Both the position numbers and the translations under genes were made by a program. Positions 1 to 64,000 of a DNA stretch of 64,000 nt are shown here, piece after piece. The stretch's first letter is position 1; each line of letters starts with the position of its first letter. The notes under the pieces were generated by a model, which made no database searches, was not told the origin of the DNA, and saw only the letters and a program-made list of their open reading frames with translations. Origin of the DNA: Azolla caroliniana (lineage: Eukaryota; Plantae; Polypodiophyta); contig JBHGNT010000022.1 in assembly GCA_043228905.1 (NCBI GenBank), forward strand, positions 4,278,001 to 4,342,000, given 5' to 3'.

Positions 1-1370
1 ACTCTACTCGGAAAGTTAATTAGCTCAGTTAGCAGAAAAGCTAATTAGCTTATCAGTTACATTTACCTCAGTTAGCTACTAGGATCGCTACTACATAGGT
101 AACTAGCTACTCTCAATAGTTACTACCATGATAGCTAATTAGCTATTCTCAATAGCTAATTTAGGTACTACCAGATAATTAGCTGTACTGCTAGCTAGTT
201 AGCTATCATGGTAGCTAGTTAGCTATTTCGTTATTACCAGCTAATTAGCTACTAGGAAAGCTAATTAGCTACCATGATAGCTAATTAGCTACTATGATAG
301 CTACTACATAGGTAACTGGCTACTCTCAATAGCTACTACCATGATAGCTAATTAGTTAGGATAGCTAATTAGCCACCATTATAGCTAATTAGCTACTAGA
401 CCAGCTAATTAGCTACCATGATAGCTAATTAGTTACTAGGACAGCTAATTAGCCACCGTGATAGCTAATTAGCTACCATGATAGCTAATTAGCTACTATA
501 CCAGCTAATTAGCTACCATGATAGCTAATTAGTTACTAGGAAAGCTAATCAGCCACCATTATAGCTAATTAGCTACTAGACTAGCTAATTAGCTACCACG
601 ATAGCTAATTAGCTTCTAGACCAGCTAATTAGCTACCATGATAGCTAATTAGTTACTAGGAAAGCTAATTAGCCACCATGATAGCTAATTAGCTAGTAGA
701 CAAGCTAATTAGCCACCATGATAGCTAATTAGCTACTAGGACAACTAATTAGCTACCATGATAGCTAATTAGCTACTACGACAGCTAATTAGCTACCATG
801 ATAGCTAATTAGCTACTAGAATAGCTAATTAGCTACTAGAATAGCTAATTAGCTACCATGATAGCTAATTAGCTACTACGACAGCTAATTAGCTACCATG
901 ATAGCTAATTAGCTACTACGACAGCTAATTAGCTACCATGATAGCTAATTAGCTACTAGAATAGCTAATTAGCTACTAGAATAGCTAATTAGCTACCATG
1001 ATAGCTAATTAGCTACTACGACAGCTAATTAGCTACCATGATAGCTAATTAGCTACTACGACAGCTAATTAGCTACCATGATAGCTAATTAGCTACTAGA
1101 ATAGCTAATTAGCTACCATGATAGCTAATTAGCTACTACGACAGCTAATTAGCTACTACGACAGCTAATTAGCTACCATGATAGCTAATTAGCTACTACG
1201 ACAGCTAATTAGGTACCATGATAGCTAATTAGCTACTAGAATAGCTAATTAGCTACCATGATAGCTAATTAGCTACTAGAATAGCTAACTAGCTACTAGA
1301 ATAGCTAACTAGCTACTAGAATAGCTAATTAGCTACTAGGATAGTTAGCTAGTTACGAGAATAACTAATT
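1..1370. repeat. Tandem array of ~20-bp units built on the palindrome TAGCTAATTAGCTA, inside a transposase intron
   Basis: Units such as ATAGCTAATTAGCTACCATG, ACAGCTAATTAGCTACTACG and ATAGCTAATTAGCTACTAGA. The array ends just before the acceptor TTTATTACGCAG at 1386. Confidence 0.95.
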
Positions 1371-1386
1371 CCCCTTTATTACGCAG

Positions 1387-3228
1387 GTCGATTTATTTAT
1401 TAGGTTCAAACGAATGCATCCAACTATCAAAGTTCAACTACGAACATTCGAGTCTCTTAAGCCACACTTTGTGAGACGCTTAAAGGATCGATACACATGT
1501 TGTTGCATTTACCATGTACAGATGGGTTTTCTGAAGGACTCTGTTAATCTACTACGTCACCATAGCGCATCCCTAACTAATACAGTTTGCACATGTGGGT
1601 GCCAAATCTGTCGATCAAGCCCACAAGAGGAGTGTAAATCATCTGAGCACGTTATCTCTTCCATGAGTTATTTATTAGATTCAATATTGTGTCCGAGAGA
1701 ATCTGACGCTATCTTCCATATTCATAAATGTGTCATGGGTTTATGTCAAGATTGTGGCCCTACTAGATTTAGGTGGTGTCCAAATGAATTGAGTAGTGAA
1801 ATATTGATCTCTGTGAAGTTATTTGAGTCAGTGAACACCAATTTCGAAGGAAAGGTGTGTAAAAGAAAGGATCTAGTTCGGAAGATGCTTAAACCAAGGG
1901 ATTTGGTGTCTCTGTTTGTAGTATCTCTAGGAAAGTTCATTAAACACAACTTCATTTATTCATGGCAGGCCCATCAGTTTAAGACTTGCATATCTGATTT
2001 CCCAAATGATGTAGTAGTCTCAGTAGTAGATTTCGCAGAGAATTATACTTTCAAGCAGCAGAATGAAATTCAATCTATGCATTGGTGTTCAGTTCAGGTA
2101 ACCATTTTTGTGCACATAACATATTTTCGAGTTTCAGGTGATGTTAAAAAAGTAATTCATTTCTTTATTTCCGATGATAAGAAGCATGATACCTTGTTCG
2201 TCCAACACTGTTTTAAGTTACATTGGCAGTGGTTATTAGCTCAACGTTTGGAGCTTACTCAACATTGGGTCTGGTCTGACGGAGCTGCGTCACAATTCAA
2301 GGCTCGACGTCCATTTTATTTTGTGGGGAGGTATCCTGCTATAACAGGTTTGGAGATGAGATGGAATTTTTTTGGGTCTGGCCATGGTAAAGGTGAACAT
2401 GATGGTGCAGGGGCTGTTATAAAGCGGGCACTTACCCATGAACAACTAAAGACAGATGGTGTGCACATGAATTGTGCATCACATGTAGTTGAATTTTTAA
2501 GAACAAATATGTCGACGAGTGCCACAGGTGTTTATTCCTCGCAAGTTCGAGATATCAAACGTGAATTTTGGGAAGTGAAGATAGATGAAGTAAATAGGGA
2601 GAAGACCTGGGAGTGCCAAGGAATTCCCGAATTGCGATCTCTGCATGCTGTTCGCGGTTATTCCAGGTTGGATGGTCATTGTATTGCGGTTAGAGAATTG
2701 ACTTGTTTTTGCTTCCATTGTGTGCAGGGAAATTGGAGATATTGTCTAAACAAAGCATACATTCAGAATTGGGAGTATCACACTCTGAATGATAAGGAAG
2801 CAGTTGATGGAGAAACAGGGCAGAATGCTGACTTCACATATGAGGGACTTGGAGATACTTTGAGTGATGTCCTGAACGTTGGGGATAACTTCGCTGTAAA
2901 TGCTGAAGAAGGCAATTCAGAGGGTGCTGATTTCTATATATTAAAGTGCACGGTTAGTAAACAGTGTGCAAGGCAGAATATTGTAGATGCATGGGGAAAT
3001 TTTGTATCTGCCGAGACATTCTACATCGAAGGCATTTTTTATGCAAAACTAGATGACTACGAATATGTGTACAGGCTGTTAGAAGACAAACCAGCAGCGT
3101 ATATGTACTCTCATTTGGTCAGATGCATCAACGTCCCAATGTCAGAATACAATAGCTGCTCCGGTTTATACACTGTTGGTGCTAATGTGTATGAATGTAT
3201 TTACAATAGTATGCCATGGAATTTGTAG
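1387..3228 (+). CDS. Sola2-like DDD transposase, last exon (intact)
   Basis: Motifs VVDFAENY, WSDGAASQFK and FFGSGHGKGEHDGAG give the three catalytic Asp. Cys clusters TCCCIYH, CTCGCQIC and TCFCFHC..C are present. The frame is open from a splice acceptor at 1387 (VDLFIRFKRMHP), the same intron position as in element 2. Confidence 0.85.
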   Translation, partial: VDLFIRFKRMHPTIKVQLRTFESLKPHFVRRLKDRYTCCCIYHVQMGFLKDSVNLLRHHSASLTNTVCTCGCQICRSSPQEECKSSEHVISSMSYLLDSILCPRESDAIFHIHKCVMGLCQDCGPTRFRWCPNELSSEILISVKLFESVNTNFEGKVCKRKDLVRKMLKPRDLVSLFVVSLGKFIKHNFIYSWQAHQFKTCISDFPNDVVVSVVDFAENYTFKQQNEIQSMHWCSVQVTIFVHITYFRVSGDVKKVIHFFISDDKKHDTLFVQHCFKLHWQWLLAQRLELTQHWVWSDGAASQFKARRPFYFVGRYPAITGLEMRWNFFGSGHGKGEHDGAGAVIKRALTHEQLKTDGVHMNCASHVVEFLRTNMSTSATGVYSSQVRDIKREFWEVKIDEVNREKTWECQGIPELRSLHAVRGYSRLDGHCIAVRELTCFCFHCVQGNWRYCLNKAYIQNWEYHTLNDKEAVDGETGQNADFTYEGLGDTLSDVLNVGDNFAVNAEEGNSEGADFYILKCTVSKQCARQNIVDAWGNFVSAETFYIEGIFYAKLDDYEYVYRLLEDKPAAYMYSHLVRCINVPMSEYNSCSGLYTVGANVYECIYNSMPWNL

Positions 3229-3730
3229 CTACAAGTAGCACTTACCATGTTCTCTTGTAAAACAAACATGTATTTCGCGAAAACAGATCAATAAATTCGT
3301 TTGGAATCAATTTCTTGTATACAGTCTGCTTTCTGTGCTTCTTTCTCAATAAAATCATGTCTTTTTTGTTAAGTTTTAAGTTATAAGTTATAGCGACAGA
3401 CTCATCAGTAGCTAATTAGCTGTACAAATGTATTTACAATAGTATGCCATGGAATTTGTAGCTACAAGTAGCACTTACCATGTTCTCTTGTAAAACAAAC
3501 ATGTATTTCGCGAAAACAGATCAATAAATTCGTTTGGAATCAAATTCTTGTATACAGTCTGCTTTCTGTGCTTCTTTCTCAATAAAATCATGTCTTTTTT
3601 GTTAAGTTTTAAGTTATAAGTTATAGCGACAGACTCATCAGTAGCTAATTAGCTGTACAAATGCAGCTAATTAGCTGTACAAATGCAGCTAATTAGCTGT
3701 ACAAATGTAGCTAATTAGCTGTCAATAGCT
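3196..3730. repeat. 233-bp direct duplication of the transposase 3' end/UTR, followed by short GCTAATTAGCTGTACAAATG repeats
   Basis: TGTATTTACAATAGTATGCCATGG starts at both 3196 and 3429, and the copies are near-identical. Confidence 0.9.
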
Positions 3731-3845
3731 AAATAGTCATCAATAGAATGAAATCAACAATCTGCAACATATTCCTCAAATTACATAGTAGATAAGTACA
3801 GTGGGAACAAAATTCTTCATTGAATAATGTCATCTCTTTACATAT

Positions 3846-4900
3846 TTATAAATTACCATTGGAAATGTCTACAAATCTCCTATAAACAGCTAAGCTCTTG
3901 CTAGTCAGTGGAACGAGTCTACATATATTATCCGCATATTGAGCTCGGTATGGAGTCCACAACCATGCACCTAGTTGGCAGCTCACTGTTTGCACCAGGT
4001 ACTGTTCAGGCATTTCCTCGGGTAGAATGAGACAGCATCTCCGAATATTGAAGTAGTGTCGGAAATGTTCTGTATCCAAAATCAATGTATTGTCAGCATT
4101 ATATTCAGGCCAAGTAGCCCAAAAATCGGAAAGCCTCTTGAATCTTGCAGCTTCCATCTGCTCACAATTTTCTCGTGCCCATTGACCTTTAAAACGACTT
4201 CGCCATTTTGGGAAGAATCTTGCCAAACACTTCCACACATCTGATTTTGGTTTCTCACTCCAAATAAACAAATCGAAGTACTCCGCAGCCCACTCTAGAA
4301 ACTGATTTGCGTCCCTCCTTGGCTGCATATATCTCACACTCATCAAGACTTTATCCAGCTCCAAGATCAAGGCTCTTCGCTCGACTTCTAGTGGTTTAGG
4401 TTTCCATTCCTGAAACTGAGCCGCTGTTACACCATTTTCTGGTAGGATACGATCAATCTCAATCAGCTCAGGTTCGGCTGACACAACTGGTGTCCTTTTC
4501 CTCTTTAAACCCCTAGTCGACTGTGTTGGGCCTAGCTTCACATTCTGGTGCTCTTGTTTTGTCGACTTAGTTATCAATCCTTGGATTACCTCAGTGCATG
4601 TAGCTACTGTTCTGCTCGATATCAATCCACTGGTATCACATGCTGCATCTACCTGCAACACCAAGTCATCCGTGCTACATGCTGCATCTACCTGCAACAC
4701 CAAGTCATCCGTGCTACATGCTGCATCTACCTGCAACACCAAGTCATCCGTGCTACATGCTTGATCAACTTGTGTGACCAGATCACTTGTGTCAGTTGCT
4801 ACATCTACTTTCAAGATGGGGCCCTTTAAACATGCCGCAACATCAACAGTATCCACACTGCCATTGGCCTTACGAGCAATAGAATCAAACCCTTTAGACT
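3846..4900 (-). CDS. FCP1/NIF (CTD-phosphatase-like, HAD) domain protein with 13-aa repeats; probable pseudophosphatase
   Basis: The series LILELDKVL..RRDANQFLEW..FDLFIWS..KRLSDFW..YNADNTLILDT matches the order of FCP1/SCP motifs, but DxDxT reads ELDKV. 39-bp repeats (VDAACSTDDLVLQ) lie at ~4600-4810. Likely acceptor TGTTGCAG at 4901. Confidence 0.65.
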
Positions 4901-5149
4901 CTGCAACATCAGAAAACACCAACATATTCACACTCACAAAGTAACTACTAGTCTCACAAAACAATATCCGGAACATCAAAGAGTTTCAGTCATAGAACAA
5001 CACTCTTCAAATTATCTTGGAAAAACATCATAGAGTTCCATTACATAATGTGGATCAAGCAACAACCAATCTGAGGTTTTACTTGTCCAACAGGATAGTA
5101 AAACTTCATAAAACCCTAGCAAAATCCCTAAGCTAACAATCATATCCAA

Positions 5150-8100
5150 CTAAACAGTATTTCGCTCCACTACGTCTGGGCCCCTTGACCGAGTAACTGG
5201 TCTTGTTCCCGATCGTGGCCCCTTCTTCAGCCTTTTTCTGGTTGGTTCCCCATTTAGCCTTGCTTCTAGGACCCAATGCGCAAGTGTGTCCTCCTCCGAC
5301 AACCTTCCCATCGCCTCAGCAGCTAATTGCACATCAGCCGTTTCTTGAACTAGCTTTTCAAGTACAGAGGGATCTGTTTGGACATTTTCAGTAGTTGGGC
5401 TCGGTGGGGTGGAATCAAGGTCTTGAGACTCGAAGAAATGTTGCATCAAGTGTTCATAAACACTGTTGTTGTGAACCTCAGTTTTACATGTTGTTTCCAC
5501 TATTTCATGGCATTTCACATCGTTGCCTAATTCAGTACACTGTTCCAAAAGAATAGGGTGCAGCTGATCTGAAGGAGATGTGATAGCAGGACTCTTACTT
5601 TCAGCCACATTGGCAGTAGTATCCTCATCTGTTGCAGCATCATCAGCACCAGACACATCATGTGCCGTCCTTAATCCACAAGATTCTACAATAACATGAC
5701 AGTTATTTAGGATAGCTAATTAGCTACTTTACTAAACTATGGTAGAAGCTAGGATAGCTAATTAGCTAGTACGATAGCTAATTAGCTAGTATGATAGCTA
5801 ATTAGGTACTTTACTCAACTATGGTAGTAGTTAGGATAGCTTATTAGCTACTTTACACAACTATGGCAGTAGCTACTAGGATAGCTAATTCGCTAGTAGG
5901 ATAGCTAATTAGTTGCCATCAGCTAATTAGCTACTAGGATAGCTAATTAGCTGCCAGTAGCTAATTAGCTACTAGGATACATAATTAGCTGCCAGTAGCT
6001 AATTAGCTACTAGGATAGCTTATTAGCTACTTTACACAACTATGGCAGTAGCTACTAGGATAGCTAATTCGCTAGTAGGATAGCTAATTAGTTGCCATCA
6101 GCTAATTAGCTACTAGGATAGCTAATTAGCTGCCAGTAGCTAATTAGCTACTAGGATACATAATTAGCTGCCAGTAGCTAATTAGCTACTAGGATAGCTT
6201 ATTAGCTACTTTACACAACTATGGCAGTAGCTACTAGGATAGCTAATTCGCTAGTAGGATAGCTAATTAGTTGCCAGCAGCTAATTAGCTACTAGGATAG
6301 CTAATTAGCTACTAGGATAGCTAATTAGTTGCCAGTAGCTAATTAGCTAGTAGGATAGCTAATTAGGTACGTTACTCAACTATGGTAGTAGCTAATTAGC
6401 TAGTAGGATAGCTAATTAGCTACTTTACTCAACTATGGTAGTAGCTAATTAGCTAGTAGGATAGCTAATTAGCTACTAGGATAGCTAATTAGCTGCTAGT
6501 AGCTAATTAGCTACTAGGATAGCTTATTAGCTACTTTACACAACTATGGCAGTAGCTAATTAGTTACTAGGATAGCTAATTAGCTAGTAGGATAGCTTAT
6601 TAGCTACTTTACACAACTATAGTAGTAGCTAGGATAGCTAATTAGCTACTTTCTCAACTATGTAGTAGCTAGGATAGCTTATTAGCTACTAGGACAGCTA
6701 ATTAGCTGCCAGTAGCTAATTAGCTACTAGGATAGCTAATTAGCTACTTTACACAACTATGTCAGTAGCTAATTAGCTACTATGATAGCTAATTAGCTAG
6801 TAGGATAGCTAATTATCTAGTAGGATAGCTAATTAGTTGCCAGTAGCTAATTAGCTAGTAGGATAGCTAATTAGCTTTTTTACACAACTATGGTACTAGC
6901 TAATTAGCTAGTACCATAGCTAACTAGCTACTAGGATAGCTTATTAGCTACTTTACACAACTATGTCAGTAGCTAATTAGCTACTATGATAGCTAATTAG
7001 CTAGTAGGATAGCTAATTAGTTGCCAGTAGCTAATTAGCTAGTAGGATAGCTAATTAGCTTTTTTACACAACTATGGTACTAGCTAATTAGCTAGTACCA
7101 TAGCTAACTAGCTACTAGGATAGCTTATTAGCTACTTTACACAACTATGTCAGTAGCTAATTAGCTACTATGATAGCTAATTAGCTAGTAGGATAGCTAA
7201 TTAGCTAGTAGGATAGCTAATTAGTTGCCAGTAGCTAATTAGCTAGTAGGATAGCTAATTAGCTTTTTTACACAACTATGGTACTAGCTAATTAGCTAGT
7301 ACCATAGCTAACTAGCTACTAGGATAGCTTATTAGCTACTTTACACAAGCTAGTAGGATAGCTAATTAGCTAGTAGGATAGCTAATTAGTTGCCAGTAGC
7401 TAATTAGCTAGTAGGATAGCTAATTAGCTTTTTTACACAACTATGGTACTAGCTAATTAGCTAGTACCATAGCTAACTAGCTACTAAGATAGCTTATTAG
7501 CTACTTTACACAACTATGGCAGTAGCTAATTAGTTACTAGGATAGCTAATTAGTTGCCAGTGGCTAATTAGCTAGTAGGATAGCTATTTAGCTTTTTTAC
7601 ACAACTATGGTACTAGCTAATTAGCTAGTACCATAGCTAATTAGCTACTAGGATAGCTAATTAGCTAGTAGCTCATTAGCTGCCAGTAGCTAATTAGCGA
7701 GTAGGATAGCTAATTAGAAAAGACTAAGCTTATTAGCTACAGTATGGTATACCTGTTTTTTTTCTCCACTCATTTGGTAGAGTTGTACTGCAATCTCCCA
7801 AACAGAATGCAGCAATTCGACAGGCATGTTGAAAACAAAGCAGATGGTATGTGTGGTTGCATGGTTGTAGGTGAACCAACAAAGACGCAGTTTTGTCCTC
7901 CACACCTAATCCGCAAGCGATGCAACGTGCTTGAACTGTCAATAAATCATTTTCTGGTTCTACTTCATTTGGTAAGGGAGCAAGAATGTTCAGGTCCAAA
8001 TCCTGTCTGGTCCTTACCATTCCCTCCACAAAATGTAGCTTCTTCTTAAGGCAGCTAACTACCTGTTCTTGATGAATGTATTGTTCCTTCAACGCAACAG

Positions 8101-9607
8101 AGAAATTTACCGATTAATTATTCTTGTTGTTGAAAGATACACCAACTTTGCTGAGGAATCGTTAACTTACTTGAAGCTTATCCAAATTGTAATCTGCAAC
8201 AGTATTTACACCTAGAAGGTCCAGGTTCATTGAAAGAACCTGGATCTCTATTTGCAGTTCTATTTTACGCTGGGGATCCAGTGGCCCCTCTAATTCAAGC
8301 TCCTGTTGCGCAACCTATTCCAGATAATGCTTGATTAGCACATTTTACCCGTTATTTATAACACAATCACATACCAGCAAAACAATAGTTACCTGAATCT
8401 TATTTCTAATTGTTGTAACAGCAGAAGTAACTTTGCTCTCCATTGCAGAAGCCATTGTGGCTTTCTCTAAATCAGTCTTAAAAAATGCCAATGTCTCACA
8501 GGCTTCATGGACATTTTTTAGCATATAGCTAACCAATGTCTCACCTGTATCATCGACATTGGCTTTCCTTGGGTGTCGGTGTGGTGTATGCCCCCGGTCT
8601 TGCTGGGAGTCGGCAGTTGCATCAACAGCTGCCATGCTCCAAAATCTGTCTATTTTTTGTGCCAAGGTCCCCATCTTTCGGCATCTTTTTACCGATGCCT
8701 CACCATAGACTGCCCAAGCTACCCTATACATTTCAGGGTCTCTAGATTCCTTCGCTGTTTTGCAGTACTCATATGCAAATGCTCTAGCAAATGAAACTGA
8801 CAACTCATTGTTGACTGGGATCTCCTGATGAACTTTCTGGTGCAGTCTCATGCAGTCATCGTACAAGTCGGCTCGTACATGCTTCAGCTTGACCTTGCCT
8901 TTGACTCTAGGCACTGTATATACTGTCATCCAGTCTATATCACTGATCAATTTATCACTTAGGACAGCAGGGTCAACACCCTCGAGTGACAGACCATAGG
9001 TGTTGTGGAAGTCCTCCTTTGTCTCGCAAAATTTTGCGAAGTTTAGCACTCTCGTATACGGAGGAACGAGCCATCTGAAATATCATTTCAGAAATCAGAA
9101 ATAGTGCAAAATCAGAATATGTGAGAATCAAAAACCCCAATCAACAACAACAAAAATGGTGCAAAATCTTTAACTTAACCTAATCAAAATCTGTAATCAG
9201 AAGTTTGAAATCAGAAACCCTAATCAAAATCTGTAATCAGAAGTTTGTAACCAGAAACCTTATTCAGAAATTCTAATCAGAAATTTATAATAAAAAACCC
9301 TAATCAGAAATTTCAATCAGAAACCCTAATAAAAAATTTCAATCACAAACCCTAATCAGAAATCCTAAGCAGAAATTTATAAACAAAAACCCTATTCAGA
9401 AATTCTAATTTGTAATCAAAATTTGTAACCAGAAACCCTATTCAAAAATTCTAATCAGAAATTTATAATCAAAAACCCTAATCAGAAATTTCAATCACAA
9501 ACCCTAATCAGAAATTTCAATCACAAACCCTAATCACTAAAGACAGGATTAAACACAAAAAAAGTAATATAAACACACCTGTTGCTACTCCCCGATTTGC
9601 GAGACAT
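5150..9607 (-). CDS. Spliced accessory gene of element 1: N-terminal helical domain, coiled coil, RING-like finger, acidic/basic tail
   Basis: GT-AG exons join in frame by hand: 9607-9579 (MSRKSGSSN), 9074-8393, ~8314-8171, ~8086-7753 (RCIACGLG..CNHTYHLLC..C..C) and 5685-5150. Phases are compatible at each junction, e.g. ACA G|AA TCT. Confidence 0.7.
5705..7740. repeat. ~2-kb TAGCTAATTAGCTA palindrome array filling the intron after the RING exon
   Basis: Recurrent GGATAGCTAATTAGCTA units with higher-order blocks (TTTACACAACTATGG), bounded by the donor at 7752 and the acceptor at 5686. Confidence 0.95.
9095..9540. repeat. Degenerate AAACCCTAATCAGAAAT repeats in intron 1 of the accessory gene
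   Basis: Repeated AAACCCTAAT/CAGAAATT units with a telobox-like core. Confidence 0.75.
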
Positions 9608-10498
9608 CCTTGTATGGGACTCCAAGGACTTCGCCCTATTCGATTTTGGGGAAATATGAATCGGCACCAAAGTTCAGACAGTAGTCAAAAAGAAAAAACA
9701 AATGTTTGGGGTTTCTGTAACTGAAACATACCTGGACGATGATCGAGCGGGTTCTGTGTTGTAGCTCTCAATCTGCAATGTCGATTTTTTGCTGTTGCGG
9801 GAGCTACGTCTGCGTTCGTGCTCTGAGTACTCCATCTGCGTTCAAAATCAGACTTAGGCTAAACAGGAAATTGATGACATTGAAGTCGACCTTAGATGAT
9901 GGTGATATTCCCCAAGTTCCACTACGTCTGAAACAGAAGTTCAAATATTTGAGTTTTTTCATAAATTAGTTTTTCAAATATTTGATTTTCCCACAAAAAA
10001 GACTAGCTAAACAAATAGCTAATTAGCTATGGCCATTTTAGTAGCTAATTAGCTATAATAGTGTTTCCACTCGCATGCTTTTACCCTTAACTCAAACTCA
10101 ATTTGAAAAACAAAAAAAAAAAGAAAAAGAAAAAGGAAAAGAAAAAAAGAAAAAGAAAAGTCATCATGCAGGGGCGAGGAGCGAACAGGCACTTCGAAAG
10201 GTGTGGTGGGTGGCTAATTAAAGCCTTTAAAAGAAGGCGCACCACGTGTCAACCGACTGCTATATCAGTATAGGATGTGCATGCGCGGGAATCAAGAAAA
10301 GGCGCCACGCATGGAGAAAGAAAACCTCTACCGCGCAGAGTCCCTTCATTTCGCGAACACAGAGATCTCAGCGTTGTCGTGATGTTCTGTGTCCAATGGG
10401 AGAAATTGTGAAATAGTGTGCCTCCACACACATTATACACATTATTATAAATATGAAAATTAGCCTAGGGTCTGATGACATTCAAGTGCATATAGAAA

Positions 10499-10563
10499 GG
10501 TGCAAGCAAGATTTGAACCTTGCACTTCTAAGATAAGAAGCAATTATCTTACCACTAAAGCTA
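10499..10563 (-). other. tRNA-derived (SINE-like) head
   Basis: Minus strand reads TAGCTTTAGTGGTAAG (A box) and GGTTCAAATC (B box); similar to 51731-51790. Confidence 0.45.
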
Positions 10564-11058
10564 CTACTAAGTGCTTTAGGTTTTGTATATTTCCTTCTCA
10601 AATTTAGTATTCCATAGGAAACAAACATACAAAACCGTGTACACAAAACCATGGTTTTAGCCTATGGTTTTGTGCATGCCACAAGGAAAACCGTGTGCCC
10701 GAAAACCATGGGTTCAAGCCCATGGTTTTGTGCATGTTAGATGGATAGATAAACCTATAAAAACCCTTGTAAGGCTTGTGTAATGGGGGGGGGATCAATC
10801 AATGGATGAATCAAACAATCTATGTATCAAATCGAAAATTAATAATAAGAAAACTTAGTTATCTTATTATTGATATGCGTTTATCTATTTATCTATCTTA
10901 AAAACTTCCTCAATTTATTATTATTTTCTCTCTCTCTCTCACTCTAATGACATTAGTGCATCACTTCAGCCGCCCATCCTCAATCCTCCATAACCACTAG
11001 CAGATAGAGGCTCGGTGCTTATCTGCGCTTGTGATGCGCACATCCCGACGTTTGGCAC

Positions 11059-13690
11059 GTGTGTCACACGCCACACGACAATGTACACAGGGGTTTACGA
11101 GTTATCAAGCGAGAGCATGCAGAACACGCAGGCGCACCCATCTTACCACAACCTACCGACTCCGAAGACGACATGGAATGCATGGTACTCTCTGAAGCGG
11201 CTAAGAAATGGCTGAAGCAACACAGTCTCGAAGGATTCTTGAGGATAGTTGAAGCACCGCCGCCCGGAGATGCGGAAAATGTCGTTAACGACATCGACAC
11301 GGTGGTCATCACCGAGGAAGCCATCCGAGCCATGACCGGCCTACCGGAAGGGGGGGATCTACTCGATCGACAACCCTTCGCAGGATCTGTTGACGAGGTA
11401 TTTTGGGGAATACTCCCTAGGCAGCAAGGCGTACCGCATGCAAGGCGGTGAAGACCTTTGTTTCGGGAAATTGCTCGGGTACTCCACGAGTATGGCAATG
11501 TATACCCCCGACCACTGGCGATGCCTAGGAATAGTGCCGGTTTGATGATAGCTACCTACGAGGGAGTACAGGTGGATTGGGCGGTAATGATCGCCGACGG
11601 CCTGAGCGTTGCCATCATTTCAATAAAAGATGGCGAAAAGATGTGGACATTAGTGGCGCAATGGCTCACTCTGTTAGCACCGCTGGTGGAGCCCATGAAA
11701 CAAAGGAAGAAGGGAAGACCGATAGAATCGACCCCCAAAACAGCTTCAAAACGGTAGCAACTCCTGGCTACCCACGCGAAGAAACGACCGAATCGGAAGC
11801 GGGTGGCAGAGAAGGAGGCATCAGTGGACACCTTGGGGAGACCTTTGAAAATCACGCTGCACTTGATGTAACAACAAGTAGAACAACAACCAGAGAAAAC
11901 GCAAGGGTATGACCCCTTGGCGTTAATCAACAGCAATACCCTAGAGGAAGAATAGCAGGAAGACAAGCCTACGGAGACATTGTTACGTCATTGCCAGACA
12001 AGTGAAAAGGGCCACGAAGGGGGAACATCAAGGCCAATGGAGGATATTATACTAGAAGCCCTCCCTGAGGAGCTGCAGCGTAGGAAGGTGGCAGAACTGG
12101 CTCAACAAGAATCGGGGACGGAGCATTTGGTGCGGCAGGAGATCGCGAAACTAGCAGTCCAGGACACGGCAGTACCGGTGAATCAAGAACCGGTCATTGA
12201 ATTGCCGGTGTCGCTGCCGCAACAACAATAGCTCGAACCGGAACGACCGCTCGACATAACCATCCATAATAGACTCTTGGCCAGTGAAGAAGCTATCCCA
12301 CGACCAGAACCGGCACGACAACAAGGCACCGGCAGTTAATGGCTACAGTGGATATCAGAACAAGTGGCCGTGTCATCTGCCCGTTAGAAGCGGAAGAGAA
12401 AGCGCCGGAAAACCGGTTGCTAGCCAGAACCGAGGAATTAGAGATGGCCCAATCAAGAATCCGGAGCATGGAGGAAGACATAGAGAAGGCCAGATTAGAA
12501 ATGGCCAAGTTGGTCATAGAAGGACCATAGAAATCGGAACCGGTGGCTCCAGTAACTTTACAGAACAATCAGACCCCCATGATTGAGGCAGGCCCGGATA
12601 CTCATAAAACGTCACCACATTAAGGGAAGACCTAGCAACACAAGAAGCTTTACGAGCCAGGGAACGAGAATTGAAAAACGCGGCGGAGGAGGAAGAAAGG
12701 AGGACGGCCGACAGCCTTCGCCGAACAGAGGAAAGCTTGAGAAGAGGTCATCAAGCGTATGACCGGCTGAAAGAAGAAAAAGAAAAACTCCTGCAAGAAA
12801 AAGAGAAACTCTGATGGACGGCAGAAGGGGAGATTGAGCGCCTCAAAGAAGAGCTCCAACAAATAAAAGACCGTGAGGACCGTGCTCGCTAGCTTATCAA
12901 TCAAAAGCTAAAACAGAAAACCGAGGACTTCGACCGACTGCACCAAGATTATAAGCATTTGGATGCTGATCATAAGAAATTGATTACTGAAAGTGACTGG
13001 CAGCAGGAAAAGTGCAGGGAACTCTGGCAGGAAATTAACCGGATAATGGCGACATTGATGGATGAGCAGTCGAAGGGAGCCGAAGCAGCTAAACAATTGG
13101 AGGAAGCAGCGAAAGAGCGACTAGACCTGCAAGTGAAGCACCATGCGGAAACAGAGTGCGCTACAATGACTCCGAACAGAGTTTAGACGACCTATCAGAC
13201 CCAACTCATGCACTACAGAAGCCAAGAAGTGGCAACCGCGAACCTGATCAAACAATTGAAGGACGAAAAACAGGCCGTGGAGAACAAGTCGAAGATGGGG
13301 TTGGGGCGGATCCGGGATATCGTACTGGCATGGAGGAATCGAACGAAGCAACTAGTGGAACAAAGCTCAGTACAGTGGTGGTGTAAGTGCGCTAAGCAGG
13401 CAATGGAGCTACAGTTGTTGCGGCCAGATGCGGAAAACCGGCGGAAAGAGGGCGACGAAGTTTACATCCTGGATAAAGAAAGCATCAAAGCGATAAAGGA
13501 AGAACTGTGGGATGATTTCATATGCTTAGCTGATGAGCAGAGGGTGGTGGTATGCCAGTTGGTGGCACAGCTGGATGATGACCAAATGGACAAGCAACTC
13601 CGTTTTGAAAAGTACGAAAACGCAGGGGCAGTACCCCTTGGCGGCGTTAATCAACAACGAGACCCTAGAAGAAGAACAACGGGAAGATGA
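11059..13690 (+). pseudogene. Retroelement accessory ORF (helical domain with VDWA motif plus long coiled coil), disrupted
   Basis: Successive Glu/Lys-rich ORF fragments separated by stops and frameshifts. About 1.7 kb is duplicated at 13621-15332 plus 40722-41310. Confidence 0.55.
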
Positions 13691-13979
13691 GCCGACCGAG
13701 ACGTTGCTACAGTGTCGCTAGATGAGGGGGGACGTCAAGGCTAACAGAGGACAGTTTACAAGAATCCCTCCCTGAGGAGCCGCAACCTAGGAAGGCGGTA
13801 GAACTGGCTCAACTAGAATCGGGGACGGAGCAAGTGCGGCAGTAGGACATCGCGAAACCTGCGGTCCAGGACACGACGGTACTGGTGAATCAGGAACCGG
13901 TCATTGAATTGCCGGCATCACCATTCCAACAACAATAGCAGAACCGGAGCGGCCATGTGATGTAACCGTCAATAGTAGG

Positions 13980-14606
13980 TGTTAGGAAACAAGTCCCTCC
14001 GGATGGGAAGTGAGAAGAACAGTGTTGATGAGCAACTCAGTCGAGGCCGAATCCGGATGTGGAGTACCCGGCAACGGAAGACCCGGTGAGAACCGGATGT
14101 TGCAGGCCCGGTGAGAACTTCTCACCGGATGAAGGGACATATATGTAAATATGTTCCAGAGAGCCCATTGGGGCTATATTTGTAAATAGCCCGAAAGTCA
14201 TATTAGTATAAATATGACCTAGGGCAAACTTAATAGTCATGATGTAGAGTTGGTTGTGTGATTATTGTTGTGGCGATAATTCTGAGCGTAACCGTATACA
14301 CAAAGAGAGAGAGAGGACAAGAGAGGAAGAGGTTGTTGCCTCTATTGTAACCGCCTGGTGGCGAAGCAAGGGAGCAAGAGGTCGTTGCCTCTGTGCCCCA
14401 TTGTTGTAATCTTGATATAGTGATATTTTGTAGTCTGAGGGCTGCCGTGGTTTTTCCCATATTTGGGTTTTCCACGTTAACATCCAGTGCACTCTCTTCT
14501 TTATAGTTTCGTGTGTAGATACATCTCTCCACATCCCTGTTTTTCTGTGGTTGATCCGACAACTCGGTTGTGGCCGAGCATAGCGTAGGGGAGCACATTC
14601 CCGTCA
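13980..14606 (+). mobile_element. Solo LTR related to the Copia D LTR
   Basis: TGTTAGGAAAC...CCCGTCA with 5-bp TSD GTAGG (13975-79, 14607-11). The start matches the reverse complement of the 61128 LTR end. Confidence 0.9.
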
Positions 14607-15461
14607 GTAGGCTCATGACCAGTGAAAATGCCATCCCACGACCATAACCGGCATGACCATAAGGCACCGGTAGTTGATGGCTCAGATGGGTAGCAGAACA
14701 AGTGATTGGTGTTGTCGACCAGTTAGAAGCGGAAGAGAAAGCGCAGGAAGCCCGATTACTATCCACAACCGAGGAATTAGAGATGGCCTGGTCAAGAATC
14801 CGGCGCATGGAAGAAGACATAGAGAAGGCCAGAGCGGAAATGGCCAAGTTGGTCATAGAAGGACCACAACAATCGGAACCGATGGCTCCGGTAACTCTAT
14901 AGAACGATCAAACCCCGGTGATGGCGGCAGGCCCAGATACGCATAAATCGTCAGCACAGGAGCTCGCCACACTAACGGAAGACTTGGCAGCACAAGAAGC
15001 TTTACGAGCCAGGGGACGAGAATTGAAAAAAGCGGTGGAGGAGGAACAAAGAAGAACGTCCAACAGCCTTCGCCGAACAGAGGAAAGCCTGAGAAGAGGT
15101 CATCAAGCGTATGATGGGCTGAAAGAAGAGAAAGACAAACTCCTGCAATAAAAAGAGAAAATCTGGAGGACGGCGGAAGTGGAGATTGAGCGCCTCAAAG
15201 AAGGGCTCCGACAACAAAAAGATCGTGAGGACCGCACTCACCGGCTTATCAATCAAAAGCTCAAATAGAAAACCGACGACTTCGACCCACTGCACCAGGA
15301 TTATAAGCATTTGGATGCCGATCATAAGAAATTGTAAAGAATCAAGAGATGGATTCTGTGCAGTGGAATAGATATGAATTGTGCGTGTATGAGAGAGAGA
15401 GAGTGAGTGAGAGAGATGAGGAGTAAGACACAGAGAATACGCAAGGTAAAAGTATATTAAC

Positions 15462-18400
15462 TGAAAAGAATGGCGTGCGGAAGCAATATAGGAAACCGAA
15501 CAACAGAAAACGCAGGTTTAATGGAAAGCTTAGGTTTGCATAGTACACACGGGAGAGACAGAGAGAGAGAGTAAAACACCAGAACTTAATTCAAAATAAT
15601 ACTCAATCTGTATATCGTGTGTGTTCAATGAACACTTTTATACAAGTCGCTTTCGGACTGACCGAAGTACTGATAGTACTTCAATGCTCATTGAGGAGCC
15701 CCTACACTAACTCCCAAATATATTCTTTGCAGAATATCTTTCTGATGGCCTCTCGGTTTCCGCACCGATCTGGCCTTCCTACGCACCAGTCTACGTACCG
15801 GTTTCCAACCGATCTGGCCTAACCGATTGGTCCCAACCGATCTGGTCCTCGGCTTGCTCAGCCGATCCGGCCGATGTTGAGCTTGTCTCTCAACACTGCC
15901 CCTCAAGCTCAACTTGAGGCTCTTCGGGATCTTCCGGATCACCGCTCTGGTTCCTCCTGACTCCACGGCTCGCTCGCGCTCCTCAGCCTGTTCGACTCCG
16001 CGCGCTTCGACCCTTCTGGTTGGCTTGTCTGCTCCCACGGCCCTTCACAGCTCCCTCGCTGTCATAGTGTTGGTGCTTCTCTTGTTGCCTTCTTTTTCGC
16101 TTGGCCCTCGGTTGATTCAGTGTATCCGAATCAAACATCCGAACCGACTTGGCTACCTCTGATCGGTTTTCGCTCTCGTCCGAGTTGGCTGTCTCCAGCT
16201 CGTCTTCGGTCTTGTCGCCCTTGACGGCGTCATCTCCCCCATGGTTGATTGGCTTTGGCTCTTTCTTTCAGCTGCTCCCCTTATGTCTGCTTTTGGACTC
16301 TTCCGCAGATCCGCCCTTGGCTTCTTCAGCCGATCCGAAGTCGAATTCATCATCCGACTCAGTGTCGCGGTCTTCGTCTTCCGAAACTTCTCTCTCTCTT
16401 CTGTGGTCATTCGGGACGTCTCTCTCCCTCAAGTTCGGCACGTCGAGGTGACGCAACCCGAGCGTACCCAAGAATTGCCGCAACTTGTCCAGACCAAGAT
16501 GCTTGGTGAAGATGTCGGCAGTCTGCCGATCCGTCGGAACATACTGAAGTTCGACTTCACCAGAAAAGACATGCTCACGGACAAAATGGTAGTGCACCTC
16601 AATGTGCTTGGTCCGTGCGTGGAAGACCGGGTTCTTCGCGAGCTAGATGCTGTTGAGGTTGTCGCAGTAGATTGTCGTCGGATCGGACACCTCCTCTTGC
16701 AGGTCCTTATGTAGCTGCTTCAACCATATGGCTTCGCATGTCGCGACAGCCGCTCCGTGGTACTCAGCTTCGGTGCTCCACAATGCAACTGTCGGCTGCT
16801 TCTTACTTCTCCACGCTATCGCGGCACTCCCAAGAGAGAAAGCGTATCCGGACGTGGATCGGCGATTGGCGGCGTTGCCAGCCCAATCAACATCAGTGTA
16901 GCTGATCAATTGCGAGACTGTACCGGTCCGATATAGCAGTCCCCGGTTCTTAGTGCTGCTTACGTACCGGAGTATGCGTTGTGCGCACTGAAGGTGTTCC
17001 TCGGTAGGTCGCACCATGAACTGATTGATCACCCTGACCGGATAACTGAGATGGGGTCGGGTGATTGTCAAGTAGATAAGGCTTCCGACAATTTGTCGGA
17101 ACCTCGTCTGGTCGCATACCTTTCCGGAATTGGGGCGAAGTTTGACGATTCTATGCAACGGAGTCGAGACGGACTTACAGTCGGCCATCCCGAATTTGAA
17201 GAGCATTCTCAGCACATAATGGTGTTGGCTGATCAATATGCCTTCGGGGGTACGTATCACTTCGATCCCGAGGAAGTAATGAAGATCCCCCAGATCCTTC
17301 TTGTCGAGCGGTTGATTTCACCTAGGTCGGCGCTGGTGATGACCAAGTCATCAACATATAGCAAAATACTGACCAGACCGAGTCGAACTTTTCGGATGAA
17401 CAAGGAAGAGTCCGATTTTGACGTTGCAAAGCCCATCCGACGCAGTTGCTGCATGATCTTTGCGTTCCAGGCACGCAGGGCATGCTTCAGTCCGTAAAGG
17501 GACTTCTTCAATCGGCACACCGCCGACGTGTTTGTTCCGGAGTGAAATCCAGGGGGTTGTACCATGTACACCTGTTCCTCAAGCTCACCTTGTAGGAACA
17601 CATTCTTTACATCCATCTGATGTAAGTGCCACTCCTTTGCCGCAGCTACCACGAGCAAGACATAGACGATCGTCATCTTCGCGACCGGTGCAAACGTCTC
17701 ATCGTAGTCAATGCCATGTTTCTACGCATAGCCTTTTGCCATTAACTGGGCCTTGTATCGGTTGACCGAGCCGTCTATGTTGTACTGGACCTTGTACACC
17801 CACCTACATCCGATCGGCTTCACACCCTTCGGTGCGTCAACCAGGTCCCAGGTCTCATTTTCCGCCAATGCGTGCATCTCTTCCTCTATCACGGTGCGCC
17901 AATTCACGTCCTTAGCCGCTTCTACGTAGCTCTCCAGCTCACGCACTTCCGCTACACGGGTCATTTACGCATAATGATGCGCCATGTACTCGTTGTATCC
18001 GAACCATACAACTAGGTTCTTCTAGCGGGTAGATCGGCGTAATCGGTCAAGACTAACATTTTGTGCCGGCCCCCACACATCAGAATGTATCAAGTCGAGC
18101 TTGTTCCGCCTCTGGTTACGCTCATTTGGGAAGGGAAGTCAGTGTGGCTTCCCAAGCTGGCAGGCTTCACAAATTTGTGCCTTCCGGCCACTAAATTTGG
18201 GAAATCTGAACACCACCTGTTTCGATTGCAGGTCTTGAAGCCGCTGGTAGTTGACGTGGCCTATCCTCTTGTGCCATAAGTCGATGTCTGACTCGACTTT
18301 TTGTCCCTTCGCGAGCAATAACACGGCCTCTACGCTCTTGCGCAATAACACGGCCTTCTTCCTCAATGAAGCACCCGAGATGCGTAAACCGAACATGCAT

Positions 18401-20138
18401 CCCCTGGTCGACGATCTGCCCGCCGACACCAAGTTCTTTGTGATTGTCGGGACGTGTAACACATTCACGAGTTTCCCTTTCTGCCCGACATGGCTCAGGG
18501 GAACTTCACCGACATTCGTGATCGGATGCGGAGTGTCTTCTCCAGTTGCGTCGGTTTCTCAAGGTATGAGAACCACTCCTCGTGGCATGTCATGTGGTTT
18601 GACGCGCCGGAGTTGACGTACCACACCTCCTCCGACTTCGGGGTGATCTTCTTCATTGAGTTTGCTTCGTGTCTCATCACGAAAACTGACCCTTTTCCGG
18701 CTTCTCCGGATCCTTCGACATAGTGCGATCGTTGCCGATTTCCTTTGTCAGTCTGTCCAGAACCTGTTCCGGACCCAGTTCTCTCCGAATCGGCACGCTT
18801 CTTCCAGCACTCACTCTCCTTGTCGCCTTTCTTGCCACAGTACCAGCATTCTGCGGTGGATTTCCCTTGCCGGTTCTCGTTGCCTCGACTCCCCCTGTTT
18901 CTAGAGGGTCCGGAATTGCTATCAGCATCATTTCGGTGCCTTCTTCCTTGATCCCGTCGGCCGCCTCCATTGCGTACCGACTCGTCTCGTCTGCCATGAC
19001 CACGGGGCCTATCTCCCTCTGTGTACAACATCTTGCTGTCGGCATGCGTGCTTGTCAACACACCCGCGTGGTTCTCCTCTATAAGGAGCATCGACTGTAA
19101 GTCAAAAAACGACGGCGTATTCTCCCGTGTACACACAGCAGTTCAAAACGCTTCGAATTTTGATGCCAAACCCCCGAGACAGACCTGGACCATCTCTCTT
19201 TCCTCGATATTCACATCGATGGAAGCTAAGGAGTCACATATGTCCTTGATCTTCAAGGTATAGTCAACCACCGACATATCGCGTTGTCGTAGGTTGCTCA
19301 ACTCCTGTCGGAGCTGAAGCTTCCTTGTTATGGTGCTCGCGGCGAAGATCTTCTTCAGATTTTCCCATGCACCCTTCAATGTTTTTGTATCCCAAACATA
19401 GCTTAATAGTTATTCGCCCACACAAGACGCGAAACAGTACAACACTCTGCTCGCCAATTGTTCCCACGCCGGGAAGTCTTTGTGTGTCGAATAAGGTGCT
19501 GTGTCATTTGCTCCATCGACATAGCTCCAGTAACCATGTCCGAGCAGGTACTGGTGCATCTTGTAGGACCAAGATGCGTAGTTGGTTCTGTCGAGCTTCT
19601 CCGTCGGAAGCGAGCTAGCCATTCCTTTGTCCATCGGTTTTCTTGTTCTTCTTCGTTGGTTTTTCCTTCAAGCAAAGTCGACTGCAGAGGTTCTCAACCC
19701 TCGTGCTTTGATACCATGAAAAGAATGGCATGCGGAAGCAATATAGGAAACCGAACAACAGAAAATGCAAGTTTAATTGAAAGCTTAGGTTTGCATAGTA
19801 CACATAGGATAGACAGAGACAGAGAAAGGAAAACACCAGAACTTAATTCAATATAATACTCAATCTGTATATCGTGTGTGTTCAATGAACACTTTTATAC
19901 AAGTCCCTTTCGGACTGACAGAAGTACTGATAGTACTTCAATGCTCATTGAGGAGCCCCTACACTAACTCCCAAATATATTCCTTGCGGAATATGTTTTC
20001 AAGGGCCTCCCGGTTTCCGCACCGATCCGGCCTTCCTACGCACCGGTCTACGTACCGGTTTCCAACCGATCTGGCCTAACCGATCCGGTCCTCGGCTTGC
20101 TCAGCTGATCTGGCCGATGTTGAGCTTGTCTCCGAACA
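15462..20138 (-). mobile_element. Copia LTR retrotransposon B inserted in the 3' LTR of Copia A; integrase core deleted
   Basis: LTRs 15462-15895 and 19717-20138; TSD TTAAC; PBS at 19705-19716. Has gag/CCHC (CWYCGKKGDKESEC), protease WYVNSGAS, GAG-pre-integrase, RT (LYVDD) and RNase H, all frameshifted. Confidence 0.9.
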
Positions 20139-22908
20139 TTAACAAAGGAGAAAGACTCAACGTTATACAAGGTGGGAGGAGGGTGCTTTATATAGTCACC
20201 CTCTCTCTTCATTAACTACAAGACTCATGGAGCATGGGGAATGTGAAAGCTCATAAGTTATGTGTCGTAGAATATGATTCTATGACTCATACTAAATGCT
20301 AGAATACAAAGTGGTGACATGATGGTGACTCTTGACCGTTGGAGTTTCTATTCACTCTCAAGGTGATTTCACACACTAGACCAAGTTGAGCTTGATTCTC
20401 AACACGCCCCCTCAAGCTCAAGTCGGGTCGGTTTCAGACTGTATCCGAAATCCGCTTCGACTCGCGTTCCGGAGTCCGCGTCGACTCGCGTTTATGCAGA
20501 GTTGCGGAATCCGTGCTCCAGCTTGTGTTGTGCGTAGTTGCGAAGTCTGTGCTTCGACTTGCGTCTTTCTTTGCGGCGTTGTGCGGTAGATCGGCTCTTC
20601 GCGGCTTCATTGCGCGGTTGTGGAATCCACACGTTATTGCGTAGTGTTCGGTTGTGGAATCTACACGTTATTGCGTAGTGTTTTCAGTACTCCCCCTCAA
20701 GCTTGGCAATTTAGGGATCGTCAGTCCGAGATCGGTCATGAATTGCCACATCTTGTTGGCTCCTAAGGCTTTAGTGAAGATGTCAGCCGTTTGAAGATTG
20801 GTGCTGATGTGTTGTAGGTCGACATCGTGAGCTAGAACGTGCTCTCGGATGAAGTGATAGTGCACTTCGATGTGCTTTGTCTGCGCGTGGAACACCGGTG
20901 TCCGAGCCAGATAGATACTGCTCATGTTGTCACAATAAAGGGAAGTCAGATCCTTGATGGGTACGCCCAGATCCTTGAGTATCCTTTTGAGCCATACGGC
21001 TTCACATGCGGCCATTGTCACGCTCCTGTATTCCACCTCTGTGCTCGAAAGAGTAACGGTTGGTTGCTTTTTGCTGTTCCAAGATATTGCTCTGTTGCCG
21101 AGGAAGAAAACAAATTCGGAGGTTGATCTTCTATCAGCTTTGTAGTCGGCCCAATCGACGTCTGTGTACCCCTCGAGTCGTATTCGCATCGCGATCTTGT
21201 AGAGGATGCCCCAATCCATTGTGCCGCTCACGTATTGTAGAACTCGCTTAACGCAATCCAAGTGAGTATCACGCGGTGTTTGCATGAATTGACTAACGAA
21301 ACCGACTGGATAACTGAGATCAGGTTGAGTGATCGTGAAGTAGATGAGACTGCCAATGAGTTACCGATACTAAGTCGGCTCACACGCTTTGGTGCCGGAG
21401 TTCGCATCTAGTTTGAGATTGCGATCGAGCGGGGTTGCCGCGGATTTGCACTTAGCCATACCGAACTTGTATAACAAGTTGAGGATGTAGTGTCGTTGAG
21501 AGATCATGATTCCGGCCGGAGTTCGAATTACCTCGATGCCAAGGAAGTCGTGGAGCTCCTTCATGTCCGTCATCTCGAACTTGTCGGAAAGGAGGGATTT
21601 GACCTTATTAATTTCGACGAAATGCTCACCTCCAATGACTAGGTCATCCACATATAAGATGATGACGATTGGACTTGCGGAAGGGTCGAAGCATGCTACG
21701 GTGTACCAACTTTTGGCCAAAAATTTAGTACTAAATCGAGGAAGAAAATAAACATTAAAAATTGAAAATAAAACAATTATCATCTATTGAATGGTGTTCA
21801 ATTTCAAATAACAAATTCATTACGTCACACTCGAATGTACAAAGATAATATACGTCACACTCGAAATGTCCCAAGGCAGTATTTAATACATTAATTGTAA
21901 CTTCATTCTCCTAGGTAGAGTTGTACGAAAGCACACATGGAGAAGGTTTGGAATGTGCTAGTTGGTCAATCTCAGTCTCTCTCAGTCTCTCTCTCTCTTC
22001 TGTCTCGAAGTTGTCAGACAGACAGGCAAAAAGTTAGAAAGACGACACATATCTATTACCTATCTCTCTCTTTCTCTCTCTCACTCCACCTTTGAATCTC
22101 TGTTTCTTTCTTTCTTTCTGTTTCTCTCTCTCACTCCACCTTCGATTCTCTGTTTCCCCGCGTAGTTGTTGTTGTGTTCCCCTCTGTGCCAGGTTCGATC
22201 TCTGTCTCAGTATATGCAGAGATTTCTGTTTCCCCAGATTGATGTTCTTGTTGTTGATTTTCTTTCCTTGTGTATGCTCGTTTGTCTCCTCTGTAGTAGC
22301 CTCGTCAACAACCTCTTGCATATAGGTGATTTTGAAGGCTTGGTGTGCTCCGAAAGTGTGGTACCTTTGCCTTCGACCTTGGCTCCATCTGCCTCCAACT
22401 AGTATGTTATTGTTTTCTCTGTGTTTCCTGTCCGTCTGTTTTTAATTTGTATGTGTATGGGCATTTTTAGGTTTTGATTATTCATAGTCTATGTGTTGCA
22501 TGCCCAACTGGTATGTTTTCATTTTCTCTATGTTTCCTGTCTGTCTATTTTTAATTTGTATGTGTTTGACATGGATGAGTTTTCTTCTGACTATTTAGGG
22601 TTTTTGTGTGTTTGACATGGCTTGTACATGCAATGTGATGATTTGCTATGTGTTGATGGTAATTTGATGAGTTTTATTCTAGTACATGCATATTCATTCA
22701 ACGAGAATAGTGATGACTAGGACAATGACGAGAAGGACACCCATAAAGAAGACATTGATGAAAGAGAAAGTGAAGACACCAGTGAAGGAAGGAAAAAGGA
22801 CACCTATCAAAGAAAGCAAGAAGACACCGGCAAGACAAAGGGTGATGAGTTCATCAACACAGAAAGAAAGAAGAAAGAAAGATGTATTAATGTCTTCTAA
22901 GGCCAAAT

Positions 22909-24175
22909 TTGGCCCATGAGACAATTGGTTTACAACAATAGAGTATTTATCCAGTCATCATAACTAAAAATAAAATTAAGTAAAAAAAAATAGAACTTAA
23001 ACTAAAAGAGTTCTAGTAGTGTACAATATGTAGTATACTCGAAAGTGACTATACACTAAGCCTAATTTTATTTCCACCCAAGCCTCTCGAAAAGAAGTGG
23101 GGGGTCAAAGGGTCTTGATGTGGGTTCCAATGTAGAGAGTGCCCTAGCCATGGCTTCTAGGCGGTGTAGCTCACGTTCCCTTATTTTCAATATTGCTTCC
23201 ACATCACATTGAGTTGTTTTGAAACCCGGCACCCGAGGACGTCTGGTTCTTCTCTGGTTTTCTGCCTCATCAATGGAAAGGCCGAGTGGTGCAAGTGTGT
23301 CGGCATTCGTTGTCTCCTCAGGTTCCTGAAAAACTGCATTTGTTACATGTTCGTGATCATTAGCAACATTATTGTCAACATTTTGTAATTTATTCTCTCT
23401 GTGTTGTTTTAGCTCTAGAATGTATTTGCCTAATTTCTTTATATCTAGAGTATCTAATAGTTTGGGGAGGGTGGGAGACGGACCAAGTATGTCTTGGTAT
23501 TTTGCCCTTATCTCGGCATAGGTTGGACACTTGCATGTAAAGTGGTACTCATCCTCTATCTCTATGTGACATAACCTACATATCCTTTCCTCCCTAGGGA
23601 CTCCACTAGTACGGCCATTTTCAATCTCAAGTTGGTGAGACGATATTCTAAGTTGTCCAATGGCAACCCTTAGTGCATGTGGTAAGAATACATCTAGATA
23701 TTTTGGCTGTGTGATAAAACCTAACTCAGAGAAGTGCATGAAGTGTTTCTTATAGTACGACATTTTAGATGGGAGTGGCTCTAGTGGGGTGATCCATTTA
23801 CACCGAGTGTAAATTTGCCATATTTCTTGGCGTATTACTTTATTGCGGTTCTAATGAGAGATTAAGGTGTTATCACTCGTGTGGTTGTACCTAAGGGGAG
23901 GTAGGTTATTAATGTCTAGACCATTCGCAAGAAGCCAAGTCACCATCAAGCCCCCATCCCGAAGTGCGTGCGTGCGTGCGTGCCTACTTGGGCCAGCATG
24001 CACCTATTCTTTCTTTCTTTATCCTGACCACTCGTCGGTTTACAATGAACTGATTTCGGATTCGGAGGGCTTCCGAGCCGCCTCGGCGGTTAGTACTAAA
24101 AGATCTGGGCGGCGTTAGTCGCCAAGGACTGGCAAAATTACAAAAGGATCTGGGCGGCATTAGTCGCCAAGGACT
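22909..24175 (-). mobile_element. Truncated non-LTR retrotransposon (RT C-terminal region)
   Basis: ORF 23763-23068 LRISSHQLEIENGR..ERICRLC..IEDEYHF..CPTY is a typical LINE ORF2 C-terminus. Flanked by the direct repeat GGCCAAAT (22901-08, 24176-83). Confidence 0.7.
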
Positions 24176-25239
24176 GGCCAAATCAGAATAGCAAAATTCT
24201 GCTTGAAGTCATCGGGAACCTCTCATGTGGATATTCCGGCTACAACACCTGTCCACCAAGTTCAATCTGCAAAGGTACGGGCCACAATGACTGAAAAGAA
24301 TGAACAGATGATGGCCAGTTGCATAGTATCTATGAGCTCAAGAATACAAGCACTACTTGTTGATTTGGAAGCAGTTAAATCAGCTGAGATACAGGTAGAA
24401 AATAAATTCTCTTCATTAAAGACTACATATGAATGGATTGCATCGACAATCCAAAATTCAGAAAGTGAGGTGTTGAAAGAGGAGTTGAAGAAAGAGCTAA
24501 ACAATATGGGCACTCAATTAGGTTCACAGATGAGAGACCTTGATACTTGTAGGAATGCACATTCCGAAATAGATAATAAGTTGTCAGCTTTAAAGTTGCA
24601 TTCCGAGAACCTTGAGTGCTTGATGCAGGATTTAAAACAAAAAGGTTTTGAAACTTTGTGTCCATCTGTAATTGAGCACCCAAGTGGTATGGAAAGTACC
24701 ATTACTAGTATAGCTATATCACGATATTGGCTTTAAAAGTTATTTATTTCTACTTCTGTGGTATAAATATCATATTAGCTAATATATTATAACTTGTGTT
24801 TGCAATCTGCCAGGTGTATATTTTGTGGCCTCGGATTCAAGCTAGAGGCTATGGATGTTGTGATTACACTGTGCTTGCACACATATCATGTGCTATGTGC
24901 TAAGTATCATTTTGAGAAAGAGAATACATGTATGGACTATAAAACTACAATTGCGGCTGAGCGGTACTATGCTTGGGGTTTAAAAGTACACCCGTACGGT
25001 ATGTGGCTCTACTATTCTATTGTTTGTATTATATGATGTCAATTTACATTTGGATTAGAACTAGTGTATGCCACAATTCATACTTCAAATTTAGGAGAAC
25101 AATGGATTAGTATTCGTGTATCTCTAACAACTAATATGTGGAACCCTAATTATGTGGGTTAGTATTGGCAGTACTCTTAATATATAATTGGTATGTGTAG
25201 TTGAAGGGATATTTTCCAGAATTAGTACTAAAAGGGAAC

Positions 25240-26260
25240 CAGGTACAACATCGTCCAATCTATATTGCAACTTGCCTAGTACTAGTTTAGTAGACACTAT
25301 ACTTGTAGTACATTGTTGATTGTTAGTATTGTTTGTGTAACTTGGGAATTAGTACTAGTTATGTAATTTGGGAACAAGGTGTATAGTAAATTGCTAAATA
25401 TTATTACAGTTTGTGTAATTTGGAAATGAGGTGTGTCAAACACATCTCACGTTTAGTACTAATACTGTTCAAGATTAATATTGTTGGTGTAATTAGTACT
25501 AGTTACGTAATTAGGTGTGTAGAACACATATCACGTTTAGTATTACTTGTGTGCAAAATACCACGTTAGTACTAAAATCCAATCTACATTTGTTGGATTA
25601 GATGTTAGTCCAATCTATATTACAACGTGCCTAGTACTAGTGTTAGTACACACCATACTTGTACATTGTTGACGATTAGTACTTAGCGAGTAGTACATTG
25701 TTCATGATTAGTACTAGTTTTGTAAATTGGGAACTAAGTGAGTAGTACATTGCTCATGATTAGTACTAGTTTTGTAAATTGGGAACTAAGTGAGTAGTAC
25801 ATTGCTCATGATTAGTACTAGTTTTGTAATTTGGGAACTAAGTGAGTAATACATTGTTCAGGATTAGTACTCCTTGTGTAATTTGGGAACTAAGTGAGTA
25901 GTGCATTGTGCATGATTAGTACTACTTGTGTAAATTGGGAACTAAGTGAGCAGTACATTGTTCATTATTAGTACTACTTCTATTCCTTATTAGTACTAGT
26001 TCAGTAATTTAGGAACTAAGTGAATAGTATATTGTTCAGGATTAGATTATTCATGATTAGTACTATTTGTGTAATTTGGCAACTAAGTGAGTGGTACATT
26101 GTTCATGATTAGTACTCCTTGTGTAATTTGACTAAGTTAGTAGTACATTGTTCATGATTAGTACTACTTGTGTAAATTGGGAACTAAGTGAGTAGTACAT
26201 TGTTCACGATTAGTACTAGTTGTGTAATATGGGAAGTAGGTGTAGCTTAATGAATTAGTA
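25240..26260. repeat. ~52-bp tandem repeats with a TTAGTACTA core, in the intron after the RING exon
   Basis: GTAGTACATTGTTCATGATTAGTACTAGTTTTGTAAATTGGGAACTAAGTGA is repeated from ~25690. Confidence 0.9.
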
Positions 26261-28674
26261 ATGCGGCTCTTGTGACCTACATTGTATATTTTATATCACA
26301 GTACTAACCTTGAAGGTTTTTTGGTTTCTTGCAATGAATGTTGTAGTGTCAAGCAACTCCACGAAAGGGAAGGTAATGGAACAACCGGCCCCTATGCCTA
26401 AACCCTCGGTATCTGCTGAACATTCCAAGGTTCAGGAACCATCATTACCAATAACCTATGAGTTTTATGATGAATATGAATGTATGAGAAGGGCCATTGG
26501 AGCAGTGGAACATATGCTTCTACAAACAAATTCCCCAAGCTCCGGTCAACATCAAAACAATCCAGGTAACACAAATTTTGCCAACATATCTTAATTCTCA
26601 TTTGAGAAAGTGTTGAATGCCTAATTTCTTTAGAAATAGAGCCAACTAAGAAGAGGAATGTTGCAAGAATGTTGTATGGAAAGGGCAAGAAAGGCAAAGT
26701 TGAATGCAATGGTGAGTCATATATGTTCTCACCTGTCCGAAGAGTTGTCAACCTAATGCATTGTCTAATACCATGTACTTGTGTTACTAGCTAATGACGA
26801 AATGATCTTTGGTGAGGGAGATACGAGTCCAAAACGTGATCGTGAAGACGAATTTATCACACTCCCAAGCACACGTCAAAAGCCGGTTTTTGAAAACAAT
26901 GATTTAGATCATAACAACCCTATGATAGTGTTGCTTTTGGTACATTCTATAGATCATAACAACCCTGTTGAGCACTTAGATGTTGTGGAGAAGATGACCG
27001 AGCCTACCACTTGCAATGGGGTATCTACGGCTGTACAGTATGACGGTGTAACAATAGGTAAAAAAGTGGCTCTTAACCCTACGTTCATTGTTGTTGGTAT
27101 GTTTGCAAACTTTTGAGTATGTGAGTTGATACTAATATTCTTTGGAATCCCATTATTTAGGTTTACAAGAGCAGTCTGATTCCCAATTGCAATCAAATGA
27201 ATCGGGAACTATATGGAGCACAAGTGCAGAGTCAAATTCTGGGATTAACCTTTGCACGGAGGCAGACTCTGGAAGCACATCTTCCACACATGAGGACTGT
27301 GCGAAAAATGAAGCATTCATATTTGAAGAGCAGTTGGCATGTACAAACAATAATTTGTCTAAAGAAGCCCATGAGGAGTGTGGAAAGAATATGGCAGGTA
27401 CTGAAGAGAAGACTGATTGTACTGAGAATGTCTCTGTAGTGTCTAAAGAATCCCATGAGGATTGTGGAAAGAACATCGCTAGTACTGAAGAGGAGCCTGA
27501 TTGTACTGAGAATGTGCTAGTAGTGTCTAAAGAATCCCATGAGGATTGTGGAAAGAACATCGTTACTAATGAAGGGAAGCCTACTAGCATCACCCATGAG
27601 GACCAGGCAATAAAGAACACCCAAGAAGGGGAGCACGGTTCTCTTAAGAATGAGGTGATAGCCACCGTACAAGAGGAGTTGACCCAAGAAGAAGAGCACA
27701 GTGGTCTTAAGAATGAGGTGACTATGACCAGCCAAGAGTTCGCTAGGAGTATTGTTGTAGCCCACATACAGGAGCCTGATTGTACTGAGACTGAGCATAC
27801 TAACAACATTTGAGTGATAATTTTTCTATCGATAGTACCTTTGTGGATGTGTGTACAAGCATTGTAGTTGCAGAAAACACAGTTGCACTCTCAAGCTTGC
27901 CACTAGTACAAGGTGCCCGTGCATCCACACCTGTCTCTGATGCCTCTGATGATGAAGTGCCACTTAGTCAGCTGATACCTAAAGGCTTTAAGATAAAGAA
28001 GAATGTAAAATCAGAAGAAACTGGCACCAACAACAAGCGCATTATAAGATCAGCCAAATTGTCCTCTAGTGCCTGATTGTCTTTCGATTGTACTTGAACT
28101 TTAGCTGAACTGTTAGTGATGTCGGAAATTGAACTATTTGGTATACCAAAATACTGTCTCATTTATCTGAAATAATTATACCAGTGTCTTTCGATTGTCT
28201 TTTGATTGTACTTGAACTTTAGCTGAACTGTTAGTGATGTCTGAAATTGAACTATTTGGTATACCAAAATCCAGTAGTTATACCAGTGTGAAATTCTATA
28301 TTGCCAATTGTAGAGAATGAAAATGTATTCTATTGTTAACTCTTGTAGTGTAATCAAAATTTCTATATTGCTAATTCTGAAATGATCTTTGGTGACGGAG
28401 GTATGAATTTATCACACTCCCAAGTACACTCCCATGAAGCCATGATTGTGTTGATTACAAATAAAATTCTATATTGTTAACTGAGATGTTATATACAGTT
28501 CGTTATACCATATGAAGATTTAGAAGACTGGTATATACTGTCATGCAACCGAACTTTACATCAGATGTATGTATCCATCTAACTGAGATACTTTGGGAGA
28601 CTACTATGTATTACTTAATACTTGCAATTGACATTGGGAGACTGCTATGTATTACTTAATACTTGCAATTGACA

Positions 28675-28889
28675 TTAGTACTAAACTAATATGTATATTG
28701 ATACTTGTGTTAGTACTAATATGTATATTGATACTTGCGTTAGTACTAATATGTATATTGATACTTGCGTTAGTACTAATATGTATATTGATACTTGCGT
28801 TAGTACTAATATGTATATTGATACTTGTGTTAGTACTAATATGTATATTGATACTTGCGTTAGTACTAATATGTATATTGATACTTGCG
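28675..28889. repeat. 30-bp tandem repeat, ~7 copies, containing the palindrome TTAGTACTAA
   Basis: TTAGTACTAATATGTATATTGATACTTG(C/T)G units lie between the convergent genes. Confidence 0.95.
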
Positions 28890-30219
28890 AAGTATGGTCT
28901 CCTTGAGTGCACATGGTTAGAGTTGAATAATGACTTGAGTGCACACAATAGAGACTTGATAGTTGAGTAAGTTTGGGCCATATTTAGGCTACTAAATATT
29001 CAAAACTTCACACCTTAAACCATAGAAACAAGCAACTCTATAATTACCATAAACACTGACAATACAGAAGTATTGAAGACTTCACACCTTAAACCATGGA
29101 AACAAGCAACTCTATAATTACCATAAACACTTACAATACAAAATAGTCTCAATACATCAAATATATCGATTCATAATACATAATAGAAGAAAGAGGAATT
29201 ATATCGATTCATTTGTCAATCATCAAAATTAATATATCAATACATCAAATAGTGAACTACAAATGGATGTTTTTTAGTTTTCTGGTACAATGTATTGATA
29301 GGGTGACTTTCAAGCATTAAATAGAGAGACCTCCCCTAATATGTGCTCATGAACCTCTTGGGGGACCTTGTAGACAGTGTTGTATCCCTTAACCTTGTGC
29401 TTTGCTTGAGTCATATTGAATTTGATCGCAAGAATGGCATCAACGTAGATTATTGTGATCGGTGCTTCTTTTAGTAATGCATATGTGTTCTTGCACTGCG
29501 ACAACTTTGCATAATAGTTTCCATACACGACAGACTCACCAAGGTTGAAATTGTTGCCCCAACCATCCCTCACCACTTCTTTCAATAATGTCTTGCCTTG
29601 CTTGCACACCACAATGTATTAGTCTTCTAAATCTTCATTCTGAGGAGATTTGAGCACTGCAATATGATCTCCAACTTCCAATAAAACTGCCAAGTCTTGA
29701 TGTTGGTTGTAGTATATAATATCGTTTGAATGCGCATCCTCTTCAATATCATCTTGTCGTTCAGGCTCAAGCTTCTACAACTTCCAGGGCTCGACGATTG
29801 ATAGGTTGATGCATTTATCCCAAGCTTCATCTATACACATGGAACAAAAGCATGATAAAGTACGAAGTAACAATTGTGTTGTGTCCTTGCGGCTAAACCC
29901 TAATACACAATGGGTATTGCGTGTGCCTTTCACGGTTTTACAACCATATGATTTAGTTCTCTCAACCTCATCAACGCGAACTTCAACAAACAATCTGTTC
30001 TTACCATCATTTGACATCTTCCATGTTAGCCACTGCACAACATCATGTGCATTTTGTAACTTAGCACCATTATTATCCAACTGCTCACTTGTAAGGGCAC
30101 GTTTGATCACAACCCCCGCGCCATCATGCTCTCCTTTTCCATGTCCAGACCCGAAGTAGTTCCATTGCATACGAATGTTGAATAAGGAGAAATACCTGCT
30201 TTTGTATCTCAGGTTTCCA

Positions 30220-33200
30220 ACAAAATTAGTACTATCTTGTCAATCGAGAGTACTACACATCCATTAATACTGATTTAGTACAAATACAAAACAAAGCATA
30301 GCACAACGTATCCATTGAGAACACTCTACACTTATTAAAAGATAAATAGTACTATGTTGTCAACCATGTGAACTTGGCATCCATTAATACTAATTTAGTA
30401 TGGATACAACACAAAGCATAGTACAATGAATTCATGGAAAACACTCTACATGAATTAACAGATAAATAGTACAAACTCTTCAATATCAGATAGTACTATG
30501 TTGTTGACGACGAGTACTTTACATTCATTAATACTGATTTAGTACAGATACAATACACAATACAGTACAATGTGTCCACGGAGAACACAACCCTCCTTAG
30601 AAGATAATTAGTACTACAACACATGTACTTTACATCCCCCAATAAACACTGATTTAGTATAGATACAACACATAGTACAATACAGTGTGCATGGAGAACA
30701 CTCAGCATGGATTAATAGATAAGTAGTACGAACTCTTCAATATAAGACAATACTATGAGTACAAGACATGTACTTTACATCTTCCGATAATTACTGATTT
30801 AGTATAGATACAACACCAAGTACAATACAGTGTGTTCATGGAGAACATTCAACATTGATTAATAGATAATTAATACAAACTCTTCAATCTAGGATAGTAC
30901 TATGAGTAAAAGACATGTACTTTACATCCTTCGATAATTACTTCTTTAGTACAGATACAACACATAGTACAATACAGTGTCCATGGAAAACCCTCAACAT
31001 GGATTAAAAGATAATTAGTACAATTCTCTTAAGTGTCAAGATTTGAACTCTTGACATGACCATGTTATAAATCGAGTGTTATGTGTTAACCACACATCTA
31101 GCATATAATCATGTATATACTTCCTCATTGAGGTTTTAGCTAGCATCATGTGCATAATTTCTCCCTTGTATTATTTACACTTGGCACATGCATGCGTACC
31201 TACTGGCTACATGCTCTATTGTATCACATGCGTGCAGCAGGTATGCATGCCACTTAGTATAAATAGTTGAGTTCACCTTGAAAGAATTCAAGGTGAACAA
31301 CGCCAGTCATGGACATATCAATCTAGTATCCCATTTCACCCGTCCTCTCTCCTTGATCTTCATCTCTATCTTTATGCTCTTGTTCCTCGTGTCATCACTC
31401 CGTCATAGCCTCATCATCCGTGCTCTGTCTTAGTCCGCGCTTGGTGTGTCCATGACAGTTTGTTCACCTTCCAACTAGAAGCATCACCCGTCTCCGTCAT
31501 TGCCCTTGCTTCTAGAGTTACCATAGTCACCGTACCATCATCAACATCGCTTCATTTCCTATCTTCCTCGCCATTTCTATCTCCTAGTTTCTTCTCATCA
31601 TTTTCATTGGCTTTTAGTTTCTCCTCATCATTGTCTCTATTTTTTAGTTTCTTTCCCGTTTGTGTTCGTGTTCTAGTTCCCGGTGAGGGCCGCACAAGGC
31701 CGCTCACTCCCGTTGGTGTTCGTGTTCCAGTTCCCGGCGAGGTCCGCACAAGGCCTCTCACTCCCATTGGTGTTCGTGTTACAATTCCTGGTGAGGGCCG
31801 CATGGTCGCTCACACTCGTTCATGTTCCTAATCCCGGTGAGGGCCGCACATGGCCGTTCACTCTCGTTCATGTTCATGTTCCTAGTGAGGGCGGCATGGT
31901 CGCTCAATCCCATTCGTGTTCCAATCTCCGGTGACAACCGCACATGGTTGCTTACTCCAACTATTGTTCGTGTTCTAGATCCCGGTGAGGACCGACATGG
32001 TCACTCATGCCCGTTGTTGTTCATGTTCCAGTTCCCGGTGAGGACCACACATGGTCGATTACTCCCGTTCGTGTTCCTGTTCCCGGTGAGGGCCACATGG
32101 TCGCTCACTCGTTCGTGTTCCATTTCTCGGTGAGGACAACATGGTTGCTCATGCTCGTTGGTGTTCGTGTTCCAACTCTCAGCGAGGACCGTTCCAGTTC
32201 CCGGCAAGGACCCCACATGGTCACTCATGCCCCTTGGTGTTCATGCTCCCCGTGAGGACCGCACATGGTCGCTCACACCCGTTCATATTTGTGTTCTAGT
32301 CCTAGGCGAGGACCACACATGGTCGCTCATGCCCGTTGGTGTTAAATACCTCATCTTGTGGAAGGGTTACTCCTTGTCTAGGATTTACAAAATACTTTGG
32401 AGGTGATCTAAGACATTCATCAACAATATCCCCTTAAGCCGACAAACAATTTGGGAAGGCATCGTTGGAGGGGGGATAATGTCAAGATTCAAACTCTTGA
32501 CATGACCATGTTATAAATCGAGTGTTATGTGTTAACCACACATCTAGCATATAATCATGTATATACTTCCTCATTGAGGTTTTAGCTAGCATCATGTGCA
32601 TAATTTCTCCCTTGATTTACACTTGGCACATGCATGCGTACCTACTGGCTACATGCTCTATTGTATCACATGCATGCGTACCTACTGGCTACATGCTCTA
32701 TTGTATCACATGCGTGCAGCAGGTATGCATGCCACTTAGTATAAATAGTTGAGTTCACCTTGAAGGAATTCAAGGTGAACAACGCCAATCATGGACATAT
32801 CAATCTAGTATTCCCATTTCGCCCATCCTCTCTCCTTGATCTTCATCTCTATCTTTATGCTCTTGTTCCTCGTGTCATCGCTCCGTCATAGCCTCATCAT
32901 CCGTGCTCTGTCTTAGTCCGCGCTTGGTGTGTCCATGACATTAAGGACGGTCAATACTATGAGTACAAGTTGAGTAAATACTGATTTAGTACAGATACAA
33001 CACACAACATAGTACAATGTGTCTATGAAGAACACTTCATATGGATTAGAAGATGATTAGTACAATTCTCTTAAGGACAGACAATACTATGAATACAAGA
33101 CGAGTACTTTACATCCTTCAGTAAATATTGATTTAGTACAAATAGAACATACAACATAGTACAATGTGTCTATGGAGAACACTTCACATGGATTAAAAGA

Positions 33201-33740
33201 TAATTAGTACAATTCTCTTAAGGATGGACAATACTATGAGTACAAGACGAGTACTTTACATCCTTCTGTAAACACAACATAGTACAGATACAACACACAA
33301 CATAGTACAATGTATCTATGGAGAACACTTCACATGGATTAAAGATAATTAGTACATTTCTCTTAAGGACGGACAATACTATAGAGTACAATACGAGTAC
33401 TTTACATTCTTCAGTAAATACTGATTTAGTAAAGATACAACACACAACATAGTACACTTTGTCTATGGAGAACACTTCACATGGATTAAAAGATAATAAA
33501 CACAGATTCACGTGACAACATAGTACTATTTGATCAATCAAGAATAGTTAACTTAGTTACAAACAAAATTAGTATGCATGCATCCATGTGAATAGTGTTG
33601 TGTTCGAATAGTTACAAACATAATTAGTATGCATCCATGTGAATAGTATTGTGTCTAAATAGTTACAAACATAATTAGTATGCATGCACTAACACAAGAA
33701 TTACTTCCTTACACATTGCATGATAAGTACTAAACATATG
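30220..33740. repeat. Degenerate ~120-bp AGTAC-rich tandem repeats in the large transposase intron
   Basis: Recurring ACTGATTTAGTACAGATACAACAC..GGAGAACACT..ATAATTAGTAC, interrupted by an LTR element. Confidence 0.8.
31034..32940 (+). mobile_element. Non-autonomous LTR element (TRIM/LARD-like, 1.9 kb)
   Basis: LTRs 31034-31457 and 32480-32940 (TG..CA); TSD TTAAG; PPT GGAGGGGGGATAA. Internal ~50-bp repeats and a chromodomain-like remnant VKYLILWKGY. Confidence 0.88.
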
Positions 33741-35529
33741 GATTAAAAATTACCTGGCGATAAAGTAGAACGATTGTGCTGCCTTAAACTGCGAGGTAGC
33801 ACCATCAGACCAAACCCAATGATGGTTAAAGGTTAACCCTAGAGACAATAAATTTGCATGGTGAAGCTTAAAACAATGTCGAACAAATAGTGTATCATGC
33901 TTTTTATCATCTGAAATGTAAAATAATGATTTCTTATGTAACTCACCGTCTTGCCTCCAATAGCAAATATGTACAAGTATTGTACATTGATCATTGTACC
34001 AATGCATTGATTGAACCTCATTTTGAACTTTAAATGTATAATTTTCTGCAAAGTCAATAACGGATACGATTACACCCGTTGGTAAGTTATTAATACATTC
34101 CTTGAACTGTGAATTTTGCCAATAACTCCGGAAGTTATGTGGAATGAACTCCCCAAGTTGTTTCTTAAATTCTGAGACAAGGGTAGCAACACATGTCTCC
34201 TTATATACTTCCTTGATATGCTTAGTTACAAGTCCCTTGCCAATATTTTCAGTCACATACTCTAAATATTTCCATTTCACAATATGACTGTTTTCCAAAT
34301 CAAGCTCCTGCCTACAAAATAATGGTAGCGGACAAACCTTACATGTTCTTAATAGACATGTACGACGATGCCACTCACATGATGGTTCATAGCTCAAAAA
34401 CGGATGCATAAGTCATGTTTCGTGCATTACACCTATTATCCTCCCCATTTGGTCTACAAACCTCACAAGTGCAGACACATAATTCCCCGTGTATACCCTT
34501 AGAATCAATACGCATTGCATTCACTCCTAGCCTTAACATGTCCATCTTCATGTGGTACACACAACAACATGTATTCCTCTCATTTAATTTTCTAATATAA
34601 AACGGTTTCACACCTTGGAACTTGTGGAATCCAACAGTCAAGCTTGGATTTTGGTCTTTAAAGTTCATGTACAATTCAGCCTACATCAACCAATATATAT
34701 AGTAAACATTAATATACACTTGGTCAAAACACAAATTTATGGAATGTGAATTGATATAAAAAAATGGAATACCTCTGTCATCTCCAAGAAGTGTCTAGGG
34801 TGAATCTGGTACTTACCCTGACTTATTCGTTGTCTACACACGTCCTTCTTATTTGGTGAGACACGCGTATTTTTGGCCCAAAATGAATCCACTTTCTCAA
34901 TAATCTCTTGAGATAAGGCATCACATTGTCGTTTTCGTCCCAACCCCAACCACTTGAATTGGCTTGAGTGTATATTTCGGCGATGTTTCCTCAAGTTCCT
35001 TCTTTGAATACCCAGGGCTAAGGCAACTTTAGTATCACTATATTTTTTTTCTCTCGCACCATTCACAACCATGTGTAGGGCTGCCCTCTTTGCAGCAAGT
35101 TTGTCTATGCTCTCTACACCTTTCACTAAGTCTAGGGATGACTTCATAGACTCTACAATCTCTTCTGAAACACATTGGTCCCTAAATTTTATTCTCTCCA
35201 TGTCTTCATTCAAACGTTGATGGTGTAACACTCTACATATAATATCCCTATGATCCTCTTCACTAAATCTCTTCGTTATTTCTACCAAATAACGGACTAT
35301 GTGAAGAACCACCCGTCTCTTGGTCCTTTCAGATATACATGAGTTACTTGACAACTCACTCTCGTTGGGGACCCCCATTTGGTCACTAGATTTATCCAAA
35401 AAAAGTAAGTGTCCGGTGAGAGTAGTTAATGTGATATAGACTACACTAAGAAAACACAGTCAACTGTTTTTAAATGTGGCCTGCAAAGTGAGAAATAATT
35501 CGTTTCGAACATTAGAATTACGAATCAAA

Positions 35530-36345
35530 TATGACAATTGTAAAATCTAAAAATTTAGTACTGAAAAATGAAGAAATGAAAAAATTTAGTCCTCAAAATA
35601 AAAAAATGGATGGAAGGAACCTCCAATGGTGGCGGGAGCGTTGATTTAGTGTGATATGCCACCTCGATTTGCTGGAAGGAACCTCCAATGGTGGAGGCAC
35701 GACGTACAAATTTGACAATTGTAAAATCTAAAAATTTAGTCCTGAAAAATGAAGAAATGAAAAATTTTAGTCTTGAAAATAAAAAAATGGATGGAAGGAA
35801 CCTCCAATGATGGCGGGAGCATTGATTCAATGTGATATGCCACCTCGATTTGCTGGAAGGAACCTCCAATGGTGGAGGCACGACTTACAAATTTGACAAT
35901 TGTAAAATCTAAAAATTTAGTACTGAAAAATGAAGAAATGAAAAATTTTAGTCTTGAAAATAAAAAATTGGATGGAAGGAACCTCCAATGGTGGCGGGAG
36001 CGTTGATTCAGTGTGATATGCCACCTCGATTTGCTGGAAGGAACCTCCAATGGTGGAGGCACGACGTACAAATTTGACAATTGTAAAATCTAAAAATTTA
36101 GTACTGAAAAATGAAGAAATGAAAAATTTTAGTCTTGAAAATAAAAAATTGGATGGAAGGAACCTCCAATGGTGGCGGGAGCGTTGATTCTGTGTGATAT
36201 GCCACCTCGATTTGCTGGATTGAACCTCCAATGGTGGAGGGCGCCTTGAATCTTTGTGATATGCCGCCTTGATTTAGTGGAAGGAACCTCCAATGGTGGA
36301 GGGCGCCTTGAATCTTTGTGATATGCCGCCTGGATTCGGTGGAAG
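35530..36345. repeat. ~181-bp tandem repeat (~4 copies) plus ~58-bp subunits upstream of the transposase CDS
   Basis: TGACAATTGTAAAATCTAAAAATTTAGT recurs at ~35532, 35713, 35893 and 36074; GGAAGGAACCTCCAATGGTGG subunits. Confidence 0.9.
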
Positions 36346-39300
36346 GATCCTCGCCTCGATGGAAAAAGCCCCAAATCACCACAACATAAACTGCAATCGA
36401 TGGAAGTAAGAAAGTCGTTGTCGAAGAAGTCACTATTGGCTGTTATAAGAGGCCTCAGAACAGTCTTTGTTCCTCAACCTAAACCCTAACAAAAACAGAA
36501 ACCCTAAAAAAACCAGAAATCCTCAACTCAAAAGCTCCAACTTGACATGGATGTCTGAGATTTGCTCCCTAAACCCTAACAAAACTCTTAGATTGGAGGA
36601 AAAGCAGAAACGTGACATGGATGTATGAGATGAAGAGCTCAGAGGGATAGAGGAAGAGGAGTATGAGGGGAACCGCCAAAATTGACGTGAGGGGAAAATA
36701 GCCCCCAAAATGGAAAGAACATCTCCTCACATGTTCCCCCCACTCCTTGTAGTAAATGACACTTGTACTACAGTCACCGCACTCTCCAAAATCGATTTTT
36801 TTTTTCTCTGATTTTTTTTCTGAATTATTCAATACTAACAGTATCAAAAGTACTGACAATTTTTGTGGCCAAAAACAGTACTTTTCTGGTACACCGTAGC
36901 GTGCTTCCACCCGGAATCGCTTCGTATGTAGAGGGAATTGTTCGATTTTGACATACGGAAGCCGATTTGATGAAGATATTGCGTTATCTTCGAATGCCAA
37001 GTACGCATTGCCTGCTTGAGGCTGTAGAGTGGCTTCTTGAGTCGGCATACAACTTTTAGATGGGTGCTCAAGTTAAAGCTGGGTGGTTGTATCATGTGCA
37101 CCTCCTCTTCTAATAAGCTTTGTAGAAAGGCATTCTTGACGTCCATTTGATGGAGGTGCCACCCTTTCGCCGCGGCAAGCGCAATTACGGTCCGTACCGT
37201 CGTCATCTTTGCCACCGGGGCAAAGGTCTCTTTGTAGTCGACGCCATGTGTCTGAGCGTATCCTTTCGCTACAAGTCGAGCTTTGTAGCGGTTTATGGAA
37301 CCATCGGCGTTATACTTCACCTTGTAGATCCATCTGCACCTGATCGCCTTCTTGTGCGGTGAGTGGGGAACGAGATCCCATGTCTCGTTCTTGCGTAATG
37401 CACGCATCTCCTCGTTCATTGCTTCGATCCATCTTGGGTCCTTCACGGCTGCAGAAAAGGTTTCTGACTCCCGTACTGTTGCTACCTTCATCATAAAGGC
37501 GTAATGGTACGCCATATAATCGTTGTAGCCGAATCGGCTTATGCGGTTCTTTTCACGAGTGGATCGGCGGAGCTTTTCATTTGCAGAGATGAGGGCTTTC
37601 TTAGCTCCGATTGGTACATCGAAGCCACCGAACTCACTGTCGAGTGAGGGAGTCGACTCATCGTCGTCGAAGCGATCATCTTCGTATTCCGCTATTTTTT
37701 CCTTGCCTTTGTCCAACTTCGGGCTAGGCCATGATGTGCTTTGATCGCTCAAAGGCTCTGGTGGTCTGCTCAGTCAGGTCGTGATCGGACTTTCTTCGAA
37801 TATGCGCGTAAGGAGATCTTCATCCTCTATCTCATGTTCAGCGGATTCCGGGTCGAGTGGAGTTGGAGTCGAAGTTGTCTCTGGTGCGTACCAAGATGCG
37901 GACTTGTCAAAAACGACGTCTCGACTTACTCGAGATTTTCGAGTTGAGGGGTTGTAGCATTTGTACCCCTTTTGGTCCAATCATATGAGTATCCTACAAG
38001 GATACATCTCTCCAACTTCGGGTCAAGCTTTTGATGCTTCTTGTTGGGGATGTGCACGTACGCTATCGCGCCGAATATCCGGATGTGCGATAAGTCTGGC
38101 TTCTTTCCGAAGTATTTTTCATGCGGAGTGACCTCGTGCACGCCGGATGTTGTGCACCGGTTCATTAGGTAGATGGCCGTATTTGCAGCTTCGGCCCAAT
38201 ATGACTTGGGCATATGCTTCTCGTTCATCATAGCCCGCGCTACTTCGAGGATGTGCCGATTTTTGTGCTCAGCTACTCCATTTTGTTGCAGAGTGTGTCA
38301 ACAAGTGAATTCTCGCTGAATTCCTTCCTTTCAGAGATACGCCGTGAAATCGTCCGAGAAGTACTCCTTGCCGCCATCCGGTCGAAGACATCTTACATGT
38401 CGGCCCGTGGCTTTCTCGACTTCATTCTTGAAATTTTGGAAGTGTCCAAACACTTTGCTCTTTTGCCGCATCGGGTAGATCCAAGTGTGCCTAGAGAAGT
38501 CGTCGATGAAGAGCACGTAATATCGGCATCCGCCGAATGTAGCCATTTGCACCGGTCCCCATACGTCGGAATGGACTACATTGAGTAGACCTTTGCTTAC
38601 GTTCCACTCTTTCGGGAATGGCTGTCGGTGTTGCTTGCCGAATTGGCACGCTTCGCATACATCTTCAATCTCCTTCTCTTTGAATGTCGGGAGTCCGATG
38701 ACGACTCCTTTCGATTTCATTGCTTTGAGTTTGTTGAGATTGATGTGGCCGATTCCCTTGTGCCATAGCTCTATGTCGGAGTCGGCTTCCGTGCTTTTTG
38801 CGAACATGGCGGATTTCATCTCGTGTGAATCGAGAATGAACATCCAGCCCTCTCTTCTTCCGCGCGCGATGATTCAGACCTCTTTTTCGATGAAGCACCC
38901 TTCTTGGTCAAATCGTACTTGTATCCCTTGCTCAACCATTTGGCTAACCGAGACCAAATTCTTCGTGATGGTGGGAACATGCAAGACATTTTTAATGTAT
39001 GTTTGCTTACCTCTTTCGCCGAACAGAACATTGCCGATGTGCCGAATCGGTTGCGTAGTGTCATCTCTGGTTTTGACATAACCGGGTCACTCTGACTCTC
39101 GAAGTTCAAGAAATCATTCTTTATGAGATATCATATGGTTTGAGGCTCTGGAGTCAAGAAACCATACGTCCTCCGGATTGAGGGCACTAGTTGAGGTAGA
39201 GGCACGGTCGGAGTTGTGTGCATACATTCCGCCACGATCTTCGTAGTCGGAGTTGTGCCCATACATTCCGCTATACTCTTCATAGTTGGAATTGTGAGCG

Positions 39301-42300
39301 TAATTCGTGAGTTGTTGGCTTATGGAAGCCGATTCACGCATCTTCTTTCGGCACTCTTCTTCGTGGTGGCCGAGCTTTCCGCAATATCCGCATTCAGTTG
39401 CATTTTGATGGCTCGGGCCAGAGTGGAAGCTCCCCCTTCTTGCGGAGCTTCCTCGTTGGCTTCTGTTTTGCGGCCGAAATTGGGAGTTGTTGTCGTAGGT
39501 CGGACCTCGTCCGCCTTATCCTGGGCTGAATCGGCCTCTCGCTCGTCCGTGTCCTCTTCCTCCGTTCGAGTGCGTGTAGAGCATGTGGGCTTCCGACTCA
39601 TTGCTCCTTGTACGCACGTGATTTTCTTCGACCAATAGCATTGATTGGAGCTCAAAGAAGGAGGGAGATTTCTCCCTTGCTACGGCAGTTCGCATCACAC
39701 CGAACCATGGTGCAAGGCCGCCGAGGCATATTTGCACCATCTCATCATCATCGATATTTACGCTTATCGAGCCAAGCGAGTCGCAAAGCTCCTTGATCTT
39801 CAAGGTGTATGTCGCGATGCACATGTCCCTTTGTTGAATGTTGTTCAACTTTTGGCGGAGTTGAAGCCTTCTTGCAGTTGTGTTCGCCGCGAAAATCTTT
39901 CGTAGATTTTCCCATGCCTCCTTGGGCGTCTTGGCCTCGTGATTGTAGCCAAGCATGTGATCGTGAACACATGTCGCTAAGAAATATATCACACGGCTTG
40001 CGGCTTGCTCCCATGTTGCGTATCCGGGAGCTGTTTCGATGGGTTGGTCTTCGTGCGCTCCTTTGATGTAGCTCCAATAGCCTTGTCCGACAAGGTATTG
40101 GTGCATCTTGTACTCCCAAGATGCAAAGTTTTTTTGATCCAACTTCTCGGTAGGGAGAGCGCTCCCCATTTGAGTATTCATTATGTTGATTCTTCTTCTT
40201 CTTCTTCTTCTCTCTTCGAATGCTAGCTATGTAGCGAAGCTACAATAGCGATGAGCCGGTTCTTGGTCGTCGCTGTGGAGCACAACACACGATCACGATG
40301 AGGCGAGTGGGCTAGATCGAGCTACCAAATCGCTCTAATACCATGTAAAGAATCAAGAGATGGATTCTGTGCAGTGGAATAGATATGAACTGTGTGTGTG
40401 TATGAGAGAGAGAGACGAGGAGTAAGACACAAAGAATATGCAAGGTAAAAGTATATTAACAAAGGAGAAAGATTCAACGTTATACTTGGTGGGAGGAGGG
40501 TGCTTTATATAGTCACCCTCTCTCTTCATTAACTACAAGACTCATGGAGCATGGGGAATGTGAAAGCTCATAAGTTATGTGTCATAGGATATGATTCTAT
40601 GACTCCTACTAAATGCTAGAATACAAAGTGGTGACCTAATGGTGACTCTTGATTGTTGGAGTGTCTATTCACTCTCAAGGTGAGTTCACACACTAGACCA
40701 AGTTGAGCTTGATTCTCAAAAGAAATTGACTACCGAAAGCGACCGGCAGCAGGAAAAGTGCAGAGAACTCTGGGAGGAAGTTAAAGGGAGTCAAACAAGC
40801 GAAACAACTAGCGGCAGCAGCGAAAGAGTGACTGGACCTGCAAGTGTAGCACCATGTGGAAATGGAGCGCGCTACAATGACTCTGAATAGAGTTCAAACG
40901 ACATATCAGACCTAACTCATGCACTACAGAAGCCAAGAAGTGGCAACCGCAAGCCTGATCAAACAATGGAAGGACGAAAAACAGGCCGCAGAAAACAAGT
41001 CGAAGATAGGGTTGGGGCGGATCCGGGACATCGTATTGGCATGGAGGAATCGAATGCGGCAATTGGTGGAAGAAAGCTCAGTACAATGGTGGTCGAAGTG
41101 GGCTCATGCGGGCAGATGTGGAAAACCGGTGGAAAGACAGCGACAAAGTTTACATCCTGGATAAAGAAAGCATTGAAGCAATAAAAGAGGAACTAGCGGA
41201 TGATTTCATATCCTTGGCTGATGAGCAAAGGGTGGTGGTACACCAGTTGGTGGCACAGTTGTATGATGATCAGTTGGACAACCAACTCCACTTTGAGAAG
41301 TACGAACAGGAACGACGACGGCAAGGAGTGGCTAAGAAAACTGCGGCGATTAGCATAAGTGATGAGGAGCCATTTTAAGAGCAAACACCGGTTAAAGCCG
41401 GGGAAAGCCAACTAGAGAGTACTCAGGAGGAGCCGGTAGAGGAAGGTCGTCCGCAAGAACCGGTGCACGCCGGACAGCAGAGCCAGGAGATGCCAAGGCC
41501 GGTTGAGCCGGAAAAGGAGGAAGAGTTGGTAAGACCAATCAAGCTGGAAATGGAGAAAGAGCCGGTCAGACCGACAGAGCCACAGGCAACAGACGTCAAC
41601 CAGCAGCAGCCACAGCCGGAGCCGGAGCGGCAAGAAGAGCAACCACAGCTACAAGAACAATAGCAGCAACAGACTACAGAATAGCTTCCCGAAGAACCAT
41701 TGGAACCCTTAGATCAGAGCCTTTTGGACATTTTGGAAGGATGAATGAAGGCCGGATCGTGGGATTCGACGTACAAGGTACTATCCCATGGGCGTGCCAT
41801 ATGTTAGCCGACCACAAAGGGTAGTCTAGAATGGGAAACGTGGGGATAATTAATAACCGGGAGCTCATTATATATTTATTATTATGATTTGAGAAGCGAA
41901 CGGACGGACACAGAATCGGTATGCCGATCCGGATCCAGACCGGTTCGTAGCCAGTTGCCGGTTGGCACCGGTTTGTACCTAAAGTCGGAGACCTATAAAG
42001 GGATCTGGTTAGATTGTAATCATTAGCGGATAATTAATGGAGTGTTGTTGTTCGGTATTTAATCATTGTTAATTACCGTTCTGTGCTAAGTTTAATTTAT
42101 CCTACGCGTGTATTGTGACTAATGATCTTGCTGCTTAATAACCAATTAGGGTTCCATTAATAGTCGGTCTAACTTTATCTCACCGCAACACCCTTTGGTG
42201 AAGTGTCTCAAGGGACACCCTGTGTTAGGCCATTGTCCGGCCCTAGCGATAACAATCCCGAACTTGTATAACAAGTTGAGAATGTAGTGTCGTTGGGAGA

Positions 42301-42771
42301 TCATAATCCCAGTTGGAGTTCGAATTACCTCGATGCCATGGAAGTAGTGGAGCTCCTTGCCGAATTGGCATGCTCCACATAATCCTTCAATCTATTTCTC
42401 TTTGAGGGTCGGGAGCCCAATGACAACTCCTTTCGATTGCATCGCCTTGAGTTTATTGAGATTGATATGGACGATTCTTTTATGCCACTGCTCAATGTCG
42501 GTGTCAGATTTGAGGCCCTTTGCGTACATGGACGATTTCACCTCATTGAACTCGAGGATAAACATTCTACCTTCCCTTCGACCCTGAGCGATGAGTCGGC
42601 CTTCCTTCTCGATGAAGCAACCACCTTGGTTGAATCAAACTTGCATCCCTTGCTCCACTATTTGGCCAACCGAGACCAAATTCTTCGTTATCGTGAGTAC
42701 ATGTAATACATTTTTGATGCAAGTTTGTTCGCCGTCTTCCCTGAATGGGACATTGCCAATATGTCGAATAG

Positions 42772-43223
42772 TGTAAAAAGAATAGTCTGCGGAAGCAATA
42801 GAAAACCGAACACAGAAACGCAGGTTTAACGGAGAGAGTACACAGTACTCAAGAGAGACAAAGAGAGAGACAAAGAGAGAATGCACACAAACTCAATTAA
42901 AAAATAATACTCAATCTGTACATAGGATGTGCTCAGTGAGCACCTTTATACAAGTCCATACGGATTGACAAAAGTACTGACACGTACTTCAATGCTTAAT
43001 AAGTGAGCTCTACACTAACTCCCAAAATATATTCCTACTCGGAATATATCTTTCCAACGGCCTCATGGTGTACACACCACTACGGCTTCTCGTTGCGCAC
43101 CGGTTTGCACACTGGTTTACACACCCGGTTTATGCACCGGTTCGGCCTAACCGATCGATCCCAACCGATCCAGTTCTTGGCTTGCACAGCCGATCTGGCC
43201 AATGTTGAGCTTGTATCTCAACA
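42772..43223 (-). mobile_element. Solo LTR related to the Copia B LTRs
   Basis: TGTAAAAAG...CTCAACA, TSD AATAG on both sides, similar to 15462-15895. Confidence 0.88.
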
Positions 43224-44479
43224 AATAGGATGAGTGGTCTCATCTCCGGTCTCGACATAACCGGGTCGATCTCGCTCTCGTGAGTCTAGGAACCATTCTT
43301 GACGGGACATCATATGGTTCGAAGCACCGGAGTCGACGAACCATACATCTTAAGGATTGGAGGCATTAGTTGAAGTAGAGGCCGACATAGAATTTTCTCT
43401 ATGTCTCATCACGAACATTCCACCAAGGTCTTCATAATTGGAGTTAGTGGCATAATTTGTGAGTTGTTGGCTTGTGGAAGCTGACTCGTGCTTCTTCTTC
43501 CGACACTCTTCTTCATGATGGCCGATTTTTCCGCAATATCTGCACTTGATCGAGTTTTGTCGACTCGAACCGGAATGGAAGCTCCCCTTTCTTCCGAAGG
43601 TTCCTCGATGGCTTCCGTCTTGTTGCTGAAATTGGGAGTTGTTGTCATAAGTTGGACCTTTTCCGCCGCCTCGTCCTTGGCCGAATCGGCCTCTTGCTCG
43701 GCCGCGTCCTCTTCCTCCATTCAAATGCGTGTAGAGAATGTGGCCGTCCAAGGCATTGCTCCTTGTTCGAACATGATTGTTATGTACACATAACGTTGGT
43801 GAGGGTAGGTCACTAATATTTACATTAGTGAAGGGTATGTTCACTATTATTAAAAAGGGGACTAATGATTGGATAGAATGAATGATATGTGCATGCACTA
43901 TCATGATTTAGACAACCAATGAATAGAGAGCCTTTTAGAAAGGCACATCTATTCAAGGGGCCTAGGAAAAGGTATAAATATGAGGCTTAGCTACCCTCAT
44001 AGAGAGCACGTCGGAAGGCTGTTGTCGTAGACACCGGTGGTGCGGGCTAGGCTTTCGTCTCGACGATCGTGTTTATCTCTTCCAAGGTATTAGTCATCCT
44101 AATATCCGGCAGTATGGGACGTCGGTGGTAGGTTGGCTATGTCTAGATCATAGCTCGGGGGTGGTTGGGTGGAACAGGTTCTTCTATCCAATCTATTTTC
44201 TTCCTTTTTACTTGATTTGGTCTATTGATTAGTAATAGACTCTTAACAGTGGTATCAGAGCTTTTACTAACAATTTTTTTGTTGTTTTGATGTTTTTTGC
44301 GTGTGAGCGAGGGGGATCTAACAAGGCTCGTCATGCTCTTCTCAGGATCAAAACAACACTCTAAACCCGGTATTCTTCTTTTTTGATCTCTTCTCTTTTT
44401 CTATTATGCGTTCTTTATGGTCGAATCAAATTGGTATTACGTTTTATTCTCTTTCTTTCTACCTCCTACTACGCTACGA

Positions 44480-45020
44480 TTTTACTTATTATTATGCATC
44501 GGGCCAAGCGTGTTTGCACTAATCGCACACGCTCAACTCATGGCCTTTTGCATATTGCGATATATATCCCACTCTCTCCTCTCTTGAACTCTTACGATAA
44601 TAATTATTCTTGTGCATTGGGTCGAGCGTGTTTGCTCTAATCGCACACGCTTATCTCATGGCCGTTTTGCATATGATGTTGAGTATACCACTCTTCCCCT
44701 CTATTGAGCCATCACTTGGCCAATTCTAAGGGATGATGTGGCCTTGACGAGGTGTATGTTGCCTACCTATGCCACTCTACTCTCTATTAAGCCATCAATT
44801 GGCCGATTCTATGGGATGTTGTGGCCTTGACAAGGTATATGTAGCTTACATATGCCACTTTCCTTTTTAATTAGCCATCAATTGGCCGATTCTAAGGGAT
44901 GATGTGGCCTTGACGAGGTATATGTCACTTACCTATGCCAGTTTCCTCTTTAATTAGCCATTACTTGGCCGATTCTAGGGATATGTGGTGGTCTTCAGGA
45001 GGTGCATGTCAACTACCCTA
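44480..45020. repeat. Tandem repeats in the long 5' leader of the Gypsy element
   Basis: Repeated TTGGCCGATTCTAAGGGATGATGTGGCCTTGACGAGGT (~84-bp period) and a duplicated AATCGCACACGC block. Confidence 0.75.
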
Positions 45021-46002
45021 GGGTTTCGTATCTTAGGGCATGTTTGATTCCATACACCTAATTGTTGATTATTCTAATTAAATTTTAATTTCATAAGTAT
45101 TGTTTCACTTATATGATTTTCTAGTAATTATTATTTACCCGCCCACAATTAACTCTCCTTTTTCCACTTCCTTTTCATGTATAAAGTATTTACATCGTTT
45201 AATTTTAATGTAACCTTTACGTGTAGACTATTTTTTCGTATGGAGTGGCTTGTTGAACGATTTTTTTTTCAACAGGTCATCTAGGTTTAACTCTTATCAT
45301 CAAGCCTTAGAAAACGAGTAAAACCATATGAGTTCCCTTATTGATGTTTTACTCATGGATTTGAGTATTACATCTTTGCGCACAACACCGTCATCACTTG
45401 TATCAATTTGTGGCTTATGTCACAATTGTGCAAGTTATAACAATCATATTGGGATGTATATGTGCATACCTTGCACTTCCCATTTATTTGTGACATTGTT
45501 TTTTTCGTAGGTAACACATGGGTTCTTTTTTTTTACCCTTGTTTTCGTCACTACTTAACTCTTATGAGTAGTGCCTTATTTTATCATTTTATCATCACGT
45601 TTGCTTATTGCTCGCAAGACTAGAATATTACTTGTGAGTGCACTTGTTTTTTCACGTAATACACTTTCTCGACCATATAATACATGATGGGTTGGCATTA
45701 ATATAAGGCTATCTAGGAAATTTCATTGATGTAAGAACCATGGTTGAGCCTCGGGGAGCCGCCATGATTACTCAAGATAGAGATCCGAGAAATACATCTT
45801 AGCTATGTTTTCCCCCATGGTTTTTAAAACACCATAGTGTTACCATAGTTATCGGATCTCGAATCACATCTCATATGTCTAGAGGGGTAAAGACATGAGA
45901 TACTTTCTTGGATAAAGTTCTTTCAATCAAAATTTCAAGCATTCATTTTGCTTGTGTATTTTCTGAACCTCCTTATTTTATTGCATACCCACAGCGTGCA
46001 TC

Positions 46003-49000
46003 ATGGAACAAGTTTTGAACGCAGTTGGAACGATCTCTCCAAATGAGACCTCTCAACCCCAATCCGCATCTCGCACACAAGCTGAGATCACTATTGAGCA
46101 ATTGCTCACTACTACCTTGAATCAATTGGCCGAAATGAGACAGGCCAATATGGCATTGGAAAAGAAATTCCAAGAATTAACTATTGAGTCCAAGAAAGAA
46201 GGTGAACCTTCCTTCGTAGTCACGCCTTTCAAGGGAGATAAGAAAGAAAGAACCGAGGAGGCTATTAGCACTTGGCTTGGTCGTTGGGAGTCTCACTTTG
46301 AGCTTCATCCCAAGCCCGATGCAGTAAAAATTGGTTATGTCGGTCGTGAGTTAGGTGGCCGAGCTGCTGCTTGGTGGCGTGGCCTAAGGACCGCAAAAAA
46401 CTTACCCACAACTTGGGAAGGTTTCGTTGATGTTTTTAAGAAACAATTCTTGCAGCCACCTTCTCAAACCGAACAAGCGCAACACTTGCTCACATTGTCT
46501 AGTAAGCCATTTACCTCTCTCGAGGATTATGTGCATCACGCTCGGACCCAGATCCAAAAATCGGGACTTACGGGTGAGAAATGGTTTGTCGCTTGTTTTT
46601 TGAATGGTATTCCCAATGGGGATTATCATTGGATTGTCCATGACAAGGACCCCACAACTTTCGAGGAAGCCGTCAACATTGTGTTGCGATACCATAGGAC
46701 TTCCAAGAAAGACCACAATAAACCTGAGTTCGCCAAAACTCCGAATGTCAAGTTCATTGGGAAACGTAAGCAATCCAGTGACACTCTTGACCGCGACTCA
46801 AAGAAACCGAACCTCTTCTGTGCATATTGCAAGAAGCGGGGCCACACAAAGGATACCTGTCGTCGTCTTGAGAGGAAGTCAATGAACACCCCTCCTCAAG
46901 ACAAATCTACGAGTCACACAGGTGAGTCTTTTGATATTGTTGAAGTTCATACCAATCACTTAAGTTTATGTGAATGCACTTTTCCTTCACATTTACTTGG
47001 ACCTAATGATTTACTCCGAGCAGTCGGATATATCAATGGAACACAAGCACATTTCTTGTTTGATTCCGGTAGTTCTCACAATTTTCTTAATGATCACTTT
47101 GTGCAGCAAATGGAGCTCCACATAAACGCAAGTGATCATATCTATCAAGTTCACATGGCAAATGGAAACGTTCAATACATCAGTGGCATTGTTTGTCAAC
47201 TGCCAATTCAAATAGATACTTATTTGGAGAAGCTTGACTTTCATGTTATGAAATTACAATCCGCAGATGTCATTTTAGGATATCCTTGGTTTTTTAATAA
47301 AAACCCTTCTTTGTCCATTGATTGGGTTAATCACTCAATCACATTTGAACTTAATAATTGTAAACATTTTATTCAATGTTCCAAACTTCCTTCTCATTCA
47401 CTTGTGTCTTCTAAATCTTTAAGTGAGTATTCTAGTTCATTAATTTATTCGTGTGTAATTGATCCTGCGGTTCAATTTTATTATTTTAATATTGACGCCA
47501 CACAATTACCACATTTTGAGCAACGATTACTCGACTCTATTTTAGAGGATTTTCAAGATGTGTTTCCTACTGAATTACCGCTTACTTTACCACCTAAACG
47601 TAATGTGGACCATCAAATTGAACTCATCCCTGGGGCTGCTCCTGTGAGCATTCCACCTTACCGACTTAGTCGATTAGAAGAGGATGAGATCGCTAAACAA
47701 CTTAAGGAATACTTGAGTATGGGCCACATTAGGTATAGTAAATCACCTTGGGGTGCGCCAGTTCTATTAGTCAAGAAGAAGGAAGGTTCGTGGCGAATGT
47801 GTATCAATTATCGCCGTTTGAATAAAATGACAATTAAGAATGCATATCCATTACCTCGTGCCGATGATTTGATTGATCGTTTGCACGGGGCTCGATATTT
47901 TACGAAAATTGACTTACAAACTGGTTATCATCAGATTCGCATCGCCGAGGATGATATTCCTAAAACCGCTTTTCGTACGCGCTATGGCCATTATGAGTTT
48001 TTAGTCATGCCATTTGGGTTGACTAATGCTCCAGCCACATTCCAACAAGCGATGAATGATGTTTTCCGAGATCAACTCGGTGATTTTGTTGTCGTCTTCT
48101 TGGATGATATTTTGATATATAGCCGTACCTTGCAAGATCATGTTCAACATGTTCGATTTGTTTTGCGAAAGTTGCGTGACAACTCTTTCTATGCAAAACA
48201 TTCAAAATGTGACTTCTTCCAAAAATCTATTGTGTACCTAGGTCATTTAATTACAGAAAATGGCGTTGAAATTGAACCTTCTCGTATTGAAAAGGTTAAA
48301 CTTTGGCCCATTCCTCGTAATATTCGTGAACTTAGATCATTCTTAGGGTTTGTTGGATTTTTACGAAAATCAATTCGTAACTATTCCAAATTGACTACGC
48401 CATTAACTGACCTTTTAAAAGGTCATCCACGTAAGTCTGTCAAACCAATTTCATGGAATGAACAACTTGACAAATCATTTGAGACACTCAAGGAGCATGT
48501 GTGTCAGGCTCCCACTCTTCTATTACCAGACCATTCTAAGCCTTTCTCAATTGAAACCGATGCTAATGATTATGCTATTGGTGCCGTTCTTTATCAAGGT
48601 GGTCACCCTATTGCTTTTGAAAGTAAGAAGCTTGATGTTGCTCAATCTCGGTATTCGGTTCAAGAGAAAGAGTTGTTTGCGGTGATACACGCACTTAAAA
48701 CATGGAGGCACTATCTCTATGGAAATAAATTTGTGGTTACAACAGACCATCAATCATTAAAGTATTTTTGTGACCAGCCCGATCTTGTTGGTCGTAAAGG
48801 CCGTTGGGCTGACCTTATGCAAGATTTTGATTTTTCCATACGATATCGCAAGGGTTCTATGAACACCGTTGCTGATGCTCTTAGTCGCATTAAAGAAGTT
48901 AACATGCTTAGCTTCAAGGAAATAAAATCTGATCTTTTAGATCACCTTCGAGGGAAATACCTTGATGACAGTTATTTCTCAAAATACTGGACGAAAGCCG

Positions 49001-50406
49001 AATCTGGTTTAGATGCCGATACTAGCACCCTACCGTCGAAGGCGACCTTTCACATTACAAACGGTTTGCTCTACCGTAGTGGAAAGGTCTGTGTTCTAGA
49101 TTTACCAAATGTTAAACAGAAAAATTTTCATGAATGTCATGATGCACCATCTGCTGGTCATCCTGGAATACAACGCACACTCGTTCTCATCTCGTGTACT
49201 TTTTTCTGGCCTAAGATGCGCTCTGACGTGCATAAATACGTAACTCAATGCTTACAATGTCAGATTAATAAGTCAGAACGACTTAAAGCTGCTGGTCTTT
49301 TACATCCCTTAGATATTCCCAACAATAAATGGGAAAGTATCTCGATGGATTTTATTGTTAGTTTACCTCGTACACAGAGGGGTCATGATGCCATATGGGT
49401 TGTCGTTGACAGGCTAACAAAATTAGCTAGATTTATTCCTACAAAAACCACGGTAACCGCTCAACAGTTGGCTTATCAATTTGTTGATGAGTTATTTCGT
49501 TTTTATGGATTACCGATGGATATTGTTAGTGATCGAGATTCCAAGTTTACTAGTGACTTTTGGACGCAGGTCTTTAAGAAACTAGAAACTACGTTGAGCA
49601 TGAGTTCCGCAGATCATCCTCAGTCTGATGGACAAACTGAATGAGTTAATCAAATTATTGAGGACATGCTTCGAGCTTATGTAGCAAAAACCCCTTCTAA
49701 GTGGGAGCAATACCTTCCTATCTTAGAATTTGCCTATAATAGCTCTAAACATACATCCACTGGATATAGTCCTTTTATGTTGATGTATGGTTTTCAGCCA
49801 CGTGCCCTAGTTGATGTCACGATTCATCGTGATACATTAGACAGTACACGCAATTTTTTGCAAGACATGAACCAAATGTTGCATATTGCCAAAGAAAATG
49901 TTAAGACAGCTCAAGATCGTGCTCGATTTTATGCTGATCAGGATAGACGTCCTCGTGCATTTACTATTGGTCAAAAAGTTTTTTTGCGTGTCCCGACTGA
50001 TTCTACGTCATTATCTACGGGCAAGTGCGCTAAGTTAGCCCCACGATATTGTGGCCCATTTGAAATCCTTAAGCGAGTTGGGTCATCTGCTTATCACCTT
50101 GCCTTACCTCGTAACGTGGGTATTCATCCTGTTTTTCACGTCAGTCGTCTAAAACCATTTTTAGGCTCTGGTGATAACACCATCACAATCCAAGATCTTG
50201 TAACATTAGAGGATTTTTCTTACAAACCTCATGTTCCTGAACGAATTCTTGATTCTCGTACTAAACGTTTACGTTCTAAAGAGATTCGACTATTCAAGAT
50301 CAAATGGATGGATAAACCTATTGATGATGCCACATGGGAACGCGAGCATTCGCTTAAGGCACAATTTCCTCACTTTATATTGCAAGAGTGCAATCTTTTG
50401 AACTAG
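46003..50406 (+). CDS. Gag-Pol polyprotein (gag, CCHC, protease, RT, RNase H, integrase, chromodomain) with one internal TGA
   Basis: CAYCKKRGHTKDTC, FDSGSS, FLDD, ETDA, H..H..C..C, SMDF/SDRD/GQTE and KIKW..DATWE. TGA at 49642-44 replaces the conserved Arg of GQTERVN and the frame continues. Confidence 0.93.
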
Positions 50407-51336
50407 GGGAGTATGTTATGTACACATAACGTTGGTGAGGGTAGGTCACTAATATTTACATTAGTGAAGGGTATGTTCACTATTATTAAAAAGGGGACTA
50501 ATGATTGGATAGAATGAATGATATGTGCATGCACTATCATGATTTAGACAACCAATGAATAGAGAGCCTTTTAGAAAGGCACATCTATTCAAGGGGCCTA
50601 GGAAAAGGTATAAATATGAGGCTTAGCTACCCTCATAGAGAGCACGTCGGAAGGCTGCTGTCGTAGACACCGGTGGTGCGGGCTAGGCTTTCGTCTCGAC
50701 GATCGTGTTTATCTCTTCCAAGGTATTAGTCATCCTAATATCCGGCGGTATGGGACGTCGGTGGTAGGTTGGCTATGTCTAGATCATAGCTCGGGGGTGG
50801 TCGGGCGGAACGGGTTCTTCTATCCAATCTATTTTCTTCCTTTTTACTTGATTTGGTCTATTGATTAGTAATAGACTCTTAACAATGATTCTCTTCGACC
50901 AATAACATATATTGAAGATTGAAGGAGGGTGGATTCTCTTGTGCTAGTACGGTGGTCCGCATCGCGCCAAATCGTGGTGCAAGGCCGCCGAGGCATATTT
51001 GCACCATTTCGTCATCCTCCACATTGACGCTTATTGAGCCGAGTGCATCACAAAGCTCCTTGATCTTCAAGGTGTAGCTTGTGATGGACATATCCCTTTG
51101 TTGGATGTTGTTCAACTCTTGGCAAAGTTGAAGTTTCCTTGCGGTCGTGTTGGCGACGAAAATCTTTCGGAGATTTTCCCACACTTCCTTTGGCAACAAA
51201 AATCATTTGTAGATTTTCCACGCTTCCTTTGGTGTCTTTGCTTCTCGAATGTAACCGAGGATGTGGTGATGAACACATGTCGCCAAGCACTAGATTACTC
51301 GACTCGCCGCTTGCTCCCATGTTGCATAGTCAGCGT

Positions 51337-52300
51337 TGTCGTGAAGATCTGTCACTATGTGTGGATTGTGAGGCGGAACCGCCGGGGTTCTAGACCAGAA
51401 GGACTCGAAGTTTTTACTAGCTTTAGTGAGAAAGGATTTAAGTTAGATTGAAAGAGAGAGATGGAGATAAGATAGAATGCTTGATTGTAGATTGAGAGAG
51501 AGATTAAAGCTTGCTTAATAAAAAAATCCCCTTTTTCTTGATTCCTCCCTTCTTTTATAGATGCCCTCATGCATTTAAGGGTACAAGACATGCATAAAAT
51601 GCATGTTTTCCATTTGGCGCTCATGTATTACATGTGGTGCATGATAACCATGTCACTCATTTTAGCTCTCATGTATGAGAATTTACATGTAAAGTTACAA
51701 TGATAAAAATATAATTCTAAGAAAATGTGTTGGCTTAGTGGTAAGCATATTCACTCTCAGCTTGGAGGTACAAGGTTCAAATCCTTACTTTCCGTCCTTG
51801 TGTATATGTATAAATATTTATTTATTTATTTATCCATCTAGCCACCGATTGCTGGAAGCCGGATGTTGGTTGCCACCGGCTCCGTCGCAAGTCCGGTTTT
51901 GGTTGGCTAAAACCTTTGCAAATAGCCAAGCCACACCCATTAATCTAATAGCTTAGTTCAAGTCACCTTGAACTCTTTATGCTCCACACATAGACACAAA
52001 GATAATAACTTTTGCTCTAACTTAAATATGGTGAGATCCTTATATATCCTGTCTATGTGGGATATCTCACAATTTTATTTTTCTCTTTGTCTTTCCAAAC
52101 TTCCTACCCACATAAGTTGACACTTAGATGTCTGTTTCTTATGTAGTAGAGTGCATCCCAAAGCTCTTCAAGACCTCCATCTTTTTCTACTAAGATATTA
52201 AAAAAAATTAGTACCTTCACTATTATTGTTTTATATGAATCACACTCGATTTCGTACGTTCCATGCAATTTTCACACCGTTGCTGAAAATCTTCATGTCA
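51337..52300. mobile_element. 964-bp insertion in Copia C gag (solo LTR or MITE-like) containing a tRNA-like head
   Basis: Ends TGTCGTGAAGAT / ATCTTCATGTCA form an imperfect inverted repeat (TG..CA); flanks GCGT/TCGT. Removal restores gag PDPKDADYATWEQ. A box TGGCTTAGTGG at 51731, B box GGTTCAAATCC at 51774. Confidence 0.7.
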
Positions 52301-52679
52301 TCGTCTTTCGGGTCGGGCTGGTTTTCTTGTGCTCCTTTGATGTAGCTCCAATAGCCTTGTCCGACAAAGTATTGATGCATCTTATACTCCCAAGATGCGA
52401 AGTTATTTCGGTCCAACTTCTCTCTAGGGAGAGTGCTCCCCATTTGAGTATTCATGGTGTTCGATGTAGATTTCTTCCTTCTTCTTCTCTCTTGAATACA
52501 AGCTATGTAGTCGCACTATGATAGCGATGAGCTGGTTCTTCTTGAACGTCGACATAGAGCTCAATACACGCGGATGGGCGAGATCAAGCTACCAAACCGC
52601 TCTGATACCATGTAAAGAATCGATGGTGATTCTTGTGCAGCGGAATAGACTAAAGATATGAGTTGTGAGTGTGTGTGTG

Positions 52680-52728
<49 letters not shown>

Positions 52729-53029
52729 CAAGATAGATAGATTTGAACAACAATAGAATACTCAAGTCGATGTATATTACAACGGAGATTAACCGAACTA
52801 ATTACAAAGTAGGAGGAGAGTGCTTTATATAGTCACTCTCTCTCGTCATTAACTACCAAAGCTCATGGGTCATGGGGAATGTGAAAACTCATTAGTTATG
52901 TGTCATAGAATATGATTCTATGACACATAGTTAATGTGTAGATAAGAGTGGTGACTTTTGACCTTTGAGTGCACACTCTCAAGGGTGTGTTCACACACTA
53001 GACTAGGTTGGGCTTGATTCTCAACAATT

Positions 53030-53786
53030 ACAATTTTGGAAACGTATGATAAGCCCCGTTAGATCAAAGAAAAGCCAATGGGAGTTGCATCTGCAAAACT
53101 TTTGATTTCTAAGTCCTCAGTTCTGCCCTCAAATATCCTATTGCCCAATTTATTTGACCCAAGGCAGGAATAAGCTTGCCGAATCAATGTTTTCGTTGTT
53201 TTGGATTTGGACATTTGGCAAGAAATTGTCCAAAATTGACTAAAGATGCTGACAAGCATGTCCCTAACAAAACTATATTTCCATATCATGATAGATATGA
53301 TAGTTGGACTAAGGTGGGGTGTAGGAAGACATCTTCACAAGTATCTCATGACAAGACTCATCGTGTGTCAATTAATAATCTAAAGGAATTTCCTCCTTTA
53401 CAAAATAGGTATTCTACTCTCCATGTAGAACAAGATTGTTCACACGAGGTGAATGCTTTGGATCACTCATCATCCCACCTTCCTCAACAGAGACTCAATC
53501 CATAATCTTCCTTGCCTAAGTCCTTTCCGAGGTTGTTAGTAGGCCAGCCACCCTTCGAAATTGCTGAGAATCAACCATTGTTTGCATATGTTAATTTGGC
53601 TTCTTTTGAAAAATTAAAAGAAAAGGTTGTTTCCACTCAACATACAATGGATGTAGAAATACCTCAAAGTGAGATGGGAATTGAAGCAAAACAAGAGTTT
53701 GAAGTCTCTGTTAATTTGATTCCTATCGATAATCTCATAAGAAAACCTATTTCTGCTCAATCAAATAGATGGCCCGGAATTGAACT
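53030..53786 (+). pseudogene. L1-like ORF1 fragment with zinc knuckle
   Basis: PNQCFRCFGFGHLARNCPK followed by a low-complexity tail; no termini seen. Confidence 0.5.
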
Positions 53787-56667
53787 TGTGGTGTAAGGTT
53801 CGAGAAGGGAGACACGAAACACGGGGTGAAGATGCATGTGAGGAGGGAGGGCAAGACGAAATGCAACATCGCTTATCTTACCAGTGATCTTGTATGGGCC
53901 AATCCATTGGTAATCTAATTTACCACAAGGCCTAGTGGTCTTGATGTTCTGTTGTAGAAGTTATACACGATCCCTGACATGAAACGTTTCTGAAGAGTCT
54001 AGGCGATGACGGTCCGCAATCCTCTTGTATGTACTTTGAGCATCACGCAAATTGTGGAGAATGGTAGCGTGAATGTCTTGGAGACAACTGAGACGATCCG
54101 TAGCAGCAGGGTTGATAGGAACTCCGGGGTGTTCAGTCATCGTCCAACGAGGATGAGAACCCGTATTTGCGAAAAATGGAGAATATCCTGTAGACGAATA
54201 GACTGAGTTGTTATAAGCAAATTCAGCCAAGTGCAGAAGATCAATCCAATCATCTTGTTGATAGTTGATGAAACAACGAAGATATTGCTCCAAAGTTTGG
54301 GTGGTACGCTCGGTTTGGCCATTAGTCTTTGGATGATAGCCCGAAGAAAGCTTAGCCGAAACTCAGAGAAGTTTTAACATGTGCTTCTAGAACTTTGAGA
54401 TGAATTGTGGAACTCAATCACTAATAATATTGTCTGGGAGACCATGATGCTTGAATACCTCCCGCATAACTAGATCGATTGTCTCTTGACTAGCAAAAAA
54501 TGTGCCATTTTGGTAAGTCGATCGCCCACGGTCAGAATGGTATCAAAACTCCTCGAAACTGGGAGATCGGTAATGAAATCCAAGGATATAGACTTCCAAG
54601 GATTTTCAGGAATTGGATGGGGTTGTAGTAACCCATATGATCCATGTCGAGGAATCTCTGATTGACAACATGTATCACAACTTCGGACATACTCCTCCAC
54701 AAAATGACGATTCGGAAGTCAAGGCCACCAATATCGCCGAGAAACTAATTCTAGAGTTTTGGTGACACCAAAATGTCCAACCATTGGTGTGTCATGACAA
54801 TGTTGTAAGACTTGCAAGTGTGGGGGCCCATCAGAAATAGAAAACCACCATGCCAATAGAACTGCCTATAGTCAATACGAGGGTTTTGCAACTTCGAGCA
54901 AGAAGCACAATCCGGCATGATATGATCCAAAACATCTTTTGTGAACAGATCAGTAGCCATAAGATCTCGAATAGAATCAAGAAGAGTGGAATCCTTGGGT
55001 GTGGTTATGGAATTAACTTCCATTAATCGTAGGCGATTTGGACCCAAAAAGATTTTTTTTGATGCTCAAAAGCTGGTGCTCCTGGATGAAGTTCCATATA
55101 AGAGCGTCGAGAAAGAGCATCCGCTTTTCCTTGTTGCATCCCTGGGCGATATATGATTACAAAGTCAAAGTGAGTAAAAAATTGCACCCAACGAGCTTGT
55201 TGCCGACTTAAGACTCGAGCATTTTGGAAATATGTTAGGTTCTTGTGATCATTGTAGACAATGATCTGCTGAGAAGAACCTTCCAGAAAATGCCGCCATT
55301 GTTGAAAAGAACCCAAAATTGCTAGGAGGTCTTTGTCATGGATCTTGTAGTTAATCTCTGCATCTTCGAATTTTCAGGAATGAAAAGCAATAGGATGTAG
55401 CCACCCGTCATCTCCAGTTTGCGATAGAACACTTCCTAATGCAAAGTTGGATGCATCATCTTCAAGGATGACACGTTTCTTGGGATCAACATGAGCCAAA
55501 ATAGGCGCTGTTGTAAATGCTCGTTATAAACTTTCGAAAGCCTCAATCGCCTCTGAATTCCATATGAATGGTTGATTTTTGTGTGTGAGTCGGGTGAGCG
55601 AAAGCACAACCTTGGAATAATTTTTAATGAATTTTCGATAAAAATTTGCAAACCCGAGAAAACATTGTAGTTCACGCACTAAAAGGGGTGTTTGCCAATC
55701 TAAAATTGTTTGAATCTTCATTGGGTCCATAGAGATACCAGTTGATGATACAACATAACCCAAAAACTCCACTTGATTCTGGCTGAAACTGCACTTTTCT
55801 AATTTTGCGTAGAGACCATATTCTCGTAGTCGACATAACACCTAACGAACATATTTATCATGCTTCTGTTCAGTCGTCGAGTAGATCAAAATGTCGTTTA
55901 GGTAAACTATAGTGAAGATATCGAGAAAATCTCGAAAAATATCATTCGCCATATGTTGGAACACTGTAGGTGCATTTGTGAGACTGAATGGCATCACGGT
56001 ATACTCGAAATGTTCATAACAAGTGCGAAAAGCAGTTTCCCTTCATCCCCTAGACGAATCCGAACTAGATTGTATGCACCGCGAAGGTCCAATTTTGTGA
56101 AATATTTTGCTCCATTGAGACGTTCCAAAAGGTTCGAGATCAATGGTAGAGCATATCTATTATGGATAGTCACTTTGTTCAACCCTCGATAATCCACGAC
56201 CAACCGAAGAGACCCGTTTTTCATCTTCACGAAGAACATAGGTGCACCAGTAGGGGATCTAGAATGCCGGATGAATCCGTTGACCAGATTCTCATCGATA
56301 TATTCCCGCAAAGTCTCTAGCTCTACAGGTGAGAGATTATAAATTGGCCCCCATGGTGGTTCTTTCTCTGGTTGTAAGTCAATAGGGCAGTCGTATGGCC
56401 TATGCTCTAGCAGTGTATTTGCCTTCACCTTATCAAAGACGTCTACAAACTCTTTATATATTTTTGGTAATTGGACGTTTGGCTCTAGTAAGATGGGTGA
56501 TGGGCTTGATGGAGTTGCTACAATTGCAAATAAGAACATGTCCTCGTTCCCCCCTTCCTCATGTAACTGATGGAAAGAGATGGTTGATAACTTATGGGAT
56601 CTAGTATCAAATATTGGAGTGTTGAGGGATGCGAGTGTAGTTCTTTTTTCTTGGGAATCCTCAATTG

Positions 56668-59600
56668 TGACAGGAACTACGCGCTCCTGATGAACAACGC
56701 TCGGCCACAACCAAGCTTAGAATCAAACACAGAAAAATGGGAATGAATGCACGACACAATGGAGAGAAGAGTACACAGGATGTTAACGTGGAAAACCCAA
56801 ACTAGGGAAAAAACCACGGCAGCCCACAGACTGCAAACTATCACTATGTAACAATAATTACAACAGTGAATACATGGAGGCAACGACCTCGTGCTCACGA
56901 TCTTCGCCACAGGCGGCGGTTACAATAGAGGCAATGACCTCTTCGTTTCTTTCTCTCTCTCTCTGTACACTGTTGCGCTCTAATCTTGCGCCTACAAGAA
57001 TGACAACATTTCTTTTTACACTAAGTTTTCCCTAAGTCATATTTATAGTAAAATGAATTTTGGGCTATTTACAAATATAGCCCTGATGGACTCTCAGAAA
57101 CATATTTACGAATATGTCCCTTCATCCGGTGAGCACTCCTCACCGGGCCTACATCATCCGGCGCTTGCCGGCCACTCATCATCCAGTTCTCACCGGGTCT
57201 TCCGTTTCCAGGTACTCTTCATCCGGTTCTCTTCAGCATCCGTATTTTGGCTTGGTCCCGTCCGACGATCAACATGTCGTCCACGTACAGAAGGAGTATC
57301 AGGAAGTCGCCTTCTTCGAACTTCTTCACAAACACACAGTGATCGGCATGCGTCTTGTGGTACCCTTGATCGGTCATGAAGGAGTCAAACTTCCAGTACC
57401 ATTGTCGGGGAGTCTGCTTCAGTCCATACAGGCTCTTCTTCAACCGGCAAACCAGTTGCTCCTTCCCTTTCTCCACGAATCCTTCCGGTTGCTGCATGTA
57501 GATCTCCTCTTCGAGGTCACCGGGAAGGAATGTCGTCTTCACGTCCAGCTGCTCTACCTCGAGGTCCATGCTTGCTGCTATACTCAACACCGTCCGGATG
57601 GAGGTCATCTTTAATACTGGTGCAAATATCTCGTCGAAGTCCACACCCTTCTTCTGTTGGAACCCCTTCACCACGATCCTAGCTTTATATCTCGGGGGGT
57701 TTCCGGCATCTCCCGGTTTCAACTTGTACACCCACTTATTGCGGAGTGCCCGCTTTCCTTTCGGCAACTCCACCAATTCGTACGTATGGTTCTCATGCAG
57801 GGAATCCATCTCATCCTGCATGGCACTTAACCATTTGCGGTTGTGGGTGTCATCCTTCGCTTCTTCGAAGCTTTCTGGCTCCCCCTCATCGGTTAGCAGC
57901 ACATGCTCTGCATCCGGAAATCTCCGGGGGGCCCTTCTCTCTCTGAAAGGATATCTCCGTCTCGGGGCTTCGGTAACCGGCTCCTCCATTTGCTCTTCAT
58001 CCGAATCCGATTCAAGGTCTTGGCCGGTTCCAGTTTCAGCTTCCTCTACTTCTGCTTCTGCCGGTTCGATATCCTCACCGTAACCGGCTGGTTCCTCGAA
58101 TGCTAACTGGTCTCCTTTCAGTTGGGTCTACTCATCGTAGAATCGATCCTTACCGGTCGACTCGGAGTTCATTATCTTCTTCTCTGATTCCCAGTCGGCG
58201 AGCGTCTTGTCCTCCATGAAGATAATATCTCGACTCCGGAATACCTTCTTGTCGACCAGGTCCCACACTCGGTAGCCGAACTCATCGTCGCTATAACCGA
58301 GGAATATGCATGGCCGGGTCTTCGGATCTAGTTTTCCTCTCCAGTCCTTAGCTACATGCACATACGCAAGACACCCGAATACCTTCAGATGCCAGTAGGA
58401 CACTTACCGTTCCAGAATCTCTGTGGCGTGTCTCCGTCCAAGGGTACTGAGGGTGATATGTTTATCACATATATTTCCGTCGACAATGCCTTAGCCCAAA
58501 ACTTCTTGGCTAGTTTTTCCTGCGCCAGCATGCTCCGGACCCTCTCCATTATGGTCCGTTTCATCCTCTCGGCCAACCCGTTTAGTTCCGGCATCTTCGG
58601 CACGGTAAATTCGAGCCGGATTCCCTTCGAGCGACAGTACTCCTCAAACTGCCCCCGGTATTCACCTTTGTTATCTACTCAAACCACCTTCAGCTTCCTG
58701 CCGGTTTCTCTTTCCACTCTCGCGTGGAGCTCTTTGAAGACGGATAGCACCTGATCCTTCGTCTTCAACGGTGTGGCCCACAGCTTCCGGATGTGGTCAT
58801 CTATGAATGTCACGAAGTACTGCGATCCGGCATGTGACTTCGTGTCCACCTGACATACATCAGTATCCACCAACTCCAGTGGTGCATTATGTCTCATCGG
58901 TGGCCTCGATCGGAAGGAGGTCCGGTTTTGTTTACCGGCCAGACAGTAAGTGCACTTCTCCAAGTGCACGTTCTTCACTGGAATGAGGTTGTCGTCTGCA
59001 AGCCTCTTCATCCCCTTCTCGCTCATGTGACACAGCCTCCTGTGCCACAGCTCACCGACAGTGTCGGATGCTACGTTCACTTCTTCCGGGCATAACCGGG
59101 CCTTCATCAGGTACAACGTGTTTACCTTCCAGGCCCGAGCCACAATCAGGCTCCCTTTGCTGAACTTCATAACACCGTTCCGGATGCTACCTGTGTAGCC
59201 TTCATCATCTAGCCGACCGGTTGATATCAGGTTCAGACGAACCTCCGGAACCTGTCAGACATCCTTCAGTAGTAGCTTGCATCCGGTTGGTGTTGTCAAC
59301 CACACGTCTCCTATGCTGACAATTCGGCATGTACCTTCATTCCCCATCCGGACACAGCCGTGATCACCGGAATATTTCTAGTCCGGGGTAAGGTGGAACG
59401 ACGCTTCGGAGGCAACCACCCAGGTCATCTCGTCGCCAGCAAGGTTTAGCTCACTCTCCTCGGGGATGAGCATCAACTCTTCTTCACTTGCTGTGATTGT
59501 CGTCGCTCCCTTCCGGTCCAGCACCCTCCGTCTTTACCGTTCCGGTCCGGTGTCCGCTTCGAATCGGTACCGTCGGTTTCCTTGTCTTTTTGGAAATGTC

Positions 59601-61128
59601 GACAGTTCTTCTGGAAGTGTGCCGGCTTGCCGCAATAGAAGCAAGTAGGCCTCCCCCTTGACTTTGACCGTGTCCCCGACTTTTCCCGGTTCTAGGGGCT
59701 ACGGTTCCTTTGTCTTCCACGTTTCAATTCGGTAAGGAGCACTTTCGAGTCGGAGATCGTATCCTTATCTTTCCAACGCGCCTCCTCATCTAACAAGCTC
59801 GACTTCACTCTTGCTAGGGATAACCGTTTCCCTTCCGGCCCGGTGTTGCCCAAAGTGACAACCAACGTCTCTCAGCTATCCAGGAGGGAACCGAGCAGGA
59901 GTAGCGTTAGTACCTCATCGGCAAGAGGTACTTCCAATGATGTTTCCTGGTATATCAGCCCCTGGAAGGCATTCATGTGCTCCGCCATGCTGGAGCCATC
60001 TTGGTACCGGAGTCTTACTAGCTTCCGGAATACCGAAACCTAGTTAACAGTATTTTTGTTCTGAAACATAATGCCGATCTTCTCCCAGAGCTCATGAGCC
60101 TTGCTCTCTTCATTGAAGTTGTTGTATAGGCTCATGTCGATGAAGCACCGTATGTACGCCGTTGTCTTCATGTGCATCACCTTCCATATCGTGGCATCGA
60201 TTTTGTCCGGTCACTTGTCCCCGAACTGAACCGGAAACCAAAGATCTTTGACCACGAGCATGTCCCTCATCTTCGACTTCCACACGGAATAGTTGGAGCC
60301 GGTGAGCTTGAACATGCCTCCCAACGAATCGTCCATTTTCTGTGTCGTTTCGCTCTGATACCAGTTTGACAAGAACTACGCGCTCCTGATGAACAACTCT
60401 TGGCCACAACCAAGCTTAGAATCAAACACAGAAAAATGGGAATGAATGCACGACACAATGAAGAGAAGAGTACACAGGATGTTAACGTGGAAAACCCAAA
60501 CTAGGGAAAAAACCACAGCAGCCCACAGACTGCAAACTATCACTATGTAACAATAATTACAACAGTGAGCTCATGGAGGCAACGACCTCGTGCTCACGAT
60601 CTTCGCCACAGGCGGCGGTTACAACAAGGGCAACGACCTCTTCGTTTCTTTCTCTCTCTCTCTGTACACTGTTGCGCTCTAATCTTGCGCCTACAAGAAT
60701 GACAACATTTCATTTTACACTAAGTTTGCCCTAAGTCATATTTATACTAAAATGACTTTTCGGCTATTTACAAATATAGCCCTGATGGACTCTCAGAAAC
60801 ATATTTACGAATATGTCCCTTCATCCGGTGAGCACTCCTCATCGGGCCTGCATCATCCGGCGCTTGCCGGGCACTCGTCATCCGGTTCTCACCGGGTCTT
60901 CCGTTTCCAGGTACTGCTCATCCGGTTCTCACCGGGTCTTCCGTTTCCGGGTACTCCTCATCCGGTTCTAACCGGGTCTTCCGTTTTCGAGTACTCCTCA
61001 TCCGGTTCTCACCGGGTCTTCCGTTGTCGGGTTCTCCTCATCCGGTTCTTACCGGGTCTTCTGTTGCTAGGTACTTCTCATCCGGTTCTCACCGGGTCTT
61101 CCCATCCGGAGGGACCTGTTTCCTAACA
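56668..61128 (-). mobile_element. Copia D (Tnt1/Tork-like), RNase H and part of the 3' LTR deleted
   Basis: TSD AATTG (56663-67, 61129-33); 5' LTR 60367-61128; PBS 60352-63; gag, integrase and RT (LYVDD) fragments. The 3' LTR 56668-~57230 is fused to RT. Confidence 0.9.
60860..61105. repeat. 40-bp tandem repeat (~6 copies) in the U3 of the Copia D LTR
   Basis: TCATCCGGTTCTCACCGGGTCTTCCG recurs at 40-bp period from 60878. Confidence 0.9.
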
Positions 61129-62399
61129 AATTGTTCTTTTCATCCAATCAATCTTCGGGTTATGTAGTTCAAACCAAGGGAGACCTAGAACTAATGGGTG
61201 TTCTGAACTACGAATAATATTGAAAGAGATTATGCTTGCCAAATCACCAAGAACTACACGAATTGGCTCGGGACTCTTCGACTATATCACCTAATGCTAT
61301 GGGACGACTATCGATGACTTCTACGAATTCTAGGTTCGGGAGGTTATTCAAGAGGATGTTTTGTGTCAATGCAAACTCACGATCCATGAAACAAGAGTTG
61401 GCTCCAGAATGTAAGAGGGCAGAGGCTAGGACTCAATGACATGTAGATGTGCTAAGCTCAACTTGTGCAGAAAAAACTTGACTAACTTGATTTGATGAAA
61501 TGGAACCACGACTAGGAACTAACTCTACATATCTAGGATTGTCCAACCAAATGGCTCATATTTTGGCCAGACTTACTTGTTTAACACATCCTCTAATTGG
61601 CTCAAGACATCGAATCTATTCTCATGGCATGGACTTCTAGGCTTACTTATGTTATTAGAAGTAATAATGGAGCTTGAAATAGGGTTGTCTTGTGCACTTA
61701 CTTGGTATACCTAACGTCTAGGTTTATGCGGACAATTCATGGCTATATGTCCTGGACCCCCACAATATATACATAAGCGGTGTGCTCGACGTTCTTGCTT
61801 CTCAGCATCTGATAAGGGCCCCCGACGTTGTGTTGACTCTATTTTCATTGGAGTTGGGCCATCCCTCATGATGGGTCTAGAAACTTGTGGAGGCGTTGCG
61901 ACTATAGAAGCGTACGTTTGTTCCAGTTGATGACGTAACATTTGTTGGCGCTCCGAGCGTCGCTCAAATAGGTGATTATCACATTGCACAGCTCAACTAA
62001 TTGTAAGAGATTTCGGATCTTCATGAAAGGTAAGAAGAAGATCTTTGACATCATTACGCAAACCTTGACAGAATTGATCCATTAGAGCCTCCTCATCCCA
62101 AGGGATATCCCATGCCAAGAGACGGAAATCGCCTGCGTAAGTTGACGCGGAATGATCTCCTTGTCAGAGCCTTCGAATCTTGTTTATTGCCATCCTAGTG
62201 CTGTCGGTATCTCCGAAGCTAGCTTGAAACTCCTTAACCAACGCCTCAAAATCCTCCAACAATGGTGATTTCTTCTCAAGGAGTGGTGCAAACCATCCTA
62301 GTGTTGTACTGCTTAGCAAGGTTCCTACTAATCCCACACGAGCAGCTTCCATTGGGTAACGATTGGGATGTAACTGAATAACCAAACGTACTTGATTCA

Positions 62400-64000
62400 A
62401 ATAAATATAGTTTATAAATTCTTTACACATAAATATATCATTACAATGGTTAAGAACTTGACACATATATAACAAGGTTGTGGGTTTGATTCCTTGTAAA
62501 CCCAAATCGTATGTAAGTGTCATTATGACACCACATTCCTCTTTCCTCCCCAAGCATAACGCTTCATGCACCATGCATGTGTCGCCTTTGTTTCGATCAT
62601 CTTCATGGTCAAGGAACTTCAATCTTCCTTCTTTGTCAAACCAAGCTTGTCTTTGTTAGGCCTCATCCAAACATTGACTTTGAATACTCCTTGTAGCCCA
62701 TGCTTCAAGTACATGCTCACATTTAGGCCTTTGGATGACCACATTGCATTTTTCCCACTTGTTCCTTTTTCATGGTATGCTCTCATGTGAAAGTTGACCA
62801 TTGATTGTTTGACCTTTGTAATGGTGTCCTCTTTTGAGTTGGATATTGTGATCAAATACCAAAGAACGCACTTCAAATTCACTTCCTTCGTTTGGCCATC
62901 GTCAAGCACCATTGTGCTTTGTTTAACCTCTTCATCATATGCATTAGCTTTGACCTTTGCGTCCTCGCCGCCACCTTCCTTTTCTTGGGTCTTTATTTGG
63001 TTTGGGTATGTCTCTTCGGTGATGGCCCTTTCTCCACTGACCGATATGTCCCCATCCACGATTCCCCAAATCTCTTGAAATAGTGGGGAGGAAGTCTTAG
63101 CACACTTGTCGTCCTCATTCATTGTCTTTTCCATAGCCACCTCTATCTCTAATTTGTTATACGTGGCCATCTCCTCAAATTGATGGGTTGCGTACCCATT
63201 GACCTTCTTGATCGAGCATGCCTCGATTATGCATGCCTCTTCATCATACACATCGGCTTTGACCTTCCTCGTTGCCACCTTCCTTCTCTTGGGTCTTAAT
63301 TTGATTTGGGTATGTCTCTTCGGTGATGGCCCTTTCTCCACCAACCGATATGTCCCCGTCCACCACTGCCCAAATCTCTTGAAATAGTGGGGAGGAAGTT
63401 TCGGCACACTTACCATCCTCCTTTGCCATGTCATCCATAGCCATCTTCATCCTGACATCGTTGTCCGCCATTGTTCTTTTGGTCGGCTGAATCTGCTTTA
63501 ACATCTCACTTGCTATTGGAGCCTTCCATCTTTGAACCATTGACCACGCCATGTCGGAATCATCTAGCCATCGACGACGCATGTCAAGCCGGTCACATGC
63601 TCTTCTTACCTCAACCCAATCCGTTATGAGACCATTGGGTTGTGTTTCATCCTCTAATAGACTACCTAGTTCCCGTCTATCGTTCACATCCACCGCCTTT
63701 AAGAAGCATAGAACCTTATCTTCTTCGAGAAACACCTGGTCGGTGCTTGGGAGATGATTGTACATTTTCTTGAATTCATTTTACAACCCCAATGCATTCA
63801 TGTTCTTCCCCTTCTTCTCGATCCACTTCATCAACGTGTGTCGAGTCATCCTCGATGCATCTTCAAGCATATATTCGGCCAAAAGTGCCCTTTTGAATCC
63901 CACCCATGTTGTTTGGGTGGCTTTAATCTCCCTTATATGGCCTTGTAACCCATTTTCCACGACACGTTTGAAGCTTGATATTTGTTTCTCTTCAATGAAA
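62400..64000 (-). mobile_element. LTR element 3' part with gag-like ORF remnants and no pol before the PPT
   Basis: Minus-strand purine tract GGGAGGAAAGAGGAATGTGG is followed by TGTCAT at 62530. Gag-like ORF 63765-63244. Internal ~300-bp duplication (62930-63110 vs 63240-63420). Confidence 0.55.

Follow-up and report, generated by a model that had tools for sequence, protein, structure and literature searches.

The window (the whole 64,000-nt stretch of Azolla caroliniana DNA analyzed here) contains two related transposons. In both, an accessory gene with a coiled coil and a RING, preceded in element 1 by an orphan N-domain, lies tail to tail with a transposase gene. The right end of element 1 is at 10072 (...GTGTTTCCACTC), and its left end precedes the window start. 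Its features are as follows.

1-1350: array 1 of AGCTAATTAGCT, 20-bp period (higher-order unit 40 bp), located upstream of the transposase ORF and continuing past the window start
1414-3228, plus strand: transposase, intact 604-aa ORF with a Cys/His-rich region and a DDD core (DFAENY, WSDG, GHGKGEHDG)
3846-4979, minus strand: NIF (FCP/SCP CTD-phosphatase-like) block, Pfam NIF E 1.1e-7
5150-5656, minus strand: acidic-then-basic ORF between array 2 and the NIF block
5700-7717: array 2, ~64 CTAATTAG cores, immediately following the RING exon
7756-8086, minus strand: RING-H2-like exon (C-x2-C ... C-x-H-x2-H-x2-C ... C-x3-C), HMM E 4.6e-13, borders predicted
8173-8314, minus strand: coiled-coil exon, 5' border backed by contigs, 3' GTAAGT donor predicted
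8315-8392, minus strand: 78-nt GT..AG intron of the accessory gene, missing from a relative's contigs (joint 8312/8391, cut +2)
8393-9074, minus strand: N-domain exon, orphan helical domain, HMM E 7.9e-53
9075-9578, minus strand: 5' intron of the accessory gene; a contig loose end at 9077 matches 9579 onwards
9579-9607, minus strand: first coding exon of the accessory gene, ATG at 9607, MSRKSGSSN, then RW... in the next exon
10017-10072: right end with two subterminal AGCTAATTAGCT (10017-10028, 10044-10055) and the terminus

Because the ORFs of element 1 are intact and near-identical relatives exist (its transposase is 97% identical to P0001, whose cluster has 34 members), this may be a recently active element, and the same properties may make it suitable for experiments. 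The N-terminal HTH exon of the transposase, known from relatives, would fall before the window. The start of the accessory protein agrees with the N-termini of relatives, and the 5' intron contains a 13-bp repeat array (9179-9536). Array 2 is probably intronic as well, with a GT donor at ~7755 after the RING exon.

Element 2 occupies 21683-36912. Its 26-bp inverted ends, paired at 24 of 26 bases, are flanked on both sides by the 4-bp target site duplication (TSD) GGAA (21679-21682 and 36913-36916). The element interrupts a Copia reverse transcriptase: positions 1-158 of Pfam RVT_2 are found in 36844-37752 and positions 161-242 in 21370-21783, both on the minus strand, and joining across the element restores one domain.

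21683-21708, plus strand: left terminal inverted repeat (TIR), begins GGGTCGAAGCATGCTACGGTGTACCA; subterminal TAGTACTA at 21726
24164-24733, plus strand: coiled-coil ORF of the accessory gene
24779-25033, plus strand: RING exon of the accessory gene, final Cys of the finger missing
25223-26242: TAGTACTA array in 52-bp units, following the RING exon
26262-28073, plus strand: downstream ORF blocks on the accessory strand, acidic 84-bp repeats, then a basic tail
28676-28889: intergenic TAGTACTA array between the convergent genes, 30-bp units
29340-35399, minus strand: transposase pseudogene, exons 35-50% identical to the element 1 ORF
29340-30194, minus strand: last transposase exon
~30195-33752, minus strand: 3.5-kb GT..AG transposase intron containing motif copies and other repeats
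34438-34680 and 33753-34388, minus strand: transposase core blocks
34737-35399, minus strand: transposase HTH exon
36887-36912, minus strand: right TIR, inverted copy of the left end

Element 2 is decayed. Its transposase gene is disrupted by one frameshift near 34395 and by two in-frame stop codons, at 29775-29777 and at 29619-29621, and an HMM search detected no N-domain in its accessory gene (24164-25033). The NIF block was not found in its downstream ORF blocks (26262-28073). Other, unrelated tandem repeats fill both elements.

The sequence-only reading of this locus had described two related elements that share a transposase, a convergent RING gene, and a palindrome of their own, and this anatomy is confirmed for both; to it can be added the phosphatase-like NIF block and the decayed state of element 2. 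The homology of the DDD transposases is borne out by the exon identities listed above, and the relatedness of the termini by 10 of 12 like bases (GAGTGGAAACAC in element 1 vs GGGTGGAAGCAC in element 2). The homology claimed for the accessory genes holds in part. The RING exons (7742-7933, minus strand, in element 1 and 24806-24997, plus strand, in element 2) are 36% identical over 67 aa with E 4e-6, and the finger motifs are as quoted, RCIACGLG...CNHTYHLLC and RCIFCGLG...CLHTYHVLC, one per element. However, measurable homology is confined to this exon, and the coiled coils and the acidic-then-basic tails are alike in composition only.

It had also been proposed to check whether the RING gene is kept across copies with dN/dS <1 and whether it is spliced. 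In 7 of the 11 related loci examined the gene is convergent to the transposase; these include L001, L009, L010, L012 (Adiantum nelumboides), L003 (Ceratodon purpureus), and L005 (Calypogeia fissa). Purifying selection on the accessory gene is shown by a ratio of about 0.29 in two independent pairs (dN/dS 0.29 for L001 vs L008 and pN/pS 0.29 for the N-domain exon of element 1 vs a relative's contig). Its divergence keeps pace with that of the transposase, pairwise identities of the two proteins being correlated with r 0.83 over 15 non-independent pairs; among fern families, the accessory protein is 28-34% and the transposase 50-55% identical. Contigs from three runs of a relative are without the 78-nt GT..AG intron; therefore, the gene is transcribed and spliced in this relative, and its 5' intron is probably removed there too. 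These data support the RING gene as a conserved and selected component of the lineage and no accident. The ancestral unit is two convergent genes, one for a transposase (HTH exon, Cys/His-rich region, and DDD RNase-H-like core) and one for an accessory protein (N-domain, long coiled coil, and RING-H2-like finger). The new observations include an accessory gene that is convergent to the transposase from bryophytes to ferns, under selection, and spliced in a relative, together with a NIF block in the fern families. A second gene selected from bryophytes to ferns would mean that the lineage needs more than a transposase.

Sola2, which Bao and co-workers are said to have described in 2009 as a superfamily of DDD cut-and-paste transposons, is to our knowledge among the least studied of such groups. 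By DDD motifs, 4-bp TSD, and GRG termini, elements 1 and 2 appear Sola2-like, an assignment made at the motif level. The transposases of both elements contain DFAENY, SDG, and HGKGEHDG, and in 20 homologues, drawn from plants, molluscs, and others, residues D206, D289, and D330 never vary. The corresponding blocks in the published transposases of Sola2_DFa-2 and Sola2_PPa-1 are DFxEN, SDG..FK, and HGKxxxD, compared by eye and at the motif level only. The termini are GAGTGG in element 1, GGGTCG and GGGTGG in element 2, and GGGTAT in L001, and the published DFa-2 element starts with GAGCAT, that is, with a GAG terminus (PMC3627910). L001 has a 22-bp TIR starting with GGG, and its flanks TCCA and TTCA have one mismatch as a 4-bp TSD. 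Judging by homologous loci, the lineage occurs in land plants, namely in ferns, a moss, and a liverwort, and Klebsormidium has a transposase homologue. A transposase profile search reached molluscs and echinoderms, with no dictyostelid proteins among its best 120 matches. The suggestion of an undescribed plant Sola2 lineage stands as regards the fit at the features tested and the land-plant spread, but "Sola" already appears among the repeat classes tabulated for a fern genome (PMC6890710). That line was the only mention of plant Sola2 found in the searchable literature.

The assertion that Sola2 elements are transposase-only is incorrect, since amoebozoan Sola2 elements of 10-15 kb (Dictyostelium fasciculatum, Polysphondylium pallidum) carry a Fanzor1 gene (PMC3627910). 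The elements described here resemble them in the DFxEN, SDG, and HGKxxxD motifs, the 4-bp TSD, the short GRG TIRs, the 10-15 kb size, and the presence of a second gene. In contrast to them, the second gene encodes the N-domain, coiled coil, and RING (plus NIF in ferns) and no Fanzor1, the hosts are plants, this gene is conserved across land-plant lineages, and the fern families have family-specific palindrome arrays.

The accessory protein matches no Pfam family except for weak RING matches and NIF. Its finger keeps the zinc-ligand pattern C-x2-C ... C-x-H-x2-H-x2-C ... C-x3-4-C, with a last pair that is not C-x2-C. Pfam zf-RING_2 matches at 21 bits (E 4e-4), short of the 27.3-bit cut-off, and Foldseek matches of the RING region to the RING domains of RNF12, HRD1, and RNF13 are weak (all E >0.3; TM 0.55-0.74 by target). 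The NIF block of element 1 scores 32.1 bits vs the Pfam cut-off of 21.8, the L001, L009, and Adiantum products are annotated with PF03031, and a profile matches UBLCP1 (3shq) with E 0.003. The catalytic DxDx(T/V) was not found in the aligned NIF blocks, where element 1 has ExDxV in its place and L001 and Adiantum have DxNxV. The block is thus probably a pseudophosphatase or a binding module that has lost catalysis. Among the related loci compared, it is restricted to fern families; the Adiantum gene models that fuse RING and NIF are chimeric, with spans of 41-46 kb. The presence of a RING finger and a CTD-phosphatase-like block may indicate that a host protein is manipulated. For the N-domain, no PDB match was found (Foldseek E >2; VIA Z <=3.0), nor any recognizable DNA-binding fold. 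Its model resembles those of the plant mobile domain (PMD), Transposase_32, and ATHILA-ORF1, with TM 0.51-0.59 (ESM Atlas clusters). This structural likeness is the sole link to PMD: neither Pfam nor a language model gave one, and 15 N-domains and 53 family members yielded no match to PF10536 or related families.

The elements are filled with different palindromes, as the sequence-only reading had stated. Within the window, element 1 alone contains CTAATTAG (123 copies) and AGCTAATTAGCT (97 copies), and element 2 alone contains TAGTACTA (31 copies); the remaining 38.7 kb contain none of them. The expectation of a separate palindrome for each family also held. Four fern families have four different palindromes at equivalent places, clustered upstream of the transposase core ORF and, in three of the four families, also following the RING exon. 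Subterminal copies adjoin the TIRs in three families (element 1, element 2, and L001), and at every readable end motif copies lie within ~60 bp. Array copy numbers range from 7 in L009 through 31 in element 2 to 123 in element 1, where perfect 12-bp palindromes are maintained at a 20-bp phase. Such arrays were not found in the moss, the liverwort, or L010, all of which keep the accessory gene, and element 2 has arrays and no N-domain. As a defined DNA target, the arrays could reveal how a DDD transposase recognizes its own family or how an element escapes silencing in very large fern genomes.

The most likely explanation, which we hold with slightly better than even confidence, is that elements 1 and 2 belong to one land-plant lineage of large Sola2-like cut-and-paste transposons in which the palindromes are bound by the element's own transposase and the accessory protein acts via protein contacts. 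The palindromes would be binding sites for a dimeric element-encoded protein. The transposase is its most likely identity because of the motif copies near every readable end, next to the TIRs, and is favored also because it has an HTH exon of its own. This N-terminal exon is conserved and HTH-like (HTH_23 with E 7.8e-6 in P0285; weak HTH_8 in L001 and L009). Its HTH segment (LGIxRRN) may not set specificity, because it is nearly identical in three fern families whose palindromes differ. Slippage or unequal exchange could have amplified the sites into phased arrays within introns. The accessory protein would be a coiled-coil dimer with a putative E3-ligase-type activity and a pseudophosphatase docking module, whose target would be a host factor limiting transposition or expression and which would not read DNA. 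Against this explanation, about 100 internal intronic sites exceed the needs of a transposase. En/Spm (TnpA, TnpD) and PIF/Harbinger likewise combine a transposase with a second required protein and have short repeated binding motifs near both ends. However, they belong to different superfamilies and have different accessory domains, and we know of no description of long internal intronic palindrome arrays for either.

Another scenario, possible although we would not expect it, is that the accessory protein recognizes the family palindromes and shields the family from silencing via a ubiquitin-ligase or phosphatase-like module, as VANC does for VANDAL elements in Arabidopsis (PMC5735166, PMC10398659). 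Here too, an element-encoded accessory protein is accompanied by family-specific tandem motifs in non-coding DNA, as are VANC targets (PMC5735166), and an array follows the RING exon in most of the fern families. The faster evolution of the accessory protein than of the transposase would be expected of a specificity factor. The protein could be the palindrome reader because the N-domain model resembles those of the PMD type and PMD-C proteins, which partner with a phosphatase, are reported at specific DNA motifs (bioRxiv 10.1101/2024.09.27.615353; PMC7156037). On the other hand, VANDAL elements are Mutator-like with an unrelated transposase, no homology of the accessory protein to VANC was found, and the motifs here are palindromic and lie also beside the TIRs, where transposases bind. 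The accessory-protein/target-motif system initially proposed is not supported, given an N-domain without a DNA-binding fold or a Pfam or language-model link to PMD, a gene retained without arrays in the moss, the liverwort, and L010, and arrays without an N-domain in element 2.

An unlikely variant makes the accessory protein an anti-silencing factor of a new type, whose PMD-like N-domain would read its own arrays while a host silencing or transcription factor there would be removed or inactivated by the coiled coil, RING, and pseudophosphatase. MAIN and MAIL1, which are PMD proteins, act with the phosphatase PP7L, and MAIL3 is a PMD-PP7 fusion (PMC7156037; bioRxiv 10.1101/2024.09.27.615353). 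The resemblance lies in the pairing of a helical domain related to transposons with a phosphatase-type module, the likeness of the N-domain to PMD being structural only. In contrast to those proteins, the module here is HAD/NIF and not PPP, a RING finger is present, and PMD is not linked at the sequence level. If true, this variant would represent a second, independently evolved protein/target-motif arms-race system of plants, predating the fern-bryophyte split.

It is quite improbable that the arrays grew neutrally from a short subterminal repeat in the manner of satellites, without a function of their own and tolerated in large introns. Their copy number and period vary widely, the same elements hold other tandem repeats, and the bryophyte relatives have no arrays. 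However, independent families hold arrays of their own motif at two equivalent positions, and element 1 keeps its palindromes perfect and in phase. Finally, a host-derived RING/NIF passenger (Pack-type cargo) with no role for the element is very improbable: the restriction of NIF to fern families implies later acquisition of at least that block, but the gene keeps its position and orientation in ferns, the moss, and the liverwort, is under the selection described above, diverges in step with the transposase, and retains its own introns.

The two Sola2-like transposons of the window represent a well-supported two-gene lineage of land plants, in which the transposase is accompanied by a convergent accessory gene under selection. 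Element 2 is a complete insertion of 15,230 bp. Its left end at 21683 begins with GGGTCGAAGCATGCTACGGTGTACCA and recurs in inverted form at the right end, 36912, with 24 of 26 bases matching; GGAA is duplicated on either side. The flanking ORFs, 21370-21783 and 36844-37752, both on the minus strand, are halves of a Copia reverse transcriptase: the Pfam domain RVT_2 is interrupted by element 2, with profile positions 1-158 in one flank and 161-242 in the other. Because the ends, the duplication and the split reverse transcriptase agree, the boundaries and the 4-bp target-site duplication (TSD) are exact. The empty site can be reconstructed exactly from the split RVT_2, and the insertion is younger than its host Copia copy. 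For element 1 the window gives the right end alone, at 10072 (...GTGTTTCCACTC); its left part lies beyond the window start.

Pfam contains no Sola model (PMC5751038). The transposases of Sola2_DFa-2 and Sola2_PPa-1 show the same three blocks as those of the window, DFKEN, WSDGAKHFK and YHGKSxxD (sequences from PMC3627910); these elements have 4-bp TSDs, and the printed DFa-2 sequence begins with GAG (PMC3627910). Sola2 elements have been reported in bivalves (PMC10294476), which also contain homologues of the element 1 transposase, and no dictyostelid protein is among the best 120 matches listed in the transposase profile search. The Sola2-type membership proposed in the sequence-only reading agrees with all features tested (catalytic blocks, 4-bp TSD, terminus), compared at the motif level.

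The element 1 transposase is a single intact ORF of 604 aa (1414-3228) with DFAENY, WSDG and GHGKGEHDG; D206, D289 and D330 are invariant in an alignment of 20 transposase homologues. A protein 97% identical to it represents a cluster of 34 sequences, and remoter homologues come from Adiantum, the moss Ceratodon, the liverwort Calypogeia, conifers, Klebsormidium, molluscs and a sea cucumber. The homologue from Klebsormidium nitens (P0281, 1180 aa, 39% identical) lies in a protein annotated with leucine-rich-repeat Pfam domains; the cause is either fusion of gene models or domestication of a copy in this streptophyte alga. A 233-bp tandem duplication (3194-3663, 99% alike) begins within the last codons of the element 1 ORF.

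The element 2 transposase, on the minus strand, is 35-50% identical to that of element 1 and contains a phase-consistent 3.5-kb GT..AG intron. This copy is dead, because its reading frame shifts near 34395 and is interrupted by two stop codons (29775-29777 and 29619-29621). Its first exon is the ORF 34737-35399 (220 aa), which aligns to upstream ORFs or N-termini at the related loci L001, L009 and L010 and in Ceratodon and Calypogeia. Except in Calypogeia, these sequences all contain an HTH-like segment, LGIxRRN, together with the block ETRVSPNKKDV, and one homologue passes Pfam HTH_23 (E 7.8e-6). The corresponding exon of element 1 would lie upstream of the window start. The element 2 intron holds two arrays of a 147-bp unit on either side of a GC-rich array of 54-bp period (30615-31023, 31654-32173 and 32973-33497), possibly a composite satellite or an element nested in the intron. 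Between the first exon and the right end, a 181-bp unit is repeated four times (35526-36240, 96% alike), followed by 62-bp repeats at 36149-36352.

Relatives carry the accessory gene in full. In contig L001 one ORF of 551 aa, running convergently to the transposase, encodes it. A basic N-terminus is followed by a conserved domain of about 145 aa (N-domain), a long coiled coil and a finger of the pattern C-x2-C ... C-x-H-x2-H-x2-C ... C-x4-C. The N-domain profile matches an element 1 exon with E 7.9e-53, and the profile of coiled coil and RING matches element 1 exons with E 4.6e-13; the RING exon of element 2 is matched weakly by the family profile (E 1e-3). Between the accessory genes of the two elements, for which homology was originally claimed, similarity is measurable in the RING exon only (36% identity over 67 aa, E 4e-6).

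Convergent ORFs at Ceratodon purpureus, Calypogeia fissa, L009, L010 and Adiantum nelumboides loci also match the profiles. The same accessory blocks occur at locus L004, where the fetched stretch showed no transposase, and contig L002 stops right behind the transposase. The profile search found no accessory gene within 10 kb at three loci (Cryptomeria L006, mollusc L007 and L011). The N-domain family comprises 170 representatives at E <=1e-3. L010 contains two diverged accessory-gene paralogues on the minus strand (5783-7498 and 10045-11616), which share 18% identity along the profile. Between them lies a separate ORF with a C3HC4-type RING (8548-9090), and a similar extra RING-like ORF occurs at the Ceratodon locus (20939-21730). 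In element 2, where the N-domain exon is expected, a 231-aa ORF lies on the strand opposite to the accessory gene (23068-23763, minus). It has no Pfam match; its Cys/His motif is reminiscent of the C-terminus of ORF2 proteins of non-LTR retrotransposons, and the ORF may stem from a nested insertion by which the N-domain was destroyed.

Selection on the RING gene, for which dN/dS<1 had been suggested as the test, is apparent in the stretch from N-domain to RING: dN/dS is 0.29 between L001 and L008, a genomic contig 89% identical to it. For the N-domain exon of element 1, compared with a relative's contig, pN/pS is likewise 0.29. Pairwise identities of the transposase and the accessory protein are correlated, with r 0.83 for 15 pairs that are not independent of one another, and each of the two proteins yields the groups {element 1, L001, L009} and {L010, Ceratodon}. 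This agreement favours long co-inheritance of the two genes over repeated capture.

One organism provides contigs from three runs, about 95% identical and tentatively taken as RNA. Missing from these contigs is precisely 8315-8392, GT..AG on the accessory-gene strand, and at 9077 they jump to sequence matching 9579 onwards; no run recorded as RNA contains this stretch. The start codon is thereby put at 9607, and the N-terminus read from it (MS..RW..PPY) resembles those of relatives. Exons were searched and folded one by one and joined solely for the reading-frame check. The 5' intron of the element 1 gene is filled by a 13-bp repeat (9179-9536, CTAATCAGAAATT-like, about 27 copies), which differs from the palindromes of this element.

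AlphaFold models the L001 protein with confidence: the N-domain (pLDDT >90) leads into a long hairpin of helices and then a small finger. Foldseek matches of the entire model are dominated by coiled coils, and the finger weakly matches the RING domains of RNF12, HRD1 and RNF13 (all E above 0.3). Modelled alone (pLDDT 87), the N-domain has no PDB match (Foldseek E >2; VIA wide, Z <=3.0). In the ESM Atlas its model resembles plant clusters with PMD, Transposase_32 or ATHILA ORF1 domains (TM 0.51-0.59); Pfam searches of 15 N-domains and 53 family members and language-model features did not confirm such a link, and we treat this likeness as a lead only.

Further along the accessory-gene strand, beyond the RING exon, lies another block that was missed earlier. 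In element 1 the ORF 3846-4979 (minus) passes the Pfam NIF model (FCP/SCP CTD-phosphatase family), and the block is also present in L001, L009 and Adiantum. It is absent from element 2, the moss, the liverwort and L010. Its profile matches UBLCP1, and a single-sequence search against PDB sequences returned nothing relevant. The block is probably not an active phosphatase, because the DxDxT motif is not retained (ExDxV in element 1, DxNxV in L001 and Adiantum). Adiantum gene models joining N-domain, RING and NIF were rejected as evidence of one transcript; they span 41-46 kb and are chimeric.

The family-specific palindrome arrays are real, with four motifs in four families:

Palindrome motifs and their locations
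Element 1: AGCTAATTAGCT, 97 copies; core CTAATTAG, 123 copies
1-1350: element 1, array upstream of the transposase ORF
3643-3722: element 1, short run, after the 233-bp duplication
5700-7717: element 1, array after the RING exon
At most 56 bp from the element 1 terminus: two subterminal copies
Element 2: TAGTACTA, 31 copies, after the RING exon, between the two genes and in the transposase intron
Near both ends of element 2: AGTACT copies
L001, L002 and Adiantum: GGTAGCTACC, 34, 16 and 13-15 copies (GTAGCTAC core), respectively; upstream of the transposase core ORF, immediately behind the RING exon and near the L001 TIRs
L009: GCACTTWAGTGC, 7 copies (0.6 expected by chance), only upstream of the transposase ORF

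At the loci of Ceratodon, Calypogeia and L010 no such arrays were seen; to date the arrays are a feature of ferns. Splice donors follow the RING domain (GTAAGT in L008, GT in element 1), so the array beyond the RING exon is probably intronic. The element 1 core CTAATTAG is a classic TAATTA homeodomain-type site. Within 1-1350 and 5700-7717 these sites are spaced by 20 bp, close to two turns of the helix, so that all of them would lie on the same face of the DNA.

Judging from sequence, we favour the element's own transposase, acting as a dimer, as the protein that would bind the family palindromes, because in three families motif copies lie beside the TIRs, because the transposase includes an HTH exon, and because arrays are not always accompanied by the accessory N-domain, nor the N-domain by arrays. 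Against this stand three points: the HTH segment is nearly the same between families with different motifs, about 100 internal sites exceed the needs of transposition, and the accessory protein evolves faster, like a specificity factor. These points keep in play the model of the sequence-only reading, in which the accessory protein and its target motifs would form an anti-silencing system by analogy with VANC of Arabidopsis VANDAL elements; we consider it rather unlikely. The accessory protein itself may be a dimeric E3-type adaptor with a phosphoprotein-docking module, acting on a host factor.

The suggestion that the lineage is undescribed held in part. A 'Sola' class is listed in a fern repeat table, with 2,739 pieces in Ceratopteris (PMC6890710), and Sola2 elements carrying a second gene, Fanzor1, are known (PMC3627910). 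In the literature searched, outside Repbase, we found no account of the accessory gene with RING and NIF, its conservation in land plants or the palindrome arrays. The second gene is Fanzor1 in the Sola2-Fanzor1 elements, whereas in the lineage of the window it is a RING accessory gene, in some families with NIF.
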